Origin: an uncultured Methanosarcinales archaeon | GTDB taxonomy: Archaea; Nanobdellota; Nanobdellia; Woesearchaeales; DSVV01 | Direction of reading: 5' to 3' | Assembly (NCBI GenBank): GCA_964385055.1 | Contig: CAYLMH010000001.1 | Span: forward strand, 30,111 to 94,110 | Length of the DNA: 64,000 bases | The notes under the pieces: generated by a model | What the model saw: the letters and a program-made list of their open reading frames with translations, nothing else | What the model was told of the DNA's origin: nothing | Database searches by the model: none | Translations under genes and position numbers: made by a program | In this document: positions 1 to 64,000 of the stretch, in pieces | How positions within the stretch are numbered: the stretch's first letter is position 1 | Layout: each line of letters begins with the position of its first letter

Positions 1-1
1 G

Positions 2-1654
2 ATAGCAGAAGCGCTGCATAAACAAGGGAAAAAGATTGTCACCACAAATGGAAGTTTTGATATGATCCATTATGGTCATGTATATTGTCTAGAAAAAGCA
101 AAAGAACAAGGGGATGTTTTGATTGTTGGCCTCAATAGCGATAAGTCAATTAAACAATACAAAAGCCCAGAACGCCCAATTGTTCCTGAAAAATATCGTG
201 CATTGATGCTTGCATCATTAGAATGTGTTGATTACGTTACTGTATTTGATGAAACAGTACCTATGCCTTTTATAGAGGGAATAAAACCACATATTCATGC
301 AAATAGCGGAGAATACAGTGCAGATTGCATTGAACGTCCAACTGTTGAGAAATATGGGGGAAAGATGTATGTTATCGATAAAATAGATGGCTTATCGACG
401 TCCGCACTCTACAAAAAAATAATTGAGCTAGAAACAAAAGAAAACAAAGGAAAATCGAAAAGAGATCTTGTTCTAGAGACAATAAAGAAACAAAATGGAA
501 TTCTATTTGCAGAACCGGCAATTGTCTATCGATGCCAATATAGCGGAAGAAATATTATTGCAAAGAATAGTAAATTTGCTCCAGAATACGTAGATGATCG
601 AGGGTATGTTCCTGTAGAATGGTGGATTATGTCCAAAACAGCAGCAGGAAACGAAAAGAAAAAAGAAGGAGAAGGTCTTTCTCTTGTCTACATTGAAACG
701 GAAAAAGGAACAGAGAAGATAACGTTCCAGCAGGCAGTAGAAATAGCAACTGCAGATGTGCTGGGAAATTATACAAACCAATGGCCATTGACCAAAATTC
801 TTGATATTGGCGGAGAACTAATAGAACCAAGTTTTTCAAAGGAAAAAGAAGTTCCACCTATTCCGTGCCATGTGCATTCAGGGGACATCGTGGATGGAAA
901 AGCTGCAGGACCAGGTAAATTAGAGGCATATTTCTTCCCGCCTGTAAATATCGAACCGTACAACGCGCAATTTGGAAAAACAATAACAAGACTTGGAGTA
1001 AAATCAAATGTCACAAAAGAAATGTTTGAAGAAAAACTCAAGCATTTTGGAAAGGATGATGCGATGTATGACCTCTGCAATGTGTATGAAATCAACGCAT
1101 ATGATGGATGGACATTATTGCCAGGAGTAGTGCATGCACCTGGTCCATGGACAACGTTTGAAATTCAACGCCCGCAGGATGATTTTAATCTTGCAAGTTG
1201 GCAGCTCGGCCAACGATTCAGAGAAGAAGAGTTGGAAGAAAAAAGACAATCATTACAGTTCCGTGGACTAAAAGATGAAAAAGCATTTGTGGAAGAAGTC
1301 GTCAACTGGGAAGTTTCTGTTGATCAAAAATTTAAAGAAAAGTGGTATAGGCCAAGCAAAGTAGTGGAACAAGGAGAGTGGGGAAGACGACTTCAGATTT
1401 TCTTTGATGCGTTTTATGGAGAAGCATTTGAAATAGAACCAGGAAAATCATGGACAAGAACTGCTGATGAACGACCATTTGCGGGGATTGTATGGAGCGG
1501 AAAAGGAATACTCAACGGAAATGAAATAGACGTTATGAATAATGCAAAGAAAGAGTTTTTAGTGACGCCAAAAACAGCAGTGATGATTAAAAATACAGGA
1601 ACGATTCCTCTGTTAATATATACAGTCTTTCCTATTGATGAAAAAAAGATGTGA
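2..1654 (+). CDS. 5'-truncated HldE domain-II-like nucleotidyltransferase (D-beta-D-heptose-1-P adenylyltransferase-like) fused to a ~400-aa uncharacterized C-terminal domain, possibly a cupin/PMI-like isomerase
   Basis: Frame 2 is open from base 2, so the gene starts upstream of the window. The N-terminus (KIVTTNGSFDMIHYGHVYCLEKAKEQGDVLIVGLNSDKSIK..RP.) aligns closely by eye to E. coli HldE domain II ([41 protein letters not shown]..RP). The C-terminal region (IPCHVHSGD, PGVVHAPGPW) has no clear family; the PMI/cupin assignment is weak. Confidence 0.7.
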   Translation: MAEALHKQGKKIVTTNGSFDMIHYGHVYCLEKAKEQGDVLIVGLNSDKSIKQYKSPERPIVPEKYRALMLASLECVDYVTVFDETVPMPFIEGIKPHIHANSGEYSADCIERPTVEKYGGKMYVIDKIDGLSTSALYKKIIELETKENKGKSKRDLVLETIKKQNGILFAEPAIVYRCQYSGRNIIAKNSKFAPEYVDDRGYVPVEWWIMSKTAAGNEKKKEGEGLSLVYIETEKGTEKITFQQAVEIATADVLGNYTNQWPLTKILDIGGELIEPSFSKEKEVPPIPCHVHSGDIVDGKAAGPGKLEAYFFPPVNIEPYNAQFGKTITRLGVKSNVTKEMFEEKLKHFGKDDAMYDLCNVYEINAYDGWTLLPGVVHAPGPWTTFEIQRPQDDFNLASWQLGQRFREEELEEKRQSLQFRGLKDEKAFVEEVVNWEVSVDQKFKEKWYRPSKVVEQGEWGRRLQIFFDAFYGEAFEIEPGKSWTRTADERPFAGIVWSGKGILNGNEIDVMNNAKKEFLVTPKTAVMIKNTGTIPLLIYTVFPIDEKKM

Positions 1655-1665
1655 TGGAGTAAAAA

Positions 1666-2721
1666 ATGGGAGAAATCAATGCAACAGCATTACGACAAGC
1701 ATTTATTGACACTGCGCTTGCAGCAGATGATGCGTTAGCGCAAACAATTCCCGCAATCGCGCAAGGAATTAGTTACCGCCCACAAGTCTCACAAGCAGTT
1801 GCAGAAGTGCTAGGACCAATGGAACTAGAAACCGCTGCAGATGTAAATTCTCTTCTTGTTTCAATTGCATTGCTTGACCATCGTCTTCACGAACAAGGAA
1901 TAAGATACAACCTTGTAGGTGAAGAAAAGAAAAACAGAGACACAGCACAAAAATTAGCAGAAAGACTTCGTGCGTATGATCCTTCTGGCAATGCACCATT
2001 CGATCTTGTTATTGATCCGCTTGACAGTACGAATAATGGTCTTCACGGATTTCCACATGGATACATGCTTTCGCTATTGGAGGCACAAACAGGAACAAGC
2101 CCAGCAATTCCAAGAGCAGGTCTTGAAGAACGATTAGTAAAACCAATAATGGCGCTTGTTTCCAGCAGAACAGAAGGAGAATTATTTGTTGGAGATGGAA
2201 TAAATAACAGAGCGTATAAGATTTTATTAAATCGCGAAGGGGGAAGATGGTCATATCATGCAGCATGTCCAGAAGCTCCCCTTATTGTGGGAAGACAAAC
2301 AGAAATCGACGGCATTTCTATCAATTTTGATGATCGTGGGCATTATCATGGAACACGCCTTGCAGCATTGCAAGAACGATTTGTGCAAGGAAAACTCCTT
2401 GTTAGAATATTTGGAGCATCAGGATATCAACTTCCAAAGCTGGCAGATGCGCACAATGCAAGAGGACTAGGCGCAGCTGTTGAAGTACTAACAAAACCAC
2501 ATGACGTTATTCCTCCAGGAGTTATTCTGACAATTGCAGGAGGATATGTCAAACGCTGGGGACCAGAAGTTGCAGACTGGGCAGAAGAACAAAGAGCATT
2601 CTTCAGATATAATCCTACACGTGGATTTGAATATCACACCAGCTATGCAAACATGAATGGTGGCCTTATTGCGGGAAATAGAACAATTGTTGACAAGCTT
2701 GCAGCAGTTTTAGAGAAATAA
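1666..2721 (+). CDS. IMPase/FBPase-fold sugar phosphatase (inositol monophosphatase family-like)
   Basis: It has a DPLDSTNN motif (IMPase DP(I/L)DGT) and an upstream GEEK acidic motif (IMPase metal-binding EE). Its position between heptose-pathway genes suggests a sugar-phosphate phosphatase role. Confidence 0.45.
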   Translation: MGEINATALRQAFIDTALAADDALAQTIPAIAQGISYRPQVSQAVAEVLGPMELETAADVNSLLVSIALLDHRLHEQGIRYNLVGEEKKNRDTAQKLAERLRAYDPSGNAPFDLVIDPLDSTNNGLHGFPHGYMLSLLEAQTGTSPAIPRAGLEERLVKPIMALVSSRTEGELFVGDGINNRAYKILLNREGGRWSYHAACPEAPLIVGRQTEIDGISINFDDRGHYHGTRLAALQERFVQGKLLVRIFGASGYQLPKLADAHNARGLGAAVEVLTKPHDVIPPGVILTIAGGYVKRWGPEVADWAEEQRAFFRYNPTRGFEYHTSYANMNGGLIAGNRTIVDKLAAVLEK

Positions 2722-2760
2722 GTTTGATGTATTCTTTTATTTTTTTGTTTTATTTTTTCT
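2722..2760. terminator. T-rich tract between convergent genes (candidate archaeal oligo-T terminator)
   Basis: tttatttttttgttttattttttc lies between the stop at 2721 (+) and the stop at 2750 (-). Confidence 0.35.
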
Positions 2761-3664
2761 TCCCCACACCTAACCATTCCATGTAATCCTTAATCCCAGC
2801 TTCCATGGTCCATTGCGGTTCATAGCCAAGCAATTGCTTTGCAAGCATCAAATCAGCCTGCGTATGTGCTTGAAAGAAATCGTATGGACAATCGAAATAT
2901 TCTGGAGGGAGATTAGTTCCTAACACATCGTTCAGAATTTCAATAATTCGGTTAAAAGAAGTGGCATTCCCTGTCGCTGCGTTCAAAATACAACTATACG
3001 GAGCTTTCATCGCGAGTTGATTCATATAGACAATGTCTTTCACATAGACATGATCTCTGCATTGATCGCCAGGAGTAAACACGCGCGGTCGTTTGCCTGC
3101 GAGCATCTGTTGAGACAACTGATAAATCATGCTGGAAAATTTATCTTTGTGCGCTTCACGAGGACCAAAAACGTTGAAATAGCGTAACCCTACAATTCGA
3201 ATCACACCATTATATTTTTTCATATATTCTTGCGCAACATGATCCATCATTACTTTAGAAAAACCATAGACATTCAGAGGTTCTAAGCTTCCATTTTCAC
3301 GATAGGGAGAAGGAGTGTTACCGTACACTGCAGCAGAGCTTGCGTAAATAATGTGCGCTTTTGTGCGAACAGCATAATCAAGAAGTCGACGAAATGCATC
3401 AACGTTGGTTTTCATCATCAGTTCTTGATCTAAAACACGAGTGTCAGAAATTGCTGCCTGATGAAAAATGTAATCAAATGTTCCAAGACTATCCCAAGCA
3501 AAGTCAAGAATACTGCCTGTATAAAATTGTCCGCGAAATCCAATCAAATTAGAAAATTGAGCGTTCTGAAAGTTATCAAGAGCAACAACATCGTGTTCTT
3601 TATCGAATGCGAGCGCAATGTTGCTTCCAATAAATCCTGCAGCGCCAGTGACTAAGATTCTCAT
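2750..3664 (-). CDS. NAD-dependent epimerase/dehydratase, ADP-L-glycero-D-manno-heptose 6-epimerase (HldD)-like
   Basis: MRILVTGAAGFIGSNIALAF Rossmann N-terminus, a YASSAAVYG motif and an HldD-like overall layout. The start was placed at the internal M24 (ATG at 3664) because the ORF N-extension is hydrophobic junk. Confidence 0.75.
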   Translation of the reverse strand: MRILVTGAAGFIGSNIALAFDKEHDVVALDNFQNAQFSNLIGFRGQFYTGSILDFAWDSLGTFDYIFHQAAISDTRVLDQELMMKTNVDAFRRLLDYAVRTKAHIIYASSAAVYGNTPSPYRENGSLEPLNVYGFSKVMMDHVAQEYMKKYNGVIRIVGLRYFNVFGPREAHKDKFSSMIYQLSQQMLAGKRPRVFTPGDQCRDHVYVKDIVYMNQLAMKAPYSCILNAATGNATSFNRIIEILNDVLGTNLPPEYFDCPYDFFQAHTQADLMLAKQLLGYEPQWTMEAGIKDYMEWLGVGKKK

Positions 3665-3770
3665 GAGAGAAAAGAAAAGAAATGGGCTTTTAAAGCTTGT
3701 GAAAAGGGAAGGGAAAAAGAGCTGGAGTTCCACAAGTTTTATAACACAAACAGCGATTTCTAGAGAGAGA

Positions 3771-4883
3771 ATGAGTCTCTATCAACAACTGAGAATGTGT
3801 GCAAAAAAAGGAATAGATAGTGCCTGTTTTCTCCTTCTTCTTCCATCATATTTACGACCAAAAAAAGAAATACAAAAAGAAAAGATACAAAAAATTCTCC
3901 TCATCAACCTGCAAGGAATTGGTGATGTCATAGAAACAACCCCACTCCTGACAGAACTAAGAAACACCTTCCCAAAAGCGAAGATTGACTATCTTTGTTA
4001 TAAAGAAAACGGCACGTTGTTAGAAAACGATCCCAGAATAAACAACCTCATCAAAAGGCAAAAACAAGGAGTTATGAACAGGGACTTTTTCCAAACAATA
4101 CATACTATTCAAAAAAACGAATACAATCTTGTTATCAATCTCTTTCCAGCACAACACAGTGCTCTTTTGACAATCCTGAGCAATGCAGAATACAAAATTG
4201 GAAATCTGTACAGCACCGCAAGCACAGCAAATAACCTCCAAATAAAGAAAGCAGCAAAAACATGGGATGGGAGAGAAAACTGCAAAAACATTGCTGAACA
4301 ACTACAAATCCAAATCAAAGACCCCTATCAACCAACGATAGCAATACCCGCAGTAAGAGAAAAAGCAAGACAAAAAGAAACAAAATACATTCTTCTTAAT
4401 CCACACACGCAATGGATCGCGAAACAATGGCCTATGGAAAATTGGCAGGAACTCATCAAATTCCTTCTGAAAGAAAAGAAGCAATACAACATAGCAATTA
4501 TCGGAACAAAAGCAGACAACGAGAGAACAGAGCGCATCATCAGGCAGTTTCAAAAAGAAAAGCGAGTAGAAAATTGGTGCGGAAAATATACCCTCCAAGA
4601 ACTCGCCGCAAAAATAAAAGCTGCAAAACTCATGATCACGACAGATACAGGCCCAATGCATATCGCGCTTGCGACAAAAACAAAAACAATCGGCCTGTTT
4701 GGCTGCACAGATCCAAATATCCTGGTGAAAGGGAATAAACACATCGAGACCATAAGCAGCTATGACAACTGTCCAAAACAACTGCAATTCAATCATAATA
4801 ATGAACCAGAAGATTACAACCAAACACAAATGAAAAGAATAACTGTGGAAGAAGTCATAAATGAAATAAAGCAAGTTATTTAA
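3771..4883 (+). CDS. GT9 family glycosyltransferase (ADP-heptose:acceptor heptosyltransferase-like)
   Basis: KILLINLQGIGDVIETTPLL and LCYKENGTLLENDPRIN resemble the GT9 heptosyltransferase N-terminal motifs (IRLSSLGD.. type). The C-terminal TTDTGPMHIA motif matches GT9 TNDSGPMHLA. The start was chosen at the internal ATG 3771. Confidence 0.75.
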   Translation: MSLYQQLRMCAKKGIDSACFLLLLPSYLRPKKEIQKEKIQKILLINLQGIGDVIETTPLLTELRNTFPKAKIDYLCYKENGTLLENDPRINNLIKRQKQGVMNRDFFQTIHTIQKNEYNLVINLFPAQHSALLTILSNAEYKIGNLYSTASTANNLQIKKAAKTWDGRENCKNIAEQLQIQIKDPYQPTIAIPAVREKARQKETKYILLNPHTQWIAKQWPMENWQELIKFLLKEKKQYNIAIIGTKADNERTERIIRQFQKEKRVENWCGKYTLQELAAKIKAAKLMITTDTGPMHIALATKTKTIGLFGCTDPNILVKGNKHIETISSYDNCPKQLQFNHNNEPEDYNQTQMKRITVEEVINEIKQVI

Positions 4884-4913
4884 AAGAACAAGATAATTTA
4901 CAGGAGAGCTTGA

Positions 4914-6908
4914 TCAGACTTCTCTTTTTCTAAACGGAATACTAAATAAAAAGAGCAAGAGAAAGAAGAGAAGATAAATACTATGAAGTTGCTGTGGTTT
5001 GAAGAAGTCAAATGTCTTAGAAGAAGAAGAGCAGGGTTGACCAAGAGAAATTCCATTTCTTAGTTCCAAGACATCAAGAACATTATTACCTACGACTTCA
5101 GAACGAGAACATAACAAATCAATGTTCTGTTTATAATAAGAAATAAAAGAAGGAATAATCTCTTGACAAAGTGAAAGAGGAAGATAAACTTCGACAAAAG
5201 TGTAGGGAGTAGATAAATAATTACCCCATAAGAAAGGAAAATAGCCTAAACATTTAGATTGTGAAAGTGTATTTGTATAAGGTCTTAAGAGAGGGTAAAG
5301 AAATTCATTTTTTGGAGAAAGAATAATTATAGAAGTATTTTCCTGTTGAAAAATGACTTGAGAAAAAGTGGTGGATATTTTGTCGAGATCATACTGCCAA
5401 CGTGCTTCATAGTCTCCAGGAGAACTAATAAGACCCTTAGTAACAAGAACTTGGGCATGGAGTTCATAACCAATAGTGTCATACTCATATAAGCGATAAG
5501 TGTCAACGTTAAGAAAGTCACTCTTATTAAGATGGAGAAAAAGAGGATATGAAGAATACGCAGTATAATCATGACCAACTAAGACAGAGTCAACTTGGGG
5601 AAGGGAATAAAAGGGATAAGAAACTTCTTTCCTAACTTTATCAAGCATCTTTTGGGTATTAAAAAGAGAACCATCAGAAAAGTCTGAAAAAGTAAAGCCT
5701 GAAAAAAAAGGATAAGAAAGAAATAGAAGAAAAGTAAGAATAAGAAAGTAAGAAGTTTTTATAGCTTTAGAGTATAAGGGAAATTCCACTTTAATTTTAT
5801 ATAATAAAATGATATAAAAAGGAAAAAAGAGAAAGAAATATCGCTCTAAAACCACATGTTGCAATCCAAAAGCTATTGCTGCTTTTCCATAAAACAAAGG
5901 AAAAGAGATTCCACAAATAAATGAGTAAACATCGAACGCACCTGAGAAAAGACGAATAATAACAATAAGTAAAGCAAGATACAACAATAAATAAAATGCA
6001 TTAGGATGACTAAAGAGAAAAAAAGAATATAATACCTCAAAGAGTGAAGCAGAAGGAGGAAAATCTGCGAAAATACCATAATAATATGTAAGAAAGTTTG
6101 GATATTTTATAATAACTAGACTGTATAACAAAAAGAGAGGGAGAGAAAGATAAAAGAGGTTTCTAAACGATTCTAGAAAAGATTGCTTTTGTTCTAATTT
6201 ATAACGAAGAAACATAAACAAAAAAGCAGGTCCAACAAGGAAGAGAGTACTTGATTTGGAAAGCAGAGAAAAGGCAAATAAGAAAGATCCAAGAAATTTA
6301 AGATAAGTGCTGTCTGTATAGTAAAAGAGCAAGAAACCTGGGATAAGAAAGAAAAGAGCAACAGTTGTTGCAAAATCAAATTCTTTTAAAGTAACAAAAA
6401 GGAAGAGGAAGAGTAGGAAAAAGAAAGAGGTATCTTTTGTATATGCATATTTTATCTTGTAAAGAAAGAAAGCAACAATAGAAAGTGAAAGAAGAGAGAA
6501 TAATAAAAGTCCTAATGCAAAATTATCATCAGAAAAAACAAAACGAATAAGATAAGCTACTACATAAGTAATCGGTCCCTGAACACAATATGGATTTTCA
6601 GTGTATAATGTCCCTTGTTGCAAATAAGCCAGGCAAAATTCTTGACCAAAAAGTCGTGGGGGGGAATAGGGTTCTAACCAACCTAAAGTTAATAATCCAC
6701 TCAAAATAAGCATAAAAGAAAGAATAGACCAAAAGAAATTACAGGGACTAATTTTTAAATAGTCACGTATGAAAAAGAGAGAAAGAAGAGTAGCAAGGAA
6801 CAGAAGAATAGAAGAGAGAAATGACAATCCTAAGAAACTAAAGACTGGAATACTCAAAAATAAAAAGAATAAAGGGAATAAATAAGAGTAATAAGTAGAC
6901 ATGGGCAA
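4914..6908 (-). CDS. Large polytopic membrane protein, family A paralog (GT-C-like candidate) with a C-terminal soluble domain
   Basis: About 12 predicted TM segments. The conserved motif is RLFGQEFCLAYLQQGTLYTENPYCVQGPITYVVAYL. The C-terminal domain is clearly homologous to that of 47889-49889 (SDGSLFNTQKMLDKVRKEVSYP vs SDGSIFNGQKFLDKVRMEISFP; CSRSEVVGNNV vs CHRSKVVGGII). Confidence 0.6.
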   Translation of the reverse strand: MPMSTYYSYLFPLFFLFLSIPVFSFLGLSFLSSILLFLATLLSLFFIRDYLKISPCNFFWSILSFMLILSGLLTLGWLEPYSPPRLFGQEFCLAYLQQGTLYTENPYCVQGPITYVVAYLIRFVFSDDNFALGLLLFSLLSLSIVAFFLYKIKYAYTKDTSFFFLLFLFLFVTLKEFDFATTVALFFLIPGFLLFYYTDSTYLKFLGSFLFAFSLLSKSSTLFLVGPAFLFMFLRYKLEQKQSFLESFRNLFYLSLPLFLLYSLVIIKYPNFLTYYYGIFADFPPSASLFEVLYSFFLFSHPNAFYLLLYLALLIVIIRLFSGAFDVYSFICGISFPLFYGKAAIAFGLQHVVLERYFFLFFPFYIILLYKIKVEFPLYSKAIKTSYFLILTFLLFLSYPFFSGFTFSDFSDGSLFNTQKMLDKVRKEVSYPFYSLPQVDSVLVGHDYTAYSSYPLFLHLNKSDFLNVDTYRLYEYDTIGYELHAQVLVTKGLISSPGDYEARWQYDLDKISTTFSQVIFQQENTSIIILSPKNEFLYPLLRPYTNTLSQSKCLGYFPFLWGNYLSTPYTFVEVYLPLSLCQEIIPSFISYYKQNIDLLCSRSEVVGNNVLDVLELRNGISLGQPCSSSSKTFDFFKPQQLHSIYLLFFLLLFLFSIPFRKREV

Positions 6909-7002
6909 AAGGAGTAGAAGATAATTTAAATAGTTTAACCTTCGCGACAGACTTCTATGAGGAAGGAGAAATAATCGTAGGCAAAGTCCTAGTAAGAAAG
7001 GA

Positions 7003-7018
7003 ATAAACTTTATAATAA
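7003..7018 (+). promoter_or_regulatory. Archaeal BRE/TATA box (tttataat) ~23-30 nt upstream of the ATG at 7039 (leaderless-type promoter)
   Basis: aaactttataataaaa sits at the canonical distance from the start codon. Confidence 0.45.
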
Positions 7019-7038
7019 AAACACTCCATCTAAGAAAT

Positions 7039-7758
7039 ATGACTGGAAAAGAAGAGAAAGATCATAAGATAAGCGTCATTATTCCTGTGTTTAATGAAGA
7101 AAACTGTATTTTAGAAATATATAATAAAGTAAAAGAAGCAAATATAGGAAACATAAAAAAAGAAATAATTATTGTTGATGATTGTTCTACAGACAAAACA
7201 GCAGAGAGAATAAAAGAAATAAAAGATAAAGAAGTGAAAATACTGTTCCATGAAAAGAATTATGGAAAAGGAAGAGCAATAAGAACAGGATTAAAAGAAG
7301 TCACCGGAGACATCATTATAATACAGGATGCAGACTTGGAATATGACCCAAACGATTTTCAAATACTTATAAAACCAATCCTTGAAGGAAAAGCTGAAGT
7401 GGTTTATGGATCAAGAAGACTAAACAAGGAAAATGAACAATACGCTGGACTCTCGTACTATGTTGGAGGAATAGGGCTGACCAAAATAACAAACATGTTG
7501 TACAATAGCCACCTCACCGATGAAGCAACAGGATATAAAGTATTCAAAACAGAGCTTCTTCAGAGTCTTAACCTTGAATGTGAAAGATTTGAATTTTGCC
7601 CAGAAGTAACTGCAAAAGTGCTGAGAAGAAAGAAGAACATAGTAGAAGTTCCAATTAACTATTATCCGAGAAGCATAAAGGAAGGAAAGAAGATTCGCTT
7701 TAAAGATGGCTTTGAAGCAGTCTGGACGCTACTTAAATGGCGTTGGAAAAAGTTCTAA
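7039..7758 (+). CDS. GT2 glycosyltransferase (dolichyl-phosphate sugar synthase, DPM1/AglJ-like)
   Basis: ISVIIPVFNEE..IIIVDDCSTDKT..IIQDADLEYDP are GT2 signatures (DxD region), with a DPM1-like architecture. Confidence 0.85.
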   Translation: MTGKEEKDHKISVIIPVFNEENCILEIYNKVKEANIGNIKKEIIIVDDCSTDKTAERIKEIKDKEVKILFHEKNYGKGRAIRTGLKEVTGDIIIIQDADLEYDPNDFQILIKPILEGKAEVVYGSRRLNKENEQYAGLSYYVGGIGLTKITNMLYNSHLTDEATGYKVFKTELLQSLNLECERFEFCPEVTAKVLRRKKNIVEVPINYYPRSIKEGKKIRFKDGFEAVWTLLKWRWKKF

Positions 7759-7760
7759 AA

Positions 7761-8339
7761 TTATTTTACTGCAATAGTTACATACGTTGTTGGTCCATTT
7801 CTATCCTTATAATTCCCAACAAAATAAAAGAGTTTGTTAAACAATTTAAGAAAAGGAAGTTTCCAAGTAATCATTTCCCAGAAAAAGAAAAACCTGTTTC
7901 CCACTTCTTTTACATCAACATGGGAAAATTCTTTACACAATTCTTTCAAACCATCTCGAGTATATCGAAAATAATCATTGGGGTCAGGATGATAAGGGTA
8001 AAGAAAAGGAGTAGAAATAATGACTGTTCCTCCTTTTTTGAGGACACGATGAATTTCTTTGAGTACCTGAGTGGGATTATGACAATGTTCGAGAAGTTCT
8101 GTTGCAACAACAGTGTCAAAAGTTCCTTTTTTGATCATAAAAAGATTGTGTGCGTCAGCAACAATATCAGGATTGTTTTCTTTATTGATGTCAACACACA
8201 AATACTCCGTGTATTGCATTTCTTTTTTATAGGGACTTTTTTTGCCGCCAAGATCAAGAACTTTTCCAAGCTTTCTTTCTCCGAGAAGAGAAGCAAGTTC
8301 CTTATCTAAAGCAATTCGTATGAGTTCTTTCATGTTCAA
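7761..8339 (-). CDS. Class I SAM-dependent methyltransferase (Methyltransf_11-like)
   Basis: VLDLGGKKSPY glycine-rich SAM motif, ..HNLFMIKKGTFDTVVATELLEH, VLKKGGTVIIS. Confidence 0.75.
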   Translation of the reverse strand: MNMKELIRIALDKELASLLGERKLGKVLDLGGKKSPYKKEMQYTEYLCVDINKENNPDIVADAHNLFMIKKGTFDTVVATELLEHCHNPTQVLKEIHRVLKKGGTVIISTPFLYPYHPDPNDYFRYTRDGLKELCKEFSHVDVKEVGNRFFFFWEMITWKLPFLKLFNKLFYFVGNYKDRNGPTTYVTIAVK

Positions 8340-8344
8340 AAAAT

Positions 8345-9814
8345 TTATGTACTTTTCGTCATCTGCATTTTAAGCATCATGCGTTGGGCTGAAAGTTTAA
8401 GAAGATCTTTTCCAGCAACAATGTTTCGTTTAAGATCCGCAAAGTTTCTCATTTCTTTGAGTTTTCGGACAATAAATCGGGGCCGTGTGTATAACTCAAA
8501 GTATGCTCGTCCATTCCAATAGGCGATCTCCTCTGCAGTAAGATACTTTGTCCGCACCATAGGCGTTGTCCCATGAGAAATGTGTTTTTCCCAATTCGTT
8601 GCGTCTTCCCCAACAAAAAGATTATTGTCTGCAACTTCCTTAAAGATTGGTGTTTCGAAATAAGGATTGAGAGTGTTAAAGTACGTAATATCAGCGTCAA
8701 TTTTTTTAGCGAATGCGATTGTTTGCTTAATTTCTTTTTCACTTTCCCACGGAAAGCCAATAAGGAAAGAACATTTTACTTGTATACCTACTTTTTTCGT
8801 GAGAACAACTGCGCGCTCAACCTGCTCAAGAGTAATAAATTTTTTGAGGCGATCAATACCTTCTTGATAACCACATTCAACACCAAAAATAATACTTCTA
8901 CAGCCACCTTCATACATTTTCTGTAAGATATCTTCTTTGACATTACTAACACGAGTGAGGCATTCCCAAATGACATCAATATTTCTCGCTTTTATCTCAT
9001 CACATATATCAATAACTCTTTTGTGATTAACAGTGAACTCGTCATCCTGAAAATACATGTGAGAAATACCAAAGGTTTTATTGAGGTACTCAATTTCATC
9101 AACAACAACCTTAGGGCTTCGCTGTCGCCATTTATACTGGTTCATTTGAACACTGGTGCAAAAGCCACATTGCGCAGTACAGCCACGAGAAGTAATCATC
9201 GTGGAAAATTTACGCCCGACATCTAATGCAGCATATGCCTTGTATTTATCCATAGGAAGAAGATGATATGCAGGCATGGGAAGCTCATCAAGATTTTTAA
9301 TAAGTTCCCGGGCTGGAGTTCGAACAGGCTTCTTGTTTTCATCAAGATAACAAATACCTTGTATTTTTCTATAATCCCCTTGTTTTTTTAAAATGTAATG
9401 AACAAGATCACGTGCTGTATATTCTGCTTCACCCATAATAACAAAATCAACACCTTCACGAACAACCGCTGTTTCTGGAAGAATTGTCGCGTGTGGACCA
9501 CCATAAAAGATAGTGACTTCTGGAAGCGCTTTTTTAAAATCTTTAATGAGATCCATCGTTAAAGGAAAGTTTGCAGTAACCCCCGCAGCAGCAATTATTT
9601 TTGGCTGTAATTCAGTTACTTTCTGAACAATCTCCGCATGATTCATGCCAAGAGTAAACGCATCAAGAATCTGAACAGTGTACCCTGCCTGCTCGAGAAC
9701 CGCGGCAATAGAAGCTACACCAAGAGGCGGACTTCTCGAGCTCAAGCTGTCAAGAATACCATAACTAAATGGAGGAGCAACAAAAAGAACGTCTAATTGC
9801 TTTTCTTGAGTCAT
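8345..9814 (-). CDS. Cobalamin-binding (class B) radical SAM protein
   Basis: The N-terminal B12-binding-like domain (DVLFVAPPFSYG..) is followed by SRGCTAQCGFCTS (a CxxxCxxC radical SAM cluster motif). Confidence 0.85.
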   Translation of the reverse strand: MTQEKQLDVLFVAPPFSYGILDSLSSRSPPLGVASIAAVLEQAGYTVQILDAFTLGMNHAEIVQKVTELQPKIIAAAGVTANFPLTMDLIKDFKKALPEVTIFYGGPHATILPETAVVREGVDFVIMGEAEYTARDLVHYILKKQGDYRKIQGICYLDENKKPVRTPARELIKNLDELPMPAYHLLPMDKYKAYAALDVGRKFSTMITSRGCTAQCGFCTSVQMNQYKWRQRSPKVVVDEIEYLNKTFGISHMYFQDDEFTVNHKRVIDICDEIKARNIDVIWECLTRVSNVKEDILQKMYEGGCRSIIFGVECGYQEGIDRLKKFITLEQVERAVVLTKKVGIQVKCSFLIGFPWESEKEIKQTIAFAKKIDADITYFNTLNPYFETPIFKEVADNNLFVGEDATNWEKHISHGTTPMVRTKYLTAEEIAYWNGRAYFELYTRPRFIVRKLKEMRNFADLKRNIVAGKDLLKLSAQRMMLKMQMTKST

Positions 9815-9901
9815 AGAACAAAAAGAAGAAGTTCAGTCAATTTAAACTTTACTATGGTTCTTTGCATAAGCTTTAAATATCGCACTAAACTATCGAAATA
9901 T

Positions 9902-11299
9902 ATGCTCGATGTGTTGTTAATTAATCCACCATATACAAAAAAAGGAGGAAATATTTGGAAAACCGTGGCAAGCTGTATGCCTCCTCGTTCTCTTGCAATT
10001 CTTGCAGCATGCTTTGAAAGAGATGGTAAGACAGTAAAAATTCTTGATACACATGCAGAACGACTTGCAGTGGATGACATGGAAGAATTTTTGCGCACGA
10101 ATTATGATAATCCTCGATTTATTGGTTTAACAGGGACAACAGTAACTATTCATCATGCATATGCTGTTGCACAATTATGCAAAAAACTCTGGCCAGAAAC
10201 AAAAATTGTTTTTGGGGGCTATCATGCATCATCAAAACCAGCAGAATGCATTCAGCAGCCATTCGTTGATTTTGTTGTTCGGGGAGATGGAGAAGAAGCG
10301 TTTTTGGAAATAGTCAATGGAGAGGATCCAACAAAGATAAAGAATCTCACATACCTCGATAAAAATAAGAAAGTAATTCATAATCCAGAAAGGGAAATGC
10401 CAAAGGATCTTGACATTTACCCTATTCCTTCGTATCATCTTCTTCCTCTGGACAAATATTTTCCTGCTGTTGGAGTGTACAAACGCCTTCCCGCAATTAG
10501 TGTAGTCACATCCAGAGGTTGCCCTGGAAAATGCACGTTTTGTTATCAGCCATATGGAACAAACCTACGATGGCATTCTGCAGAAAGAGTGTTTGAAGAG
10601 GTAAAACTATTGGTAACAAAATACGGATACAGAGAAATTTGTTTTTATGATGATAATTTTGCAACAAACAAAGCAAGAACAAGAAAGATCTGTGAACTTT
10701 TCCTTGGATCTGGATTAGATATTGTCTGGAGTTGTTTCTCACGAGTAGATTGGGCGGACGCAGAACTTCTCAAACTTATGAAAAAAGCAGGGTGCCATCA
10801 AGTCATGTTCGGCGCAGAGAGTGGCGATCAAGCAATGCTAGATGGAATGCGAAAACAAGTAACACTAGATAGAATCCGACAAGCAGTGAAGTGGACAAAG
10901 GATGCTGGTTTAGATTGTCGTGCAGCATTCCTCTTTGGAATGCCTGGCGAAACAGAAGAAACAATGAAGAAGACAATAGATTTTGCGCTTGAACTTGATC
11001 CAGATATTGCGCAATTTAATATTGCAACACCAAACCCAGGAACACAACTATACGACTGGGCAGAACAAAATGGGTATCTTGGAACGCAGCAATGGGAAGA
11101 CTATGACTGGGCTTCTCCTGTTTTAGTATTACCAACAGTTGATGCTGAACTCGTTAAAAAATATTACAAGCTTGCATATCGAAAGTTCTATATGCGACCG
11201 AGATACATAATAAAACGACTTGGAAAGCTTCGTTCTGTGGAAGATTTCAAAAATGCTGCACGAGCAATGCGAAGTGTTATTGATGTGACGTCACACTAA
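9902..11299 (+). CDS. Cobalamin-binding (class B) radical SAM protein (paralog)
   Basis: MLDVLLINPPY N-terminus and SRGCPGKCTFCYQ CxxxCxxC motif. The start was moved to the internal ATG at 9902, because the ORF N-extension overlaps the divergent gene. Confidence 0.85.
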   Translation: MLDVLLINPPYTKKGGNIWKTVASCMPPRSLAILAACFERDGKTVKILDTHAERLAVDDMEEFLRTNYDNPRFIGLTGTTVTIHHAYAVAQLCKKLWPETKIVFGGYHASSKPAECIQQPFVDFVVRGDGEEAFLEIVNGEDPTKIKNLTYLDKNKKVIHNPEREMPKDLDIYPIPSYHLLPLDKYFPAVGVYKRLPAISVVTSRGCPGKCTFCYQPYGTNLRWHSAERVFEEVKLLVTKYGYREICFYDDNFATNKARTRKICELFLGSGLDIVWSCFSRVDWADAELLKLMKKAGCHQVMFGAESGDQAMLDGMRKQVTLDRIRQAVKWTKDAGLDCRAAFLFGMPGETEETMKKTIDFALELDPDIAQFNIATPNPGTQLYDWAEQNGYLGTQQWEDYDWASPVLVLPTVDAELVKKYYKLAYRKFYMRPRYIIKRLGKLRSVEDFKNAARAMRSVIDVTSH

Positions 11300-11332
11300 T
11301 GAATAAAGCATAATCAATAACATAATCAGGAA

Positions 11333-13291
11333 TTAATCAATTCTATAAAGTTGAACGCGATTTTCTTCATAAAGCAATGTTGCATGAGTACGGAAAAGCG
11401 CAGAATACAAAGAAGTGATGTGTTGCCCATAGTAGGCATCGTAAAAGCCATAAGTATAATTGTATTGAGGGAAGAGTGTAATACGAATGTGAGTAATATT
11501 TTTTTCTTGAAAGTCCGCATATAACGCATCAGCAGAGTCTAATCCCCTATAATCAATATAGAGCATGTTATTCATCGGTTCTCCCCAAACATATGGTCGT
11601 TGGATATAATACCCACGAAGGTCATTTGCCAGGAGAATAACAGCATCATGAGGAAGGTTATTATTAATGTAATCATCAACAGGTGCGACAGACACACGCT
11701 GGTCACGGTAATAGTCAAGAGGCTCTTGAAATGTAAAGACAGGAAGAGCAGACCGATAAATCACAAAATAAGCAACAGGATTAGAGAGAAGGAGAAAAAA
11801 GAAAAAAACAAGAATAAAAGAACGGAATTTTGAGAAAGAAGAAAAACGAGAAGTAATATGCTGTATGGTTTGGGCAACAATGATAGAGAGAAGAAAAAAA
11901 CCAAAAAAGAGGAGTCTGTAAGAGTGCTGTGTTTTATACCATATCAAAAGGAGAAAGAAAAATGTAAGAAAGTAAAAAGAGAACTGCTTAATTAGAGAGA
12001 GAGAAAATGAATATTTTCTGGAAAGCATGAAATAGATCGCAAGAGGACAAAAGAGTAAAAAAATTGCACCAATCCCATAAATACTGCCAAAATAAGAAGG
12101 AGTGAAGGTCATGTAAAAAGGAAGGAGAAAAAAAGTGAGAGGGTTTGATTTATCAAACGTTGTGTTGACAAAATAATCATTCCAGGCAAGCATGAGCTCT
12201 GGATTTGTTCCAAGAGAATTGGTGAACAGAGAAGTTAAAAAAGGCCAAACGGGATTATGCGTGTAATAAAAATTTTTGAGATACTGAGGAAGAAAGAAGA
12301 GAGAAGAGAGACAAAGACCAACAAAAACAAGAAATAAAAAAGAGGAAGTACTTTTCTTCTCAGTTTTATTTAAGAAAAAGTAAAGAAGGAGAACAAGAAG
12401 CGTAAAGAAGACAGTAAATAAACCAGTGTATTTTATACCTGCAGTAATCCCACTAAAAATAAATGCAAGAAGGATAAAAGATGATGTGGACTTTCTTTGA
12501 GGGGGAGTAAAGAAGAGAAGAAAGACAAAGAAAAAAGCAAAGAACTGATATGCCATAGTAATAATATCAATGTTAGGGTTAGTGATAAAAATGCTTATTT
12601 CTGGGAGTGTGTAAAGAATAATGAGAGAGTAAAGTGCAACAAGAGAGCCATAAAAGTATCGAACAAAGGAATAAAGTCCGAGAAACAAGGCATGGTGAAA
12701 CGAAAAAAGAATGAACGAAACAAAAAAGGATCCTAACGTAAAATCAAAGAGAAAACCAATTCCAAAGAGAACTTCTGCTAATTGAGGAAACTGCGCATGA
12801 AAGATGAAAGATGGTGGCGCTGTTGAATGTGTTGTTGCGTACCATTGCGCAAGAGGAAGGTGATACGCAAGCGCGTCCCATTCACTAAACGGGAAGAAAG
12901 TTAGAATTGTATTAAAGAAAAAAAAGAGTGCAAAAAGCAGCCAAATAAGAAGAGAATAACGAAAAGGAGTAAAAGAAGGAAAGTGAAAAGAGCGGGCGAA
13001 AGACATGAAGAAGGAAATCAATGAAAACATATCATGATATGATAGAACTAAAAAAAGAAGCAGAAGAAGGAAAAGAGCATATAAAGAGAAGAAAGAGAAA
13101 AGGCCTAAAAGAAATAAGAAAAGCATGAAGAAAGCATAACCTAAAAAGAATGAAGTGATAAAAAAGAATAAAGGAGAGAAGAGAGAAACACGGAATTGTC
13201 GCAGAATGAAGGATCCAAAAGAAGTAACAATAAGACTAATAATAAAGAAGAGAAGAAAAGCAAAAATAAAAGAGAGAACACCGGGCATCAT
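11333..13291 (-). CDS. Large polytopic membrane protein with a C-terminal soluble domain (GT-C-like candidate, family B)
   Basis: Extremely hydrophobic N-terminal ~450 aa with an FSEWDALAYHLPLAQWY loop motif. The C-terminal domain resembles that of 16904-18685 (YRGLDSADALY..ITHIRITL vs YGLDEISSNLT..FRWVVLY). Confidence 0.5.
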   Translation of the reverse strand: MMPGVLSFIFAFLLFFIISLIVTSFGSFILRQFRVSLFSPLFFFITSFFLGYAFFMLFLFLLGLFSFFSLYALFLLLLLFLVLSYHDMFSLISFFMSFARSFHFPSFTPFRYSLLIWLLFALFFFFNTILTFFPFSEWDALAYHLPLAQWYATTHSTAPPSFIFHAQFPQLAEVLFGIGFLFDFTLGSFFVSFILFSFHHALFLGLYSFVRYFYGSLVALYSLIILYTLPEISIFITNPNIDIITMAYQFFAFFFVFLLFFTPPQRKSTSSFILLAFIFSGITAGIKYTGLFTVFFTLLVLLLYFFLNKTEKKSTSSFLFLVFVGLCLSSLFFLPQYLKNFYYTHNPVWPFLTSLFTNSLGTNPELMLAWNDYFVNTTFDKSNPLTFFLLPFYMTFTPSYFGSIYGIGAIFLLFCPLAIYFMLSRKYSFSLSLIKQFSFYFLTFFFLLLIWYKTQHSYRLLFFGFFLLSIIVAQTIQHITSRFSSFSKFRSFILVFFFFLLLSNPVAYFVIYRSALPVFTFQEPLDYYRDQRVSVAPVDDYINNNLPHDAVILLANDLRGYYIQRPYVWGEPMNNMLYIDYRGLDSADALYADFQEKNITHIRITLFPQYNYTYGFYDAYYGQHITSLYSALFRTHATLLYEENRVQLYRID

Positions 13292-13486
13292 AAAACATAC
13301 CCTTTAATCTGAATAAAGAGAGAAAAATAATAACAAATAGTGATCACAAGAAGCCAAAGAGTAATGAGCACTAAAAGCCATTTCATAAGAGGAAAGAAAG
13401 GAAGAACCATTTATATTGTTTACGACGACAGTATAAGTGGAAGAACGTAAAGAGCGTAATGCTTCACAAGCTATTTAAAAGAAACA

Positions 13487-14527
13487 ATGCTTTTTCAAGA
13501 AATGCAAGAGATTGGTTTCATTTACAAAAACAAATGCCATCCTGTGACACAAACCTATGCAAACGCAATAAATGCAATACCATACAGAATAACAGGACCA
13601 ATAAACGCAATCTGGCAAGGACTCACCACCCCAACACACAAGTGGTATTTTGTTGAATCAGTGATGTCCATGCTTCTTCCCATCACAAAAAGAATACTGG
13701 GGAACAAGATCACGATCATTTTCAGAGGTAATGATGGATTGTTTGGAGAAACAGAAACAACAGCATATCTTGCGACAAAAAATCCAATAAAAAAACACAT
13801 CCTCCTCTTTCTCATAAAACACATGAATGGAGTGAGTGTCGAGGCAGAACCGCAAAAAGCAGAAGTCGCGCAATGGACAAAAGTGCCCGTGGAAGTTTGT
13901 GAATCCTACATAGAGAACAAATGCATGCTTGAAAAAATAAAGCCAAATCTCAAAACAAACACTTTTCTGTTTATTGGTGCGTACAGACCTCCATATGATC
14001 ACAAAGGAATAGAACAGCTTATCAAGCTCTTCAACAACGAAGAAATACAAAAATACAACCTCATCATCATTGGCAAAGGCACACAAAAACTCAAAGCACG
14101 AGCAAAAGAAAACATCCAAATTCTTGATTTCGTAGAAAACAAAGATGAATATTACAAACAAGCAACATATTACATCCATCTCCCAAAGTATGAAGCAGGA
14201 CCAATCACGCTTTTAGAAGCAATGACTGCAGGACTTATAATTATAACAAATAGAAATGCAGGACACCATAATATTGTAGAAAAAGTAAAGAAAAAACTGG
14301 TTTTAAGAAAGGATGCATCACAAGAGGAGAGAATAGAAGGAATAAAAGAAATAGTGAGCATACCTATAAAAGAGAAGCAGAAAATGACTGAAACATTTAA
14401 AAAGTGCGGAGCGTCCCATTATAACAAAGCAGAAATGACAGAGAAGTTTGTTCAAACATGGAAGAGTATAGTGAAAAAGAGTGAAGAGAAAGGGGAAACA
14501 AATGACAACAGAAAAACAACGAATTAG
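13487..14527 (+). CDS. GT4 (GT-B fold, glycosyl transferase group 1) glycosyltransferase
   Basis: The C-terminal domain has an E-x7-E motif (YEAGPITLLEAMTAG), LIIIGKG and FLFIGAYRPPYDHKGIEQL. The start is uncertain, and the 3' end overlaps the next gene by ~25 nt. Confidence 0.6.
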   Translation: MLFQEMQEIGFIYKNKCHPVTQTYANAINAIPYRITGPINAIWQGLTTPTHKWYFVESVMSMLLPITKRILGNKITIIFRGNDGLFGETETTAYLATKNPIKKHILLFLIKHMNGVSVEAEPQKAEVAQWTKVPVEVCESYIENKCMLEKIKPNLKTNTFLFIGAYRPPYDHKGIEQLIKLFNNEEIQKYNLIIIGKGTQKLKARAKENIQILDFVENKDEYYKQATYYIHLPKYEAGPITLLEAMTAGLIIITNRNAGHHNIVEKVKKKLVLRKDASQEERIEGIKEIVSIPIKEKQKMTETFKKCGASHYNKAEMTEKFVQTWKSIVKKSEEKGETNDNRKTTN

Positions 14528-15779
14528 TGTTATAGGTATTGGAAGAGTAGGACTTCCATTAGCGCTCGCATTTGCAGAAAAAGACTTTTTTGTTCATGGC
14601 GTTGATGTGGATAAAAACAAAGTCTTGTTTGTCAACAGCGGAAAAATGCCCTTTATTGAAGAAGGAGCAGATGCGCTTTTAACAAAGCATATAGGTGTTA
14701 ATTTTATCGCGACAACAGATTTCCAGTTCGCGACAGAGAATTCTGACATCATTGTATTAACATTAGGAACACCAGTGGATGAACACTTAAACCCGATCTT
14801 CACGCAGATTGAAGCAGTGATCCGAAATATTGTCCATAGCTTGCATGAAGGGCAGATGATTGTGTTGCGAAGTACTGTTTCCCCTGGAACAACAGAATAT
14901 ATTAAACGATATATCGAGGCGAATACAAACCTCAAAGTAGGAGTAAACATCTTCTTAGGATTTTGTCCAGAAAGAATTGCAGAAGGAAAATCATTGGAAG
15001 AAATTCCACTAATCCCGCAGATAATCGGAACGCTGGACAGAGAAAGCGCAGAACGAGCAGAACAACTATTCAAGAAACTCACCCCACAAGTGATGCACAC
15101 CGATGCGCGATCCGCTGAGCTTGCAAAGTTATACTGCAATATGTACCGCTACATCAATTTCGCGATTGCGAATGAATTTATGATGATCGCAGAGCAGCAT
15201 GGCAGAGATGTGTATGAAATAATTAACCTCGTCAACAAAGATTACAAGCGAGGAGGACTGAAAAGCCCAGGATTTACTGCTGGTCCATGCCTCTATAAAG
15301 ACGGATTTTTCTTAGTGAGTAAAACACCGTTTGCAGAATTGATTACTACAGCATGGAAAATAAATGAGAGTGTTCCATCCTATTTGATTGAAGAGATCAA
15401 GAAACAAACAAATCTCATCAACAAAAAAGTAGCGATTCTTGGACTTGCGTTCAAGAAAAACATTGATGACAATAGAAATTCATTATCGTATAAAGCAAAG
15501 AAGATTTTCCTCGCAGAAGGAGCAAAAGTTGCGATGCACGATCCGTTTATTGAACCAGGAGATTTGAATAAAGTCTTGAAAGACGCAGATATTGTGATGA
15601 TCGCGATGGATCATGACGTGTACAAGAAGCTCACGTTGGAAAAGATTGGCGAACAAACCAATAAAGAAACAATGGTCTGCGATATCTGGAACATCTTTGG
15701 CACAGGAAAAGTCTTCAATAAGTTGAAGAAACCAAGCGCAGAAGAGTTGTTGGAAGAGAGTAATAATAATGAGATATAA
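14502..15779 (+). CDS. Nucleotide-sugar dehydrogenase (UDP-glucose/GDP-mannose dehydrogenase family; UDP-ManNAcA/WecC-like)
   Basis: ISVIGIGRVGLPLALAFA N-terminal NAD-binding domain, a catalytic-Cys region (GFTAGPCLYKD) and a C-terminal UDP-binding domain. ATG at 14502. Confidence 0.85.
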   Translation: MTTEKQRISVIGIGRVGLPLALAFAEKDFFVHGVDVDKNKVLFVNSGKMPFIEEGADALLTKHIGVNFIATTDFQFATENSDIIVLTLGTPVDEHLNPIFTQIEAVIRNIVHSLHEGQMIVLRSTVSPGTTEYIKRYIEANTNLKVGVNIFLGFCPERIAEGKSLEEIPLIPQIIGTLDRESAERAEQLFKKLTPQVMHTDARSAELAKLYCNMYRYINFAIANEFMMIAEQHGRDVYEIINLVNKDYKRGGLKSPGFTAGPCLYKDGFFLVSKTPFAELITTAWKINESVPSYLIEEIKKQTNLINKKVAILGLAFKKNIDDNRNSLSYKAKKIFLAEGAKVAMHDPFIEPGDLNKVLKDADIVMIAMDHDVYKKLTLEKIGEQTNKETMVCDIWNIFGTGKVFNKLKKPSAEELLEESNNNEI

Positions 15780-15814
15780 TTACTTTTATTTTAGTGAATA
15801 TGAAACCTATCTAT

Positions 15815-16198
15815 TCACAAAAGACCATCTTGAATAAGTTTTGGAATAAGGGAAAGACGAATACCTGTAGTAAGTTCCGGTAATTCTTTTTGAGAAAACC
15901 AACCTAACTTTGTAATTTCTTGTGAGGGTATTGGATTACCAGTATACTCAACAAAATAACAATGAACATGCTGTTTCTTGTGAAGGAAGTCATGAAGGAT
16001 GACATAAGAAAAATAAGGAGAAAAAGAAGTCAAAGAAAGATTTAACTCCTCTTGTAATTCCCTTTTCATCGTCTCTTGATGCGATTCTCCGTTCTCAACT
16101 TTTCCACCAGGAGTCCAAAATAAAGAATGCTTCTCATTACCCACTAAAAGAATTTTTTTATTGTGAGTAATTACAGCAGCCACTCGGTCAGGAAGCAT
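15815..16198 (-). CDS. NUDIX hydrolase
   Basis: Nudix box GGKVENGESHQETMKRELQEELNL (GX5EX7REUXEEXGU). Confidence 0.8.
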   Translation of the reverse strand: MLPDRVAAVITHNKKILLVGNEKHSLFWTPGGKVENGESHQETMKRELQEELNLSLTSFSPYFSYVILHDFLHKKQHVHCYFVEYTGNPIPSQEITKLGWFSQKELPELTTGIRLSLIPKLIQDGLL

Positions 16199-16202
16199 AG
16201 CA

Positions 16203-16904
16203 TCAGAGCCTCCATCTCAATCTGAGGACATACGGCAGCATCTTCAATTCTCGCCGAAAATTAAAACTGCTCTGTTTGCCAAAGTTCCATGCGACAGAAA
16301 ACTCATCTATTGTATAACCCAATTTCTGCGCGCGAACAAGTAATTCCACATCCCAGAACCAGCCGCGAACAAACGTCTCATCATACCCCATCGCATAAAG
16401 AAGAACAAGCAATTTCTCTTTGCGAAATGCCTTAAATCCGCATTGATGATCCGCAAGAGTAGAACCAAAATACACGCGCATAAACCAGTTATAGACAACG
16501 CTGATAATCTTGCGACCAAACTCCCGTTTTGCGCGAACTCCCTTATACCTGCTGCCAATCGCAATGTCGTTTCCTTGTTCAATGCTAGAAATAAGACGAG
16601 GTAATGCAGCAAGATCAGCAGAAAGATCAAGATCCATGAACGCAATAATGTCTCCTTTTGCGCTATAAAATGCCTTACCCAAATTCTCTCGCCTACTTGG
16701 TCCATTAGAAAAGTACAAATGTTTTATTTCTTTATGTTTCTCTATGAGTTTTTTTGCAATTACGGCAGTTGCGTCTGTGCTTCCATCATCCACAATAACA
16801 AGTTCAAACGGTTTTTTCAACAAAAGAAGCGCGTGATAAATGAGCAGAATATTTTTCTCAAGGCGTTGTTCTTCGTTGTAGCAGGGAATAAAAACAGAGA
16901 GCAT
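16203..16904 (-). CDS. GT2 glycosyltransferase
   Basis: MLSVFIPCYNEEQRLEKNI..LVIVDDGSTD..DLDLS are GT2 signatures. Confidence 0.85.
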   Translation of the reverse strand: MLSVFIPCYNEEQRLEKNILLIYHALLLLKKPFELVIVDDGSTDATAVIAKKLIEKHKEIKHLYFSNGPSRRENLGKAFYSAKGDIIAFMDLDLSADLAALPRLISSIEQGNDIAIGSRYKGVRAKREFGRKIISVVYNWFMRVYFGSTLADHQCGFKAFRKEKLLVLLYAMGYDETFVRGWFWDVELLVRAQKLGYTIDEFSVAWNFGKQSSFNFRRELKMLPYVLRLRWRL

Positions 16905-18685
16905 TATGAAGTCCCCCCATCAAGTGCGTAAAATTCAACAATACCTGCGCTGTTCGTATACGTCGTTGCGAGATAAGGAGTTTTATTAACTAAGAATGCA
17001 TCAACATCAAAAACACCGCCTTTTTCCAAAACAAAGTAATATGGAGCAAGCTGATCTCCTTCAGGGATGAGACCAATTTGTTGAATCTCATAATTCTGCT
17101 GAATATATTCCCAGACATCTGGTTTAGACTGCACTGTTCCAATACCTGGTCCATACAAAACAACCCAGCGGAATTGAAGTGTATTCTCCATTTCCTGAAC
17201 CCATGTAAGATTCGAAGAAATTTCATCTAAGCCATAGCGATGCGCGTGCCAGAGAAGACCACTGGATTGAGCAAAAACACCGTCAATAAAGACACGATCT
17301 TCAGGATCGCTATTTCTATAAATATAATCTCCTGCAACATCTTGACCATAGTAAATGACATCAAAAACTCGTCCAGTTGCTTCAGTAAGATCTGCAAAAG
17401 AGAGGAAAAGTAGCACTGCAAACAAAACAAAAACAACCTTTCCACGAACAAGTTTTTCATGAAAGGAATATTTTTTTGTGTATGATTCTAAAATATGTGC
17501 GAGAACAAAAAGAGCATACGCGCTTCCAAGGCAAACAAACGGAAGAAAAACCATTTGGTAATATGCGTGACCACGGAATTTATCCGCAAAAAAGAGGATA
17601 TAAAGAAGCAAGGAGAAAAAACTTCCAATAAGAAATAAACCCGTGGTTGTTTTATGTTTTAAAAGACCAAAGACAACAGCAAGAACAGTAAGCCAGAAGA
17701 ACCATACAGTAAAATTGTCAAGAACAAAAGAACGAATGCCTGAATAATGCTCGTTCCAGTAAGAGAAAGTAAATGTTCGTATAATATTGTCACGAACTTC
17801 AGCAAAACTTTCACTGAATCCGCCAGTTCCCACTGTTGTGGCTCCAGGCATTGTCCATTGAGAAAATTTCACCCAGATTGGAAAAATAGCCATAAGCAAA
17901 AAGAAGAGCAATGCAAGCATGCAAAGATATTTTTTTCGCAGAAGAAGATTTTTGTAAGGAACTAAAAAAAGGAGAGGAACTAAGCCGATCCCGTTAGGAA
18001 TTTTAAGAAGGATCGCGATAAGAAAACTCAGAGAAAAATAAAAGAATTTTGTATAATAATACACAGAAGCAAGCACATCATCACGCCAGCATAAAAACCA
18101 GTATGTGCCAAGAAGAATAAAGAAAACAGCGGGCGCTTCTGGCTGGACGTTTCTTCCAAAGAAAACACTAATAGGCATAATAGTGAAAAAAAAACACGCG
18201 ATGAGTGCCAAAGAATGATTATCTGTAAGTTTTTTGCCAACAAGGTAAAGCAGCGGAATACATGCAAGAGAGAAAAGAATGATGACAAACCGTGCTGCCC
18301 AGAGTTTTACGCCAAAAACCCACCATAATGGTAAAATGATCCAAGAAAGCAAAGGAAACTCATACTGCGTAAAATACCCTCGTTGTTGACTTCCAGCAAG
18401 ATACGTCTCAGTCCTAAAATAATCAAGAACTTCATCTGCGTTATACATAAATTCAGTGTAAGGAATATACTGCGCCTCTTTCATATTATGGTATCCGATA
18501 ACAGGAAAATCCATGTGGTAGGAACGAAGATAAAAACCAAAGAGCATGAAAGCGAGTAAAAGAACAACATGTGGTTTCGCTTTGCAAAAAGTAAGAATTT
18601 TAGAGAGATCAAAGGTGATTTCTTGTGCTTTTGAGTTGCTTTCTACTTGACTCTGCTGCGCTTCTACCATAAAGGAAGAGGGCAC
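16904..18685 (-). CDS. GT-C glycosyltransferase, ArnT/PMT (GT39/GT83)-like polytopic membrane protein
   Basis: ACIPLLYLVGKKLTDNHSLALIACFFFTIMPISVFFGRNVQPEAPAVFFILLGTYWF matches the PMT_2/ArnT conserved loop-TM region (..PLLYLIGKRLFG..ALSP..V.YSR....E.P...F..L..Y.F). An N-terminal acidic DEVLDYF loop is also present. Confidence 0.6.
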   Translation of the reverse strand: MPSSFMVEAQQSQVESNSKAQEITFDLSKILTFCKAKPHVVLLLAFMLFGFYLRSYHMDFPVIGYHNMKEAQYIPYTEFMYNADEVLDYFRTETYLAGSQQRGYFTQYEFPLLSWIILPLWWVFGVKLWAARFVIILFSLACIPLLYLVGKKLTDNHSLALIACFFFTIMPISVFFGRNVQPEAPAVFFILLGTYWFLCWRDDVLASVYYYTKFFYFSLSFLIAILLKIPNGIGLVPLLFLVPYKNLLLRKKYLCMLALLFFLLMAIFPIWVKFSQWTMPGATTVGTGGFSESFAEVRDNIIRTFTFSYWNEHYSGIRSFVLDNFTVWFFWLTVLAVVFGLLKHKTTTGLFLIGSFFSLLLYILFFADKFRGHAYYQMVFLPFVCLGSAYALFVLAHILESYTKKYSFHEKLVRGKVVFVLFAVLLFLSFADLTEATGRVFDVIYYGQDVAGDYIYRNSDPEDRVFIDGVFAQSSGLLWHAHRYGLDEISSNLTWVQEMENTLQFRWVVLYGPGIGTVQSKPDVWEYIQQNYEIQQIGLIPEGDQLAPYYFVLEKGGVFDVDAFLVNKTPYLATTYTNSAGIVEFYALDGGTS

Positions 18686-18703
18686 GGACTTTGTTTTTAT
18701 ATC

Positions 18704-20527
18704 TTATGGATGAAACGAAGAGTTTCCGAAGAAGTCCAAACTAAAAGAAGAGATATCCTGACAGGCAGGAAAATTCATTCCATTCTCTTGAAGCACAACG
18801 CGAGCAGTTTCTGCTTGCTCCCAACTCAAGAGACAGAGTTCATCATAATGAGTAAAATAATAGAGAGAAAGTTCTTCCTTGAAAGCTGCGCACTGATCAG
18901 GATCACTGAAAAAGATATACAAAACAGGTTTGTCCCTGTTTTCCAAGAAGGGAACAGCAACAGAGCAGTGAGAGATACCAGATGCTTGAGAGAAGTTGAA
19001 AAGATCATAGAGATTAGAATAGGGGAAAGAATTGTCAGATGCATCAAAGGGGAAAAAACGAACAAGAGCAACATCATATTGTTTTGTGTTAATAACATCA
19101 TAAAAAAGAGCAGCATGTTCAGGTAAGGGAACATAATGATATTTAAAATACGAATCTAAAAGAAGAGGGTTTGCAAAGTCATTGGTTACAACAGTGATTT
19201 CATAATCAGAGAGAGAATCTTTGTAAAATGTTGTCGACACGTTAAGACCAATAGTATAAACTATCCGTGGGCTAGAAGTAGTATCCCATTCCAAAAAGAT
19301 AGGATTAAGAAGATAAAATATCTTATCATCAAGAGAAAAATAGGGAAAGTCATGCTGTAAGCTCAGACTATTAGGTTTTCGTTCTAGAAGAAACACGCCA
19401 TCCACAGAAGAAAGATAATCAGCACCTGCACGAAGAGTAATTCGCGATGAAGCAACAGAAAGTTGATCTTGGTAAAAGTGAAGAAGGAAAGGCGTTATGA
19501 AAAGAAGACCAATAAAGAGCAGAGCAACTCGATGTTTTCGTGGCAGAGAAAAATAATAAAGAAAGATGCATATCAGGAACAAAAAGTAAAAGGGAAGAAA
19601 ATAAACTGCGAGAGATAGTTCCTCTCTACCTGTTTGGCGTAAAAAGACAAGAACAAGAATAAGAAAAGGAAAAGAGAGAAGAAAAGAAAAGAGATTTCTG
19701 GATTTATAAAAGAAAAAGAAACCAAAAGCGATCATGAAGACAAGCATGAAAAAGAAGAGGTTATGATGAGAAAAAATGTTAAATCCTGAAAAAAAAGTAA
19801 ACAATGCTTGAGAAGTTGTTCCTTTAGGATAGATCGTATGAGCAAGAGAAACATAAACAAAGAATTTTGGAAATAAGATGTAGAGAAAAGCAACAGAAGA
19901 GAAAGAAACAAGAAAAATAGTTTTTACATTCGAAACAAGCTGCTCTCTGTTCATAAAAAGATAATAAAATAAGAGAAACACTGCAGGAACAAGGAGAAGA
20001 TATTTAGTAAAAACCGCGAGAAAAAGAAGGAAAGAAGAGAGAGCAATTTTATACCTATGCGAGGTATAAACTAGAAGATAAAGTGCAAGGAAAAAAAAGA
20101 AACACGCAAGAGTAATATCAAAAACAGGTAAGAAAGGATAGTAAATAAAAAACATATAGACAAAAAGCAAACGAAAGAAAGTCTTTACATCCGTTTCTCT
20201 AAAAATAAATGTACGTATCAAAAAGAATAAAGCGGTGTGAAGAAAAACTGCGAAGAGCGTAAGACCTGAATAAAGAGAATTACCCAGAAAAGAGTAAAAA
20301 ACATACACGATATAGAAAAGAACTGGCCCTTGTTCGCAATAAGGCTGTCCTTCATAAAGAGTTCCTTGAGAAATGTAATCCATACAAACAAACCAACGAT
20401 CGCGAAATAACTCTCCTTGAAGATTTGGAAAATGAAGTGCTGCAAGAATAAAGAAAACAAGAAAACAGAAAGAAAAGAGAAAGAAAGGACGTTTCTGAAA
20501 TAAGAGAAGGGTTTCCCGTAATTGCAT
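18704..20527 (-). CDS. Large polytopic membrane protein, family A paralog (GT-C-like candidate)
   Basis: Motif FVCMDYISQGTLYEGQPYCEQGPVLFYIVYV, at least 10 TM segments and a ~250-aa C-terminal soluble domain. Confidence 0.6.
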   Translation of the reverse strand: MQLRETLLLFQKRPFFLFSFCFLVFFILAALHFPNLQGELFRDRWFVCMDYISQGTLYEGQPYCEQGPVLFYIVYVFYSFLGNSLYSGLTLFAVFLHTALFFLIRTFIFRETDVKTFFRLLFVYMFFIYYPFLPVFDITLACFFFFLALYLLVYTSHRYKIALSSFLLFLAVFTKYLLLVPAVFLLFYYLFMNREQLVSNVKTIFLVSFSSVAFLYILFPKFFVYVSLAHTIYPKGTTSQALFTFFSGFNIFSHHNLFFFMLVFMIAFGFFFFYKSRNLFSFLLSFPFLILVLVFLRQTGREELSLAVYFLPFYFLFLICIFLYYFSLPRKHRVALLFIGLLFITPFLLHFYQDQLSVASSRITLRAGADYLSSVDGVFLLERKPNSLSLQHDFPYFSLDDKIFYLLNPIFLEWDTTSSPRIVYTIGLNVSTTFYKDSLSDYEITVVTNDFANPLLLDSYFKYHYVPLPEHAALFYDVINTKQYDVALVRFFPFDASDNSFPYSNLYDLFNFSQASGISHCSVAVPFLENRDKPVLYIFFSDPDQCAAFKEELSLYYFTHYDELCLLSWEQAETARVVLQENGMNFPACQDISSFSLDFFGNSSFHP

Positions 20528-20623
20528 AAAAATGAGAGTTGAGCGGGATAAATATAGTTTTCGATCAAAACAGATGAAAAAGCTTTATAAACCAGACGAG
20601 AATTACTGACAAAGAGGATAAAA

Positions 20624-21583
20624 ATGCGAATACTCGTCACAGGGGGATGCGGTTTTATTGGCAGTGAAGTAGTCAAACAACTGCTCCAAAAAGGACATCA
20701 TGTCATAGTTCTAGACAATCTCAGCAAACCAGAAAGCTCGATCAAAGAAGGATATGAATTCCGAAAAGTGGATCTCAACGATAAGCTTGCAACAGAAAAA
20801 GCGTTTGCAGGAGCAGATATCTGCATTCATCTTGCTGCAAAGATTGGAGGCATTGGCTATTTTCATAAATATCCTGCAACAATTCTGAGTGAAAATAACA
20901 AAATGTATTCTTCTGTGTTTGAAGCAGCAGTAAAAAACAAGCTCAAGCGCATGGTCTATGTTTCCTCGTCAATGGTCTTTGAATCCGCAACACAATTTCC
21001 AAGCAAAGAAGAAGACACAAAACTCATTCCACCGCCAGTTTCAGCGTATGGCTTTTCCAAGCTCATTGGTGAATGGTATTGCTACTCCTTTTGGGATGAG
21101 TACAAACTTCCCTACTCGATTTGCCGACCATTTAATGCGTATGGTATTAATGAATTTCCTGGTCAAGAAATTGGCTACGCACATGTTATTCCTGATCTAG
21201 TAAAAAAGATCCTCAACGGCCAACATCCATTGGAAATGCTTGGTGATGGTCAGCAGACACGCTGCTTTACGCACGTGAGCGACATCGCAAATGGAATTAT
21301 TACAGTCGCGCTTTCTCCAAAAGCAGAAAATCAGGATTTTAACGTCGCAAGCCCAGAAGAAACAAAGATGATTGAACTTGCAGAAAAGATATGGAGAATC
21401 TGCGGGAGAAAAGAACCATTCCAAGTCAAACATGTGGAGGGATTCAAATACGACATTAAGCGCAGAGTTCCTGATACAACAAAGATAGCGAAAGTGCTCA
21501 ACTGGAAACCACAAGTGGAATTCGAAGACGGATTGCGTGAAGTGGTAACGTGGTTAAAAAAAGAACTCGAAAAAAAGAAGTAA
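20624..21583 (+). CDS. NAD-dependent nucleotide-sugar epimerase/dehydratase (SDR, GalE/WbpP-like)
   Basis: MRILVTGGCGFIGSEVVKQL and catalytic YGFSKLIGE (YxxxK). Confidence 0.85.
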   Translation: MRILVTGGCGFIGSEVVKQLLQKGHHVIVLDNLSKPESSIKEGYEFRKVDLNDKLATEKAFAGADICIHLAAKIGGIGYFHKYPATILSENNKMYSSVFEAAVKNKLKRMVYVSSSMVFESATQFPSKEEDTKLIPPPVSAYGFSKLIGEWYCYSFWDEYKLPYSICRPFNAYGINEFPGQEIGYAHVIPDLVKKILNGQHPLEMLGDGQQTRCFTHVSDIANGIITVALSPKAENQDFNVASPEETKMIELAEKIWRICGRKEPFQVKHVEGFKYDIKRRVPDTTKIAKVLNWKPQVEFEDGLREVVTWLKKELEKKK

Positions 21584-21614
21584 GGAAAGAGCGGGAAAAG
21601 AAGGAAAAGTAAAA

Positions 21615-22358
21615 ATGAAAGAAGAAAAAAACAAGCAAAAAACAGAACAAGAAACAAAAATGCTTCCAGAAATCAGTGTTATCATCGCGTCATTCAATGA
21701 AGAAAGAAACATTAGAGAAACAATTCAGCGTGTGTACAAGACAATGCCAAACTGTGAACTGATTCTTGTCGAAGGCGGTACAGACAAAACAATAGAAATT
21801 GCAGAAGAAGAAAAGAAAAAACATCCAAGCATGATTATTATTCACAATAAAGAAGACAAAGGAAAAGGACAAGCAATTAGAGTGGGAATTGCTGCAGCGA
21901 CAAAACCAATCATGGCACAAGTGGATGCGGACTCACAGTTTCCTCCTGAAGAACTCCCTGGACTCATAAAACCAATTCTCGAGAAAAAAGCAGATATTGT
22001 TTTCGCGTCACGATTTGTCAAAGGATCAACGATCGAAGACGGATCACTCACCAGAATGCGAAGACTTGCAAACTATGTGGTTTCAGGATTCACTTCCCTA
22101 CTCTGCGGAACGCGATTGACAGACGTAAATGCAGGATTTAAGGCGTGGAAAAGCGACGTCATCAGAGATATTGACATGCAGTGCAATCATTTTGGCTATG
22201 AACCAGAAATTGCAATTATGGCTGCAAAAAAAGGCTATACAATCATCGAAACACCGGTAAATTACAAAGGAAGACAGCGGGGAATCTCCAACGTCAAATT
22301 ATTGAGAGATGGAATCATTATTCCCATCTTCCTCCTCAAAACAAAATTCTTCAGGTAA
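21615..22358 (+). CDS. GT2 glycosyltransferase (DPM1-like)
   Basis: ISVIIASFNEERNI..LILVEGGTDKT..VDADSQF are GT2 signatures. The true start may be the internal M at 21660. Confidence 0.85.
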   Translation: MKEEKNKQKTEQETKMLPEISVIIASFNEERNIRETIQRVYKTMPNCELILVEGGTDKTIEIAEEEKKKHPSMIIIHNKEDKGKGQAIRVGIAAATKPIMAQVDADSQFPPEELPGLIKPILEKKADIVFASRFVKGSTIEDGSLTRMRRLANYVVSGFTSLLCGTRLTDVNAGFKAWKSDVIRDIDMQCNHFGYEPEIAIMAAKKGYTIIETPVNYKGRQRGISNVKLLRDGIIIPIFLLKTKFFR

Positions 22359-22370
22359 TGTTTAGAGAAC

Positions 22371-23123
22371 ATGGAAAAGAAAACACAGAACAAAGAAGCT
22401 GAGAAAGAGTTCTTTGATAATGCGCTCAGCGAATCGCCATGGACAACGTTTAACGCAAACGGACAAAAACAGATATTCAAATTGTTTGAAGAAAACGTCA
22501 AGCCAAGAAAAGGAGAAATAGCGCTGGACATGGGTTGTGGCACAGGAGAATTTTCTGAACGACTAGAAGAGTATGGTTTGCAAGTCACAGGAATGGATAT
22601 TTCAAAGAAAGCAATAGAACTATGCAAAGAAAAGTACAAAGAAAAAAAGAATATGCATTTTGAAGTGCAGGATATTGAAAAAACAACGTGGAAAGATGAA
22701 TCTGCGGACATTATCTTTTTCGGAGGAGTCCTCCATCACTTTCCGCACAGAGAAAAAGTCTTCAAAGAGGCATTTCGCATTCTAAAAAAAGGGGGAAGAA
22801 TATTCGCCTTTGACCCGCATTATTATAACCTTATCATCTGGACATATCGAGAATTGCTGGGAGTAAAAACACAAAAGACAGAGAACGAAGTCCTCATAAA
22901 ACCAGAAGAAATAAGGAAGGAACTCACCAGTGCAGGGTTTACGCAGATTAATGCAAAAGGAACAGCGAATATCACATTTGATATGCGCTACTTCAAGAAG
23001 CTTGTTCCATTCCCCTTATATTACGGAGCGTACATCTACAATGGCATTGAACGAGGAATACACAGCATCAAACCACTAGAAGAAAAGTATGGCTCATTTG
23101 CAATAACGTATGCAAGAAAATAG
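22371..23123 (+). CDS. Class I SAM-dependent methyltransferase
   Basis: ALDMGCGTGEFSERL motif I, ILKKGGRIFAF. Confidence 0.85.
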   Translation: MEKKTQNKEAEKEFFDNALSESPWTTFNANGQKQIFKLFEENVKPRKGEIALDMGCGTGEFSERLEEYGLQVTGMDISKKAIELCKEKYKEKKNMHFEVQDIEKTTWKDESADIIFFGGVLHHFPHREKVFKEAFRILKKGGRIFAFDPHYYNLIIWTYRELLGVKTQKTENEVLIKPEEIRKELTSAGFTQINAKGTANITFDMRYFKKLVPFPLYYGAYIYNGIERGIHSIKPLEEKYGSFAITYARK

Positions 23124-23134
23124 AGACAATAAAG

Positions 23135-25141
23135 ATGGAGAAGAAACAAAAAATATGGTTAAAAATAATCTTCATACTAGTTTTACTCACGTTTGTTTTG
23201 TATAGAACAGAAGAGTATTTTGGCTGGATAGGATATAGAGAAACATGGACAACATGTATTGATTATATTCAAGAAGGAACCTTATGGAGTGGTCAACCGC
23301 ATTGCGAAGGTGCGCTAGTTCCTTTTTATGTGATTTATGAATTAGATAACATTTTCGGCAGGGAATATGTCCAAAAAGCAACAATCGTATTATCGACAAT
23401 GATTGCATTGTTATTTTTCTGGGTTTTTTGGAAAACAGCAAAGAAAGAAGGGCTTGAAAATGATTTTTTTCTCCCTGCAGTGTTGTTTGGCTTGCTTTTT
23501 TATATAAACACGATCACAAATGTTGAAGCAGTTCTAAACAGCTTCTTTTTTTTCTCCGCATACTATATATTATTTTTTACAGAACATCGCTGGAAATATT
23601 ATGAAACAGGAGTGCTTTTGTTACTTGCTCTTTTGTCAAAAATAAATGTCATTATTCAAATAGTATTTTTACTCTTTTGGTACGGATATGAAAAGAAGCT
23701 TTGGCATTTTGAAGAGGGAAAACTAAAGATACAGTTAAAGAGAGAAATTCTCTGGGGATATGCGCAGATTTTCACCCCAATATTTATAGGGTTTTTGCTT
23801 GCGATGAGAATGTATAAATATTTCTGGATATATGCATGGCAGGTCTTTACAAAGCAAAATATTGCATTATCGTTTCTCCAAACAACAAAAGAAATGTTTT
23901 TGTTTGACATAACAAAAACAGATATTATATATATTGTCGTGTTAATGACCGCACTCATCTGCACATATTTATTTTGGAAAGAGAAGAAGTTTTATACATT
24001 GATGAGTGGCCCTGTATTTCTGCTTGCAATCTTTCTCATTATCCGCGCGTTTGGCATTCAATTTGCAACAGGAGTAAGATATTGGTCTGTTATATTCCCC
24101 TTCGCGATTTTAAGTATTTTAAAGGTAAAAGAAACATGGACAAAAGCACCGCTAAAACAAGTGATGTATGGATTTCTCATAATAATTATAGTATTCCCTG
24201 GACTCTATGAAGGTCCATTTTTATTGAAAGATGACTTGAGTTATGTGGATAGTATAAACATTATTGACAAAGCAACAGAAGGATGGAAAGAAAAGGATGC
24301 CCTCATCAAAGAGATCCATTATGGATATAGTATTGTCCCAGAGCAAGAGGAGAGAATTTTATTAGAAGATGATCCTGCTGGATTTAAAAGAAAGATCATT
24401 TCTTTTGGATCAAATATCCCTTATGAAAAAGTGGATTTTCTTACAAAAAAATATATGGAGTCACATCCGGATATATGGGGTTTTCCACGATACCAAGAGT
24501 TACTCGGAGAAAATCTGATATATGAACCAACATCAGAAAATCTTAATGAAAGAGAGCAGGACGTAATCAAAAAGATTGAGAATGGAACGTATAGTTTAAT
24601 CATTTTAGGACCACCAGAATGGGCAATTTCTGAAAAAATACTGGCAAATGTGAAGAATGAAACATTAAGCGAGTATTGTCAAGTCCTTGTCCCAAATAAT
24701 GTGTGGTTAACAGAAGGAGGTTGGCATTTTAGTTATTTCTTTTTTAAAGATCAAAACCATTGTGGTGAGATGCTGGAGAAAATGACGATTTATTTCAGCA
24801 CGCATTTTCAAGAGATCTGTACAAAAGATAAGACAACAGCAAATATGATTACACAAGTAATGCTGCAAAACGAAATGAATTTTAACATGGCATGCAGTGA
24901 TGGAGGAAGTGCGTTAGAAGCGCTCAAAACAGGAAAAGCGATAAAGAAAGTTGAAATTCTTTTGATGCTGATACTATTTGCGTTGCCAAGTATATATGGA
25001 GCGTATAAAGAAGAAGATAAAGAAAGAAGAAGAAAATTATGTATAATTTTGTTTATCTTATTGATTATATTTATACTTGTTATATCACTCATGAATGCAG
25101 AAATATCATTTAAGAGCGGAATTGTACAAGCAATTCAATAA
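23135..25141 (+). CDS. Large polytopic membrane protein, family A paralog (GT-C-like candidate)
   Basis: Motif TCIDYIQEGTLWSGQPHCEGALVPFYVIYE, many TM segments, a central and C-terminal soluble region, and a final TM helix. Confidence 0.55.
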   Translation: MEKKQKIWLKIIFILVLLTFVLYRTEEYFGWIGYRETWTTCIDYIQEGTLWSGQPHCEGALVPFYVIYELDNIFGREYVQKATIVLSTMIALLFFWVFWKTAKKEGLENDFFLPAVLFGLLFYINTITNVEAVLNSFFFFSAYYILFFTEHRWKYYETGVLLLLALLSKINVIIQIVFLLFWYGYEKKLWHFEEGKLKIQLKREILWGYAQIFTPIFIGFLLAMRMYKYFWIYAWQVFTKQNIALSFLQTTKEMFLFDITKTDIIYIVVLMTALICTYLFWKEKKFYTLMSGPVFLLAIFLIIRAFGIQFATGVRYWSVIFPFAILSILKVKETWTKAPLKQVMYGFLIIIIVFPGLYEGPFLLKDDLSYVDSINIIDKATEGWKEKDALIKEIHYGYSIVPEQEERILLEDDPAGFKRKIISFGSNIPYEKVDFLTKKYMESHPDIWGFPRYQELLGENLIYEPTSENLNEREQDVIKKIENGTYSLIILGPPEWAISEKILANVKNETLSEYCQVLVPNNVWLTEGGWHFSYFFFKDQNHCGEMLEKMTIYFSTHFQEICTKDKTTANMITQVMLQNEMNFNMACSDGGSALEALKTGKAIKKVEILLMLILFALPSIYGAYKEEDKERRRKLCIILFILLIIFILVISLMNAEISFKSGIVQAIQ

Positions 25142-25211
25142 ACAAAAGGAATGGGAAGAGTAAAGAACACATTTTCATAAGCTTTAAGAAAGAAAAAGGA
25201 GAAACAAGAAT

Positions 25212-26012
25212 ATGGAGGAAAAAATTTCTGCGTTTGTCATCACAAAAAATGAAGAAGAGAAGATAGAAAACTGTTTGAACCACCTCCTTTGGGCAGATGA
25301 AATTATTATTCTTGACAGTAAAAGCACAGATAATACAGTCAAAAAAGCAAGAAAATATACAAAGAAAGTGTTTAGTAGGGAATTTGATGGGTATGGTGCA
25401 CAGAAACAAGCAGCAATTGACAAATGCACAAACAACTGGATTCTAGAAGTTGACGCTGATGAAATAGTAACAAAAGAATTACAAGAAGAAATAATAAAAT
25501 TGAAACAGAGTCAAGAAATAAATAAGTATGCAGGATACACAATACAAAGACAAGAATATTTTTTAAACAAAAAACTAATGGTATCAAAAATACCACGATT
25601 ATATAAGAAAGAAAATGTAAGATACAAAGGATACATTCACGAGAAGCTGGATATTAAAGGAAGTATTGGACACCTAAAAAAGAAGATAGAACATGAATCA
25701 GATAAGTATGAATCAATTGCAAAAAGAGTGGAAAAAATAAATGAATACACAAAAAAAGAAGCAGAGCATAAAATAAAAGAACAACAATGGACAACAGCAA
25801 AAGTGCTCCTAAACATGATAATAATCCCTGAATGCTATTTTCTATGGTTTTACTTGCGAAAGGCATTAATTTTAAAAGGATATAGGGGACTTATTTGGTC
25901 ATTACTTACAGCATACTACCATTTCTTAATCTACGCAAAGTTATATGAGTATATTTATAAAGCAAAAGAAGCATCCAACTCGAGGAAATACAATGAAAAA
26001 AATCAAAATTGA
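25212..26012 (+). CDS. GT2 glycosyltransferase, WaaE/KdtX-like
   Basis: ISAFVITKNEEEKIENCLNHLLWADEIIILDSKSTDNT is the pattern of LPS-core-type GT2 (WaaE-like). Confidence 0.75.
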   Translation: MEEKISAFVITKNEEEKIENCLNHLLWADEIIILDSKSTDNTVKKARKYTKKVFSREFDGYGAQKQAAIDKCTNNWILEVDADEIVTKELQEEIIKLKQSQEINKYAGYTIQRQEYFLNKKLMVSKIPRLYKKENVRYKGYIHEKLDIKGSIGHLKKKIEHESDKYESIAKRVEKINEYTKKEAEHKIKEQQWTTAKVLLNMIIIPECYFLWFYLRKALILKGYRGLIWSLLTAYYHFLIYAKLYEYIYKAKEASNSRKYNEKNQN

Positions 26013-26598
26013 ATATCATAAAGGAAAGTGTATTGGCGCGTTTAATTGCACAAATATTGCTCCTGCGTTCTTCAAAGAACAAGGCACGAAAGCGGATCTT
26101 CTTGGCGCAATAACAGAGAAAGGCTATCAAACATTGGATGTGGAATGTGATAACGAAACTGCTGCGCAGATTATAGAGGCTGCGGAAAAATGCCCTGCAA
26201 ATGTCATTAATGTGATTGACAAAACAGCAAACCAAAAAGTAGTGGATACCACAATAAAAATAAAAGAAGATATAAGAGAAATTAAAGCAGAATATGATGA
26301 CAGAAAAGAATTTGTGCTCGATGAAAAAGGATATTTTTTAATTCGAATTGTTCCTGAAAAAAAGATGATAGAAATTGGGTTCTGTGGAAAAAGAAACACG
26401 ATAGAAGTAAAAGTGCATGGAAAAACACCTATTGAAATATACCAAACAGTACTGAAGGAAAAAATAATTGACAGAGCAGATCACGCAGCATATTTAGGGA
26501 GAGAATTGCAAAAAGCGTATACAGCACTTCAATTAGGAATACCTTATGTACAAGATGATGAGCTCGATCTCGAGCACCTAAAGAAAAAAGGGACATAA
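25993..26598 (+). CDS. Ferredoxin-like (divergent Cys-motif) domain fused to an uncharacterized alpha/beta domain
   Basis: MKKIKIEYHKGKCIGAFNCTNIAPAFF....ECDNETAAQIIEAAEKCPANVI has a mono-cluster ferredoxin layout (C-x5-C...C...CP). The start was placed at the ATG 25993, overlapping the upstream GT2 by ~20 nt. The stop lies 2 nt before the radical SAM start. Confidence 0.55.
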   Translation: MKKIKIEYHKGKCIGAFNCTNIAPAFFKEQGTKADLLGAITEKGYQTLDVECDNETAAQIIEAAEKCPANVINVIDKTANQKVVDTTIKIKEDIREIKAEYDDRKEFVLDEKGYFLIRIVPEKKMIEIGFCGKRNTIEVKVHGKTPIEIYQTVLKEKIIDRADHAAYLGRELQKAYTALQLGIPYVQDDELDLEHLKKKGT

Positions 26599-26600
26599 TA

Positions 26601-27977
26601 ATGAAAGTTCTCTTAATATTTCCACCACAAAATCTCGAAGCGAGATACAGCCATAACATGGGTAATGTTGGCGGTTTTCTTCCGCCTTTAGGCCTCTGTT
26701 ATATGGCAGCAGTGCTCGAAAAAGAAAACCATGAAGTCCGCATCATGGATTGTCCAGTGAATGATTACAGAATCAACCATATTCTTGATGAAGTGCGATC
26801 GTTTAAGCCAGATGTTGTGGGAACAGCAGCAATTACCTCGCTTGCAGAAGTCACCAAAGGAATATGCGCTGCGATAAAAAAAGAAGCGCCAGGCACCACA
26901 ATTATGGTAGGTGGTCCACATGCGTCCATCATGCCAAAGGAAGTTGCAGAAACAATGGACGTGGATATTGTTCTTGTTGAAGAAGCAGATGGAAGAATTG
27001 CAGAAATTGTTGCAGATCTTCCAAAATATAAAGAAATGAAAATAGTGCAGTGCGGAAAAGTAAAAGACCTCAATACATTGCCATATCCCGCGCGCCATTT
27101 AGTGGATATGAGCAAATATACAAGCTTGCCAAATACCTACAAAACATCACCAAACGTATTCCAGATGGTCACCTCACGAGGCTGTCCATATACCTGCACA
27201 TTTTGTTTTGACGCAAAAGGCACGTTCAGACAGCGATCAGTAGAAAATGTGATTGGAGAACTCAAATTGCTCCAAAAAGAGTATGGCATCAAAGAAGTCG
27301 CGTTTTGGGATGACATCATGACCTTAAACAAAAAATGGATGCATGATTTCTGTGATGCAGTGGAAAAAGAATTACCAGGACTAGTCTGGAGCTGTTACAC
27401 ACGATTAAATCTCGTGGATAAACCATTGCTTGTGCACATGAAAAAAGCAGGATGTTGGAATATTTTCTTTGGTATTGAAGCAGGAGATCAAGAACTCCTT
27501 GACAATATGAAAAAGCTCATGACTCTCGATCAAATGCGACAAGCAGTCAAGTGGGTACAAGAAGCTGGCATTGAAATTAGAGGCTCGTTTATGATTGGTC
27601 TTCCTGGAGAAACACCAGAAAAAGCGAGAAAAACAATTGACTTTGCGATTGAATTAGAACCAGATTATGCACAATTTTCTATTACCACTCCGTATCCAGG
27701 AACAGAACTTTGGAATACCTATGAAAAATGGGGAACACTGGACAAATCATTCAAGGATTATCATGGCTGGTCCCCAGTCTTCGTTCCGAATGGGTATAAA
27801 GACAGAAAAGAATTAATGGATATTCACAAAGAAGCGTTTCGAAGATTCTACATGCGTCCCAAGTATGTTGCAAGAAGAATTGCAAAAATCAGAACATGGG
27901 ATGACATCAAACGCTATGCAATTGGCGCGCGCGTTGTTTTCGGAATGTTAGGCAGAGAGAAAACGAGTGGACACTAA
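26601..27977 (+). CDS. Cobalamin-binding (class B) radical SAM protein (third paralog)
   Basis: MKVLLIFPPQ B12-domain N-terminus and SRGCPYTCTFCFD CxxxCxxC motif. Confidence 0.85.
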   Translation: MKVLLIFPPQNLEARYSHNMGNVGGFLPPLGLCYMAAVLEKENHEVRIMDCPVNDYRINHILDEVRSFKPDVVGTAAITSLAEVTKGICAAIKKEAPGTTIMVGGPHASIMPKEVAETMDVDIVLVEEADGRIAEIVADLPKYKEMKIVQCGKVKDLNTLPYPARHLVDMSKYTSLPNTYKTSPNVFQMVTSRGCPYTCTFCFDAKGTFRQRSVENVIGELKLLQKEYGIKEVAFWDDIMTLNKKWMHDFCDAVEKELPGLVWSCYTRLNLVDKPLLVHMKKAGCWNIFFGIEAGDQELLDNMKKLMTLDQMRQAVKWVQEAGIEIRGSFMIGLPGETPEKARKTIDFAIELEPDYAQFSITTPYPGTELWNTYEKWGTLDKSFKDYHGWSPVFVPNGYKDRKELMDIHKEAFRRFYMRPKYVARRIAKIRTWDDIKRYAIGARVVFGMLGREKTSGH

Positions 27978-28017
27978 GTCCACAAGATTTTTAAACCAAA
28001 AGCCGCTTTCTCCGACT

Positions 28018-28974
28018 ATGAAAGAGAAAAAGGCAATTGCAGAATTAACGTTGTTTTTTCCTGCATATAATGAAGAAGAAAATATTAGTGTATGCATTGA
28101 AAAAGCAAAAAATGCTGCAGAGAAGTATACAGAAAAGTGGGAAATTCTTGTAGTAGTATATGAAGGATCCATAGATAAAACAAAAGAAATTGTCAAAGAA
28201 TATGGGGAAAAAGACAAAAGAATAAAGCTTGTTATTCAACCAAAAGAAAGAAAAGGCGTTGGAGCAGCCTATCAAATTGGATTTGAAAAAGCAAGATATA
28301 ATACGATCTTCTACTGTGATTCAGACAACCAGTTTGATCCTGATGAAATAAAGAGATTTCTTCCATATATAGAAGAGTATGATATTATCGCAGGGTATAG
28401 GATAAATAGGCAAGATCCAAAAGGAAGAATTTGGACATCAAGAATTTACAATTTTTTTTTGAGACAGATATTTCCCATCAAAGAAAAGGATGTGGATTGT
28501 GCGTTTAGATTGGTTAAAAAAGAAATATTTGAAAAAATAAAGATAGTATCAACAACAGGACTTATGACCGCAGAAATGCTCACGAAGGCAAGAATTGCAG
28601 GATATAAAATTACGCAAGTAGGTGTTTCTCATTATCCTCGAGTTGCAGGAGAAGCACGATTTGAGATGCCTGCTGGTTTAAATGTTCCTAAACCAAAAGT
28701 AGTGTGGGAGATTCTTAAAGAGATTCTTGCATTACGAGAAGAAATAAAAGCGTTTAAAGCAATGTATGCGTATAAAGTAGTATCAAGAAAAAGAAAAGGA
28801 ATAACTGCACTATATTACACATTCAGAAACACACTTCTTATCTTTTGGAATGCAGTGTTATGGAGAAGATGCCCTGTTTGTCATGCGGCAATTCAAGAAA
28901 AAGATCATCCAGAAGACCTTACACAATATGGAATTTGCACAAACCAAACATGTGCATGGGGAAAAGGAAAATGA
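28018..28974 (+). CDS. GT2 glycosyltransferase (DPM1-like) with a C-terminal Cys-rich zinc-ribbon-like tail
   Basis: LTLFFPAYNEEENI..VVVYEGSIDKT..CDSDNQFDP are GT2 signatures. The tail is WRRCPVCHAAIQEKDHPEDLTQYGICTNQTCAWGKGK. ATG at 28018. Confidence 0.8.
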   Translation: MKEKKAIAELTLFFPAYNEEENISVCIEKAKNAAEKYTEKWEILVVVYEGSIDKTKEIVKEYGEKDKRIKLVIQPKERKGVGAAYQIGFEKARYNTIFYCDSDNQFDPDEIKRFLPYIEEYDIIAGYRINRQDPKGRIWTSRIYNFFLRQIFPIKEKDVDCAFRLVKKEIFEKIKIVSTTGLMTAEMLTKARIAGYKITQVGVSHYPRVAGEARFEMPAGLNVPKPKVVWEILKEILALREEIKAFKAMYAYKVVSRKRKGITALYYTFRNTLLIFWNAVLWRRCPVCHAAIQEKDHPEDLTQYGICTNQTCAWGKGK

Positions 28975-29660
28975 GTTCTAATATTAAAAAGACAAAAGAA
29001 TATTTTGATGCAAACCCAACCCATTTCAAGAATGCAGTGGAAGAATATCCTATTATGTATAGGGAAGCAGCTGAACGAATTAACAAATATATCAGAGGAA
29101 TAGTCTTAGACATAGGGAGTGGCGGAATTATTAATTATGATGTGAAAAAAGCAAAAATAGTGATATTAGCAGATATAACAAGCGCAAATAGAGATCGTGC
29201 GAGAAAAAATATTGTTTTCATTAATAGTGATATAAGACGACTAGGAATAGAGAGAGAAAAGATGGATATAGTTGTCATGCAACATCTTTTACATCATCTT
29301 GCGGATAATACACTAAAGAAAACACTCTATAATTTAAAACAAGGAATGAAAGAAACAAATAGAGTAGTAAAAAAAGGAGGGAAGATAATCATTATAGAAG
29401 GATGTGTTCCTCCCTTTTTCGATTACCTGCAACGCATATTGTTTCCCATAAACAGAAAATTGTATAAGTGGATATTCTCATTCCCAATGGTTCTTCAATA
29501 TTCACGAGAGAAGATTGTGAAAGAACTCAAAAAAGCAGGGTTTGCAATAGAATCTGTTGAAGTAATAAAAGATGGAGATGTGCTTCCGATATTTGGATTG
29601 AATCTTCCTCGAAAGTATATTCCGTTAAAGCATTATTGTATTATCGCAAGAAAAAGCTAG
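28971..29660 (+). CDS. Class I SAM-dependent methyltransferase
   Basis: VLDIGSGGIINYD motif I and VKKGGKIIIIEG. The start ATG at 28971 overlaps the upstream stop (ATGA). Confidence 0.7.
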   Translation: MSSNIKKTKEYFDANPTHFKNAVEEYPIMYREAAERINKYIRGIVLDIGSGGIINYDVKKAKIVILADITSANRDRARKNIVFINSDIRRLGIEREKMDIVVMQHLLHHLADNTLKKTLYNLKQGMKETNRVVKKGGKIIIIEGCVPPFFDYLQRILFPINRKLYKWIFSFPMVLQYSREKIVKELKKAGFAIESVEVIKDGDVLPIFGLNLPRKYIPLKHYCIIARKS

Positions 29661-29665
29661 AGAAG

Positions 29666-31378
29666 AGTATGGAAAAAAAAGAAATACTGTTTTTAAGTGT
29701 GATGATAGTGGCTGTCTTTTTTGGACAACTCTATATCGCAGACCGTGTTCTGTTTGGAGATGATTATATTTTTGCAGAATTAGCAAAAAACAATGAATTC
29801 TTCTTTACAGAAAATGCGCATCCACCACTTCCTGTGTGGTCTGATATCACCATAACAGATATTTTTCAATTAACCAACAGAACAATGCGCTTGACATCAA
29901 TTATTTTTGCGACACTAACCATCCCTTTGGTCTATCTATTAGCAAAAAAGACAATTGGACAGAAAGCTGCATGGATTGCAGCACTGATTGTAGGATTTTC
30001 TGCGTGGCATATTCGTGCGTCGCAGATGAATAGTGGCTCTGATGGAGGCATGTTTACATTCTTTTTTTATTGTACTATTTACTTTTTCATAACGTCCTTA
30101 GAAACAAACCAGATAAAAGACAAAGTAGCAACAGGAATTGTGTTTGGCTTAACTATGTTGAGTAAAGAAACAGGAGTATTGCTGATTCCCATATGTGGAT
30201 TATATTATTGCTATTCTATTTGGAAAAAGAAAGAAACAACTACCTCCATAAAGGCAAAAATAACAAAGGGAGCAAAAGATGCAACAATAATACTTTTTAT
30301 TGGGCTGCTGGTTTGGAGTATTTTCCCTGTTCTAGACATGATTTATAATGAAAGCCAGAGTGTCAATGCAATTGTAAGCAGAATAAACACAGCAGTAATA
30401 GAAAAAGAAGCAGGAACCCATAATTATTGGTTTATGACAGTATTTTCCATATTCAAGCTTCTTCTTTGGACAGGACCACTGTTGCTGATGTTTTCATTGT
30501 TGTCTGTTATAACAAAAAGAGAATGGAAGCAAGAGGGAATTTTCATATTTGTTACTATAGTGAGCATGTTATTTTATTTTATTATCACTCCTCCAAATCT
30601 TGATAGAACACGATATTTAATGATCACAATTCCTGCACTTGCAATACTAAGTGCGAAGTATATGGTGATAAAGACAGAGGAATGGGAATTTAGGAAAAAA
30701 GAATGGATAACAGTTGCAGTGTTAAGTGTCATTTTTTTCAGTGCATTCTTGTTTATGAATCAAAATAAAGTAATTGCTTCTTATGAAAGTCAAGAAAATC
30801 CCATTGCATTATTGAAGCAGAGAAATCTTGATTTTTCTATCCCCATATTCACAGAAACAGATAATTCTGGATTTTTATTGCATTTTGGTATTTTCGCTGC
30901 GGCATATGTAATAACTGCACTTGCCTGTGTTCTTTTGCTGCTGAAAAATAAGACAATGGGAAAGATGGTGTTCATTATTGTTCTCAGTATGGGTATTGGA
31001 TATAATTTTGTTGTTGCAGAGGAGTATAGCCTGCACTGGACAAGTCCTAATTATAGTGATGGCATTAAAGAAGTAATCCAATACACAGAGGAAAATCAAC
31101 TTGCAGAACCGTTGTATCTTCTCAAAAACTACGAATTGCAATGGTATTTAGAAGATAAATATACAATGTTCATAAGCGATTATGGCATTTCTGAAACAAA
31201 TGAAGAAAAGATAAAGGAGTTTGAACAGAAGCTACAGAGTGGTGGAACAGTAATTTTCTCAGATATGCCACCGATGGATAAGAATGGGTTATTGTGGAAA
31301 ACAATAAATCAACAGTGTGTTGCAGAGTATACTGTTGTTGATAAGGGAATTGAGATTGGGTGGGTTTGGAGTTGTTGA
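29666..31378 (+). CDS. GT-C glycosyltransferase, ArnT/PMT (GT39/GT83)-like polytopic membrane protein
   Basis: TIPLVYLLAKKTIGQKAAWIAALIVGFSAWHIRASQ is a PMT_2-like region. It has at least 11 TM segments and a C-terminal soluble domain. Confidence 0.55.
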   Translation, partial: SMEKKEILFLSVMIVAVFFGQLYIADRVLFGDDYIFAELAKNNEFFFTENAHPPLPVWSDITITDIFQLTNRTMRLTSIIFATLTIPLVYLLAKKTIGQKAAWIAALIVGFSAWHIRASQMNSGSDGGMFTFFFYCTIYFFITSLETNQIKDKVATGIVFGLTMLSKETGVLLIPICGLYYCYSIWKKKETTTSIKAKITKGAKDATIILFIGLLVWSIFPVLDMIYNESQSVNAIVSRINTAVIEKEAGTHNYWFMTVFSIFKLLLWTGPLLLMFSLLSVITKREWKQEGIFIFVTIVSMLFYFIITPPNLDRTRYLMITIPALAILSAKYMVIKTEEWEFRKKEWITVAVLSVIFFSAFLFMNQNKVIASYESQENPIALLKQRNLDFSIPIFTETDNSGFLLHFGIFAAAYVITALACVLLLLKNKTMGKMVFIIVLSMGIGYNFVVAEEYSLHWTSPNYSDGIKEVIQYTEENQLAEPLYLLKNYELQWYLEDKYTMFISDYGISETNEEKIKEFEQKLQSGGTVIFSDMPPMDKNGLLWKTINQQCVAEYTVVDKGIEIGWVWSC

Positions 31379-31435
31379 AGCACAAGTCCATTTCAAAAAA
31401 ATAAACGAAAATTTAAATATCTCCATTCCTTTGTT

Positions 31436-31969
31436 TTGATTATGGTTATAAAAAAAGTAAACTATTCTAATATCATATCTCCTAAAAACTTTATCCTTTT
31501 GTCTGTCCTTTCTTTTGGTGTCTATCAGTATTTATGGTTTTATAGAAATTGGACTTATTTTGAAGAGAAAGAAAAAATGGACATTTATCCTCTATTTAGG
31601 GTATTGTTAGCTATTTTCTTTGCATATCAATTTTTTAAAAAAGTATTAATCTCTGCTAAGAAGAAAGGATACAAACAATATTACTCCCCTGTATTGATTG
31701 CTGTCCTTTGGATTTTATTTGTTTTAATAGGAAGATTTAATTTTAGATCCAATGATAATACAAACACTTATTTTATAATTTTTTTTATAGCATTGTTTCA
31801 GATTGCCTTTCTTTTACCGGTATTACGTGCACTTAATTTTTATTATAGTAAAGTTGAGAAACATTGTGTAAAACGATCATTAGAATGGTGGCATATCTTG
31901 TTCATTATCTTCTTTCTCCTTCTTTGGGTTGTACTATTATTAAGTTTATTTTTAGTATATGTCTTATGA
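31436..31969 (+). CDS. Small integral membrane protein, hypothetical
   Basis: Four to five hydrophobic helices and no recognizable family. Confidence 0.4.
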   Translation: MIMVIKKVNYSNIISPKNFILLSVLSFGVYQYLWFYRNWTYFEEKEKMDIYPLFRVLLAIFFAYQFFKKVLISAKKKGYKQYYSPVLIAVLWILFVLIGRFNFRSNDNTNTYFIIFFIALFQIAFLLPVLRALNFYYSKVEKHCVKRSLEWWHILFIIFFLLLWVVLLLSLFLVYVL

Positions 31970-32010
31970 ATACAACTAAGCTGATAAAAGAGTGAAGATT
32001 GGATGGGCAT

Positions 32011-32763
32011 TTAGTTGTTAGGGATCGGACCACAATAATTATACTGAAAGCGTGAAAGTTTTCTGAATGCTGCTTCATCATCATATCTTTTTGTTTCATG
32101 ATAAAGGTGGACTAAGCGATTCCCCCCAACCCAAACAGGAAAAGCACTATTTGAGAAACGATCTGGGCTGAAAAGAGAAATAAATGCTTCAGGTTTCACA
32201 TCAGAAGCGCTGAGAAGATCTGCCAAATACTGATAGGCTAAGAGACGAGGAGTATCCTGACGATCAGCAGAGAAAAGACCTGGAATAAGTCTATAGTTGT
32301 CTGAGAGTCCAGCAAGGGTACGCTCAAGCATTCCAACATCAAAATGAGTAACGTGGTGAGGAAGAGCATCAATACGAAGGCCGTCCTCAAGAAGAGTATC
32401 AAGATTTTCAGGAAGAGTTTCAGTCTGTACAAAGGAATCAAGATGTTCTAAGTAGTGTGCAATGAAAGCAGCGTTTCGATGCTTTAAAGCAGTGATATAT
32501 CGTGGACCAAAAACAGTGTGTCCTAGAATTGCTGATGCTGCCATTCCAGATAACGCAACAAGAGCCCCATATACAATTCCATGAAAAAAATCATCTCCTG
32601 GGGGTTCTAATCCTGCAAGACATCCACCGATCCCACCAAAAATAAAAATTCCTGGAACATAAAAATAAGATGCAGTGTTCTCTATAAGAGTATTTTTTCG
32701 TAAATGAAAAACTTCTCGTAAACCATAGGGTAAACCATCTTTATAGCGAATATTCAGTTGCAT
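32011..32763 (-). CDS. Hypothetical protein (GC-richer than neighbours; weak patatin-like glycine motif FGGIGGCLAG)
   Basis: Long ORF with a coding-like composition and no confident family. Confidence 0.4.
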   Translation of the reverse strand: MQLNIRYKDGLPYGLREVFHLRKNTLIENTASYFYVPGIFIFGGIGGCLAGLEPPGDDFFHGIVYGALVALSGMAASAILGHTVFGPRYITALKHRNAAFIAHYLEHLDSFVQTETLPENLDTLLEDGLRIDALPHHVTHFDVGMLERTLAGLSDNYRLIPGLFSADRQDTPRLLAYQYLADLLSASDVKPEAFISLFSPDRFSNSAFPVWVGGNRLVHLYHETKRYDDEAAFRKLSRFQYNYCGPIPNN

Positions 32764-32852
32764 ACAATAGAGAGAAAAACAAGTCTTAATATTCTTACCC
32801 TAAGAAAAAAGTAAGGCAAAAACCTTAAAAAGAGCCATGAATTCTTTTCTGC

Positions 32853-33659
32853 ATGGCGTTATCTTTTTTCTTACCAAACGTAAAGAAGAAATCAACAAAA
32901 GATTATATAATAGAGATTCTTGCAGAAGAAAAAGCGTTAACAAATCAAAAGATCTACAACGTATTAAGAAAAAAGTACGGAGTTGCAAAAAGTTATCAGA
33001 CAATACGTCAAGCGTTAGTAGAGTTAACAGAAATAGGAGTTCTTGAGAAAAAAAAGAAAGAATATTCTATTTCTATTCAATGGATAAAAACAAGCGAGGA
33101 ATTCATTATCTTTCTGAGAAAGAAGTACATTGAGAAGAAAGAAGTCAAGATTATTGATAAAGATACAAAAGAGTTAACGCTGAAATCACTATATGAATTA
33201 GGACATTTTGTGTTATATGGTTTTAAAGAGCATTTTTTTGATATGGAGCAAGAAAATGATCTGTACATGTTTGTCCACCATCTCTGGTTCCCATTCCTTG
33301 ACAAACAAAAGCGAGACCTCTTGAGAAATTTTTTTTCAAGAAACAAGAATACAATATACGTAAAGAACTCATATTTCCTTGACAAAATTCTCGCAATGTT
33401 CTATAAAGAATATGGAAAAGTACTCCTTAACGTAAAATATGATGAATTTTTCGACATTATTATTCAAGGAAATTGTATTGCAAAAATATACCTTCCAAAA
33501 GAGTTACGAGAAAGAATGGATAAGTTGTATCGTTTTAGAAATTTGAATTTTGCAGTTATAGATGAATTAAGTGATATGACATTCGCTAATTACAACATAC
33601 GAGTTCTTATAACAAGAGACAAAGAGATGGTCGAAGAAATAAAAGAGAAATTAAAGTGA
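32853..33659 (+). CDS. Putative winged-helix DNA-binding protein (wHTH N-terminus) with an uncharacterized C-terminal domain
   Basis: N-terminal YIIEILAEEKALTNQKIYNVLRKKYGVAKSYQTIRQALVELTEIGVLEK is typical of archaeal wHTH regulators. Confidence 0.45.
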   Translation: MALSFFLPNVKKKSTKDYIIEILAEEKALTNQKIYNVLRKKYGVAKSYQTIRQALVELTEIGVLEKKKKEYSISIQWIKTSEEFIIFLRKKYIEKKEVKIIDKDTKELTLKSLYELGHFVLYGFKEHFFDMEQENDLYMFVHHLWFPFLDKQKRDLLRNFFSRNKNTIYVKNSYFLDKILAMFYKEYGKVLLNVKYDEFFDIIIQGNCIAKIYLPKELRERMDKLYRFRNLNFAVIDELSDMTFANYNIRVLITRDKEMVEEIKEKLK

Positions 33660-33682
33660 AAAAAACAAAGAAGCAATAACTG

Positions 33683-34627
33683 TTAATGAATCCTCTGTTT
33701 CCCTACGACAAACCCCTTCCACATAACTAAGAGCGTCGCAAACCAAACAAAAGTATAGACAAACGGAACAAAAACCAATCGCACATCACAAACATGACGA
33801 ACAACATTCACGTGAGTAATATTCGCAAGTAAAAAGATAATGCCAAATATCCCCAAACTCACAGACATATTGAAAAACAAAAACACAAAGAAGAACAACA
33901 CAAGTACTGTCTTCAACAAATCATAAAATAACTGAAACCCCATTTTAAAGAAATACTTCCGATGGAGAACACCCATTGCTTCATGACAGCGTAAGAATGT
34001 TTTAATAAACTTCCAGAGAGAATCATTATGCGGCGCGTGCACATGAGAAACAACTGCGGAAGAAACAACAAATTTGCCATACGCCCGCATCTTCATAAAA
34101 AGATCAGAATCCTCGCCAGCAGTCAAATACGTTTTGTTGTCAAACAATCCACATTCTTCCACAACAGAGGTCTTATACGCAGTTGCGCGTTCATGAATCG
34201 TTTTCTGCAGCTGTAATTCAGGAACAGCGAACACTTTGTGCCAGAAAGAAAACTGCTGCCAAATTTCTCGAGGCAATTGCTGCTGGGACGCGGACAACAC
34301 CACGTGAGGATCGTTAAACGGCTGCATAAGAGCAGACAACCAACCAGCGTCCGCAGGAACACAGTCCTGATGAAGCGTAATAACATACTCTGTCTTCGCT
34401 AATAGAATCCCTTTATTTAATGAACCAGCAAGTCCAAGATTCGTTTCATTTTTAATATAAGTAATACCGCGAGGCATTTCATTCTTCCTATCGCGATCTC
34501 CATTATCAAGAGCAATAATAGTGACTTTTCCAGTATATTTCTGTTTCTTCAACGCACGAACAACAGTATCAATAGGGGCAGAGTGTGTCGGAATGACTAT
34601 GGTCACATGTGGTTCTTTTTGTTTCAT
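33683..34627 (-). CDS. GT2 glycosyltransferase with C-terminal TM helices
   Basis: HVTIVIPTHSAPIDTVVRALKKQ..TIIALDNGD and a DxD-like region, with a hydrophobic C-terminus. Confidence 0.7.
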   Translation of the reverse strand: MKQKEPHVTIVIPTHSAPIDTVVRALKKQKYTGKVTIIALDNGDRDRKNEMPRGITYIKNETNLGLAGSLNKGILLAKTEYVITLHQDCVPADAGWLSALMQPFNDPHVVLSASQQQLPREIWQQFSFWHKVFAVPELQLQKTIHERATAYKTSVVEECGLFDNKTYLTAGEDSDLFMKMRAYGKFVVSSAVVSHVHAPHNDSLWKFIKTFLRCHEAMGVLHRKYFFKMGFQLFYDLLKTVLVLFFFVFLFFNMSVSLGIFGIIFLLANITHVNVVRHVCDVRLVFVPFVYTFVWFATLLVMWKGFVVGKQRIH

Positions 34628-36810
34628 TTCAATCCCTTCTCCTTAAAAAACGAATCAACAGTCTCATTCACAAAAGCCAATTGTTCAGCAGTTAATCCTG
34701 GATACACACCAATAAAAAACGTGTGCGTCATAATAAAATCAGTATTCTTTAAATCACCAACAACACGACAAGTAATCGCTTTATACGCAGGTTGTCTTAA
34801 AAGATTTCCACCAAACAATTCTCTAGTCGCGATCTTACGTCCTTCCAAATACGCGACAAACTCCTTTTTTGTAAATGGCGCATCATGTCGAACAGTAATC
34901 AAATACCCAAACCAGGAAGGATCAGCAGCAGAATGCCTAGAGGGCAATAACAACCATTGATCATACTTCCTAAAATTCGCATCAAGCACAGAAAAATGTT
35001 TCTTGCGAGCAGCAACAAAAGAATCTAATTTATCAAGCTGCGCGACACCAATCGCTGCTTGAATATCAAGAGGCTTCAAATTATAGCCAATATGCGAATA
35101 AATATATTTGTGATCATAGCCCTCAGGAAGATCGCCCAGTTTCCAGCAAAAGCGTTTACCGCAGGTATTCGCAACACCTGGCGCGCACCAGCAATCTCTG
35201 CCCCAATCACGAAGAGATTCCATAATCTTCTTCAAAATAGGGTTATTCGTAAACACAGCGCCACCTTCACCCATCGTAATGTGATGCGCAGGATAAAAAC
35301 TCAACGTGCCAATGTCACCAAACGTACCGACATGTTGACCATTGTATGTACTTCCAAGAGCGTCGCAGCAATCTTCAATCAAAAATAAACCATGGTCGCG
35401 AGCAAACGCGCTAATCGCATCCAGCGCGTATGGCATCCCTAAGGTGTGCGCAACAACAATTGCTTTTGTTTTTGGACTCATTGCCTGCTTAATCTTTTCC
35501 AAAGAAATATCATACGTTCCAAGTTCAATGTCAACAAACACAGGAACTAAATTATTCATAATAATCGGATTCACCGTCGTGGGAAAGCCCGCGGCAAGCG
35601 TGATCACTTCATCGCCTGGTTTTAATTGCCTCTCTCCTAAAAGCGGAGAACAAAGCGCGGAAACAGCGAGTAAGTTCGCAGAAGAGCCAGAGTTTGCCAA
35701 TAAAGCAAATTTTGCCCCAACTTTTTCTCCTAATTTTTTACAAAATTTCTGATCCCACGGACCAAGTGTTAACCAGAAATCAAGAGACGCGTCCACTGCG
35801 TTTTGAATCTCAGCGCTATCAAAAACTCTACCTGCGTATGGAACAGCGGATTTCCCAGGAACAAAAGGATCCGCAGCAAACGCTTTTTCCCAATACTGTT
35901 TGACAGAAGAAACGATGTTCTTTTTCAACGCAGTTCCTTTCTGCGATCGAGTTGCTTTCATTTCCTGCAACGCAGTAAACGGCGTTTTGAACACCATACC
36001 TAGTTCTGCTTCAATCTTTGTGCAAACAAGTCCGCCTTTTCGTGGTCTATTCGCAGGTTGCTTCAATGCTTCTGTGCTAATAGATTTGATCAAATTTTTA
36101 TCTAATCCAAAAACAAGTGCAATCTTTTCCGCAAACGCAAGCCTAGACATATATTCTGGACCAGCAGTATGATACAAACCAGTCTTCTTTGCTTCTGTTA
36201 ACAGAACAAGCGCGCGAGCAAGATCAGAAACAAACGTAGGAGTCGCGTATTGATCACAAACAACAGGACTTTCTTTTCCTTCTTCGAGTGTTTTGATAAA
36301 TTTCGCAACAAAATTCTTTCCAGCAGCTTCCCAGCCATACACGGTCGTTGTTCGCGCAATGCAACCAAGAGTTGGTAATTTCGCAAGAACGTCCTGCTCA
36401 ACCTGCAGTTTGTGTTGACCATACACATTTAATGGATGAACAGAAGCGTCTTCTGTATACGGACCATCTTGTCCATCAAAAACATAATCTGTCGAAACAA
36501 AAAGATAATATTTCTGCTGTTTCGCACACCAATCAATAATGTGCTGCGACCCAAGAAGATTAATCTTTTCAGATTCCTGTGGCTGTTGTTCACAAAAATC
36601 AACCCACGGCTGCGCAGCAGGCTGAATCACTGCGTCAGGAAGAAGCGTGTTCAGTACTCTCTCCACTTCTTCTTTATTAGTAATGTCAAGTTTAATCATC
36701 CCTGGAAGAGGAGTTTTACAATACGTTCCAAACACCTCGTGATTCTCGTGAAACGCAGTATAGGTTTCATTGCCCACAAATCCGCTTGCGCCAATAACAA
36801 GGATTCTCAT
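34624..36810 (-). CDS. Fusion of an RmlD-like SDR reductase (N-terminus) and a DegT/DnrJ/EryC1/StrS-family PLP/PMP-dependent sugar aminotransferase/dehydrase (C-terminus)
   Basis: N-terminal MRILVIGASGFVGNE plus YHTAGPEYMSRLAFAEKI resemble dTDP-4-dehydrorhamnose reductase. The C-terminal ~430 aa (ALLANSGSSANLLAVSAL, ..FYPAHHITMGEGGAV..) are DegT-family. It is one continuous 741-aa ORF, and its ATG abuts the upstream gene's stop. Confidence 0.75.
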   Translation of the reverse strand: MRILVIGASGFVGNETYTAFHENHEVFGTYCKTPLPGMIKLDITNKEEVERVLNTLLPDAVIQPAAQPWVDFCEQQPQESEKINLLGSQHIIDWCAKQQKYYLFVSTDYVFDGQDGPYTEDASVHPLNVYGQHKLQVEQDVLAKLPTLGCIARTTTVYGWEAAGKNFVAKFIKTLEEGKESPVVCDQYATPTFVSDLARALVLLTEAKKTGLYHTAGPEYMSRLAFAEKIALVFGLDKNLIKSISTEALKQPANRPRKGGLVCTKIEAELGMVFKTPFTALQEMKATRSQKGTALKKNIVSSVKQYWEKAFAADPFVPGKSAVPYAGRVFDSAEIQNAVDASLDFWLTLGPWDQKFCKKLGEKVGAKFALLANSGSSANLLAVSALCSPLLGERQLKPGDEVITLAAGFPTTVNPIIMNNLVPVFVDIELGTYDISLEKIKQAMSPKTKAIVVAHTLGMPYALDAISAFARDHGLFLIEDCCDALGSTYNGQHVGTFGDIGTLSFYPAHHITMGEGGAVFTNNPILKKIMESLRDWGRDCWCAPGVANTCGKRFCWKLGDLPEGYDHKYIYSHIGYNLKPLDIQAAIGVAQLDKLDSFVAARKKHFSVLDANFRKYDQWLLLPSRHSAADPSWFGYLITVRHDAPFTKKEFVAYLEGRKIATRELFGGNLLRQPAYKAITCRVVGDLKNTDFIMTHTFFIGVYPGLTAEQLAFVNETVDSFFKEKGLK

Positions 36811-36811
36811 G

Positions 36812-37822
36812 TTAGAAATACTCCGCTTCTCGACCTTTATAGAACGCATGCGTTTGTTTCAATCCTTCTTGTAAAGAGGTCTTTGGCCACCAACCAAGCA
36901 TTCGATGGATTTTTGCAGGATTGACCACAAAATCGCCGATCTCAATTGCTTTGCGGCTAGTGTCCCACTCTTTTTTCTCAATAACCATAGAAGAGCCAAC
37001 AACAGAAAGAATAGTGTTGCACATATCAATGAATTTCGTCTCGTGATTGCTGCCTAAGAAAAACATTTCACCAATCGCTTCTTGTTTTTGCGCAACAAGC
37101 AGCAATGCATCCACAACATCCTGCACATAATTATAATCACGAGTTTGCAGTCCTTCACCATTAATACTGATTTGTTCATTGCACATTGCTTTACGCAAAA
37201 AGAAATTGACAATCCCATAATCCCCATGCTTCATGTCTGCGCGTTCACCATACGTATTGTTAATGCGCACAACGCAGGTATTCATCCCATGCATGCGATG
37301 ATAGAGTAAATAGTATTTTTCAACAGCAAGTTTGTTGATCCCATTAATATCCATTGGACTTGTAGGATGTTCTTCAGTAATAGGTTTGTGCACCATCTTG
37401 CCCACAGCGCCGCGAGTGCCTGCATAAATTAAAATAGCGTTTTTGTTGAACTGCCGCACAGTCTCAAGAACGTTCATGCCGCCGCGTAAGGTAATGTCAA
37501 TATCGAGCTGCGGATCTTTAACAGAAATAAGATGACTGACTTGCGCGGCGCAGTCGTAAATAACATCCTGCCCTACAACTGCCAATTGCAATGCAGCGAC
37601 ATCGCGGGTATCTCCTTTGATAAATGTAATATGATCACGAATTTCTTTGATGTTTGCAAAATTCCAGCCATACGGATCAAGACATGCGTCGTAAATAGTC
37701 ACAGATGCCCCTAAACCAACGCAGCGCTGTGCGATGTTGCTTCCAATAAAGCCAAGTCCTCCAATAACTAAAACGTTCTTGCCATCCATTCTTTCAAGAG
37801 TGTAATTTTCGTTCATGTTCAT
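36812..37822 (-). CDS. NAD-dependent nucleotide-sugar epimerase/dehydratase (SDR)
   Basis: VLVIGGLGFIGSNIAQRCV Rossmann motif and YAGTRGAVG. Confidence 0.8.
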   Translation of the reverse strand: MNMNENYTLERMDGKNVLVIGGLGFIGSNIAQRCVGLGASVTIYDACLDPYGWNFANIKEIRDHITFIKGDTRDVAALQLAVVGQDVIYDCAAQVSHLISVKDPQLDIDITLRGGMNVLETVRQFNKNAILIYAGTRGAVGKMVHKPITEEHPTSPMDINGINKLAVEKYYLLYHRMHGMNTCVVRINNTYGERADMKHGDYGIVNFFLRKAMCNEQISINGEGLQTRDYNYVQDVVDALLLVAQKQEAIGEMFFLGSNHETKFIDMCNTILSVVGSSMVIEKKEWDTSRKAIEIGDFVVNPAKIHRMLGWWPKTSLQEGLKQTHAFYKGREAEYF

Positions 37823-37923
37823 TTACCTTATTTTTTTATTACTCGTTGCTTTTGAATCGCTCAATCATTCAGATTCGCCATGCAGGCTTTTGAATCACCA
37901 TGCTTTTTTGTATTTTTTTAATG

Positions 37924-38931
37924 TCAGTCATCATCAGATGCAGGTGAATTTTTCTTCTTATCAAAATAATCATGATACCACGCAATCGTTTCCCGCAACC
38001 CTTCTTCAATGCCGTGTCGTGCTTTCCAGCTAAGAACACGCAATGCTTTATCGCTGGACAAATATTGCGCAGGAATTTCTGCCTTTGCAGTGTTTTGAAC
38101 GTCTGGAGTGAGAGTGCTCTTCATCTGCTGCTGAAGAACCTCAACAACATCAAGGACTTTCATTCGGTTATTCGTGCTAAAATTAAATGCCTGTCCGCGC
38201 ACATCAGCTCGATGCAAATTTTCCGCAAGAAGAATATATGCGTCAATCACATCTTTGATGTAAATGTAATCGCGAATATATTGTCCATCGCTGCGGATAA
38301 TTGGTCGCTCGTTAAAGAGGAACGAACGAATAGTACCAGGAATAATTCTATTAAAATTCAAGTCTCCACCACCATAAATATTGCCACAACGAGTAACAGC
38401 AACAGGTAAGCCATACGTCGCGTAATACGCATGAGCGATCATATCTGCGCATGCTTTAGAAACATCATACGGGTGTTCAGCAAGCAACGGCATTTCTTCA
38501 GAATAGGGAAGAACAGGTTGCGTGCCATACGCTTTATCCGTTGACGCGACAACAATGCGCTGCACAGTACCAACATGTCTGCACGCTTCTAACAAAACCC
38601 ATGTTCCTTTAATGTTTGATTCAAAAGAAGAAAGTGGAGAACGTGTTGCAGTCTGCACAATCGTTTGCGCGCCGAGATGAAACACAGTATCAATTTCATA
38701 TTCATTCAAAATGCGTTCAACAACTTCAATATCAACAAGATCCCCGCGCACAACAATAATTTTTTCAAACACAGGAGAGGAAACAAGCAGCGAATCAGGC
38801 ACCCAATCGCGAATAAGGACAACAACAGTTGCTCCTTTTTGCACAAGTGCATTAGTAAGCCAGCTGCCCAGTAAGCCAGTTGCTCCTGTCACAAAAACGC
38901 GTTTATTTTTCCAGTCAAACATAGTCATCAC
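37924..38931 (-). CDS. CDP-glucose 4,6-dehydratase (RfbG/DdhB-like)
   Basis: KRVFVTGATGLLGSWLTNALVQKGATVVVL and YDVSKACADMIAHAY (YxxxK) follow the RfbG-like layout. Confidence 0.8.
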   Translation of the reverse strand: MMTMFDWKNKRVFVTGATGLLGSWLTNALVQKGATVVVLIRDWVPDSLLVSSPVFEKIIVVRGDLVDIEVVERILNEYEIDTVFHLGAQTIVQTATRSPLSSFESNIKGTWVLLEACRHVGTVQRIVVASTDKAYGTQPVLPYSEEMPLLAEHPYDVSKACADMIAHAYYATYGLPVAVTRCGNIYGGGDLNFNRIIPGTIRSFLFNERPIIRSDGQYIRDYIYIKDVIDAYILLAENLHRADVRGQAFNFSTNNRMKVLDVVEVLQQQMKSTLTPDVQNTAKAEIPAQYLSSDKALRVLSWKARHGIEEGLRETIAWYHDYFDKKKNSPASDDD

Positions 38932-38935
38932 AAAA

Positions 38936-39700
38936 TTATTTCCAGATTTTCCAAGGCTTTTCTGTTTGCCAGAGTTTATTCAAATGCAAATAATCTCTGT
39001 ATGTATCCATGCATTGCCAGAACCCATCGTGTTGGTACATCGCAAGTTGCTGTTGTTCAGCAAGCTTGGGAAGCGTGGTAAATTCAAACATATTATCGTC
39101 AAGATGAGAAAAGATTTGCGGAGTAAAAACAAAAAAACCACCGTTAATGCGATCATTTAAGACAGGTTTCTCGACAAATGCGTTGATGATACTCTCTTCG
39201 TTTGTTTTCAATGAACCGTATTTAGAAAGCGGGCGAATACCAGTAATTGTTCCCAACTTTCCTTTTGCTTTGTGGAATTGAAACAAATCTCTAATATTGA
39301 CATCACTAACGCCATCGCCATACGTCACAAAGAAATCATCCTCTCCGATAAAGGGTTGAATAAGTTTAAGTCGTTTTCCCGTAAGCGATTCTTCGCCAGT
39401 ATCAACGCAAGTCACATGCCAATCTTCTGTCGCAGACTCATGAAGCGTGACTGCGCCTGATTTTAAAGAAATAGTGACGTTATTAGTTTGCGTTTTGTAA
39501 TTCAGGAAATAATTTTTGATCATTTCTCCTTTGTAGCCAAGGCAAAGAATAAATTCATTGAACCCATAGTGTGCGTAATGATTCATAATGTGCCAAAGAA
39601 TAGGTTTTCCGCCGATTTCGACAAGGGGTTTTGGCTTGTATTCTGTTTCCTCGCGAAGCCGTGTTCCCATTCCGCCGCATAAAATTACTACTTTTGTCAT
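38936..39700 (-). CDS. rfbF: Glucose-1-phosphate cytidylyltransferase (RfbF/DdhA)
   Basis: MTKVVILCGGMGTRLREETEYKPKPLVEIGGKPILWHIMNHYAHYGFNEFILCLGYKGEMIKNYF matches RfbF almost motif-for-motif. Confidence 0.9.
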   Translation of the reverse strand: MTKVVILCGGMGTRLREETEYKPKPLVEIGGKPILWHIMNHYAHYGFNEFILCLGYKGEMIKNYFLNYKTQTNNVTISLKSGAVTLHESATEDWHVTCVDTGEESLTGKRLKLIQPFIGEDDFFVTYGDGVSDVNIRDLFQFHKAKGKLGTITGIRPLSKYGSLKTNEESIINAFVEKPVLNDRINGGFFVFTPQIFSHLDDNMFEFTTLPKLAEQQQLAMYQHDGFWQCMDTYRDYLHLNKLWQTEKPWKIWK

Positions 39701-39792
39701 AGCTGTTCCCTATCGAGAGAAAAACAAAGAGGCTTTTATAAAGCTTATTGAACAATAATCGAGTGGTTTTCCAAAAAAGAGGAACAAAAACA

Positions 39793-41277
39793 CTATGCGG
39801 ATTTTCTAAAGAAGTGAGCAAGTTCCTGAAAAGTAAGGACACGGAAAGAAAACAAAAAAGAAAAATAAAGAACAGAAAAGAGAAACGCAGAACAAACAAA
39901 CGCAACAAAGCCATAAGGAAGATAATTTTTTGCAAAGAACACAACAGCAGCGCTCAAAATGCCAAAAAGAAACGTAAGAAACCATGTTCGAAGAGGAAAT
40001 GTAAAGGCAAGAAAACGCCGAAGCAGAAATGTTGAGAAGAAAAACAAGAGAAGATACGACGCCATCGTAGAAAATGCAGCGCCGATCATGCCATACAGAG
40101 GAACAAAAAGAAAATTAAGAAGTGCATTAAAAAGAGCAACACCTGCAACAAGAAGCGCCATATGTTTGACTTTTCCTAAACCTGTAAAAATAATGCCATT
40201 AAAGAGAGAGAACGCATAAAAAAATGTACCAAAGGTGAGAAGCTGAAGCGCTGGTGCAGCAGCAATATACGCGCGGTCAAACAAAAAAGAAATCAAAAAA
40301 TCAGGAAAAAGGAGGAACGCAGCAGCGCAGGGAAGGAGAAGAATAAAGAGGTAGATGTAGGAATGCGTGATCGCGCCGGACAACGCCTCATGTTTTTTTT
40401 CAGAAACAAGTTCTGTTGCAAGCGGAGAAAAAACAATAGTCACAGGCCGCATGAAAAAAAGCAGCAAAAGAGAAAGGGGAAGCGCAACATTATACAATCC
40501 AACAGTCTCAAGAGAGGTAAAGTACGTCAAAAACAACGTGTCTGTTTGCGTCAATAAGATCCAGCCAAAATTCGTGAATGCAATGAAGATGCCATAGGAA
40601 AATGCAGAGCGAAGAAGCGCGGGATCAAAGAAAGACGAAATGGAGAGCGAAGAAGGAACAATCTGCGGAAAGAAGCGATAGACATACGAAAAATAACAAA
40701 AAAAGAGAACCAACTGAACAAGCGCATACGCGAGGATCGGGCTCATAAGTCCATTGCCAAGAGAGAGAAGAAGTCCAGAAACAAGAACCACAAATCCCAT
40801 CCTGAAAAAATCAAGTGCAGTATACCATGTTGTTCGCTGAAAGCCGAGGAGCAAGGAAGCAAGGAACAAAATGAGAGGAGTAGTCACAAACCAAATACCG
40901 AGGAGCTGCAATACAGAAACTGCGGCAGGGGTGTGAAAATACGAAAGCGCGATGGTATCCGCAAACAAGAGAACAAGAATATACAAAAGAGCAGAGAGAG
41001 AAAGCTGAAAAAAGAGAATGGAAAAACTGAGTGCGCGAATCTTATCGTATTGTTTTTGAAGGCGAAATTCAACAATGTGTTTTGTTGCAGCTTGTTCCAG
41101 TCCAAGATCAATAAAGAGCATGAAAAAACTGTAAAAAGAAACAACGCTAAAAAATAATCCATAATCCGCGACAGAGAGTGTCGAAGTCAAAAGCTTCCTA
41201 AAAAGATATCCAAGCAAACTTCCTAAAATAATGAAAACAAAAGAAAGGCTTACTCCACGAACAATCCGTTGGTACAT
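39793..41277 (-). CDS. Polysaccharide biosynthesis protein, Wzx-like flippase (MOP superfamily)
   Basis: About 14 TM helices, with an N-terminal YGLFFSVVSFYSF Wzx-like region. Start at ATG 41277. Confidence 0.7.
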   Translation of the reverse strand: MYQRIVRGVSLSFVFIILGSLLGYLFRKLLTSTLSVADYGLFFSVVSFYSFFMLFIDLGLEQAATKHIVEFRLQKQYDKIRALSFSILFFQLSLSALLYILVLLFADTIALSYFHTPAAVSVLQLLGIWFVTTPLILFLASLLLGFQRTTWYTALDFFRMGFVVLVSGLLLSLGNGLMSPILAYALVQLVLFFCYFSYVYRFFPQIVPSSLSISSFFDPALLRSAFSYGIFIAFTNFGWILLTQTDTLFLTYFTSLETVGLYNVALPLSLLLLFFMRPVTIVFSPLATELVSEKKHEALSGAITHSYIYLFILLLPCAAAFLLFPDFLISFLFDRAYIAAAPALQLLTFGTFFYAFSLFNGIIFTGLGKVKHMALLVAGVALFNALLNFLFVPLYGMIGAAFSTMASYLLLFFFSTFLLRRFLAFTFPLRTWFLTFLFGILSAAVVFFAKNYLPYGFVAFVCSAFLFSVLYFSFLFSFRVLTFQELAHFFRKSA

Positions 41278-41742
41278 AAAACAAAAGAACAAAAGTCGCT
41301 ATAAAAAACTTGTGCATGAAAGGATTTTCTATGAAAGAATGCCAACAACAACAATGGCATAGGGAAAAACACGCACCAGAATCGAAAAAGAATCGCTCAG
41401 CAAAGACCTACTACACAATTTATCTATTTTTTATTAAGAGAATGAAAAAAGACAAAGAAAGTAAGTGGAAAGATTTGATGAGAATAATGAAAAAGAAGGA
41501 ACAGCTATCCATGGTTCCCACACAACAGTGCAGTACAACATGGAACGTGGGTGTTCTTGACGGCTGTGTTCGAAATGGGAACAGGTAGAGCCACACCACT
41601 ATGGCCGTTCACGAATATGTGGATAACGGGTTTATTTATAAAGGTTTTGTAAAATCAAAGAAAACGCACCTAAAAAAGAACAAGACAACCCATAGAATCA
41701 AACATCATAACCTATATAAATGCTCCAAAGCCTCTCCGTCTG

Positions 41743-43062
41743 ATGAACATAGCTATTTTTGGGTCAGGATATGTTGGTCTTGTCACAGGAACCTGCCTCG
41801 CAAATTTGGGAAACACCATCACGTGTGTGGACATTGACCAACAGCGAATTGCAAACCTCCAAAAGAATATTCTTCCCATCTACGAACCAGGATTGCAAGA
41901 ATTAGTAACAAAGAACGTACAAGAGAAACGCCTTTCTTTCACCACAGACGCAGCAGCAGCAATCCAGCAATCAGATGTTATTTTCATTACTGTAGGAACT
42001 CCTTCTGATGAATTTGGAAAAGCAAACCTCACTTATGTCTTCCAAGTTGCGGCAACCATTGGAAAACACATGAATAACTACAAAGTAATTGTAGATAAAA
42101 GCACAGTGCCCGTAGGAACAGCAGATCAAGTCCGCGCAATCATCCAGCAAGAACAAAAAGAAAAACATCCCTTTGATCTTGTTTCAAATCCAGAATTCCT
42201 GCGAGAAGGAGAAGCAATTCATGATTTCATGAATCCAGATCGAATTGTCATTGGAGTAGAAGCTGACAGAGCAAAAGAAATCATGACTCGCTTGTACAAA
42301 GGAGTAGAGCGAACAGGAAAACCAATTTTCATTACAGATATAAAAAGTTCTGAAATCATCAAGTACGCAGCAAACGCGTTTCTTGCAACAAAAATCTCTT
42401 TCATGAATCAAATCGCGCAACTTTGTGAGAAAGTAGGGGGAGATGTGAAAGAAGTGGCAAAGGGCATTGGACTTGATCAAAGAATAGGATCCAGATTCTT
42501 GCAAGCAGGAGTTGGATACGGCGGTTCTTGTTTTCCAAAAGACGTTCAGGCATTGACACAAACAGCGCAAGAAGCAGGAATCAGCTTTCCATTACTGCAA
42601 GCAGTGCATGAAGTGAACAACAAACAAAAACAATCACTCCTTCCAAAAATACAAACACTAGTAGGAGATATCAAAGGAAAAACAATTGCCGTGCTAGGAT
42701 TGTCATTCAAACCAAAGACAGATGATATTCGCGATGCGCCATCAGTAACAATTATACAACAACTGCTCAATGCAGGAGCAAAAGTCAATGCGTATGATCC
42801 TATTGCAATGCAACCAATGAAAAAATATTTTCCAACAATAGAGTATACAGAATCAGCGTATGATGCTGCAAAAGATGCAGAATGTATTGTCATCGCTACA
42901 GAATGGGATGAATTCCGCTATCTCGATCTCAGTAAAATAAAACAAAGTATGAAGACTCCTGTAATTGTGGATGGCAGAAATATTTATGATGAAGAGGAAG
43001 TAAAGAGAATGGGTTTCAAGTATGTGGGTGTAGGAAGAGGAAACAGTGAGGACGCACAATGA
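41743..43062 (+). CDS. ugd: UDP-glucose 6-dehydrogenase
   Basis: MNIAIFGSGYVGLVTGTCLA, catalytic GGSCFPKD and a C-terminal UDP-binding domain. Confidence 0.9.
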   Translation: MNIAIFGSGYVGLVTGTCLANLGNTITCVDIDQQRIANLQKNILPIYEPGLQELVTKNVQEKRLSFTTDAAAAIQQSDVIFITVGTPSDEFGKANLTYVFQVAATIGKHMNNYKVIVDKSTVPVGTADQVRAIIQQEQKEKHPFDLVSNPEFLREGEAIHDFMNPDRIVIGVEADRAKEIMTRLYKGVERTGKPIFITDIKSSEIIKYAANAFLATKISFMNQIAQLCEKVGGDVKEVAKGIGLDQRIGSRFLQAGVGYGGSCFPKDVQALTQTAQEAGISFPLLQAVHEVNNKQKQSLLPKIQTLVGDIKGKTIAVLGLSFKPKTDDIRDAPSVTIIQQLLNAGAKVNAYDPIAMQPMKKYFPTIEYTESAYDAAKDAECIVIATEWDEFRYLDLSKIKQSMKTPVIVDGRNIYDEEEVKRMGFKYVGVGRGNSEDAQ

Positions 43063-43988
43063 AAATTCTCGTGACAGGTGGTGCAGGATTTATTGGAAGC
43101 CAGGTCGTTGATAAATACATCGAAGAAGGTCACACAGTCGTTGTGGTAGATTCTTTAGTAACAGGACAGGAAAAAAATCTCCATCCAAAAGCAATATTTT
43201 ACAAATGTGATATCACCTCGCCAGAATTAAAAAATATTTTTGAAAAAGAAAAGCCAGATGTCGTGAATCATCATGCAGCGCAAATGAATGTACGAAAATC
43301 AATTGAAGAGCCGGTGTATGACGCGCAGACAAACGTCCTTGGATTAATTAATGTCCTTTCTTGCGCAGCAGAAGCGAAAGTGAAAAAGTTTATCTTCATC
43401 TCATCAGGCGGAGCAATGTATGGCGACGCGCCAGTGCTTCCCACTCCTGAAGAAACACATCCAACACCGCTGTCTCCGTATGGGCTCGCAAAACACATCG
43501 GAGAGCAGTATGTGCAGCTCTTCCATCGCCTGTATGGAATGTCCTATGTCATTCTTCGATATGCAAATGTCTATGGTCCAAGACAAAATCCACAGGGAGA
43601 AGCAGGAGTTATTGCAATATTCATCGACAATATGCTCAACGGAAAAAAAGCAACAATATTTGGAGACGGACAGCAAACTCGTGATTATGTTTATGTTGCA
43701 GATGTTGTTGCTGCGAATAGTAAGGCACTCACCACAGGAGAAAATAAAATTCTAAATCTCGGAACAGGGAAAGAAGTGTCCGTGCTTGAACTGCACACGA
43801 TTGTGCAGGAAGTTCTGACAACCAATGAAGAACCTCAATTTGCAGAAAAAAGACATGGAGAAGTATTTCGTGGCGCATTGCATTGTAGTGCTGCAGAGAA
43901 TATTTTAGGATGGAAAGCAACCATTGATCTCAAAGAAGGAATTCAGAAAACAGCGCAATGGTTTAAGGAACAGCGAGGCACACCATGA
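43059..43988 (+). CDS. NAD-dependent nucleotide-sugar epimerase (GalE/UDP-GlcA 4-epimerase-like)
   Basis: [20 protein letters not shown] and [11 protein letters not shown]. The start overlaps the ugd stop (ATGA). Confidence 0.85.
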
Positions 43989-44923
43989 AAACATGCCTTG
44001 TCACAGGAGGAGCAGGATTTCTCGGAAGCCATTTGTGTACATTTCTGCTCGAAAAAGGACACCGTGTCATAGCAGTTGACAATTGTATTACTGGAAATAC
44101 TGAAAATATTGCGCATCTGAAAAATAACACAAACTTCACATTCATAAATCACGACTGTACAAAACCAATAATAATCGATGAATCTATCCACTACGTTCTG
44201 AATTTTGCAAGTCCTGCGTCACCTATTGATTATCAGAAGATTCCAATAGAAACATTGTTTGTGGGTGCATATGGAACCCAGCATGCATTAGATTGTGCAA
44301 AAGAAAAAGGTGCGGTCTTTTTGCAGGCATCAACATCGGAAGTGTATGGGGATCCAGCAATAACGCCGCAACCAGAAACATACTGGGGAAATGTAAGTTC
44401 TACAGGACCAAGAAGCTGCTATGACGAAGCAAAGCGCTATGCAGAAGCGTTAGTCATGGCATATCATAGGAAATACAAAATGGATACAAAAATAGTGCGA
44501 ATTTTTAATACCTATGGACCACGAATGCGAATAAACGACGGCAGAGTTATCCCTACATTTATCAGTGAAGCACTCGAAGGAAAACCATTAACAGTGTTTG
44601 GCGATGGCACGCAAACACGAAGTTTCTGTTATGTGGATGATCTCATCGCAGGAATTTACGCCCTCCTGATTTCAACAATAAATGAACCAGTGAATATAGG
44701 AAATTCTGAAGAGTTCACCATGATTGATGCTGCAAAGAAAATAATCGCGTGTACAGGAAGCAGAAGTACAATCACATTTCTCCCATTGCCAGAAGATGAT
44801 CCAAAGCAGCGATGCCCAGACAGTACAAAAGCAAAAACAATGTTGCATTGGCAACCAAAAATTTCTTTGGATGAAGGATTAAAAAGAACAATCCCTTGGT
44901 TTCAGCAACAGTTAAAAAAGTAA
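43985..44923 (+). CDS. UDP-glucuronate decarboxylase (UDP-xylose synthase, UXS/ArnA-decarboxylase-like)
   Basis: [26 protein letters not shown].. and [11 protein letters not shown] are UXS signatures. The start overlaps the upstream stop. Confidence 0.85.
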
Positions 44924-44996
44924 TAGTAAACTATTTCTGACGAGAAAGAGAAAAAACACAATAAAATTTAAAAAGATCAAGACGTAAAAAGAGAAA

Positions 44997-45200
44997 ATGC
45001 CTGTAAAAAAATGTCTGATCTGTGAAGAAGAAGCAAAATTTGCTATCAAAAACACAAAAGACTATTACTGTGAAGAATGCGCGCAAGATCAGTTTGGAGA
45101 CATTTCTTATTTAGTCAAAATTGAAGAAGCAGTCGAACAACAGGAAAAGAATAGAATAGAACAGCTTGAAGAAGAGCAGGAAGTTCTGAAAGAAGAATAG
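44997..45200 (+). CDS. Small zinc-ribbon protein (CxxC..CxxC) with an acidic coiled C-terminus
   Basis: CLICEEE....YCEEC. Confidence 0.4.
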   Translation: MPVKKCLICEEEAKFAIKNTKDYYCEECAQDQFGDISYLVKIEEAVEQQEKNRIEQLEEEQEVLKEE

Positions 45201-45350
45201 TTACTGTTGAACAATCTGTTCTCGAACGTTGAAATTTTTACCGCAATAGACACATTTTTTCTTTTTGCCGAAAAGAGTCCCATCTTTGAGAGGAAGATAT
45301 TTCATACGATGTTTACAGTTGGGGCATTGAAGAAGAAATGTTTGAGGCAT
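45201..45350 (-). CDS. Small C4 zinc-ribbon protein, 49 aa (not in the supplied ORF track)
   Basis: My own translation of the minus strand gives MPQTFLLQCPNCKHRMKYLPLKDGTLFGKKKKCVYCGKNFNVREQIVQQ*. It is convergent with 44997-45200, and its stop abuts that gene's stop. Confidence 0.35.
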   Translation of the reverse strand: MPQTFLLQCPNCKHRMKYLPLKDGTLFGKKKKCVYCGKNFNVREQIVQQ

Positions 45351-45352
45351 AA

Positions 45353-46195
45353 TTATTCCAACGAATGTTTTTTCTTGTGTTTGTGCTGAGGATCTTTTTC
45401 CTGCATTTTCTCTGCGTCTTTTTCATAGCTTGCAACAAAAGAAGCTTCTTCTGGTTTGACTTCATCATCGTCAACCATTTCTTCACGATCAACAGCAGAA
45501 TCTAAGTCTTGTTCCTCTGCACCCTGCGCAACAGCTTCTTGATGAAGCTCACCTGCGTTTAGTTGCGCCTGTTCACTAACTTCAGGAACAAGATCTTCTG
45601 GACTTTTTTCAGGAGAAACAACTTCAGGAAGCTGTGCTTCAGCTGCGCCAGCGTCTGCCGCAGCGCGTGCTTCTTCCAGCTTCCGTTGTGTTTCTTCAGA
45701 TTCCTTAACGTGCGCAAACATTTCGCGCGCAGCTTGTGCGTCACGAAGATCAAAATAATCAAAAAATTTTTGTGTTAATTTGAGCATAAATGTTCTGCCA
45801 TACTTTTCCTTAACAAGAAAACCCATTTTTTCAAGTTCACCAATGTGTTCATACGCTTTATTGGTACGAATCGCAATGACTTCGCTTTGCGTAATTGGCT
45901 GTTTCCATGCAATCACTGCAAGCGTTTCCATCATTGTTTTAGTAAGTTCAGTGTTCGGGTTAATTTTACGAACAATAGAAAGGTATTTTTCTCTGGTCGT
46001 GAGTTTCCAAGAATCTCCTTCTTGGACAATCATGACAGGACTTTCACGATCAGTGTACTCTTTTTGGAGTTCCGCAGTTGCCTCTTTGATTGCGGCTGTT
46101 GAAGCAGGAAGATGAAGTTTTAATTCATCAAGCGTCATCTTTCTTCCGCAAGCAAATAAGAGTGCTTCTATTTGATTTTTGAGCTCATTGACCAT
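45353..46195 (-). CDS. scpB: Segregation and condensation protein B (ScpB)-like with an acidic C-terminal tail
   Basis: N-terminal IEALLFACGRKMTLDELK is a ScpB signature, with tandem wHTH-like repeats. Confidence 0.7.
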   Translation of the reverse strand: MVNELKNQIEALLFACGRKMTLDELKLHLPASTAAIKEATAELQKEYTDRESPVMIVQEGDSWKLTTREKYLSIVRKINPNTELTKTMMETLAVIAWKQPITQSEVIAIRTNKAYEHIGELEKMGFLVKEKYGRTFMLKLTQKFFDYFDLRDAQAAREMFAHVKESEETQRKLEEARAAADAGAAEAQLPEVVSPEKSPEDLVPEVSEQAQLNAGELHQEAVAQGAEEQDLDSAVDREEMVDDDEVKPEEASFVASYEKDAEKMQEKDPQHKHKKKHSLE

Positions 46196-46257
46196 GGGAA
46201 AAGTTAGCTAAAACGAGGTTTATATGTTTTTCGAAGTAAAAAAAGAAAATAAAAAAA

Positions 46258-47343
46258 TTAAACATCCTGCAATCCGCCTTCAGTGACATAGAACGCAACT
46301 TCTGCTTCTGGCAAGTTAGGGCTATCAACCAGTTTTGCAACTCTGCTACCTTTCTTGCCTTTGCGCAAGTAAATTCTAAACGTGCTTGCATGTCCCACAA
46401 TGTGACCACCAATTGCCTGCGTTGGATCTCCAAAGAACTGATCTGGCTTTGACATGACTTGATTCGTCACATAAACACAGATGTTGTAGGTGTCAGCAAG
46501 CTTCAAGAGTGCGTGCATGTGTTTGTTGATTTTCTGCTGTCGGTCAGCAAGTGTTCCTCGCCCAACAAATTCTGCTCGAAAGTGCGCAGTTAAGGAATCA
46601 ACCACAATCAGTTTAACATTCAAATGTTGTTGGGTGATCATCTCTTCGATTTTATCGACAAGCAGCATCTGATGGTCAGAGTTGTATGCGCGACCTACTT
46701 TGATGTTCTTGAGCACTGCATCAACATCCATACCTTTTGCAGCAGCGAGCTGTTTGATTCGCTCTGGTCTAAAAGTATTTTCAGTGTCGATATAAAACAC
46801 AGCAGGATTCTCTTCTCCTTCAACTGCGAGCGCATTGACTGCGAGCATATGCCCAATTTGCGTTTTTCCCGCGCCAAATTCAGCATACACTTCTGTGATT
46901 GCGCCAGTTTCAAAGCCACCTGCCATCATTGCATCAAATCCTTTATGACCCGTAGAGATCTTAACAACGCGTTCTCGTTTCTGCATCACTTGGTCGCCGC
47001 TTTCAAAACCCATGTCCAAATTATCGCGTGCAGCGTTGATGATTTTGCGTGCGCCAGCTTCAGAAATGCCTGTTGCTTCAACAATTTCTCCGGGCGTCGC
47101 AACAGCAATAGCCATCACAGTGCCAAAACCAACTGCGGTTAGTTTTTCAGCAGTTGCTGGTCCAATGCCGGGAAGATCATTGATCGTAATCTGCTTGCCT
47201 GTTTTTTTGATAGGCGCAGCATCCTCAATGTCTCGCTTTTCTTGCTGAAATTGTTCTTCATCGAATCGTTCTTCCATTGTTTCCTCAAATACTTGTTCTT
47301 GTTTACGCATAGGTATCTCCTCCAAATTTATATGTTCTTTCAT
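46258..47343 (-). CDS. radA: DNA repair and recombination protein RadA (archaeal Rad51/RecA homolog)
   Basis: N-terminal HhH (DLPGIGPATAEKL), Walker A (EFGAGKTQ), and ATPase core LLVVDSLTAHFRAEF. Confidence 0.95.
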   Translation of the reverse strand: MKEHINLEEIPMRKQEQVFEETMEERFDEEQFQQEKRDIEDAAPIKKTGKQITINDLPGIGPATAEKLTAVGFGTVMAIAVATPGEIVEATGISEAGARKIINAARDNLDMGFESGDQVMQKRERVVKISTGHKGFDAMMAGGFETGAITEVYAEFGAGKTQIGHMLAVNALAVEGEENPAVFYIDTENTFRPERIKQLAAAKGMDVDAVLKNIKVGRAYNSDHQMLLVDKIEEMITQQHLNVKLIVVDSLTAHFRAEFVGRGTLADRQQKINKHMHALLKLADTYNICVYVTNQVMSKPDQFFGDPTQAIGGHIVGHASTFRIYLRKGKKGSRVAKLVDSPNLPEAEVAFYVTEGGLQDV

Positions 47344-47372
47344 CTAATGTAAAATAAAAAATAAAAAAAGAT

Positions 47373-47645
47373 TTATGCAGCTTCTCCTTCTTCAGCGCTG
47401 TCTTTGTTGAGCACAAGGAACTCATACGCTTTGTTGACAACGACCGCGACTTTTGGCAGGTCATTTAAGCGAAGCGAGCTTGTTGTTTTCCAGGAGCCAT
47501 CTTTATCTTTGTAGCTTCTTTCCAAAGAAATAGTGCTGTACGTTGTTGGTTCTTTCCCTTCAAACTCTTTGCCTGGATTGTTCCAGACAGTTGCAGAGAC
47601 TGCTCCTGCTCTAAATTTCTTTACTGGTCCTTTTTTTGTTTCCAT
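47373..47645 (-). CDS. Small putative ssDNA-binding protein, PC4/YdbC-like fold
   Basis: A 90-aa protein (KFRAGAVSATVWNN...TISLERSYKDKDGSWKTTSSLRLNDLPKVAVVVNKAYEFL) resembling bacterial PC4-like domains. A GGTGG-type SD lies 6 nt upstream, and the gene sits 29 nt upstream of radA on the same strand. Confidence 0.4.
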   Translation of the reverse strand: METKKGPVKKFRAGAVSATVWNNPGKEFEGKEPTTYSTISLERSYKDKDGSWKTTSSLRLNDLPKVAVVVNKAYEFLVLNKDSAEEGEAA

Positions 47646-47888
47646 AGTTCCACCTTCCTTTCGGGTTTTTTTTCAGCAGTGCAAAGTTTGGTGCATTACT
47701 GCACTGGTCTGTCAAACTTCTGCCTGTGGTGTAAGGATATCTATGATCGAAGTTCCTTATATACCTCACAACAGCGTGTCCAGTGGAGGATGTGGGCACC
47801 GTTTACCGAGAATAAAAGCACTGGACAAAGTGATTTGTCGAGTGGAAGAAGAGAGTCCTATAACATCTTCTAAAAAAGCTATACTTAT

Positions 47889-49889
47889 TTACCAATCAAA
47901 AACGATCCAGTCTCGAGAGACGACAATGAATAAGAATAAGAAGACAAACAAGCAAAAATAAATGGATTGTATCTGAATAGGAACATCATAAAGGAGAGTT
48001 GTTGCAGAAGAATGACATTCTTCATTAAATTCTGGAGGATTGCTGGCCATAACAGAAGCGATTATTCCACCAACAACTTTTGAACGATGACATAAACGCT
48101 GAAAGTGCTCTTGATAGTAATCTACAACCGAAGAAGGAAACGAACAATTTGTTTTTTCGATATAAACATAAACAAAATGCTGATGTCCTTCTTTGTATTG
48201 CCCAGTAATAAAAGGAACAAAAACCTGGCAGGTATCTTGATATAATAGAGCATCATAAGGAAATATATATAATGGAAGAAATTCATCCTGCGGTCGCAAA
48301 ATAATTGCAGAGTAATTGTTGTTTGAGATGGTAGTATTAAGGAAAGAATTAAGTGTTTCAAAACGTATATATTTTATTGGGGGTTCCAATGTTTCTACAA
48401 GACCTAATTGAACAAGGTATGGAGCATACAACTCTAAATCTAAAGCGCTAAGCTCAGAGTATGTAAATGAATTAACATCAATAAAGTCTGTTTTATTAAG
48501 ATAGGAAAAGGGATTTTCTTGAAACATTGCTATATAATCTGACCCTGTAATTATTGGCTTTTCAACATTGAGTTGGAATAAGGGGAAAGAGATTTCCATT
48601 CTGACTTTATCTAAGAATTTCTGACCATTGAAAATACTTCCATCAGAAACATCTTCTAAAGTAAATCCTGAAAAGAATAAATAAAGAGGAATAAAAAGCA
48701 GAAATAAGCAAAAGAGAACAAGAATTTTTTCAATGATTGAAAAAGATAGGAATTCCTTCTTGAATTTGTAGAGAGAGATAAGAAAAAAAGGAATAACTGG
48801 CTGAAAATATCTTGTAATGCCAATAATCTCTTCATTACCAAATGTTTGAAAAGTTTTCAAGAATAAAAGGACAAAGCCAACACCAAGGAGACCAGAAAAA
48901 ACATCAAATTGTTTGCCCAATAATCGCGCAAACACAATAAATAGACAAAAATACAGAAAGAGAATGGAAGAATTGTGTATATAATTAACATTTGTAATTA
49001 TCTTGATAGTTTGTTCAAAAGTGTATGCTGTTGGATATATTTGTGTCCAAGAAAAATAAAAATTAATAAAATGAGGATAGAGAAAAACAAAAAAGACACA
49101 GACTAATAATGAGCATCCTAAGGGAATTGCTGTTTTGTTAATGGTTTGCATGAAAGTACTTATTTTTGACACCTTTACTTCCAAATAACCTTTTTTGTAG
49201 AAATAAAAACAAAAGATTACTCCCACGAAGAAAATAGAGTTTACTTTTGATAACAATGCAAATCCTAACAATATCCCCGCAATTTTTTTATGAGGAGTAT
49301 ATTCTAAGAAGTAGAAACCAAGCAGAAGGAAAAAAAGAAGAGAGATTGTTGCAAAGTCAAAATCTTTAATAAATAAAAAAAGGACAGAGAATGCAATAAA
49401 AAAGAAAGAATGATCTCCTGTTTCCAGTACTTTTATTTTATAAGTAAGATAAATAATGAGAAAAACAGTAAGTAATGAAAAAAGAGTTATGCTAAGATCC
49501 AGATCTACGGGGATGAGAGATAAGAAATAGCCAAGGATATACACTGTTGGTCCCTGAACACAATAAGGACTATCTGAATACAAAGTCCCTTGTCCAACAT
49601 AAGTCAGACAAAATTCTCGTGCAAAAATTCGTGGAACTGAGATCAAGTCAATATTATTTATCAATATAAGCCCTACAAAAATCCCTAAACACAATAATAT
49701 TTTCGAATAATCTGGTTGAATGTTTTTCAAAGCACAAAATAAGTAGATGAAGGAAAGGGAAAATAATAATAACAAGAGTGATCCAAAAAGAGAAAGATGA
49801 AGAAGCTGAAGCAATGGAATAGCAAGCAAACAAAAAAAGAGAGGGAATATAATCTCTTTCTTCTCTTCAAAGTAATTTTGTAAAGACAT
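47889..49889 (-). CDS. Large polytopic membrane protein, family A paralog (GT-C-like candidate); closest paralog of 4914-6908
   Basis: Motif RIFAREFCLTYVGQGTLYSDSPYCVQGPTVYILGYF, and a C-terminal domain homologous to that of 4914-6908. Confidence 0.6.
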   Translation of the reverse strand: MSLQNYFEEKKEIIFPLFFCLLAIPLLQLLHLSLFGSLLLLLFSLSFIYLFCALKNIQPDYSKILLCLGIFVGLILINNIDLISVPRIFAREFCLTYVGQGTLYSDSPYCVQGPTVYILGYFLSLIPVDLDLSITLFSLLTVFLIIYLTYKIKVLETGDHSFFFIAFSVLFLFIKDFDFATISLLFFLLLGFYFLEYTPHKKIAGILLGFALLSKVNSIFFVGVIFCFYFYKKGYLEVKVSKISTFMQTINKTAIPLGCSLLVCVFFVFLYPHFINFYFSWTQIYPTAYTFEQTIKIITNVNYIHNSSILFLYFCLFIVFARLLGKQFDVFSGLLGVGFVLLFLKTFQTFGNEEIIGITRYFQPVIPFFLISLYKFKKEFLSFSIIEKILVLFCLFLLFIPLYLFFSGFTLEDVSDGSIFNGQKFLDKVRMEISFPLFQLNVEKPIITGSDYIAMFQENPFSYLNKTDFIDVNSFTYSELSALDLELYAPYLVQLGLVETLEPPIKYIRFETLNSFLNTTISNNNYSAIILRPQDEFLPLYIFPYDALLYQDTCQVFVPFITGQYKEGHQHFVYVYIEKTNCSFPSSVVDYYQEHFQRLCHRSKVVGGIIASVMASNPPEFNEECHSSATTLLYDVPIQIQSIYFCLFVFLFLFIVVSRDWIVFDW

Positions 49890-50019
49890 GAAAAAGAGAG
49901 AAAAGGAGCAGATTAATAAAATGATTGTCCATAGAATGGTATTGAAAATAGTTGCTTTTTCTTGTTTTCAAGTTCAGAAGGATAATTCATATATATGAAA
50001 AAAGCAAACAACAAAACAA

Positions 50020-50592
50020 ATGAAACAAACCAACGAACACCAATCAATCACCACCTTCCATTGCAACGACTTTCGAAAGTGGTTAGAAAAAAACCATACA
50101 AAAGAAAAAAAAGTAGCGACTATTCTTCATAAAAGACATACAGGAAAGCCTGCGCCAACACATCGAGAGTTAATGGAAGAAGCGATTTGTTTTGGCTGGA
50201 TTGACACCACAATAAAACGACTGGATGAAAACACCTATCTGAGATATTTCGCAAGACGAAATGAAAAGAGCAAATGGAGCGACAATACATTAAGCTACGC
50301 GAAAGACCTCATCAAGCGAGGAAAAATGGCAGAAGAAGGCTTGAAATTCTACAAACTTGGTTTGCAGCGACCAACGCATGATCATGGCATTCCAAAAAAT
50401 CCAGACATGCCACAAGAATTAAAGAAAGCGTTAAACAAAAACAAAATCGCGAAAAAGAATTTTGACGCGTTTCCTCCATCTGCCAAAAAGATGACGTACA
50501 GATGGATTTTGCATGCAAAATTACCTGAAACGAGAATGAAGAGAGTAAATATAACAGTGAAGAATGCAGAAATGAAGAAGAAGGTTATGTGA
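50020..50592 (+). CDS. YdeI/OmpD-associated family-like protein (uncertain)
   Basis: AICFGWIDTTIKRLDENTYLRYF and KRVNITV resemble PF13376-type proteins; the call is weak. Confidence 0.35.
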   Translation: MKQTNEHQSITTFHCNDFRKWLEKNHTKEKKVATILHKRHTGKPAPTHRELMEEAICFGWIDTTIKRLDENTYLRYFARRNEKSKWSDNTLSYAKDLIKRGKMAEEGLKFYKLGLQRPTHDHGIPKNPDMPQELKKALNKNKIAKKNFDAFPPSAKKMTYRWILHAKLPETRMKRVNITVKNAEMKKKVM

Positions 50593-50613
50593 GGTAAGAA
50601 GAAATTTTTAATT

Positions 50614-51324
50614 CTATGGAGAAATAGTATAAACATCACTAGCATCTTCCAAAGGAATACCTTCTTCAAATTGTATCGAATTTATTATGTCATAAAAAGG
50701 TCCATCATCATCTTGATAACCAGTCTGGCTTATATGAAAATCAAAGCAATAACCATCATAATATCGATAATGATTAAATTGTTTGATTTTGCCTTTTAAG
50801 GAAGGAAAGTTAATATCAGCTACCCATGTCAATATAAAGTTATTTTCTTGTTCAACATCAGATACTATAAAGTCAGTGCCCATAGTAGATAGTATAAGTT
50901 CAGATTTATCTCGAGACTCTTGAATAGTTGGAAGGTAATAACGCAAGCAAGAAGCTGAATCATCTACTCCTTCGACCTTCTCTGCAAAAATACTAATGGT
51001 CATGTTAGAAGCACTTTTTTGTATAAGAAATCGAGAAGAGAAATCTGTGTATGGGCCATCTAAACCTGATTCATAAGAAAAGCCTGACAAATCAATAAGA
51101 GTAACCCAGTCTTCACCTTGGATGTATAACGTAGATTTATCAATATCCCCAGCTTCAATTTTTGTTTCTTCTATTTGAGCAATAATCTCTAAAGAGTCAT
51201 TTTGAATTTCAAGAGATTCATTTTCAGTTTCATTAGTAAGCTGTAATGAAGAATCCTCTGAAGAGAATGTGCAACTACTTAGAAATAAGATGGTGATGAG
51301 AAAAATGAAAAGAGGCAACTTCAT
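50614..51324 (-). CDS. Secreted protein / putative lipoprotein, hypothetical
   Basis: N-terminal signal peptide MKLPLFIFLITILFLSSC (lipobox-like), followed by an acidic S/E-rich linker. Confidence 0.5.
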   Translation of the reverse strand: MKLPLFIFLITILFLSSCTFSSEDSSLQLTNETENESLEIQNDSLEIIAQIEETKIEAGDIDKSTLYIQGEDWVTLIDLSGFSYESGLDGPYTDFSSRFLIQKSASNMTISIFAEKVEGVDDSASCLRYYLPTIQESRDKSELILSTMGTDFIVSDVEQENNFILTWVADINFPSLKGKIKQFNHYRYYDGYCFDFHISQTGYQDDDGPFYDIINSIQFEEGIPLEDASDVYTISP

Positions 51325-51376
51325 TTTAAGAAGAATATGTTTAAGATTTAAATATCCTCCTAAAAAACCCCATAAA

Positions 51377-51388
51377 ACTATATAAAAC
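51377..51388 (+). promoter_or_regulatory. Archaeal TATA box (ctatataaaa) ~22 nt upstream of the taw1 ATG
   Basis: aaactatataaaacc lies upstream of the start at 51410. Confidence 0.45.
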
Positions 51389-51409
51389 CCACATCCATTC
51401 TCAACAACA

Positions 51410-52495
51410 ATGAATCCCGCCTACAAAAAGCTCATGGAGAAGCAGCAGTACCTCTTTGTTGGAGAACATTCTGCAGTCAAAATCTGCGGCTGGACAAAGA
51501 AAGCATTGCAAGATGAAGGCATGTGCTACAAAGGAGTCTTTTATGGCATCAACAGCCACCGCTGCATCCAGATGTCTCCTGCGATTAACTTCTGTGATAT
51601 GGATTGCGTCTACTGCTGGAGAGATCGAAACAATTCCAGCTTCGGCAAAATAGACAAGCCAAAAGACGTTATGGAAGCAGCAATCAGAGCGCAACGAAAA
51701 CTCCTCACAGGTTTCAAAGGCAACCCAAAAACAAATCAACAACGCATGACAGAGTCAAAAGAACCAATGCACGTCGCGATTTCATTAAACGGCGAAGCAA
51801 CATATTATCCACATCTCTCCGAGCTCATCCGCGACATCAAGAGAAGAGGATGGAGCAGTTATTTAGTAACAAACGGTATGTTGCCGCAAGTCCTCGAAAA
51901 TCTAGAACTTCCCACACAGCTCTACATCTCTTTAGACGCAGCAAATGAAGAATTGCAAACAAAAATCACACGATCCATGCATAAAGACAGCTGGCAGAGA
52001 TTAATGAAAAGTCTGGACATCATGCGAAACCTGAAAGGAAAAAATCGAACAACACTAAGACTCACTGTGGTCAAAGGACTCAACGATATTGAACCAGAAA
52101 AATACGCAGAACTGTTCATGCGAGCAAATCCTGATTTTATTGAAGTGAAAGCATACATGTTTGTCGGCGCGAGTAGAGAACGATTGGAAATGCAAAACAT
52201 GCCGTACCATGAAGAAGTCAAGGCATTTGCAGAAAAGATCGCGCAGCATTGTCCATACAAAATCAGCGCAGAACAAGAAGCGTCAAGAGTAGTCTTGATG
52301 ACAAAAGAAGATTCAGCTCCTAGATTTATTGATTTTGAAAAACTCAAGCAGGAATATATTGCACAGTTTGCGAAAGAAGCAGAAATACCCGCAAATCCAG
52401 AGTTAGATAAGTTAGTCACAGAATATAGTGAGCAAGAAGAAGTTTCTCAAGAAGAAAAGTTTATTCCAATTAGTGCAATCAAAGTGAATACGTAA
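51410..52495 (+). CDS. taw1: tRNA 4-demethylwyosine synthase (Taw1/TYW1), radical SAM
   Basis: CDMDCVYCWR radical SAM motif, CQMSPAINF.., and the TYW1 domain organization. Confidence 0.85.
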   Translation: MNPAYKKLMEKQQYLFVGEHSAVKICGWTKKALQDEGMCYKGVFYGINSHRCIQMSPAINFCDMDCVYCWRDRNNSSFGKIDKPKDVMEAAIRAQRKLLTGFKGNPKTNQQRMTESKEPMHVAISLNGEATYYPHLSELIRDIKRRGWSSYLVTNGMLPQVLENLELPTQLYISLDAANEELQTKITRSMHKDSWQRLMKSLDIMRNLKGKNRTTLRLTVVKGLNDIEPEKYAELFMRANPDFIEVKAYMFVGASRERLEMQNMPYHEEVKAFAEKIAQHCPYKISAEQEASRVVLMTKEDSAPRFIDFEKLKQEYIAQFAKEAEIPANPELDKLVTEYSEQEEVSQEEKFIPISAIKVNT

Positions 52496-53128
52496 CTACA
52501 TTTCAAGCAAAACACCAAACGGTCCTGGATTTATCAAAGTCGTATTCTTAATATGTTCAACAGCGCCAGCAGATTCATGAATGTGGCCAGAAAACACATA
52601 ATCAATTTTGTGTTTCAAATAAAAGTCACGAAAACTTTTATTGCCGCAATGTTGGTCACCAATCGCGTCAACTTTCGAACCATAGGGTGGTCCATGTAAT
52701 AACAAGATGGTCTTCGGATCTTTCTTTCCTTCCTTCAGAATAATGTCCTTATATTTTTTCAGACCCTGCAAAAAGCGCGGAGCGTAAATATTCTCAAAAT
52801 CTTTGTCACGTAAAGAAAATCCATCTCCCCCATACCCCATAAAAATCAAGTGCCCCACGCGCAATACTTTTTTGTGAACAAAAAGAACGTTTTTTAACTT
52901 CAATTTCTGACAATCTGCAGTAACCTCAGCAGAAGATTCATGATTGCCATGAATCACGAGACAAAGTGTTCCAAGATCATCAAGTTTTTTCAATATTTTC
53001 TGTTGCCGTTGTCCAAAAATAGTAAAATCGCCTAAACAAACAAGCAAGCCCGCGGACTTTGCTTTAGTTTCTATCTTCTTGAATGCGGTGTCACTGCCAT
53101 GAAGATCAGCGAAAATAAGGACTTTCAT
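52496..53128 (-). CDS. Metallophosphoesterase (calcineurin-like phosphoesterase)
   Basis: MKVLIFADLHGS, GDFTIFG and GNHES motifs. Start at the internal ATG 53128. Confidence 0.8.
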   Translation of the reverse strand: MKVLIFADLHGSDTAFKKIETKAKSAGLLVCLGDFTIFGQRQQKILKKLDDLGTLCLVIHGNHESSAEVTADCQKLKLKNVLFVHKKVLRVGHLIFMGYGGDGFSLRDKDFENIYAPRFLQGLKKYKDIILKEGKKDPKTILLLHGPPYGSKVDAIGDQHCGNKSFRDFYLKHKIDYVFSGHIHESAGAVEHIKNTTLINPGPFGVLLEM

Positions 53129-53292
53129 GAAACAAAAACAGCAGAACTGGTTTATATAACCTGTGAAGAAAAAAGAGCCACATCCTGACATATTTAAGAG
53201 AACAACGCAATAAAAACAGAAAAAATGCCATAAGGTTTTTAAACGAAAAAACGCTTCTTTAAGAGAATATTATATAAAATTTAAGGTACAAA

Positions 53293-54636
53293 ATGGTTGC
53301 AAACACAGTTGATGATTTACTCGCTGGCCCAACAGAAATAAGTTGGATGCTGTTCGGAGATATTGTAAGGCCAATAATAACAGAATATCTAAGAACAGGA
53401 CGAGTAGTGTCAATAGATGATGTGTTTAAGAGAAAAGAAGAAGGGTCAAGAAGAAGCAGTACAGAAGCGAATGCTGCAAGACAGGAAGTAGAAGAAGGAA
53501 TTCTAAGAAGAGCAAACGCATGGATTGAAGAAGGACTTGAAGATTTGTATGCAACACAAGCATTTTTCGATAGAGAAATGAGAAAAGCAGAGGAACCAAA
53601 ACCAACAGACACGCACATGTTTACCACATATGGTGCATTTCATGAAGGGTTTACAACACATGCGCGAAAATTTGTCAGAGCAAGCAGTCTTCCCACAGGG
53701 ACAGTAGAGACATTAACAAGAATTATTGATTTTCAGCCAAAAGCAACAGGAATAACATTAGACAGATCAGTTTATTTAGGAATGAGGCATGGGACACACA
53801 AAATCAGCGATATGCCTTCGTATCCAATTATTTTTCAAGTAAGTAGAATAAAAGACCCTGGACGGATGGGAAGAAAATTCGCACGATATATTTGTGAAGG
53901 AATACAAGAATGGAGAATTATCCAAGCATGTCTCGATGGGTATGAAAATAGAGAGGAAAGAGACAGGAAAATTGCTGAAGGGTTAGGAGAGCTCCAAAGA
54001 GGAACAAGGGAGGAAAGAAAAGCAGCAGAGAAAATTGTTGAAAATTTTGGAGCAATGCATGCACACGGATTACGAACACCATTTGCAGAACAAGAAGGAC
54101 TTCATATAAAACGAGAAGGAGTTGATCCTCTTGAATATGTTCTCATGCGCTGCCGAGTAAGTGATGTCCTTGGAGTCATGGATGTCGTAAGAACAGAGAG
54201 TGAAGTGAGAGAGCTTATCGAACGCACAAAGAATGGAAAGTTTTATGGTGAGGGTAACTATAAAGCACTCTTCGGAAAGCGATTGCGAAAAGAAGGAAAA
54301 ACATGGGGTTATGAGAATGATTACATTGTTGATGATCAAGGAAGAAGAATTTTTACGTACATTGTACCAGGAAGACCATTAAGAAGAAATAACATCCGAA
54401 TTGATTTTGGTGTTGAGGCATTAAAAAACTATGCTGACGATGCAGTTGGTGGAGAGAGAAGTCATATGCTCCACGAAGCACGGCAAGAAGCAAGAGTAAG
54501 AGAATGGCGTAGGGACGTACAAAAATTATATTATGCGTTATGTAATGCAATAAATAACCCTTTAGAAAGACTTGATGTCAAACAATATGAAGTGTATAAA
54601 GGATTTCCTTTTGGGACAGAAGCACAAGGAAAATAA
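53293..54636 (+). CDS. Hypothetical protein, 447 aa, with no recognizable domain and Arg/Glu-rich composition
   Basis: Long uninterrupted ORF with a TATA-like ttatataaaat upstream. Its amino-acid composition differs from that of its neighbours. Confidence 0.55.
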   Translation: MVANTVDDLLAGPTEISWMLFGDIVRPIITEYLRTGRVVSIDDVFKRKEEGSRRSSTEANAARQEVEEGILRRANAWIEEGLEDLYATQAFFDREMRKAEEPKPTDTHMFTTYGAFHEGFTTHARKFVRASSLPTGTVETLTRIIDFQPKATGITLDRSVYLGMRHGTHKISDMPSYPIIFQVSRIKDPGRMGRKFARYICEGIQEWRIIQACLDGYENREERDRKIAEGLGELQRGTREERKAAEKIVENFGAMHAHGLRTPFAEQEGLHIKREGVDPLEYVLMRCRVSDVLGVMDVVRTESEVRELIERTKNGKFYGEGNYKALFGKRLRKEGKTWGYENDYIVDDQGRRIFTYIVPGRPLRRNNIRIDFGVEALKNYADDAVGGERSHMLHEARQEARVREWRRDVQKLYYALCNAINNPLERLDVKQYEVYKGFPFGTEAQGK

Positions 54637-54644
54637 GAACTACA

Positions 54645-54851
54645 ATGACCCTCACCCTCGCAACACAATACGAATTTAGGGGAACATACGCGCTCAAAGT
54701 AGATCCAAGAGGAAGAGAAATAGTTCTTTTAGGCATGCAAGATATGCTTGTTCTTATAACACCTGCGCAACGAGAAGCACTACAGAAAAAAGAGCTTATG
54801 TTTTCTCCAGAAGGAGAACTGATCCATCTCGTGAGAACTCAGCACCCATAA
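54645..54851 (+). CDS. Small hypothetical protein (68 aa)
   Basis: It follows the 447-aa gene closely and has no family. Confidence 0.3.
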   Translation: MTLTLATQYEFRGTYALKVDPRGREIVLLGMQDMLVLITPAQREALQKKELMFSPEGELIHLVRTQHP

Positions 54852-56047
54852 TAATCCATCAAAACAATCTTATCCAAATCTTCTAAATTTTCCACAAGAT
54901 AAAATCGTCCATTCCCCAGCGCGACAAGTTTCTCTGCAAACTGTTTTCCTGCTGCATCAAGCTGAATCCCAATAAGCGAAACAGTAACACCACCAGCGAC
55001 AGCCTTCTCAACAGCGTCAAAGGTCGCCTGCATCGGATCAGAGCCAACAGTGGGCACAGCGTCAGTCAAAAGAAGCAAATGCTTTGTTCCATTATGAGGA
55101 GGAAATAATGTCAAAGAATGCATGATGCATCCTGCAAGATCTGTTTCCTTGGAAGGCATGATTTTAATCATTTCCTTAAGCAACAAGCCAAAATCAGAAC
55201 ACGGCGCAATAGACGCCTGAATATTCTGTCCAAAAACAATTAAGCCAACATCGTCTTTTTCCTGTAATGCTTTGAACGCAAGCGCGACACCAGCTTTTTT
55301 GCAGGTAGCGATTTTTGCTCCTTTCATGCTGCCAGAAGAATCAAGCCCATAAATCAAAGAAATTTTTCCTTTTTCTTGGCGAGTAAACATTTTCAAATCT
55401 TCCATGGAAAGCGTTGCGTGTTTGCGACGAATCGCCGTTTTAATAGTCCTGCGAAGCGCAATATCTTTATAGCGATCACCTTTGTGAAAATCACGAACAT
55501 CAAGTGGTGCGCCATAATGCGCTTGTTTCTCAAGGGGTTTCTCTCCCAATAATCCATACGCTTCCAAACGATCAATCTCTTCAACATACAACTGGAGCGC
55601 GGCAAGTTCAATCCCTTTCTCAGTAAACATTCCTTTTTTATCCACAAAATCTTGTTCTTGCATTTCTTCAAATTGTTCTTGAATATTTTGTTTCATCTGT
55701 CGTTGGAATTCTGGAATGCGAACATTTTGCTCCATATATTTCTCATCATACCCAGTCATCTGGCGAATGAGTTTTTCCCCATAAATTTGTTTTGCAGTTT
55801 TGTAATTCTTAACAAGTTTTTCAAACATGAGATCTGGTGTAAAAGAAAAAAGCGATTGATTCATAGAATCCTTAATTATTTTTGCTTTGTCAATAATAGA
55901 TTGGTCATTTTCCATGACAGAATGCATGAGTTTATCTTCAACGTTTTGAAACGCAAGTTTACCACCAAGCTCTTCTGCTTCATCAAAATCTTTAACAGTG
56001 TTTTTTTCTTGTTTTCTGTCAGGGAGAATCATTCTTTTCTTCATCAA
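54839..56047 (-). CDS. von Willebrand factor A (vWA) domain protein with an N-terminal uncharacterized region
   Basis: MIDAS motif GLDSSGSM (DxSxS) and C-terminal TDAVPT/GG motifs. It overlaps the upstream moxR-like gene. Confidence 0.8.
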   Translation of the reverse strand: MMKKRMILPDRKQEKNTVKDFDEAEELGGKLAFQNVEDKLMHSVMENDQSIIDKAKIIKDSMNQSLFSFTPDLMFEKLVKNYKTAKQIYGEKLIRQMTGYDEKYMEQNVRIPEFQRQMKQNIQEQFEEMQEQDFVDKKGMFTEKGIELAALQLYVEEIDRLEAYGLLGEKPLEKQAHYGAPLDVRDFHKGDRYKDIALRRTIKTAIRRKHATLSMEDLKMFTRQEKGKISLIYGLDSSGSMKGAKIATCKKAGVALAFKALQEKDDVGLIVFGQNIQASIAPCSDFGLLLKEMIKIMPSKETDLAGCIMHSLTLFPPHNGTKHLLLLTDAVPTVGSDPMQATFDAVEKAVAGGVTVSLIGIQLDAAGKQFAEKLVALGNGRFYLVENLEDLDKIVLMDYYGC

Positions 56048-57077
56048 AAGAACGCTGCTCTAATGCTTGTTTTCCCAAACCATGATCAGTAAATTCTTCT
56101 AATTCCTTTTCAAGAAAAGTCTCAGTTGTCTGGAGATAACGAATGCTTGGTTTTAATTTAATCCTGTGGCTCAGAACAGAAGGAATGACACTTTTCACAT
56201 CATCAAAAGAAACCTCCTGCCGATGATGCAAAAGAGCAGTGCTTTGTGCGCGTTCATAAATACCAATCGTCGCGCGAACGCTCGGCACTTTTTCGAGATT
56301 TTTATTGTCACGAAGCTCACGAACAAAAAGCACAAGATAGTTGAGAAGTGGCGTCGGAAATGTGACGATCATTTTGTGCGCTTTTTCAAGAACAATCTGC
56401 TCTTCTAAGACAGTGGTTTCAGGGTATGTCATGGTAAGCATATCCATACGATCAAGCAAGACATCACTGAGTCGTTCTGTGTTGGTATCCTGTGGGTTCA
56501 TTGTTGCGATGAAAATAAATTGCGCAGGAAAATCAATATCATACGTCCCAATAGTGACGATGCGTTCCTGAAGCACTTGCAATAACGCGTTCTGTAATTT
56601 CTCAGGACAACGATTAAGCTCATCAAAGAATAAAACACCGTTATTTGCTTTGAAAATTTTGCCTGGCGTAAATGCCTGCAAACTCATGGGTCCAAATTCC
56701 AATGCTTTGAGAGGATCAATATCGCCGAAAAGATCTTCAACAGTAAGATCTGGGCTTCCTTGAATACGAATAAAGCGTTCGCTTCCTTTAACGATTTTTG
56801 TCTTTACTTTTTTGCCTTCCTGACATGCAGGACAGAGCGGCTGTTTAGGAAGACAATGATACAAGCAATCGTTCACTTCAAGATCAGGCAGAACATCCGC
56901 AACATTCTTCGCGAGCGTGGTTTTTCCAATGCCTGGTGGTCCAAGTATGACAATGTTTCTGCCCATAAGAAGCGCAGATTTCAGTTCTTCTTTGACATGC
57001 TGCTGCCCAAGGATAGCGGGAAAGAGCTCTTTTTCAGTGAGAAAGACTTTTTGAAGTGTGGATAACGTCATGAGCAT
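56019..57077 (-). CDS. MoxR-like AAA+ ATPase
   Basis: Walker A ILGPPGIGKTTLAKNVA, a sensor region FFDELNRCPEKLQNALLQVLQE and the MoxR architecture. Confidence 0.85.
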   Translation of the reverse strand: MLMTLSTLQKVFLTEKELFPAILGQQHVKEELKSALLMGRNIVILGPPGIGKTTLAKNVADVLPDLEVNDCLYHCLPKQPLCPACQEGKKVKTKIVKGSERFIRIQGSPDLTVEDLFGDIDPLKALEFGPMSLQAFTPGKIFKANNGVLFFDELNRCPEKLQNALLQVLQERIVTIGTYDIDFPAQFIFIATMNPQDTNTERLSDVLLDRMDMLTMTYPETTVLEEQIVLEKAHKMIVTFPTPLLNYLVLFVRELRDNKNLEKVPSVRATIGIYERAQSTALLHHRQEVSFDDVKSVIPSVLSHRIKLKPSIRYLQTTETFLEKELEEFTDHGLGKQALEQRSFDEEKNDSP

Positions 57078-57252
57078 GAGAAAATGCAGCAGTGATATAT
57101 AAGAGTTTTGTGAGAGAGAAAGTGAAAAAAGCACAAATGGGGGAACTATGACTTTTTTGTCCTAAAATACGCATAAAATTTAAATGAAACTACTGCTTTA
57201 TAGGAGTAAATAAGAGAATATTGTCATAGAAAGAAGGATATCATATAGAAAG

Positions 57253-57262
57253 ATATATAAAA
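57253..57262 (+). promoter_or_regulatory. Archaeal TATA box (atatataaaa) ~22 nt upstream of the ATG at 57279
   Basis: agatatataaaaaacaaacgtgagaaaaATGG. Confidence 0.45.
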
Positions 57263-57278
57263 AACAAACGTGAGAAAA

Positions 57279-58049
57279 ATGGTAGCAAACTTAGAATCAA
57301 GAATAGGTGAACAAATGTCAGGCGGACACGGAGCAGCGCATGGGGATCATGGTGGCCATGGCGCTAAAAAAGGCGGTAAAAGAAAGACGCACGAAGTAGA
57401 GAAAGAACACCAAGAATTTTATGACAATATTCTTGAAGAAGCGTTTGACTGGGATTGGCATAGAAACACAACACATAAACATAATGATGCATACATCACT
57501 GCGCTCCAAGAAGTAAAAGGAAAGAAAGACATAGTCGATCGGTTTTCTGCTGAGGAAGCACTTGTTGATGCCATTATCAAATATAGAACAGAAGCAGGGC
57601 TTCCGGTGAGTAAAGATGCAGAGCATCGACATCATATATACCAAGAAGCGAGAGAATTGCTAGAAGCATATGAAAAAGAAAACAAAACGTCTGTTGATAA
57701 TTTAATAAAAGAAGGAAATCTCTATAAGCTGCTTGATGCATTCCATGAAAAGGAAAAAGGAGAAAATATAGGGAAAAAAGTGAATTATGAATTAAATAAA
57801 AGATTACCACATGGTAAAGATCCTGATTTTTATCAAGGTGTCCTTAAAGCACATGGAAACTACACAGGACAACACTTAAGCAAAGGAAAACTTGCAAAAT
57901 TCGGAACAAGAGAAGGACTAATTAATGCATTCTCCACACTGTATGGGTCAGAAATGAACAGAATGCTTGAAGAATATGTCAAAGCAGAAGAAGGGCATGC
58001 AGATCACGGACACAGCGGTGGTCATGGTGGCGGTCACGGCGGACATTAA
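57279..58049 (+). CDS. Hypothetical protein with His/Gly-rich N- and C-terminal tails (putative metal-binding)
   Basis: N-terminus SGGHGAAHGDHGGHGAKKGG and C-terminus EGHADHGHSGGHGGGHGGH, with a central helical domain and no family. Confidence 0.5.
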   Translation: MVANLESRIGEQMSGGHGAAHGDHGGHGAKKGGKRKTHEVEKEHQEFYDNILEEAFDWDWHRNTTHKHNDAYITALQEVKGKKDIVDRFSAEEALVDAIIKYRTEAGLPVSKDAEHRHHIYQEARELLEAYEKENKTSVDNLIKEGNLYKLLDAFHEKEKGENIGKKVNYELNKRLPHGKDPDFYQGVLKAHGNYTGQHLSKGKLAKFGTREGLINAFSTLYGSEMNRMLEEYVKAEEGHADHGHSGGHGGGHGGH

Positions 58050-58080
58050 CAATTAATTTTCTCTTCTTTAATTTTATTTC
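58050..58080. terminator. T-rich tract between convergent genes (candidate oligo-T terminator)
   Basis: ttttctcttctttaattttatttcttcctttt after the stop at 58049. Confidence 0.3.
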
Positions 58081-58655
58081 TTCCTTTTCACCACTTTTCC
58101 ATTCTGATCAGAAACAAAATCAACAAGTGTCGAAGGATGTGCTTTCTTGAGCCCTTCATAAAGAATAAATCCTACTTTCTTGAGCATATGATGAGGGACA
58201 TCATGAAGAGAAGTCATAAACGGCGCACCGCTGATATTCACGCTCGTCGTGACAATGGGCTTACCATACGCAGCAACAACAGAAGCAAACCAATGCTTCG
58301 GAAGACGCACACCAATCGTATAATCCCCAAGATGCACAGAGCGGGAAACTGCTTTTTTATTCTTGAGATGCAAAATAAATGTATATTTCCCTGGCAATCT
58401 GCCCAACCATTTCTTCGCTCGAGCATGAACAACGCAATTTTTCAAAATCCATTGTTTGGAAGGAGCAATAACAGAAAAGGGTTTGTGTTCCCGCTGTTTC
58501 AAGATACGAATATGTTTGACTGCGCGAGTATTGGTCGCGTCACAGCCAATGCCATAAATAGTGTCTGTCGGATAAATGAATGCGCGACCTTTCCTGATGA
58601 GAGCAAGATATTTCTTCTGATGTTCCAGAAATGGTTTTTTATGAACAAGTGTCAT
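58074..58655 (-). CDS. tsaC: L-threonylcarbamoyladenylate synthase (TsaC/Sua5/YrdC family)
   Basis: YrdC-domain signature FIYPTDTIYGIGCDA and SVIAPS. Confidence 0.8.
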   Translation of the reverse strand: MTLVHKKPFLEHQKKYLALIRKGRAFIYPTDTIYGIGCDATNTRAVKHIRILKQREHKPFSVIAPSKQWILKNCVVHARAKKWLGRLPGKYTFILHLKNKKAVSRSVHLGDYTIGVRLPKHWFASVVAAYGKPIVTTSVNISGAPFMTSLHDVPHHMLKKVGFILYEGLKKAHPSTLVDFVSDQNGKVVKRKK

Positions 58656-58827
58656 GATAATCCAAAAGAAATACATCTATATTAACCTTTGCCAGAACTT
58701 CTCTTAGCAATCACCTTTCACCCTTAATTCGCTCAGCTGCTTTTGAATCCCCAATCTTTTTTATTCTTTGAATAAGAAATCAAAGAAAGAAAAGGAATCA
58801 AGATAGAGAGAACGCCAAGTATTCCTA

Positions 58828-58841
58828 AATCTTTATATATC
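58828..58841 (+). promoter_or_regulatory. Archaeal TATA box (tttatatat) ~22 nt upstream of the serS ATG
   Basis: aaatctttatatatcctg lies upstream of 58862. Confidence 0.45.
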
Positions 58842-58861
58842 CTGAACTTTTCTAAACATCT

Positions 58862-60139
58862 ATGCTGAGCATTCAACTAATCCGAAAAAATCCAGAAATT
58901 GTAAGGGCAGACCTTGAAAAAAGAAATGACAAAGAAAAACTTCAATTCTTAGAAAAGATTATTGCATTGGACAATACATACAGAGAAAATCTTTTGGGAA
59001 TAGAAGCGCTCCGTGCAAAAAGAAATGAAATCTCAAGAGAAGTAGGCAAAATCAAGAAAGCAGGAGGAGATGCAGCCGCACTGTTGGCAGAAGCAGCAAA
59101 AATCCCCCTCCAAATTGAAACAAAAGAAGTAGAACAACAACATATCAAAGATGAAGTAGATTATTATCTTAAACGTTTGCCAAATATCCTGCATGAATCT
59201 GTTCCCGTCGGCGCAGACGACACAAAGAATGTCGTAGTAGGAGAGTTTGGAAAAAAACAAACAAGCGCATTTCCACTGAAAAGCCATGTAGATTTACTAA
59301 CAGAAAACAATTGGGCAGATCTCGAACGAGGAGCGAAAATCGCAGGAGCAAGACAGTACTTCCTCAAAGGAGACCTTGTTCTTTTAGATATGGCAATTCA
59401 GCGATATGCAATGGATTTTATGGACAAAAAAGGATTCCTTCTCCTTTACCCTCCGTTTATGATGCATCGAGATGTCTATGAAGGAGTAACAGATATTGCG
59501 GATTTTGAACATGTGATGTACAAAATTCAAGGAGAAGATCTCTATCTCATTGCAACGTCGGAGCATCCGATGATTGGGATGTTCCAAAATGAAATCTTTG
59601 AACCAACACAGTTACCAATGAAACATGTTGGCATAAGCGCGTGTTTTCGAAAAGAAGCAGGAGCGCATGGAAAAGATCAGAAAGGAATCTTCCGCGTCCA
59701 TCAGTTTAACAAAATTGAGCAAATAGTAATCTGCCAACCAGAAGAAAGCTGGAAATTGCATGAAGAACTTCTAGAAAATGCAAAAGAATTTTTCCAATCA
59801 TTAGGATTCCATTTCCGCATTGTCAACATTTGTACAGGAGATATTGGAACAGTTGCGGCAAAAAAATATGATATTGAAGTATGGTATCCAGTGCAAAATG
59901 CATATAGAGAAGTAGTTTCTGCAAGCAACTGCACGGATTATCAGGCACGACGATTAGGCATGCGTGTCAGAGGAAAAGAAGAAAATTATCCTCCTCATAC
60001 ATTAAATTCAACCTGCGTTGCAACAAGCAGAGCAATAGTTGCAATCCTAGAAAACTTCCAGCAAAAAGATGGATCAGTAAAGATTCCTGATGTGCTTGTA
60101 CCGTATATGAATGGAAAGAGAACTCTAGAGAAAAAATAA
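58862..60139 (+). CDS. serS: Seryl-tRNA synthetase
   Basis: N-terminal coiled coil, class II motifs (..FRKEAGAHGKDQKGIFRVHQF.., GDIG) and the SerRS architecture. Confidence 0.95.
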   Translation: MLSIQLIRKNPEIVRADLEKRNDKEKLQFLEKIIALDNTYRENLLGIEALRAKRNEISREVGKIKKAGGDAAALLAEAAKIPLQIETKEVEQQHIKDEVDYYLKRLPNILHESVPVGADDTKNVVVGEFGKKQTSAFPLKSHVDLLTENNWADLERGAKIAGARQYFLKGDLVLLDMAIQRYAMDFMDKKGFLLLYPPFMMHRDVYEGVTDIADFEHVMYKIQGEDLYLIATSEHPMIGMFQNEIFEPTQLPMKHVGISACFRKEAGAHGKDQKGIFRVHQFNKIEQIVICQPEESWKLHEELLENAKEFFQSLGFHFRIVNICTGDIGTVAAKKYDIEVWYPVQNAYREVVSASNCTDYQARRLGMRVRGKEENYPPHTLNSTCVATSRAIVAILENFQQKDGSVKIPDVLVPYMNGKRTLEKK

Positions 60140-60171
60140 GAAACTCTTTAAAAAAGAAAACGCGGGAAAGA

Positions 60172-60180
60172 CTTATATAT
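60172..60180 (+). promoter_or_regulatory. Archaeal TATA box (cttatatat) ~24 nt upstream of the ATG at 60204
   Basis: gacttatatatctg. Confidence 0.4.
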
Positions 60181-60203
60181 CTGTATTTCTAGAATAAACA
60201 GCA

Positions 60204-60719
60204 ATGGCAAAGAAATCAATTGGAGACATTAATGGCTGGGTCTTTATCGGTGTTGGTTTTGTCGTCATGGCAGTTTCTATATTTTTCTATGACACATTAA
60301 AGATATTTATTGCGCTTGGAGGCCTTATGACACTCTATGGCCTTGGTAAATTATCGTATGATAATCTAAAAGCAAAAATATTTCCGAAAGATGAAGAAGA
60401 AGGCCCTGTTGATTTAAATAAAGCGCAAAATCCGTATTTGCAGCAAAAAGCTGCGCAAAGACCGCAACAAGCAGCACAGCAAATACAACAGCATCAAGCT
60501 GCGCATCCAACACAGCAACAAAGAGCGCAGCATCAAGTCCATCCTCAACATCGGCAAAGTCAACAAGTACAATATGCACATCCACAACGAACACAGGTGC
60601 AACACAGAGCTGTGCATCCACAACAACATCAAAATCAAGGAAGATACTGTCATAGCTGCGGTGCAGCAAAGCAACCACATCACAGGTTCTGTGCGAATTG
60701 TGGGACGAGACTTGGATAA
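60204..60719 (+). CDS. Membrane-anchored protein with a Gln/His-rich low-complexity region and a C-terminal zinc ribbon
   Basis: Two N-terminal TM helices, a Q/H-rich repeat tract (QQAAQQIQQHQAAHPTQQQRAQHQVHPQHRQ..), and C-terminal CHSCGAAKQPHHRFCANCGTRL. Confidence 0.5.
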   Translation: MAKKSIGDINGWVFIGVGFVVMAVSIFFYDTLKIFIALGGLMTLYGLGKLSYDNLKAKIFPKDEEEGPVDLNKAQNPYLQQKAAQRPQQAAQQIQQHQAAHPTQQQRAQHQVHPQHRQSQQVQYAHPQRTQVQHRAVHPQQHQNQGRYCHSCGAAKQPHHRFCANCGTRLG

Positions 60720-60933
60720 AGAAGTACGAATTTCTTAAATAAGCATAATGCAAAAAATAACAACAGTGGCGCCGACGCGACGGGGGTTGTCCCTTACGGG
60801 GTGTCGCGTAGGACATGGAACAAAGTGACATGTCCGTAGGCCGCCAATGTTGTTGTTATTTTTTGCTTATGAAATAAAAAATGAATAGTAAACGAACATA
60901 ATCCATATAAAGCACAAAAATCTTCTTTTTTTC
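60720..60933. promoter_or_regulatory. Candidate replication-origin (oriC) region and orc1/cdc6 promoter
   Basis: This intergenic region lies immediately upstream of orc1/cdc6. It has AT-rich flanks and a large dyad element. Archaeal origins usually abut orc1/cdc6. Confidence 0.3.
60751..60864. other. GC-rich structured ~114-bp element with ~15-nt AT-rich terminal inverted repeats (MITE-like insertion, candidate sRNA, or origin-associated hairpin)
   Basis: The 5' arm aaaaaataacaacag..ggcg pairs with the 3' arm cgcc..attgttgttgttatttttt (about 14 bp plus 4 GC bp). The 80-nt core (60766-60845) holds two internal hairpins: cgcgac/gtcgcg (6 bp), and ggacatg/catgtcc (7 bp, 11-nt loop). The local GC is far above the flanking DNA. 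Confidence 0.5.
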
Positions 60934-62001
60934 ATGGGTTTATTCGATACAATGTTGAAATCAGGAGAGAGTATTTTCCTCAATGAGCTTGCGTTAGATT
61001 TCTCCTTCCAGCCAAAACTCCTCCTCCATCGGGAAAATGAGCAATTCACCATCGCAAATTCGATTAGACCATTATTCAGCGAGCGAACAGGGAAAAATAT
61101 TATGCTTCATGGCAAGCCAGGAATTGGAAAAACACTCGCAGTGCTCCATGTATTTAGAGAACTTGAAGAGCAGCATGAAGAAATTCTTCCAGTCTATGTC
61201 AATTGCTGGCAAAATAACAGCACCTACAAAATCGCAATCGCCCTGTGCGAAGCAGTGAACTACAAATTCTATCAAAATAAAAAAACGCATGAAATTTTCA
61301 AAGATCTCGAAAACACCTTTAACAAAAACTGTGTCGCGTTTTGTTTTGATGAAGTGGATAAATTGGAAGATTTTGATTTTCTTTACACGCTTTTAGAAAA
61401 TGTGTTCAAAAAAACAGTAATTCTCATCTCTAATTACAAGGAATGGTTTACAGGACTAGACGAACGAATTCGTTCAAGACTCAGACCAGAATTGTTAGAG
61501 TTCAAAGAGTATAACACGCAAGAAATAAAAGATATTCTCGAACAGCGAAAAGGATTTGCATTCAAACCAGGAGTTCTGCAAGATGACGCATTTGAAGTCA
61601 TTTTACAACACACCATTCAGCAAAAAGATATTCGTGCGGGTTTGCATTTAATGCGCCAGAGCGCAGAAGCTGCAGAAGAAGCAAGCTCACGAATCATTAC
61701 CGCAAACCACGTCACCGCAGTCTTAGATAAAGGTGCAGAGGGATACAACAAAGAACCACTCGAATTAGATGAAGATTGCAGAGCAGTTCTTGAACTTGTG
61801 AAAGCAAACAGTGGCATAAAAATCGGCGATCTCTTCAAGAAGTATGAAGAGACAGGAGGAAAACAATCTTACAAAACATTTGTCAGAAAAGTGCAAACCC
61901 TCGGATTTGGAGGCTTTGTTTCCTTAAAGAGAGTCGTTGGTGCTGGTGGAAATAGTACACTCGTGTATCATCAGAATATAAAGAGATTAGATGAGTTCTA
62001 A
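60934..62001 (+). CDS. cdc6: Orc1/Cdc6 replication initiator (AAA+ with a C-terminal winged helix)
   Basis: Walker A LHGKPGIGKTLAV and Walker B CFDEVD, with a C-terminal wH domain. Confidence 0.9.
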   Translation: MGLFDTMLKSGESIFLNELALDFSFQPKLLLHRENEQFTIANSIRPLFSERTGKNIMLHGKPGIGKTLAVLHVFRELEEQHEEILPVYVNCWQNNSTYKIAIALCEAVNYKFYQNKKTHEIFKDLENTFNKNCVAFCFDEVDKLEDFDFLYTLLENVFKKTVILISNYKEWFTGLDERIRSRLRPELLEFKEYNTQEIKDILEQRKGFAFKPGVLQDDAFEVILQHTIQQKDIRAGLHLMRQSAEAAEEASSRIITANHVTAVLDKGAEGYNKEPLELDEDCRAVLELVKANSGIKIGDLFKKYEETGGKQSYKTFVRKVQTLGFGGFVSLKRVVGAGGNSTLVYHQNIKRLDEF

Positions 62002-62005
62002 AAAC

Positions 62006-62617
62006 CTACTTCTTAATCCGCTTCATCCTAAACACATTCTCTCGATCCATTTCATCAAGGCGCATCTGAATAAACTTTCGCTGGACATCAAGTCGAGGAA
62101 TAATTTCAAACTCCAGTGCATTAACCCGTCGTTTGGTTTTCTCAATTTCAGTCAACAATTTTTTAATTCCTGTTTCCACTTCAGCAGCTTCAATAATTTT
62201 ACGAACAACTTTTTCAAAAGATTGAGACGCTTCATCAATAACTGCAGAGCTTGCGATCGTTCCATACCCTCTATCCGCACCTTTTTCTTTGTGCGAAGTA
62301 GTTATTTTCGGAACAACAACCCCCATGATGTTGCGAGAATGCATAGTGATTGAAGGTGCGTCGCGAACAGCAAGCGCAAGAGAACTCACTTGAACATCGC
62401 CCTCAATGGTTCGCGCAATATTCACCGTATAAAGTGCTTTCTTATATTCTTCAGTCAATTCTTGCCGAACAGTTTTCGCGCGCTTCAAGATTTCAAAAAA
62501 CTCTAAAATAAGACCGTCTCTTTTTTTCTTCAAAAGATTGTAGCCTGATTTCGCGAGTTTAATGCGATTCTTGAGCTTCATCAGCTCGCTTCGGGTTGGT
62601 TTAATGTTCTCTGCCAT
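62006..62617 (-). CDS. atpD: A/V-type ATP synthase subunit D
   Basis: MAENIKPTRSELMKLKNRIKLAKSGYNLLKKKRDGL is the classic subunit D N-terminus. Confidence 0.9.
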   Translation of the reverse strand: MAENIKPTRSELMKLKNRIKLAKSGYNLLKKKRDGLILEFFEILKRAKTVRQELTEEYKKALYTVNIARTIEGDVQVSSLALAVRDAPSITMHSRNIMGVVVPKITTSHKEKGADRGYGTIASSAVIDEASQSFEKVVRKIIEAAEVETGIKKLLTEIEKTKRRVNALEFEIIPRLDVQRKFIQMRLDEMDRENVFRMKRIKK

Positions 62618-62633
62618 GAATTTTCACATCAAT

Positions 62634-64000
62634 TTATTCTTTTTTTGCTTTGTAAAATTTTTCTTTTAACTTACCACTCAAGCGAGTAAGCTCATTTGAT
62701 GGAATCGCTCCAAAGAGTTGCCACCCTAAGTCAAGTGTCTCTGAAATGCTTCGATCTTCATCACGGCGTTGTCGGACAAATTGATCCTCAAAAGCTGCTG
62801 CAAATTTCAACAAGCGCAGATCGCGTTGGCTAAGTGCTTCTTCACCAACAATCGCGACAAGCCCGCGAAGGTCTCGTCCTTCTGCGTAACATGCATACAA
62901 CTGATCAGAAACTCCTTTGTGATCATCGCGAGTCTTTCCTTCTCCTACACCCAAATTCATAAGGCGAGACAAACTTGGCAACACGTCAACTGGAGGATAC
63001 ACTCCTTTTCGATGCAATTCTCGAGAAAGAACAATCTGTCCTTCTGTAATGTAGCCAGTCAAATCTGGAATTGGATGCGTAATGTCGTCTCCAACCATGG
63101 TTAAGATAGGGATTTGCGTGACAGATCCTTTTTTCCCTTTGATCATACCAGCGCGCTCGTAAATCGTTGCAAGGTCTGTGTACATGTATCCTGGATATCC
63201 TCGTCGTCCTGGAACTTCTTCACGTGCTGCCCCAATTTCTCGTAAGCTCTCGCAGTAGTTCGTCATGTCTGTTAAGATAACAAGAACGTGCATGTCTTTT
63301 TCAAACGCGAGATATTCTGCAGTCGTCAATGCCATTCGTGGAGTAACAAGACGTTCAACTGCAGGATCGTCTGCAAGATTCAAAAACACAACGCTTCTAT
63401 CGAGAGCGCCAGTTTCTTCAAATCCTTTCATGAAGTATTGTGCTTCTTCGTTGGTGATACCCATTGCTGCAAACACAACAACGAAGTTTTCCTTTTGTCC
63501 AACAACCTTTGCCTGACGTGCGATCTGCAATGCAATTTCGCTGTGTGGCAATCCGCTTCCGGAAAAGATAGGAAGTTTTTGTCCACGAACAAGCGTGTTT
63601 GTTGCGTCAATAGTACTTACTCCCGTCTGAATAAAATCACTTGGCTGTTCTCTGCTGTACGGATTGATTGCTGCGCCAATGATGTTCAATTTCTTTTCTG
63701 GAATAATGCCTGGACCGCCATCAATAGGTTTTCCCGCGCCATTGAGAATACGACCAAGCATTTCCTCAGAAACATTAACTTTCAGCGATTGTCCTAAGAA
63801 CGTCACGCTGGCTTCTTTATCAAGTCCAGATGTTCCTTCAAACACTTGAACAACAACAAGATCATCGCTCGTGTCAAGGACTTGACCATTTTTTATTGAG
63901 CCATCAGAGAGTCGTAAGGTGACAATCTCCCCGTATCCAACAGGTTCTGTTTTTTCAACAAAAACAAGTGGTCCTGCAATTCGATTAATTGTTTTATATT
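62634..64000 (-). CDS. atpB: A/V-type ATP synthase subunit B (5' end beyond the window)
   Basis: The listed ORF begins at an internal Met. Translating the minus strand beyond 63845 continues in frame (..[60 protein letters not shown]..), matching the subunit B N-terminal region. The true start lies past position 64000. Confidence 0.9.

Follow-up and report, generated by a model that had tools for sequence, protein, structure and literature searches.

Type II bifunctional phosphomannose isomerase (PMI)/GDP-mannose pyrophosphorylases (AlgA/XanB/ManC type) consist of a nucleotidyltransferase (NT) fused to a cupin isomerase, by which the first and last steps of the pathway are joined, and NT+PMI fusions are known in GDP-mannose synthesis. 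In heptose synthesis, the counterpart of the fructose-6-P/mannose-6-P reaction is usually carried out by GmhA, an unrelated SIS-fold enzyme. According to a commentary (PMC11461863), Tang et al. (Science 2024) reported NDP-heptose synthesis in archaea, viruses and eukaryotes, with NT-only, kinase-NT and isomerase-kinase-NT subgroups. As described there, NT homologues were intersected with the three remaining enzyme types of the known pathway, and because of this intersection a non-homologous isomerase would presumably have been missed by the survey. The kinase and NT families of the HldE and HldA+HldC enzymes in that account are the same as those found here.

The DNA analyzed here is a stretch of 64 kb (the window), the first genes of which (positions 2–4883; coordinates kept from a first-pass annotation) are best read as the 3′ portion of an operon that serves to make a nucleotide-activated heptose in a Woesearchaeota-like archaeon:

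2..1654, plus strand: g1, NT+X fusion, whole; 5′ end cut by the window edge, with 18 codons removed
2..439, plus strand: g1 N-terminal domain, predicted HldE-domain-II-type (HldC-like) heptose-1-phosphate NT
440..1654, plus strand: g1 C-terminal domain X, 404 aa (g1 residues ~147–550), bicupin of class I PMI fold
1666..2721, plus strand: g2, 351 aa, predicted divergent FBPase/IMPase-superfamily phosphatase, starting 11 nt after g1
2750..3664, minus strand: g3, HldD, ADP-glycero-manno-heptose 6-epimerase (TIGR02197, full length, 302 bits; cut-off 274.6)
3771..4883, plus strand: g4, GT9-family glycosyltransferase, heptosyltransferase-like (PF01075, E 1.8e-37)

The host was shown to be archaeal by the nearest relatives of X, which are from Woesearchaeota, and by a gene for the A-type ATP synthase B subunit at 62634–63845. 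The first-pass annotation had read the region as an NDP-heptose module and had proposed a heptose pathway in an archaeon. The module is real, all four genes being found with the domain types given to them; heptose synthesis in archaea, however, is already published according to the commentary (PMC11461863).

For the N-terminal domain of g1, TIGR02199 (rfaE_dom_II) matched residues 1–140 over profile positions 3–142 of 144 (E 9e-45) with 152 bits, which is below the cut-off of 181.5 bits, and PF01467 matched with E 5e-16. The HxGH motif was found as HYGH (nt 68–79), and GLSTS at nt 389. This NT had been called HldE domain-II-like, with a grouping among TagD-type cytidylyltransferases named as the contrary outcome. 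Since the glycerol-3-P cytidylyltransferase model gave 35 bits compared to 152, the NT is not of TagD type and the assignment therefore held. A kinase domain fused 5′ of g1, which had been suggested as a check, was not found, as P0001, a 98%-identical homologue of 568 aa, has only 18 extra N-terminal residues. A contig of 94% identity contains HldE as a complete gene of its own (kinase+NT), which stops 4 nt ahead of the g1 homologue and is preceded by an ARMT1-like gene, two genes upstream of g1; for our locus the upstream HldE and ARMT1 genes lie outside the window and are deduced from this contig.

Domain X, which contains the strings IPCHVHSGD and VVHAPGPW, matched no Pfam or NCBIfam model, including the PMI models of both, and none of 60 family members matched Pfam at E<=1. 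The AlphaFold (AF2) model of X (pLDDT 96.7, pTM 0.93) gave PMIs as all of the top 17 Foldseek matches in the PDB (1zx5, 3e-16; Salmonella ManA, 1e-12; B. subtilis 1qwr, 2e-11). A broadened profile of X, A5, also reached 1zx5 (E 6e-7) and 1qwr (3e-4) among PDB sequences, with 'HVH...GKLEAYF...HAPG..T.EIQ..QDD' of X opposite 'KVH...GKTECWY...HALC....ETQQNSD' of the PMI. The putative metal/catalytic residues of X are, all on the plus strand:

869–871, plus strand: H144
875–877, plus strand: H146
917–919, plus strand: K160
923–925, plus strand: E162
1133–1135, plus strand: H232

All five were invariant across 60 homologues, and H146, K160, E162 and H232 also in a divergent sister subfamily, down to 23% identity. 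In HMMER alignments these four lie opposite KVH, GKTE and LHA of 1qwr, and H146, E162 and H232 opposite the corresponding motifs of 1zx5; the mapping of the site comes from HMM alignment and motif order rather than from an inspected structural superposition. Class I PMIs (ManA/Pmi; 1qwr, 3h1m, 1pmi, and the putative PMI AF0035, 1zx5) thus have in common with X a bicupin-plus-helical-insert fold, the metal ligands and the collinear motifs (L)TK(I)LD, xVH, GKxE and HAxG...E(I)Q..(S/Q)D. However, identity in structural alignments was ~10–17%, and the first ligand position is His in X (HxH) compared to Gln (QxH) in E. coli and Salmonella ManA. Compared to type II PMI/GDP-mannose pyrophosphorylases, g1 is similar in combining a sugar-1-P NT with a cupin isomerase, i.e., the first and last pathway steps, but its NT has the cytidylyltransferase-like (HxGH) fold instead of the NTP_transferase fold, and its isomerase is a large class-I-like bicupin, with heptose as the predicted substrate, instead of a small type II cupin.

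X was found to form a family of its own, tightly conserved and with 648 representatives, which also occurs in animals and in bacteria of the candidate phyla (CPR) and is free-standing in eukaryotes. It was most often fused directly to an NT domain, in both orders (reversed, X+NT, in L004), and PfkB+NT+X, ARMT1+NT+X and ARMT1+X fusions as well as kinase-only fusions (X+PfkB, PfkB+X and PRK-type kinase+X) were seen. In 18 prokaryotic loci (14 from a genome scan, L001 and three further metagenome loci), X was fused to, or a few genes from, an rfaE_dom_I-type kinase or HldE, and these loci variously carried a second rfaE_dom_II NT, a DUF89/ARMT1 or HAD phosphatase, GT9 and HldD. The kinases of the X loci scored best against heptose-7-phosphate kinase models. 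The CPR operons L020–L022 are organized as X, NT (184 bits, above cut-off), transaldolase (351 bits, above cut-off), PfkB kinase and Cof-type HAD, with GT9 nearby; there are four enzymes for four steps, and X is the only candidate isomerase.

The fold and metal site, together with the precedent of GDP-mannose synthesis, would also fit an ordinary PMI (fructose-6-P to mannose-6-P) in a module that makes a mannose-type nucleotide sugar or feeds mannose metabolism. We consider this very unlikely, as X is a family of its own that the PMI models do not detect, it occurs together with HldE-type kinases and NTs, with GT9 and with an HldD above cut-off instead of the mannose enzymes (ManB/ManC) that accompany class I PMIs, the CPR operons include a transaldolase that supplies sedoheptulose 7-phosphate (S7P), and X takes the position of GmhA. 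NDP-sugar epimerases and ketoisomerases are common among cupins, and X could accordingly act later, on the nucleotide sugar or on heptose-1-P (epimerase/cupin tailoring), or be a non-catalytic sugar-binding regulatory domain. The frequent direct fusion to NT agrees with this, and the two NT domains of the archaeal X loci, which a simple four-step scheme does not explain, might make sense if the isomerase were encoded elsewhere. Such a role is nevertheless highly improbable: the His/Lys/Glu/His site of PMI type does not vary, the cupin epimerases that act on NDP-sugars are small and consist of one cupin, X occurs in fusions with only a kinase and, in eukaryotes, free-standing, and the CPR operons would be left with a dedicated transaldolase and no isomerase at all.

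Using validated queries at E<=10, no GmhA or GmhB homologues were found in the 64 kb of the window or in X-associated loci totalling 447 kb, an absence that applies to neighborhoods and the window and not to whole genomes. In the loci around ~80 HldE-type kinases, GmhA and X never occurred together. Among X-type loci with a length of 8 kb or more, 0/15 contained GmhA, compared to 12/36 other loci (Fisher p = 0.008), although the exclusion test over all loci gave only p = 0.05. In classical operons of related organisms (L042, GmhA-HldD-HAD-kinase-NT; L043, GmhA-kinase-NT-GT9), GmhA holds the slot that X fills here. GmhA (TIGR00441) and X thus share the predicted reaction and pathway position, but their folds are unrelated (SIS alpha/beta compared to a metal-dependent bicupin) and there is no sequence similarity, so X is an analogue and not a member. 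The C-terminal extension of g1 had been described as weakly PMI/cupin-like and as a possible stand-in for the missing GmhA-type isomerase. The former was confirmed by fold, A5 profile and metal-site alignment, and for the latter X is the best candidate by fold, metal site, fusions, operon context and GmhA exclusion.

Three Firmicutes-like loci showed a different setting, in which X, with essentially unchanged conserved residues, is located beside XylB-like FGGY kinases instead of heptose genes. The kinases of L013 (515 bits) and L017 (505 bits) were above the XylB cut-off of 380 and that of L010 (278 bits) below; L010 also contains a ribose-type sugar ABC permease, DUF4432 and a DhnA-type aldolase. 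This is the classical layout of free aldose, ketose and ketokinase, and it suits at least as well an X that isomerizes an unphosphorylated sugar, either sedoheptulose to D-glycero-D-manno-heptose or lyxo/manno-configured aldoses generally. DUF89 enzymes are phosphatases of sugar monophosphates, and DUF89 or HAD would in that case first dephosphorylate S7P. X would then produce the free heptose, which the HldE-type kinase would turn directly into heptose-1-P for activation by the NT, without a 1,7-bisphosphate. The same four enzyme classes would be needed, and all context evidence fits equally well. We regard both this activity and this order of steps as rather unlikely, since every characterized structural relative is a phosphosugar isomerase, the module kinases match heptose-7-phosphate kinase models best, and removing and restoring the phosphate would cost one extra ATP equivalent for no gain.

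Pfam Inositol_P matched g2 below threshold (19.4 bits; cut-off 27; E 8e-4), and the motifs GEE (nt 1918), DPLDST (nt 2014) and HD..AGG were kept in all three homologues, the only ones among 5.8 billion proteins and all from one narrow lineage. Its AF2 model was poor (pLDDT 48), and all 50 Foldseek matches listed were FBPase, CysQ or SAL1 entries. The first-pass annotation had proposed that g2 replaces GmhB, i.e., that it is the heptose-1,7-bisphosphate 7-phosphatase. The position on the same strand immediately downstream of g1 and the catalytic motifs of a superfamily whose members hydrolyze sugar bisphosphates are in line with this proposal, but g2 is a lineage-restricted orphan that was absent from every other X-type locus mapped. 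Archaeal X loci instead have a DUF89/ARMT1-like protein, frequently in fusion with NT+X, as the conserved phosphatase partner, CPR bacteria have a Cof-type HAD, and an ARMT1-like gene precedes HldE in the 94%-identical contig. The proposal is therefore not supported and is considered unlikely; equally plausible is that g2 is a sedoheptulose-1,7-bisphosphatase supplying S7P, as the counterpart of the CPR transaldolase. DUF89/ARMT1 (PF01937; NF040824) is the family of the 305-aa protein encoded upstream and of the domains at the N-terminus of the Methanosarcinales fusions, with a score of 161 bits that falls far short of the equivalog cut-off (440). Compared to the DUF89/ARMT1 damage-control phosphatases, the domain here forms part of a biosynthetic pathway, with whose enzymes it is also fused, at the place of GmhB (HAD-IIIA), and this suggests a dedicated function rather than housekeeping.

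The HldD-like epimerase and the GT9 heptosyltransferase-like enzyme predicted earlier were both supported by the profile matches. The start of g3 is the ATG at 3664, in agreement with a 304-aa call in L002, and the HldD match in the window, which exceeds the equivalog cut-off, argues for a heptose as the sugar and against a hexose. The best NCBIfam match of g4 was heptosyltransferase III (129 bits), below the cut-off of 170. This gene probably begins with the ATG at 3771 and not at 3618 (370 aa, in agreement with a 371-aa homologue in L001), and the apparent overlap with g3 therefore disappears. Two further genes follow:

4914–6908, minus strand: 664-aa polytopic membrane protein, ~11 hydrophobic segments, no Pfam match, with paralogues elsewhere in the window
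7039–7758, plus strand: AglJ-like GT2 (PF00535, E 8e-36; TIGR04182 AglJ, 117 bits, below cut-off)

Domain identities, fold, metal-site residues, fusions, neighborhoods and GmhA exclusion are observations, beside which we infer the substrate, the sequence of reactions and the acceptor of the module. The commentary (PMC11461863) and the papers found contained no mention of NT+X, ARMT1+NT+X or kinase+NT+X fusions or of a DUF89 phosphatase, and both the X family and the link to DUF89 appear to be unreported in the literature searched. On balance, we consider it fairly likely that g1 is a bifunctional S7P isomerase/heptose-1-P NT, with X as a non-homologous substitute for GmhA. In the proposed pathway, X would act as a metal-dependent aldose-ketose isomerase converting S7P, supplied by transaldolase in the CPR operons, to D-glycero-D-manno-heptose 7-phosphate. 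The HldE-type kinase encoded just upstream would then add the 1-phosphate, and the 7-phosphate would in this lineage most likely be removed by the upstream DUF89/ARMT1-like protein and not by g2. NDP-heptose would be made by the N-terminal domain of g1, by the NT domain of HldE or by both, and HldD would epimerize C6. Finally, GT9 would move the heptose onto a non-LPS acceptor, and the glycan-assembly genes at 4914..7758 are likely users of the product.

The four genes at window 2-4883, read in a first-pass annotation as a heptose module, were confirmed as such by an ORF listing and family scans:

2..1654, + strand, g1, open at the window edge; HldE-domain-II-type nucleotidyltransferase (NT) fused to a C-terminal domain, X
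1666..2721, + strand, g2; sub-threshold Inositol_P match only
2750..3664, - strand, g3 (HldD); start corrected from the gene calls of a relative
3771..4883, + strand, g4 (GT9); start corrected from the gene calls of a relative

For g1 residues 1-140, the best NCBIfam family was rfaE_dom_II (TIGR02199; 152 bits), ahead of the TagD, CoaD and FAD-synthetase types, with glycerol-3-phosphate cytidylyltransferase at 35 bits and PPAT at 33 bits. The NT, examined for affinity to glycerol-3-P cytidylyltransferases, thereby sided with rfaE_dom_II, and a TagD-like cytidylyltransferase was ruled out (152 vs 35 bits). The score was below the TIGR02199 equivalog cut-off of 181.5, with two profile positions lost at the cut end, and CPR homologues of the NT reached 184 and 168 bits. 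Both an HxGH motif (HYGH, nt 68-79) and GLSTS (nt 389) were present; Arg was absent from 'MYVIDKIDGLSTS', as compared in an uncertain register with the nucleotide-specificity motif of STTR5. HldD showed 302 bits against the TIGR02197 cut-off of 274.6, with profile positions 2-313 of 316 aligned. The g4 product matched PF01075 (Pfam) with 129.5 bits against a gathering score of 22 (E 1.8e-37), and three LPS heptosyltransferase equivalogs (I/II/III, NCBIfam) with 129, 108 and 91 bits, where the cut-offs are 170, 185 and 135 respectively; since it fell below every one of these cut-offs, it is referred to as a GT9 without assigned acceptor. Judged by the nearest X homologues, found in Woesearchaeota MAGs (67-70% identity), and by an A-type ATP synthase B subunit at the window end, the host is archaeal.

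The window's own g2 protein had no exact match on a recorded contig, so the region upstream of g1 was assessed from a 257 kb JGI contig (L001) with 94.4% DNA identity to window 1-3704. Its g1 counterpart, P0001, showed 98% identity to g1 and, at 568 aa, was just 18 residues longer, so the fused upstream kinase domain (HldE domain I) that had been considered for g1 is absent. The gene order in L001 was a GT9+Epimerase_2 fusion, an ARMT1-like gene (305 aa; L001 7578-8495), a full HldE (PfkB+NT, 499 aa), g1, g2, HldD and GT9. The HldE was encoded on its own, its gene stopping 4 nt short of g1, and the ARMT1-like protein is an additional phosphatase candidate. By synteny with this 94%-identical relative, we infer that the window genome itself would have HldE and ARMT1 upstream of g1 as well. 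The first gene of L001 named above (5025-7556), upstream of the heptose genes, encodes an 843-aa protein in which a GT9 heptosyltransferase-like domain is fused to a WecB-like UDP-GlcNAc 2-epimerase domain.

The X domain comprises g1 residues ~147-550 (404 aa) and gave no family match in the Pfam and NCBIfam scans; no relevant Pfam model was found at E<=1 in 60 of 60 members. An exhaustive X HMM search of 1.84 billion representative sequences gave only 648 matches. Stand-alone X proteins of ~400 aa with 46-61% identity to the window X were present in archaea, in bacteria (CPR and others) and in eukaryotes, namely Pelomyxa, two sponges (Halichondria, Sycon) and EukProt transcriptomes, and no relatives were found in viral contigs. 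On these sequence comparisons, X is a compact, strongly conserved and unannotated family spanning all three domains of life. The eukaryotic stand-alone members (~400 aa; P0109, P0113, P0064, P0047 from L032/L033, P0101 from L030, and L031) showed 46-53% identity to the archaeal domain and carried no annotated function; their hosts were Halichondria panicea, Sycon ciliatum, the amoeba Pelomyxa (in an intron-bearing gene) and a contig that looks animal and carries Ig-domain genes. Loci L027 and L030-L033, eukaryotic and some archaeal, contained no informative neighbours.

An AlphaFold model of X built with 60 homologues (pLDDT 96.7, pTM 0.93) was compared with the PDB by Foldseek. The top 17 matches were phosphomannose isomerases (PMIs) only (E 3e-16 to 5e-10, target TM-score <=0.75), including those of A. 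fulgidus (1zx5; E 3e-16, target TM-score 0.75), Salmonella (ManA; E 1e-12), B. subtilis (1qwr; E 2e-11) and Candida (1pmi; E 3e-10), and generic bicupins ranked after them (TM ~0.35). At the sequence level, PDB sequences gave marginal PMI matches only, whether searched with a single sequence (E 0.009) or with the A1 profile (E 0.0014), and the X alignment A1 showed no significant similarity to E. coli ManA by hhalign or by hmmsearch --max. The link became significant only once the profile was broadened by a divergent sister subfamily (A5; hmmsearch E 6e-7 for 1zx5 and 3e-4 for the B. subtilis PMI). In A5, the X motifs 'LTKILD', 'HVH', 'GKLEAYF' and 'HAPG..T.EIQ..QDD' were aligned on the PMI motifs 'LTKLLD', 'KVH', 'GKTECWY' and 'HALC....ETQQNSD'. 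Residues H144, H146, K160, E162 and H232, the predicted metal ligands and K-x-E lysine, were collinear with KVH, GKTE and LHA of 1qwr in the HMM alignment; H146, K160, E162 and H232 were invariant throughout the extended X family and H144 nearly so. Neither Pfam PMI_typeI (60 members scanned) nor TIGR00218, both curated models of PMIs, recognised X. By alignment, X forms a branch of its own within the class I PMI superfamily, unannotated and with its metal and catalytic site intact, and the weak PMI/cupin likeness noted at first for the C-terminal extension is borne out as a PMI bicupin fold. Retention of a class I PMI-type site supports the prediction that X is an aldose-ketose isomerase whose substrate is a manno-configured sugar. 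The sister subfamily (~400 aa, 23-28% identity; P0207, P0214, P0216, P0219, P0226, P0232, P0249, P0251, P0263) lacks the 'WPLTK..GG..PPIP' insert, keeps the H/K/E/H site and bridges X and classical PMIs.

Bifunctional PMI/GDP-mannose pyrophosphorylases, in which the first and last steps of a pathway are fused, provide a parallel to g1. The analogy is one of architecture only: the type II PMI-GMP enzymes combine PF00483 (NTP_transferase) with a small type II PMI cupin at the C-terminus, whereas g1 has a PF01467 NT and, in X, a class-I-like bicupin of 404 aa.

GTDB species genomes were scanned with the X profile and reference domains were mapped onto all ORFs of the X loci. In 15 of the mapped loci (14 from the genome scan and L001), X was fused to or located a few genes from HldE-type kinases and NTs, ARMT1-like proteins, GT9 and HldD; kinases near X matched rfaE_dom_I best and NTs rfaE_dom_II best (NCBIfam). 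The fusions comprised kinase+NT+X (L003, L005), ARMT1+NT+X (four Methanosarcinales-type loci), ARMT1+X, X+PfkB, PfkB+X and PRK-type kinase+X; the reverse order X+NT in L004 indicates an independent fusion. Further fusion proteins (P0144, P0175, P0130, P0163, P0164) joined X to a PRK/uridine-kinase-type P-loop kinase, to AAA_18, or to PfkB on either side, and X has thus been joined repeatedly to sugar kinases of unrelated folds. The most telling were three CPR loci (L020-L022), whose operon runs in the order X, NT, transaldolase, PfkB kinase and Cof-type HAD phosphatase, with GT9 nearby. The transaldolase (TIGR02134; 351 bits, above its cut-off of 282) belongs to an enzyme type whose product is sedoheptulose 7-phosphate (S7P). 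This operon matches the other four steps of the known pathway (isomerase, kinase, phosphatase and nucleotidyltransferase) one-to-one, which leaves X as the only candidate isomerase. By gene context, the substrate of X would be a C7 sugar rather than the fructose-6-P/mannose-6-P pair of the PMIs.

A search that allowed E values up to 10 found no GmhA or GmhB (TIGR00213, HAD) homologues in the 64-kb window or in the X-associated loci (447 kb); the GmhA, GmhB and ManA queries were E. coli sequences validated against NCBIfam, all well above cut-offs. As a control, 80 metagenomic loci around HldE-type kinases were used, in which GmhA was near 13 and X near 4, and the two were never together. Among loci of at least 8 kb, GmhA was present in 0/15 X-type loci vs 12/36 others (Fisher one-sided p=0.008), and among all loci in 0/18 vs 13/76 (p=0.05). 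Classical layouts were found in L042 (GmhA-HldD-HAD-kinase-NT) and L043 (GmhA-kinase-NT-GT9), with kinases 43-44% identical to the HldE of the window lineage; in place of the GmhA/HAD layout, X-type loci carried ARMT1, kinase+NT and NT+X. This pattern is as expected if X displaced GmhA and DUF89/ARMT1 displaced the HAD phosphatase, both non-orthologously. Homology between X and GmhA (SIS fold, TIGR00441) was not found, and any likeness would be one of function.

The g2 product showed GEE, DPLDST and HD..AGG motifs, all kept in 3/3 homologues, and a Pfam Inositol_P score below the gathering threshold (19.4 vs 27 bits). An AF2 model from three sequences only was poor (pLDDT 48), and with it 50 of the 50 Foldseek matches listed were FBPase, CysQ or SAL1 (E about 1e-4, TM about 0.3). 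An FBPase/IMPase fold is plausible from the motifs, with the fold search no more than suggestive. Only three homologues, all of the same lineage, were detected among 5.8 billion proteins and none in the other X-type loci mapped, and g2 was ruled out as a conserved module member. Of the proposal that an IMPase-fold phosphatase replaces GmhB, the fold part is plausible and the replacement is unsupported: g2 is a lineage orphan of a putatively different fold class from GmhB (HAD-IIIA) and, given ARMT1 upstream, is not needed as its analogue. For g2, a role as sedoheptulose-1,7-bisphosphatase that supplies S7P, parallel to the transaldolase in CPR, is no less likely than a GmhB role, both being guesses. 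The first-pass annotation was thus right in the module and in the isomerase idea, assigned g2 a role that finds no support, and was made without knowledge of HldE and ARMT1 upstream.

In the proposed route, X would convert S7P to D-glycero-D-manno-heptose-7-P by a metal-assisted, PMI-like enediol isomerisation, the HldE kinase would form heptose 1,7-bisphosphate, and the DUF89/ARMT1 protein would dephosphorylate this to heptose-1-P. The NT of g1 and/or that of HldE would then give NDP-heptose, HldD the L-glycero epimer, and GT9 would transfer the heptose onto an archaeal glycan. That X is an isomerase making the manno-heptose skeleton is predicted with good confidence; that its substrate is specifically S7P is favoured with more reserve. 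The idea that the extension replaces a GmhA-type isomerase is upheld by fold, site, context and the exclusion of GmhA, with the function itself a prediction. One feature does not fit the scheme: archaeal X loci contain two rfaE_dom_II-type NT domains, one in HldE and one X-fused or stand-alone (L001 8497-11707; L003, L005, L006-L009, L012, L035, L036, L055), and CPR loci contain one.

X was found beside XylB-like FGGY kinases and not heptose genes in Limnochordales, Symbiobacterium and a Bacillota MAG (L010 3209-8185; L013 91-6305; L017 588-3441, respectively). One of these loci also contained a ribose-type ABC permease, DUF4432 and a DhnA-type aldolase, and another a glycyl-radical enzyme with its activase. 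This looks like a catabolic isomerase-ketokinase layout rather than heptose synthesis, and could serve catabolism of heptose or of lyxo/manno-sugars. The conserved residues of these X proteins were essentially unchanged, T181 to S being the sole consistent difference, and no basic residue was lost between the heptose-context and FGGY-context forms. Since the residues are kept beside XylB-like kinases, X may accept an unphosphorylated sugar, in which case the module would run in the order phosphatase, isomerase, 1-kinase and NT. Such a route requires the same enzyme set as the bisphosphate route, so that gene context fits either; we consider it unlikely, and the isomerisation of S7P by X is the reading preferred here.

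The whole 64 kb is a glycan-biosynthesis island, with an AglJ-like GT2 and PMT_2-type GT-C proteins as neighbours and STT3 in related loci. These neighbour genes suggest protein- or lipid-linked glycans as the destination of the heptose. Other features of the island were:

4914-6908 (-), 18704-20527 (-), 23135-25141 (+) and 47889-49889 (-), polytopic membrane protein paralogues, 600-670 aa
8345-9814 (-), 9797-11299 (+) and 26601-27977 (+), three B12-binding radical SAM enzymes
16904-18685 and 29636-31378, PMT_2-type GT-C proteins
34624-36849 (-), RmlD-like reductase + RfbH-like dehydrase fusion, 741 aa (NF011936, 679 bits, above cut-off)
37924-38931 (-), CDP-glucose 4,6-dehydratase-like protein (205 bits, below cut-off)
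41496-41612 (-), 5S rRNA gene (64.9 bits), alone in the glycan island

The four membrane paralogues, scattered in the island, showed up to 35% identity and 9-11 hydrophobic segments; none of the four matched Pfam, nor did the two scanned against NCBIfam (4914-6908 and 47889-49889). The radical SAM enzymes may carry out methylation or another sugar modification, and similar genes are found again beside other heptose loci of the X type (5-6 of 111 neighbours). The 741-aa fusion and its neighbour at 37924-38931 are 3,6-dideoxyhexose-type enzymes in an archaeon. No 16S/23S rRNA or tRNA genes were found in the whole 64 kb.

NDP-heptoses are building blocks of surface glycans and potent innate-immune agonists sensed by ALPK1. 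To our knowledge, surveys of NDP-heptose makers depend on homology to GmhA, HldE and GmhB. The archaeal heptose pathway as such is already known: according to the commentary PMC11461863, Tang et al. (Science 2024) showed that NDP-heptose enzymes of archaea, viruses and eukaryotes are functional, described NT-only, kinase-NT and isomerase-kinase-NT subgroups, and reported that viruses and eukaryotes lack the phosphatase. A search of the full-text literature, covering few subscription journals, gave no cupin/PMI-type S7P isomerase, no DUF89 in heptose synthesis and none of the fusions described here. What is new is a variant form of the pathway around an unannotated enzyme family across three domains of life.

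The high conservation of X in sponges, another animal and amoebae means that it could be the isomerase of eukaryotic heptose synthesis, or of salvage from eaten bacteria. As a whole, the proposal that X and DUF89/ARMT1 form a second, non-homologous NDP-heptose route in DPANN archaea, Methanosarcinales and CPR (X for GmhA, DUF89 for GmhB, possibly via free heptose without the 1,7-bisphosphate), with such a eukaryotic role for X, is put forward as a rather doubtful one. If X is a non-homologous S7P isomerase and DUF89 the matching phosphatase, organisms currently scored negative would be able to make heptoses, among them DPANN archaea and CPR bacteria and perhaps many eukaryotes. This would give a function to the X family (648 matches, ~50% identity between archaea and animals, no Pfam model) and a first dedicated biosynthetic role to DUF89/ARMT1.

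What the first reader, a model, noticed from the sequence alone, without database searches (positions are those of the whole stretch)
8345..27977. Three cobalamin-binding (class B) radical SAM paralogs embedded in a glycosylation island
8345-9814(-), 9902-11299(+) and 26601-27977(+) all have an N-terminal B12-binding-like domain followed by SRGC(P/T)..C(T/G)FC. They are interleaved with GT2/GT-C glycosyltransferases and SAM methyltransferases. Class B radical SAMs typically methylate unactivated carbons (e.g., Fom3/GenK-type sugar C-methylation, HpnP) or perform ring chemistry (archaeal GDGT ring synthases GrsA/B). Three paralogs in a surface-glycan locus suggest unusual C-methylated or otherwise radical-modified sugars, or lipid-carrier modification. 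As far as I know, no archaeal glycan pathway with this arrangement has been characterized.
Basis: partly seen in the sequence, partly recalled or inferred. Interest (0 to 1): 0.7.

Follow-up and report, generated by a model that had tools for sequence, protein, structure and literature searches.

The report
Radical SAM trio in archaeal glycosylation island
A tiny symbiotic-type (DPANN) archaeon carries three old, distinct radical-SAM enzymes with vitamin-B12-type domains inside its cell-surface sugar-building gene island, and their relatives in other microbes sit beside the same sugar-transfer genes, which points to an undescribed way of chemically editing surface sugars.

Summary
8345-9814(-), 9902-11299(+) and 26601-27977(+) each encode an intact protein with an N-terminal B12-binding-type domain, a radical SAM core and a CxxxCxxC motif. 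They lie in a roughly 45-kb glycosylation island of a Woesearchaeota-like DPANN archaeon.

They are ancient paralogs (30-38% identity). rSAM1 and rSAM3 have orthologs of their own in other phyla; rSAM2 has only one close ortholog.

None reaches the curated cut-off of HpnJ, BchE, AprD4 or any other named family. The closest solved structure is AprD4, a sugar 1,2-diol dehydratase that does not bind cobalamin, so cofactor use is unproven.

The link to glycans holds up. In 18 of 20 ortholog loci of rSAM1 and rSAM3, glycosylation genes lie within 5 kb, against 4 of 37 for a more distant relative group. The cassette rSAM3 / GT2 / methyltransferase / GT-C recurs in other genomes, and a similar rSAM / GT2 / methyltransferase triad occurs in a Hyphomicrobiales MAG.

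Best reading: the enzymes tailor a sugar by radical chemistry, probably while it is linked to polyprenyl phosphate, before a GT-C enzyme transfers it. The reaction (C-methylation, dehydration or rearrangement) is unresolved. I found no published description.

The parts
8345..9814 (-). rSAM1, 489 aa: B12-binding-type domain plus radical SAM core (CTAQCGFC)
   Evidence: Pfam hits. Best NCBIfam hit is BchE at 232 bits (cut-off 481). Orthologs at 42-93% identity in Woese-, Nano- and Altiarchaeota. Forms its own clade.
9902..11299 (+). rSAM2, 465 aa: B12-binding-type domain plus radical SAM core (CPGKCTFC); transcribed divergently from rSAM1
   Evidence: Pfam hits. Best NCBIfam hit is HpnJ at 262 bits (cut-off 577.6). 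A 90% ortholog lies next to the rSAM1 ortholog in L089. The best 50%-cluster representative is only 47% identical.
26601..27977 (+). rSAM3, 458 aa: B12-binding-type domain plus radical SAM core (CPYTCTFC)
   Evidence: Pfam hits. Orthologs at 50-88% identity across DPANN and at 57% in Elusimicrobia. AlphaFold2 model with pLDDT 91.5. Closest solved structure is AprD4, TM-score 0.72.
9815..9901 (.). Divergent intergenic region between rSAM1 and rSAM2, with two TTTAAA(T) TATA-like boxes
   Evidence: Read directly from the sequence. Promoter function is inferred, not shown.
7761..8339 (-). Class I SAM methyltransferase (MT_a, 192 aa), 5 nt downstream of rSAM1 on the same strand
   Evidence: Pfam Methyltransf_23 and Methyltransf_11. 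Similar small methyltransferases lie near rSAMs of this kind in L001, L002, L008, L090, L097 and L100.
7039..7758 (+). GT2_a, 239 aa: polyprenyl-phosphate-type glycosyltransferase
   Evidence: Pfam GT2. Best NCBIfam hits are AglJ (117 bits), PgfS, ArnC and PpgS, all below their cut-offs.
11333..13291 (-). Polytopic membrane protein, 652 aa, about 13 transmembrane segments; probable GT-C-like transferase
   Evidence: No Pfam hit. Hydropathy. hhalign against the PMT_2 family gives probability 88%.
16203..20527 (-). Module without an rSAM: membrane protein of 607 aa (18704-20527), PMT_2 GT-C (16904-18685) and GT2_b (16203-16904)
20624..25141 (+). Module without an rSAM: SDR epimerase, GT2_c, methyltransferase MT_c and a GT-C-like membrane protein of 668 aa
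   Evidence: The same order is found in L005 and L089.
25212..26012 (+). GT2_d, 266 aa
   Evidence: Pfam GT2. Orthologs in L005 and L089.
25993..26598 (+). Ferredoxin (single-cluster) fused to DUF4346, 201 aa; it ends 2 nt before rSAM3. A possible electron donor, but not a fixed partner
27967..28974 (+). GT2_e, 335 aa; overlaps the end of rSAM3 by 11 nt. Best hit is ArnC-like (undecaprenyl-phosphate sugar transferase)
   Evidence: Orthologs at 69% identity directly after the rSAM3 ortholog in L006/L007, and the same gene order in L089.
28845..29660 (+). Class I SAM methyltransferase MT_e (the true start is probably later than the TTG at 28845)
   Evidence: Pfam Methyltransf_11. A 54% ortholog of 240 aa lies in the same position in L006/L007, and a 240-aa methyltransferase occupies that position in L089.
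29636..31378 (+). PMT_2 (GT-C) transferase, 580 aa; last gene of the rSAM3 cassette
   Evidence: Pfam PMT_2 at 5.8e-18. A 51% ortholog closes the cassette in L006/L007, and a PMT_2 protein does so in L089.
4914..6908 (-). Membrane protein of 664 aa, paralog of the 668-aa and 607-aa proteins; GT-C-like
33683..44923 (.). Remainder of the island: GT2_f, RmlD-DegT fusion, three SDR dehydratases/epimerases, NDP-sugar pyrophosphorylase, Wzx-type flippase, UDP-sugar dehydrogenase and two more epimerases
   Evidence: Pfam hits.

Best explanation
**What they are.** The three genes encode anciently diverged enzymes with class B architecture: a B12-binding-type Rossmann domain, a radical SAM core and a C-terminal helical region. 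They belong to the large unassigned part of the superfamily that lies nearest to HpnJ, BchE and AprD4.

**Where they sit.** They are parts of a repeated building block of a DPANN surface-glycosylation island. Each block has:
- a small GT2 of the polyprenyl-phosphate type, resembling AglJ, ArnC, PgfS and PpgS
- one or more tailoring enzymes (a class I SAM methyltransferase, with or without a radical SAM enzyme)
- a polytopic GT-C-type transferase

**How I think it works (inferred, not shown).**
1. The GT2 loads a monosaccharide onto dolichyl or polyprenyl phosphate at the cytoplasmic face.
2. The radical SAM enzyme abstracts a hydrogen from an unactivated sugar carbon. It then either adds a methyl group through cobalamin or triggers a dehydration or rearrangement of the AprD4 or HpnJ type.
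3. The methyltransferase adds an O- or N-methyl group.
4. After flipping, the GT-C enzyme transfers the edited sugar to a surface acceptor.

**What is shown.** Domain content, intactness, paralogy, the conserved gene neighbourhood and cassette, and the family placement.

**What is inferred.** The substrate, the lipid-linked stage, cofactor use and the reaction.
For: - **Domains and motif:**
- **Three separate clades:** rSAM1 and rSAM3 have orthologs in other phyla; rSAM2 has one 90% ortholog (L089) and otherwise relatives of 47% identity or less.
- **Glycosylation genes within 5 kb:** 18 of 20 ortholog loci, against 4 of 37 for the more distant group from the metagenome scan (32-37% identical to rSAM1, mostly hot-spring and vent samples); Fisher p = 3.6e-9.
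- **Density gradient:** across 86 loci, GT2 density falls with distance from the rSAM gene, from 0.14 to 0.04 per 1.5-kb bin.
- **Conserved cassette:** rSAM3 / GT2_e / MT_e / PMT_e, with overlapping stop and start codons in the window, recurs in L006/L007 (78%, 69%, 54% and 51% identity) and in L089.
- **Immediate neighbours of rSAM3 orthologs:** GT2 in 6 of 8 loci and PMT_2 in the other 2.
- **Same triad in bacteria:** rSAM / polyprenyl-phosphate-type GT2 / methyltransferase in a Hyphomicrobiales MAG, next to pseudaminic-acid genes. An rSAM3 ortholog in Elusimicrobia lies next to PMT_2.
- **GT2 type:** the best hits of the window's GT2s are polyprenyl-phosphate sugar synthases.
- **Relatives act on sugars:** the closest solved structure, AprD4, acts on an aminoglycoside sugar. 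HpnJ and Cds are proposed to ring-contract lipid-linked hexoses (PMC13459092).
- **Precedent for tailoring on the carrier:** methylation of dolichol-linked glycans is documented in Halobacterium (PMC11407970).
Against: - There is no biochemical evidence of any kind.
- Gene neighbourhood cannot tell apart action on a lipid-linked sugar, an NDP-sugar, a finished glycan, a glycolipid head group or the lipid carrier.
- The best family scores (HpnJ and BchE, 159-262 bits) are generic for this part of the superfamily. Unrelated bacterial relatives score the same.
- Cofactor use is unproven, and DPANN archaea would have to import corrinoids. That point rests on my background knowledge and was not tested here.
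- Neighbour detection used the window's own proteins as queries, which favours detection in related genomes.
- MT_a seems to be reduced to a 73-aa ORF in the closest relative, L089, so the rSAM-methyltransferase pairing is not obligatory.
Confidence: 0.6

Rival explanations
1. The enzymes modify lipids rather than glycans. One version is head-group chemistry on a glycolipid made by the adjacent GT2: a ring contraction of the HpnJ or Cds type that gives a cyclitol ether. The other is methylation or cyclisation of the polyprenol carrier or of scavenged membrane lipids.
For: - HpnJ is the best or second-best NCBIfam hit for all three.
- GT2-rSAM adjacency resembles the hopanoid hpnI-hpnJ arrangement (PMC13459092).
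- Related DPANN islands hold rSAMs that score 434-436 bits on the HpnJ model.
- Many characterised class B enzymes modify lipids.
Against: - The window proteins score less than half the HpnJ cut-off.
- The cassette ends in a GT-C transferase, which uses lipid-linked sugars as donors rather than as end products.
- The GT2 next to the near-HpnJ proteins resembles MftF and EpsD, not HpnI.
- The window contains no lipid-synthesis genes.
Confidence: 0.17
2. The enzymes are cobalamin-independent, like AprD4. The N-terminal domain is only a structural Rossmann-like module. The reaction is a diol dehydration, deoxygenation, epimerisation or oxidation of a sugar, not a methyl transfer. This rival concerns cofactor and reaction type; it is compatible with the glycan-tailoring role.
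For: - AprD4 is the best sequence match among solved structures for all three (E 1e-18 to 4.5e-30).
- AprD4 is also the best structural match over the full length (TM-score 0.72, E 1.7e-26).
- AprD4 does not bind cobalamin (PMC12931638).
- Three extra conserved cysteines are shared with AprD4.
- SDR genes, which could reduce a keto-sugar product, are abundant and directly adjacent in several rSAM1-ortholog loci.
Against: - Significant sequence similarity to AprD4 covers only the radical SAM core (residues 156-384). The N-terminal segment aligns at 1.7 bits.
- The N-terminal domains score 78-84 bits on PF02310.
- In sequence searches they align with the N-terminal regions of the cobalamin-binding enzymes TokK and OxsB.
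- One related DPANN island places a PduO-type corrinoid adenosyltransferase next to a B12-type rSAM.
- NCBIfam AprD4 scores are 88-126 bits against a cut-off of 500.
Confidence: 0.3
3. The enzymes modify peptides or proteins, for example the S-layer protein or a small RiPP-like peptide, and lie in the island only because their target is a surface protein.
For: The RiPP enzyme ApyD is among the top NCBIfam hits (153-175 bits). MgmA, a protein glutamine C-methylase, is the second-best hit among solved structures for rSAM2 and rSAM3 and the third for rSAM1.
Against: - All scores are far below the cut-offs (ApyD cut-off 750).
- I did not look for a precursor-peptide gene, and no peptidase or RiPP-recognition gene turned up in the annotated ORFs of the window.
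- The conserved partners are GT2, GT-C, methyltransferase and NDP-sugar genes, not peptide-maturation genes.
Confidence: 0.06

Closest known systems
AprD4 (radical SAM 1,2-diol dehydratase of apramycin biosynthesis, PDB 6FD2)
   Same: It is the best sequence match among solved structures for all three proteins and the best structural match to the rSAM3 model over the full length (TM-score 0.72). It has the same three-part architecture, its substrate is a sugar, and it shares three extra conserved cysteines.
   Different: - The NCBIfam AprD4 model scores 88-126 bits against a cut-off of 500.
- Significant sequence similarity is confined to the radical SAM core.
- AprD4 acts on a soluble aminoglycoside in an antibiotic gene cluster and does not bind cobalamin.
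- Here the context is a GT2/GT-C surface-glycan module.
HpnJ (hopanoid BHT cyclitol-ether formation) and, by analogy of reaction, calditol synthase Cds
   Same: HpnJ is the best or second-best NCBIfam family, with near full-length alignment. Its proposed substrate is a hexose already attached to a lipid by a neighbouring GT2 (PMC13459092), which matches the GT2-rSAM adjacency seen here.
   Different: - Scores are 206-262 bits against a cut-off of 577.6.
- There is no hopanoid context, the host is an archaeon, and a GT-C transferase is present.
- The same score level is seen in many unrelated relatives.
- Cds could not be compared, because no sequence was available.
BchE (anaerobic Mg-protoporphyrin IX monomethyl ester cyclase)
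   Same: It is the best NCBIfam hit for rSAM1 (232 bits, near full length). It is a class B enzyme that is not a methylase.
   Different: The cut-off is 481. There are no bacteriochlorophyll genes. JGI's automatic naming of orthologs as this cyclase is an over-annotation.
Glycosylation systems that use polyprenyl-phosphate-linked sugars (ArnC/ArnT, GtrB/GtrC, PgfS/PgfM, PpgS/Rv3779, archaeal AglD/AglS)
   Same: A small GT2 whose best hits are AglJ, ArnC, PgfS, PpgS and a dolichyl-phosphate hexose transferase is paired with a PMT_2/GT-C membrane transferase. The Arn pathway tailors the sugar while it is on the lipid; that point is background knowledge. ArnC's role is described in PMC12690121.
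   Different: To my knowledge, and in the searches made here, none of these systems contains a radical SAM enzyme. None of the GT2s reaches an equivalog cut-off. No GtrA-type flippase was identified.
Class B radical SAM sugar C-methyltransferases (GenK, GenD1) and Fom3
   Same: The domain architecture is the same. They act on sugar or cytidylylated substrates.
   Different: They are not among the top family hits. The related P- and C-methylase models PhpK, Sden_1168 and KedN5 score 47-158 bits against cut-offs of 575-700. Those enzymes belong to antibiotic gene clusters.

Membership tests
Class B (B12-binding-domain) radical SAM enzymes | N-terminal B12-binding-type Rossmann domain (PF02310) followed by a radical SAM core (PF04055) | tested here: met
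   All three score 78-84 bits on PF02310 (gathering score 32.1) and 66-94 bits on PF04055. The rSAM3 model shows the expected fold.
Class B (B12-binding-domain) radical SAM enzymes | CxxxCxxC motif that binds the [4Fe-4S] cluster | tested here: met
   CTAQCGFC, CPGKCTFC and CPYTCTFC. The three cysteines are invariant in the ortholog alignments.
Class B (B12-binding-domain) radical SAM enzymes | Actual binding and use of cobalamin | not testable with these tools
   AprD4, the closest solved structure, has the same architecture but binds no cobalamin. The only circumstantial support is a corrinoid adenosyltransferase next to a distant paralog in L092.
HpnJ (TIGR03471) | Score at or above the curated equivalog cut-off of 577.6 bits | tested here: not met
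   219, 262 and 206 bits.
HpnJ (TIGR03471) | Hopanoid biosynthesis context (hpnI, hpnK, squalene-hopene cyclase) | tested here: not met
   No such genes in the window. The host is archaeal.
BchE (TIGR02026) | Score at or above the cut-off of 481 bits, and a bacteriochlorophyll gene context | tested here: not met
   232, 205 and 159 bits. No tetrapyrrole genes in the window.
AprD4 diol dehydratases (NF033070) | Score at or above the cut-off of 500 bits | tested here: not met
   88, 121 and 126 bits. The significant phmmer alignment covers only the radical SAM core.
GDGT ring synthases GrsA/GrsB | Orthology to Saci_1585 / Saci_0240 | not testable with these tools
   No reference sequence or named model was available. 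Indirect evidence: no named lipid-enzyme model scores high (ladderane-type lipid model 117-125 bits against a cut-off of 360; HpnR 84-116 against 650). The conserved context of the orthologs is glycosylation.
Lipid-phosphate-sugar (GT2 plus GT-C) glycosylation module | A GT2 of the polyprenyl-phosphate sugar synthase type next to a GT-C-fold membrane transferase | tested here: met
   The GT2s hit AglJ, ArnC, PgfS, PpgS and a dolichyl-phosphate hexose transferase, all below their equivalog cut-offs. PMT_2 hits. Four more membrane proteins are linked to PMT_2 by hhalign.
Lipid-phosphate-sugar (GT2 plus GT-C) glycosylation module | Demonstrated lipid-linked sugar intermediate and a flippase | not testable with these tools
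   No GtrA-type protein was recognised. A Wzx-type flippase lies at 39793-41292.

The most novel reading that the evidence does not exclude
Bacteria and archaea share a previously unrecognised module in which B12-type radical SAM enzymes edit monosaccharides while these are carried on polyprenyl phosphate, between a GT2 loader and a GT-C transferase. The products would be C-branched, deoxygenated or carbocyclic sugars on the surfaces of DPANN archaea and of bacteria such as Elusimicrobia. Genome-reduced symbionts would then keep several cofactor-hungry enzymes solely to diversify their surface glycans.
Probability: 0.3. Interest if true: 0.8.

Novelty: new variant of a known kind. Interest (0 to 1): 0.55.

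Why it matters
- **Chemistry.** Class B radical SAM enzymes are known from antibiotic, cofactor, lipid and protein modification. Neither a 2026 review of the class nor a 2024 review of archaeal N-glycosylation mentions one working in a cell-surface glycan pathway. A conserved rSAM / GT2 / methyltransferase / GT-C cassette would add radical chemistry to the set of reactions that can occur on lipid-linked sugars.
- **DPANN biology.** Their glycans are uncharacterised, their genomes are small, and their life depends on cell-to-cell contact. Three such genes kept in one island suggest that unusual surface sugars matter to them.
- **Practical use.** The four-gene cassette at 26601-31378 is compact and could be expressed in a host.
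- **Annotation.** Public labels such as 'anaerobic Mg-protoporphyrin cyclase' or 'YgiQ' on these proteins are wrong.

Tried and rejected
1. **Phosphonate or P-methylation chemistry** (PhpK, Sden_1168 and Fom3 analogies). The Pfam scans of the window's ORFs returned no PEP mutase or phosphonopyruvate decarboxylase hit. The cytidylyltransferase-like gene at 62-1654 resembles RfaE domain II, not the Fom1 type.
2. **An auxiliary Fe-S cluster bound by three extra invariant cysteines** (C251, C265, C285 in rSAM3). The same cysteines occur in AprD4. To my recollection AprD4 has a single cluster, so they are not evidence for a second one.
3. **The ferredoxin-DUF4346 protein as a dedicated partner of rSAM3.**
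   - It lies next to rSAM3 here and in L005.
   - In L089 it lies among GT2 genes and away from rSAM3.
   - In L091 it lies in an unrelated context.
   - It is absent from the loci of the more distant rSAM3 orthologs.
   - DUF4346 has no informative fold match, and no paper mentions it.
4. **An HpnI-HpnJ pair in DPANN.** The GT2 next to the near-HpnJ proteins resembles MftF and EpsD, not HpnI.
5. **The 177-aa ORF at 31436-31969 as a corrinoid adenosyltransferase.** It shows no similarity to one.
6. **Recent horizontal acquisition.** The GC content of the three genes (0.39-0.41) matches the window (0.38).
7. **Using conservation of the N-terminal domain to judge cofactor binding.** The result was uninformative.
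9. **The last contig look-up.** It returned nothing, so the source record was not identified.
10. **Sigma-70 promoter and terminator scan.** It found nothing above chance, and it does not apply to an archaeon anyway.

Full report
**Observation**

The three ORFs are present as described. 8345-9814(-) encodes 489 aa, 9902-11299(+) encodes 465 aa, and 26601-27977(+) encodes 458 aa. For the second gene the longest ORF starts at TTG 9797, but ATG 9902 is the start that aligns with the paralogs and orthologs.

Each protein has a Pfam B12-binding domain (78-84 bits, gathering score 32.1) followed by a Radical_SAM domain. The cluster motifs read SRGCTAQCGFC, SRGCPGKCTFC and SRGCPYTCTFC. Pairwise identity is 32%, 38% and 30% over the full length. 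Orthologs of the same length at 88-93% identity show that the genes are intact.

**Setting**

The window is archaeal. It carries RadA, Cdc6, A-type ATP synthase and TYW1. The closest relatives of its proteins are named Woesearchaeota or Nanoarchaeota.

It contains:
- six GT2 genes
- two PMT_2 (GT-C) genes
- four other membrane proteins with 9-13 transmembrane segments
- three class I SAM methyltransferases
- GT1 and GT9 genes
- two UDP-sugar dehydrogenases
- several SDR dehydratases or epimerases, and an RmlD-DegT fusion
- a sugar nucleotidyltransferase and a Wzx-type flippase

Three of the four extra membrane proteins are paralogs of one another. Profile comparison links them to the PMT_2 family with 95% probability, and the fourth with 88%.

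The best NCBIfam hits of the GT2s are polyprenyl-phosphate sugar synthases: AglJ, ArnC, PgfS, PpgS and a dolichyl-phosphate hexose transferase. All score below the equivalog cut-offs.

The island therefore reads as a series of modules: a GT2, tailoring enzymes, and a GT-C-type transferase. Two modules contain radical SAM genes:
- GT2_a / MT_a / rSAM1 / rSAM2 / 652-aa membrane protein
- GT2_d / ferredoxin-DUF4346 / rSAM3 / GT2_e / MT_e / PMT_2

In the second module the gene ends overlap or nearly touch. The gap before rSAM3 is 2 nt, and rSAM3 overlaps GT2_e by 11 nt.

**Family placement**

No protein reaches the curated cut-off of any NCBIfam model.

| Protein | Best hits (bits) | Cut-offs |
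|---|---|---|
| rSAM1 | BchE 232, HpnJ 219 | 481, 577.6 |
| rSAM2 | HpnJ 262, BchE 205 | 577.6, 481 |
| rSAM3 | HpnJ 206, ApyD 173, BchE 159 | 577.6, 750, 481 |

These scores are generic for this part of the superfamily. Bacterial and archaeal relatives from quite different contexts score the same.

Among solved structures, AprD4 is the best sequence match for all three. MgmA (PDB 9CCB, identified through PMC11796369), TokK, TsrM, OxsB and CysS follow.

A confident AlphaFold2 model of rSAM3 (pLDDT 91.5, pTM 0.90) is closest to AprD4 over the full length (TM-score 0.72). It then matches MgmA, OxsB, TsrM, CysS and TokK.

AprD4 is a sugar 1,2-diol dehydratase that does not bind cobalamin (PMC12931638). 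Its significant sequence similarity to rSAM3, however, covers only the radical SAM core. The N-terminal domains align with the cobalamin-binding enzymes TokK and OxsB. Cobalamin use is therefore plausible but unproven.

The superfamily neighbourhood is very large. An exhaustive search with rSAM2 found 13,023 clusters (at 50% identity) with E below 1e-30.

A neighbour-joining tree places the three proteins in three separate clades.
- rSAM1 groups with DPANN sequences, including an Altiarchaeota protein at 42% identity.
- rSAM3 groups with Woese-, Aenigm- and Iain-/Diapherotrites sequences and Elusimicrobia sequences at 57%.
- rSAM2 has only one close ortholog (90%, in L089). Its other relatives are at most 47% identical.

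**Is the link to glycosylation conserved?**

Yes. Gene lists around rSAM3 orthologs in six independent genomes show GT2, PMT_2, methyltransferase and NDP-sugar genes, usually with one or two more B12-type rSAMs. One of these genomes is a complete 1.05-Mb Iainarchaeum chromosome and another is a 659-kb Elusimicrobia contig. rSAM1 orthologs show the same picture.

The cassette rSAM3 / GT2_e / MT_e / PMT_2 is conserved as a unit. In L006/L007 the four proteins are 78%, 69%, 54% and 51% identical to the window's. L089 has the same gene order. L089 is a close relative that carries all three rSAMs in a rearranged island.

I counted loci with at least 5 kb of flanking sequence.

| Group | Loci with glycosylation genes within 5 kb |
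|---|---|
| Orthologs of rSAM1 and rSAM3 | 18 of 20 |
| Distant group from the metagenome scan (32-37% identical to rSAM1, BchE-like, mostly hot-spring and vent samples) | 4 of 37 (Fisher p = 3.6e-9) |
| Distant relatives from the genome collection | 33 of 60 |

Across 86 loci, GT2 density falls from 0.14 to 0.04 per 1.5-kb bin with distance from the rSAM gene.

A Hyphomicrobiales MAG has the same triad (rSAM / AglJ- or PpgS-like GT2 / methyltransferase) beside pseudaminic-acid genes.

One caveat applies. Neighbours were detected with the window's own proteins as queries, which favours related genomes.

**Mechanism**

The following are shown: domain content, paralogy, the conserved cassette, and a polyprenyl-phosphate-type GT2 paired with a GT-C.

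The following is inferred. The GT2 loads a sugar onto dolichyl or polyprenyl phosphate. The rSAM enzyme abstracts a hydrogen from an unactivated sugar carbon. It then either methylates through cobalamin or triggers a dehydration or rearrangement of the AprD4 or HpnJ type. The methyltransferase adds an O- or N-methyl group. The GT-C transfers the edited sugar outside the cell.

There are precedents for tailoring at the lipid-linked stage. Methylation of dolichol-linked glycans is documented in Halobacterium (PMC11407970). HpnJ and Cds are proposed to ring-contract lipid-bound hexoses (PMC13459092).

I cannot choose between C-methylation and non-methylating chemistry. I note only that the nearest characterised relatives are not methylases.

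**Rivals**

- Lipid or glycolipid head-group modification (0.17).
- Cobalamin-independent chemistry of the AprD4 type (0.30; compatible with the main reading).
- Peptide or protein modification (0.06).

**Things that led nowhere**

- The three extra conserved cysteines are shared with AprD4.
- There are no phosphonate genes.
- There is no compositional sign of recent transfer.

**Literature**

- Four searches combining B12 or radical SAM terms with DPANN, Woesearchaeota, glycosyltransferase, polyprenyl or surface-glycan terms found no description of such a system.
- The 2024 review of archaeal N-glycosylation does not mention radical SAM enzymes.

**Verdict**

Cofactor and reaction remain open.

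These are three unassigned subfamilies of a known superfamily in a pathway context that has not been described. I rate this moderately high in interest, mainly because the compact cassette makes the question directly testable.

Noticed in passing
window 25993-26598 (+); L005 9193-9795; L092 6001-6597: A fusion of a single-cluster ferredoxin and DUF4346, about 200 aa, is conserved across Woesearchaeota (377 hits). DUF4346 also forms the C-terminal extension of some MtrA-like and dihydropteroate-synthase-like proteins. It has no fold match among solved structures and no mention in the paper library. In L092 the protein sits beside a PduO-type corrinoid adenosyltransferase and a 516-aa B12-type rSAM.
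   Followed up: partly
L001 12456-13982 (-); L008 4599-6119 (-): Iainarchaeia/Diapherotrites islands that hold an rSAM3 ortholog also hold a 506-508-aa rSAM scoring 434-436 bits on the HpnJ model (cut-off 577.6). That is much closer to HpnJ than anything in the window. The adjacent GT2 resembles MftF and EpsD, and a small methyltransferase lies nearby. This may be cyclitol-type chemistry in DPANN.
   Followed up: partly
L011 4703-17831; L053; proteins P0376, P0384, P0423, P0437: Some bacterial MAGs carry tandem arrays of 7-8 B12-type rSAM paralogs. Some proteins of 2,000-2,600 aa contain two to four matched B12-rSAM stretches.
   Followed up: no
window 62-1654 (+) and 3618-4883 (+): One gene has an N-terminus like the RfaE domain II adenylyltransferase, followed by about 400 aa with no family match. 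Another is a GT9 heptosyltransferase-like gene (129 bits on heptosyltransferase III, cut-off 170). Together they hint at ADP-heptose-type chemistry in an archaeon.
   Followed up: no
window 34624-36849 (-): A 741-aa fusion of an RmlD-like reductase and a DegT-type aminotransferase. It is conserved at 67% identity in L006/L007.
   Followed up: no
window 9815-9901: The 87-nt divergent spacer between rSAM1 and rSAM2 holds two TTTAAA(T) elements. Each lies about 22-35 nt upstream of one start codon, as expected for archaeal TATA boxes with short leaders.
   Followed up: no
L089 5833-6351: A DDE transposase fragment lies between the rSAM3 cassette and the rSAM2/rSAM1 pair in the closest relative. 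Its island is rearranged relative to the window. There the DUF4346 gene has lost its ferredoxin part, and MT_a appears reduced to a 73-aa ORF.
   Followed up: partly
L013 10001-15777: A Hyphomicrobiales MAG has rSAM / AglJ- or PpgS-like GT2 / methyltransferase, and on the other strand an ArnC-like GT2 / rSAM pair. Both lie next to PseB and NeuB/PseI genes. The same module logic therefore occurs in Alphaproteobacteria.
   Followed up: partly
L114-L150 (metagenome loci, mostly hot-spring and hydrothermal-vent samples): A coherent group of about 450-aa B12-type rSAMs, 32-37% identical to rSAM1. The members I scanned score highest on the BchE model (212-271 bits). They occur as single genes with no glycosylation neighbours. 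Their function is unknown.
   Followed up: partly
window 51410-52495 (+): A fourth radical SAM gene in the window is TYW1 (wyosine formation). It is unrelated to the island.
   Followed up: no
L009 (contig CAZXRI010000052.1): A 66% ortholog of rSAM3 lies on a 7.6-kb contig binned as 'Methanosarcinales'. This is probably a mis-binned DPANN contig.
   Followed up: no

Follow-up and report, generated by a model that had tools for sequence, protein, structure and literature searches.

Gene Organization of the Locus

The window, i.e., the whole 64-kb stretch of DNA that was analyzed, carries at 33683-41292 a block of minus-strand genes encoding a flippase, RfbF, an RfbG-like SDR, a further SDR (SDR2), a two-domain fusion protein and a GT2 glycosyltransferase. 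This co-directional block is opened by a MOP/Wzx-type polysaccharide flippase (39793-41292, minus strand; PF01943 Polysacc_synt, 74.9 bits, along with PF13440 and MatE), which occupies the same position in the related loci L001-L004. The next ORF (38936-39700, minus strand; TIGR02623 and PF00483) corresponds to RfbF/DdhA, the glucose-1-phosphate cytidylyltransferase of CDP-glucose synthesis, and passed the TIGR02623 equivalog cutoff with 321.9 bits versus 300.25. It is followed by an extended SDR (37924-38931, minus strand) similar to the CDP-glucose 4,6-dehydratase RfbG/DdhB. Its 205.4 bits on TIGR02622 were below the cutoff of 278.45, yet this was the top-scoring NCBIfam model, and the top PDB matches, 1RKX and 1WVG, are both CDP-glucose 4,6-dehydratases. 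The motifs STDK and YxxxK (YDVSK) were found at aa 130 and aa 155, respectively. A preliminary description of this DNA had named these two genes in the same way; the first assignment holds, and the second gene is dehydratase-like, with a score under its cutoff. The RfbF, dehydratase-like, SDR2 and fusion ORFs all lie on the minus strand where that description had placed them.

The stop codon of the fusion ORF overlaps by 4 nt the start of the GT2 gene (33683-34627, minus strand; PF00535), whose product has C-terminal transmembrane helices within a hydrophobic stretch of about aa 235-310. This glycosyltransferase, found directly after the fusion in seven of the ten homologous loci (L001-L006 and L012; the remaining bacterial loci differ), is probably the polyprenyl-phosphate sugar transferase for the operon product. 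On the plus strand, a PMT_2 (GT-C, ArnT-like) membrane glycosyltransferase (29636-31378; PF13231, 66 bits, and PF02366) is likely the final transferase. It adjoins the GT2 gene in L001-L005 and L012, and RfbF in L006. The 64-kb window yielded no GtrA gene.

The SDR Preceding the Fusion Lacks the Catalytic Tyrosine

The ORF at 36812-37822 (minus strand), described before as one more SDR, is indeed an extended SDR with a GxxGxxG motif and the residues Thr136 and Lys164, but it is not an ordinary one, as Asn160 replaces the catalytic Tyr. In HMMER alignments to 4ZRM, 7YS8 and 9RL0, N160 sits on the catalytic Tyr, and it is invariant in four archaeal orthologues and in the bacterial orthologue of L008; within the wider family, this site is polymorphic (N 70, Y 40, Q 11). 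The PDB matches of SDR2 include the CDP-tyvelose 2-epimerases 9RL0 (103 bits) and 1ORR (89 bits). Asn160 in the place of the Tyr of the Thr-Tyr-Lys triad speaks against a role as CDP-tyvelose 2-epimerase. In the bacterial loci L006, L007, L009 and L010, the same slot is held by an RmlC-like cupin. From its position, SDR2 is a candidate for the enzyme that epimerizes the 4-keto intermediate.

A Single Frame Encodes a Predicted Reductase and a Predicted Dehydrase

The fusion ORF (34624-36849, minus strand) is an unbroken frame of 741 codons, in which PF04321 RmlD_sub_bind covers aa 14-297 with 214 bits and PF01041 DegT_DnrJ_EryC1 covers aa 346-731 with 295 bits. The single 741-aa frame reported previously was thus recovered, but translation probably starts at M14, giving a 728-aa product: this ATG, at 36810, is 1 nt past the stop of the upstream gene, and the aligned archaeal homologues start at M14 in 10 of 11 cases and one residue earlier in the other. 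The order of the domains, RmlD-like at the N-terminus and DegT-like at the C-terminus, also agrees with the earlier reading, whereas the split is about 40%/60% and not one third to two thirds. Because the junction aligns gap-free with 15 full-length homologues from independent metagenomes, the fusion is no sequencing artefact; it is, as had been supposed, genuine and rare.

The C-terminal domain (34624-35943) is a predicted PMP- and [2Fe-2S]-dependent C-3 dehydrase of the E1/RfbH/DdhC type. It scored 679.3 bits on the RfbH equivalog NF011936 (cutoff 423) and 525 bits against PDB 3BCX, and shares about 60% identity with Yersinia E1 over 428 residues. His522 (35284-35286, within SFYPAHH) aligns with His220 of E1 in 3BCX, i.e., with the position of the Schiff-base Lys, so that the domain has the wild-type residue there, unlike the H220K mutant 3BB8; this His was invariant across the fusion-protein alignment. 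Cys495, Cys553, Cys555 and Cys563, encoded within 35161-35367, form the pattern C-X57-C-X1-C-X7-C, invariant in 16 fusion proteins and described as the E1 [2Fe-2S] motif in a review (PMC8987622, citing Agnihotri 2004). Judged by these signatures, this is a true E1/RfbH C-3 dehydrase and not an aminotransferase. The E1 type that the preliminary description had put forward is in this way borne out, and the combination of an active-site Lys and a dTDP-type transferase, which would have spoken for an ordinary aminotransferase, was not found; its amino-sugar alternative, in turn, is refuted by the His in place of Lys, the Fe-S motif and the RfbH equivalog score.

The N-terminal domain (35950-36810; PF04321, 214 bits, and TIGR01214) is a predicted NAD(P)H-dependent 4-ketoreductase. 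As its 210.4 bits on the rmlD equivalog TIGR01214 are under the cutoff of 224.05, we refer to it as RmlD-like and not as RmlD. The GASGFVG sequence (36772-36792), S119/T120 (36490-36495), Y143 (36421-36423) and K147 (36409-36411) are all present, the GxxGxxG motif and catalytic residues are invariant in the fusion-protein alignment, and the AF2 model of the domain has a pLDDT above 90. By its residues, the domain would be a catalytically intact RmlD-like 4-ketoreductase. In L006, L007, L009 and L010, the pathway genes besides the fusion are limited to those for RfbF, RfbG and the 149-aa RmlC-like cupin, and this leaves the fused domain as the sole candidate for the terminal reductase there. 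A Woesearchaeota MAG (L011) carries a standalone RmlD-like gene, 55% identical, between a flippase and a GT2 gene, with RfbF, RfbG and E1 absent beside it, which argues that the reductase lineage is able to work outside the dideoxyhexose pathway.

Distribution and Origin of the Fusion

About 18 full- or near-full-length homologues of the fusion protein, with 46-85% identity, were found in Woesearchaeota, Gram-negative bacteria and a third lineage, and when 1.84 billion cluster representatives were searched, the best 150 matches included three fusion clusters. The architecture is therefore not unique, as first proposed, but is present in three or more lineages, among both archaea and bacteria, and has an unfused neighbour pair in Micrarchaeota. 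For the E1 domain, unfused proteins were 60-64% identical to that of the window versus 47-57% for the other fusion lineages, and for the N-terminal domain the values were 41-56% versus 36-39%. This closer relationship to unfused proteins in both domains suggests that the fusions apparently arose independently, a reading based on neighbour-joining trees of similarity-selected hits.

In the Micrarchaeota locus L012, the gene order is RfbF-RfbG-SDR2-RmlD (291 aa)-E1 (433 aa)-GT2-GtrA-PMT_2; rmlD and rfbH are unfused, and the rmlD stop and rfbH start overlap by 8 nt within ATGGATGA. The fusion may have originated when the stop codon separating such adjacent, overlapping rmlD-like and rfbH genes was lost, and it would couple the maker of a labile 4-keto intermediate to its consumer.

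A Probable Pathway to a CDP-3,6-Dideoxyhexose

We consider it rather probable that 33683-41292 is a Woesearchaeota (DPANN) surface-glycan operon for the synthesis and use of a CDP-activated 3,6-dideoxyhexose. RfbF would form CDP-glucose, and the RfbG-like SDR would convert it to CDP-4-keto-6-deoxy-D-glucose. The E1 domain of the fusion would then remove the C-3 hydroxyl via a PMP-glucoseen, with the [2Fe-2S] cluster of the same domain mediating the reduction of this intermediate. The 4-keto-3,6-dideoxy product would be epimerized, probably by SDR2 here and by the RmlC-like cupin in most of the bacterial loci, before NAD(P)H-dependent reduction of C-4 by the fused RmlD-like domain yields the final CDP-3,6-dideoxyhexose. 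The translationally coupled GT2 and the PMT_2 GT-C enzyme would finally move the sugar via a lipid-phosphate carrier to a surface glycan. The whole scheme, with fused E1 and 4-reductase and GT2/PMT_2 transfer, has a good chance of being correct. The RfbF score above its cutoff and the E1 hallmarks support the CDP-linked 3,6-dideoxyhexose-type pathway named at the outset.

The gene set previously regarded as complete lacks one canonical member. The E3/DdhD reductase (Fer2 + FAD + NAD) was found neither in the window, on a Pfam scan of its 60 non-nested ORFs of 150 aa or longer, nor in the 12 related loci examined (L001-L010, L012 and L015), and the nearest standalone RfbH, P0066, likewise has no E3 in its neighbourhood. 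With this dedicated gene absent, the electrons for E1 would come from a general ferredoxin/flavodoxin system encoded elsewhere. General reductase pairs of the ferredoxin or flavodoxin type serve the E1 homologue SpnQ (PMC8987622); suitable reductases may be missing from small DPANN genomes. Apart from E3/DdhD, the operon of this small symbiotic-type archaeon looks complete for making a rare 3,6-dideoxy sugar.

The product is possibly an L-series, ascarylose-like sugar (3-deoxy-L-rhamnose), which we regard as the most likely one because the reductase is RmlD-like and the bacterial homologues have an RmlC-like neighbour. These two features point away from the abequose, paratose or tyvelose proposed at first. 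In the ascarylose pathway, Eep and Ered (AscE/AscF) are reportedly, after Thorson et al. in 1994, the epimerase and the 4-reductase, and the pair of RmlC-like and RmlD-like proteins may be seen as mirroring them.

A D-series product, in which the fused reductase turns the E1 product directly into CDP-paratose or CDP-abequose and SDR2 is a TyvE-like 2-epimerase (tyvelose) or has an unrelated role, is in our view unlikely. It was the proposal of the preliminary description, it agrees with the tyvelose 2-epimerases 9RL0 and 1ORR among the PDB matches of SDR2 (103 and 89 bits), and channelling would be achieved most simply by fusing two enzymes that act one after the other. However, TyvE catalysis needs the SDR Tyr as base (PMC13098431) where SDR2 has Asn, the reductase reaches 210 bits on the rmlD equivalog while paratose/abequose synthase models were unmatched, and in most of the homologous loci from bacteria, the gene immediately before the fusion encodes an RmlC-like epimerase. 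An ordinary DegT-type sugar aminotransferase as the C-terminal domain, leading to a CDP-amino-deoxy sugar, can be practically dismissed: membership in PF01041 would fit, but against it stand the Fe-S motif, the His in place of the Schiff-base Lys and the 679 bits for RfbH, with all aminotransferase models far under their own cutoffs.

The remaining alternatives concern the meaning of the fusion itself. The fused SDR domain might replace E3/DdhD as the redox partner of E1, passing NAD(P)H equivalents to the PMP-glucoseen in a self-sufficient C-3 deoxygenase, as the lack of E3 in the window and in the 12 related loci would allow and as repeated independent fusion, which suggests selection for physical coupling, could indicate. 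We hold this to be very improbable, since SDRs are hydride-transfer enzymes that lack the flavin needed for splitting electron pairs, while E1 strictly conserves its [2Fe-2S] motif for one-electron transfer; the SDR domain, moreover, retains the full sugar 4-ketoreductase signature, its recruitment would leave the bacterial loci with no terminal reductase, and E3 is missing at standalone RfbH loci too, with SpnQ working with general reductases. Still less credit is given to the view that the two domains serve unrelated pathways (e.g., dTDP-L-rhamnose and a CDP-sugar) and were fused by chance gene adjacency. The Woesearchaeote of L011 does carry the reductase apart from E1, and RmlD domains elsewhere have GT2, amine-oxidase or RmlC-like domains as fusion partners; yet adjacency or fusion to E1 is kept in Woesearchaeota, Micrarchaeota and Gram-negative bacteria, always in an RfbF-RfbG operon, and the Pfam scan of the 60 ORFs of the 64-kb window gave neither RmlA nor RmlC.

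Comparison with Known Systems

The transmembrane GT2 after the sugar genes and the nearby PMT_2 partly resemble the three-component Gtr/Arn lipid-linked glycosylation systems (GtrB/ArnC GT2, GtrA/ArnEF flippase and GtrC/ArnT GT-C). The trio is complete in L012 (GT2-GtrA-PMT_2), but GtrA was not found in the window, and a CDP-sugar would serve as donor. The reductase domain shares with the dTDP-4-dehydrorhamnose reductase RmlD (TIGR01214; PDB 2GGS, 1VL0 and 1KBZ) the Pfam domain, the Rossmann motif and the Ser/Thr-Tyr-Lys triad. It differs in scoring below the equivalog cutoff, in being fused to E1, in its probable substrate, a 3-deoxy analogue, and in its CDP rather than dTDP pathway, its neighbours being the cytidylyltransferase RfbF and a CDP-type dehydratase.

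The E1 domain is like E1/DdhC/RfbH/AscC, the CDP-6-deoxy-L-threo-D-glycero-4-hexulose-3-dehydrase of Yersinia pseudotuberculosis and Salmonella (PDB 3BCX), in its catalytic His, PMP-binding fold and [2Fe-2S] motif, and RfbF and an RfbG-like gene are in the same operon; here, however, an SDR reductase is fused at the N-terminus, ddhD/E3 is not nearby, and the host is a DPANN archaeon, not an enterobacterium. SpnQ of the spinosyn forosamine pathway, an Fe-S- and His-containing 3-dehydrase with no dedicated E3, offers a precedent for such a locus, although it is unfused, acts on a dTDP-2,6-dideoxy substrate and belongs to an actinomycete natural-product cluster.

The whole set compares with the CDP-ascarylose pathway of Y. 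pseudotuberculosis O:5a (ddhDABC + ascE + ascF), whose asc module has been described (PMC5399914), in having a cytidylyltransferase, a 4,6-dehydratase, E1, an epimerase and a 4-reductase, AscE and AscF being likened by role and not by sequence. It departs from it in the absence of E3, in an epimerase slot filled by an RmlC-like cupin or a Tyr-less SDR, and in a reductase fused to E1. The pathway chemistry is already known; what is novel is the fused arrangement and the DPANN archaeal host.

Start Site and Catalytic Identity of the Fusion Protein

The fusion is encoded on the reverse strand by an open reading frame of 741 codons (34624-36849), in which Pfam places RmlD_sub_bind at aa 14-297 and DegT_DnrJ_EryC1 at aa 346-731. 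The first 13 codons fall within the upstream gene, and an ATG at 36810 lies one base after the TAA of that gene, with a GGAG 13 nt upstream of it. When archaeal homologues were aligned, 10 out of 11 started at the equivalent methionine, and the remaining one started one residue earlier. Because of the placement of this ATG and the starts of the homologues, the real protein probably has 728 aa, beginning at 36810. An exact look-up of the window's fusion protein retrieved no record.

With the RfbH equivalog model, whose cutoff is 423, the C-terminal domain scored 679 bits; against Yersinia E1 (3BCX) it scored 525 bits, at about 60% identity. At the SFYPAHH alignment, His522 of the fusion corresponded to His220 of E1, the residue replaced in the H220K mutant 3BB8. 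Moreover, the cysteines of C-X57-C-X1-C-X7-C, the unusual [2Fe-2S] motif of E1 (PMC8987622), were invariant in the 16 fusion proteins aligned. The N-terminal domain reached 210 bits against the rmlD equivalog, just under the cutoff of 224, and kept GxxGxxG, the Ser/Thr, Tyr143 and Lys147, all invariant across clades. The AlphaFold model of the fusion had a mean pLDDT of 83 and a pTM of 0.60, with the N-domain above 90 and the Fe-S loop at low confidence; the junction was modeled as a long helix (aa 289-322), and the inter-domain geometry is not readable from this model.

On the same strand, RfbF (38936-39700) scored above the glucose-1-phosphate cytidylyltransferase equivalog cutoff (321.9 versus 300.25). 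For the RfbG-like SDR (37924-38931, reverse strand), the best model was CDP-glucose 4,6-dehydratase, with 205 bits and thus under the cutoff of 278; its closest solved structures were 1RKX and 1WVG, the Yersinia and Salmonella CDP-glucose 4,6-dehydratases, and it carries an S-T-D-K motif and YxxxK. Judged by sequence, the C-terminal part of the fusion belongs to the E1-type C-3 dehydrases, with CDP as the nucleotide. The preliminary description had left room for an aminotransferase in this domain, and had named as refuting a sequencing error in the ORF, or an active-site lysine together with a dTDP-specific nucleotidyltransferase phylogeny; neither holds. The aminotransferase was rejected on the histidine at the E1 His220 position, the Fe-S cysteines and the RfbH equivalog score, and the fusion proved real, so that the artefact reading was discarded.

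Distribution and Origin of the Fusion

The architecture had been taken as unique; however, about 18 RmlD–DegT proteins were found among the 5.8 billion proteins searched, 11 of them full-length at 67-85% identity and five at 46-48%, plus fragments. The close clade, classed as archaeal by similarity to the window, occupies five syntenic loci (L001-L005) with the order flippase–RfbF–RfbG–SDR2–fusion–GT2–PMT_2, SDR2 being a second SDR; ScpB is common to L004 and the window. The distant clade is bacterial, with LpxK, Kdo kinase and heptosyltransferase genes in locus L006. When 1.84 billion cluster representatives were scanned exhaustively by HMMER for the N-domain, three RmlD–DegT clusters stood in the top 150 matches (P0001, P0268 and P0233, the last a third lineage), and RmlD fused to other partners was also returned.

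The E1 domain of the window shared 60-64% identity with unfused proteins and 47-57% with the other fusion lineages, and the corresponding values for its reductase domain were 41-56% and 36-39%. Since unfused proteins are nearer to the window's domains than the other fusion lineages are, this comparison, with fusion-origin trees built by neighbour-joining on similarity-selected sets, speaks for at least two or three fusions that arose independently. A precursor state is seen in the Micrarchaeota locus (L012): its order is RfbF–RfbG–SDR2–RmlD-like (291 aa)–E1 (433 aa)–GT2–GtrA–PMT_2, and the stop codon of the reductase gene overlaps the start codon of the E1 gene in ATGGATGA. A small indel there would suffice to fuse the two genes.

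An exact 8-mer scan of genome contigs with a single N-domain query found nothing, the 8-mers being too specific, and the archaeal N-domain alignment, run against 185,579 GTDB species representatives, matched one genome only, a Woesearchaeota MAG with a standalone reductase (L011). This 305-aa RmlD-like protein (980-1897 of JBAZCJ010000042.1) is 55% identical to the window's N-domain; its gene is flanked by a flippase and a GT2, RfbF, RfbG and E1 are all absent, and the protein fell within the fusion clade in the neighbour-joining tree. It could reflect fission or deletion, or an ancestral state. Inteins were observed as well: P0002, a Woesearchaeota-type homologue of 34624-36810, has 1203 aa and a LAGLIDADG intein directly past the catalytic His pair (..SFYPAHHM|SCSKD…FLHN|TMGEGG..), and the standalone RfbH P0064 (880 aa) also contains intein domains.

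Electron Supply to the Dehydrase

E3/DdhD is the canonical reductase partner of E1, and ddhD belongs to the cluster in Yersinia and Salmonella (PMC5399914). The E3 architecture (plant-type ferredoxin, FAD and NAD) was found neither among the window's ORFs of at least 150 aa nor in the related loci examined (L001-L010 and L012), and no E3 gene lies next to P0066, the nearest standalone RfbH. SpnQ, an E1 homologue, runs on general ferredoxin/flavodoxin reductase pairs (PMC8987622). Because P0066 lacks an E3 neighbour and SpnQ uses such general pairs, the ordinary explanation is that a housekeeping one-electron donor would serve E1. Alternatively, the fused RmlD-like domain might replace E3 functionally, and act not only, or not at all, as the terminal 4-ketoreductase. 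In that case, NAD(P)H would drive C-3 deoxygenation by a self-sufficient fusion enzyme, with a new way to reduce the PMP-glucoseen. SDRs are hydride-transfer enzymes, yet the Fe-S motif is conserved; the N-domain keeps the full sugar 4-ketoreductase signature, and the bacterial loci contain no other terminal reductase. For these reasons we regard E3 replacement as highly improbable.

The Putative Epimerase Slot and the Predicted Product

SDR2 (36812-37822, reverse strand) occupies the slot between the RfbG-like gene and the fusion. In the bacterial loci L006, L007, L009 and L010, it is filled by an RmlC-like cupin of 149 aa (PF00908) that matched PDB 3EJK, a 'dTDP sugar isomerase', with 128 bits; in bacterial L008, every Woesearchaeota-type locus and the Micrarchaeota locus it holds SDR2. 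Among the loci compared, the two never co-occur, and the slot is never empty. From this position, we infer that SDR2 replaces the RmlC-like epimerase. The Rossmann motif of SDR2 is intact, as are Thr136 and Lys164, but Asn160 stands in the place of the catalytic Tyr. Of its 121 closest relatives, mostly from DPANN, 70 have N at the equivalent site, 40 have Y and 11 have Q. Members of the family (P0398-P0517) with Q and Y were seen in other deoxy- or amino-sugar clusters with DegT genes (L013 and L014).

After C-3 deoxygenation, the action of an RmlC-like and then an RmlD-like enzyme would yield 3-deoxy-L-rhamnose, i.e., ascarylose, an order that parallels Eep/Ered (AscE/AscF) of the Yersinia asc pathway. 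SDR2 could stand in for the RmlC-like enzyme, since an enzyme whose 4-keto sugar substrate is already oxidised would have no need of the Tyr. The product may instead be a D-series sugar (paratose, abequose or tyvelose); a TyvE-type redox 2-epimerase requires the catalytic Tyr (PMC13098431). We put forward only tentatively, and with more doubt than confidence, that SDR2, with its Tyr missing, is a new type of 5-epimerase for 4-keto sugars, non-redox and of the SDR fold, replacing the RmlC-type cupin, and that an ascarylose-like L-dideoxyhexose decorates the DPANN surface.

Genomic Setting and Proposed Downstream Use of the Sugar

The flippase (39793-41292), RfbF, the RfbG-like SDR, SDR2, the fusion and a GT2 (33683-34627) form a co-directional block on the reverse strand, in which the GT2 start and the fusion stop overlap by 4 nt. 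This translationally coupled GT2 combines a GT-A domain with a hydrophobic C-terminus, and a PDB search with it gave no match. A PMT_2 GT-C enzyme is encoded close by in the window, L001-L006 and L012, with GtrA additionally in L012. The pairing of GT2 with a PMT_2 GT-C near the fusion resembles Gtr/Arn-type systems; the sugar would be loaded onto polyprenyl phosphate and, once flipped, would be transferred on the outer side of the membrane. Between GT2 and PMT_2, the window has three ORFs (31436-33659; 177, 250 and 268 aa), none of which matched a family, and the two 2-kb composition windows spanning them have a lower GC (0.32-0.35). Only a 59-aa ORF separates both genes in L001-L003, and they are directly adjacent in L004-L005; the region is possibly an insertion.

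The window also encodes RadA, ScpB, Cdc6/Orc1 and A-type ATPase subunits. Since the best named relatives of its seryl-tRNA synthetase are all 'Candidatus Woesearchaeota archaeon' (74-77% identity), the host is a DPANN archaeon. GC and GC3 of the operon lay inside the housekeeping-gene range, giving no compositional signal of recent transfer.

The first ~45 kb of the window are one large glycosylation island, with seven GT2, one GT1, one GT9 and three PMT_2 GT-C enzymes; it also codes for three B12-radical-SAM enzymes, two UDP-glucose dehydrogenases, several SDRs and methyltransferases. Two genes of this Woesearchaeote, one GT9 heptosyltransferase-like and one encoding a cytidylyltransferase-like protein of 530 aa (62-1654 and 3618-4883, both forward), are of kinds characteristic of the bacterial LPS core, and such genes are also found in the bacterial fusion locus L006. 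Four paralogues (600-670 aa, some 10 TM helices) that have no Pfam match (4914-6908, 18704-20527 and 47889-49889, reverse; 23135-25141, forward) were detected, the pair at 4914 and 47889 sharing 35% identity (E 3e-84), along with a fifth Pfam-less protein with 14 TM helices (11333-13291, reverse). Similar unannotated genes of ~660 aa occur in L001-L004. The window's five proteins are scattered through the island and are possibly undescribed GT-C-like transferases or polymerases. The three B12-binding radical-SAM enzymes (8345-9814, reverse; 9797-11299 and 26601-27977, forward) and a Fer4_15 and PterinBD-DUF4346 protein (25945-26598, forward) also lie within the island; they suggest radical methylation of sugars and provide a local Fe-S protein, and the ferredoxin-like/rSAM pair is kept near the operon in L001-L003.

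Relation to Known Dideoxyhexose Pathways

Through the Rosetta-stone fusion, which seems to have arisen more than once in evolution, E1 is tied to a terminal reductase of the RmlD type, and environmental E1 systems are often without the textbook E3 partner. The SDR that lacks the Tyr, in the putative epimerase slot, offers a concrete candidate, open to testing, for a new type of sugar epimerase, and the enzymes would serve as compact tools in the chemo-enzymatic synthesis of CDP-dideoxy sugars. The literature search returned nothing relevant on DPANN dideoxyhexoses or an RfbH fusion, and likewise nothing on the four features that are new here: the recurring fusion of RmlD with E1, an organisation that lacks E3, the SDR without its Tyr at the epimerase position, and the DPANN host. 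The predicted chemistry follows the known E1-dependent 3,6-dideoxyhexose pathway. A genome survey lists 3,6-dideoxyhexoses as rare and mainly enterobacterial, known chiefly from Salmonella and Yersinia O-antigens (PMC7725333); the pathway is shown here in new hosts, the DPANN archaea (Woesearchaeota and Micrarchaeota), whose surface glycans probably mediate host-cell contact.
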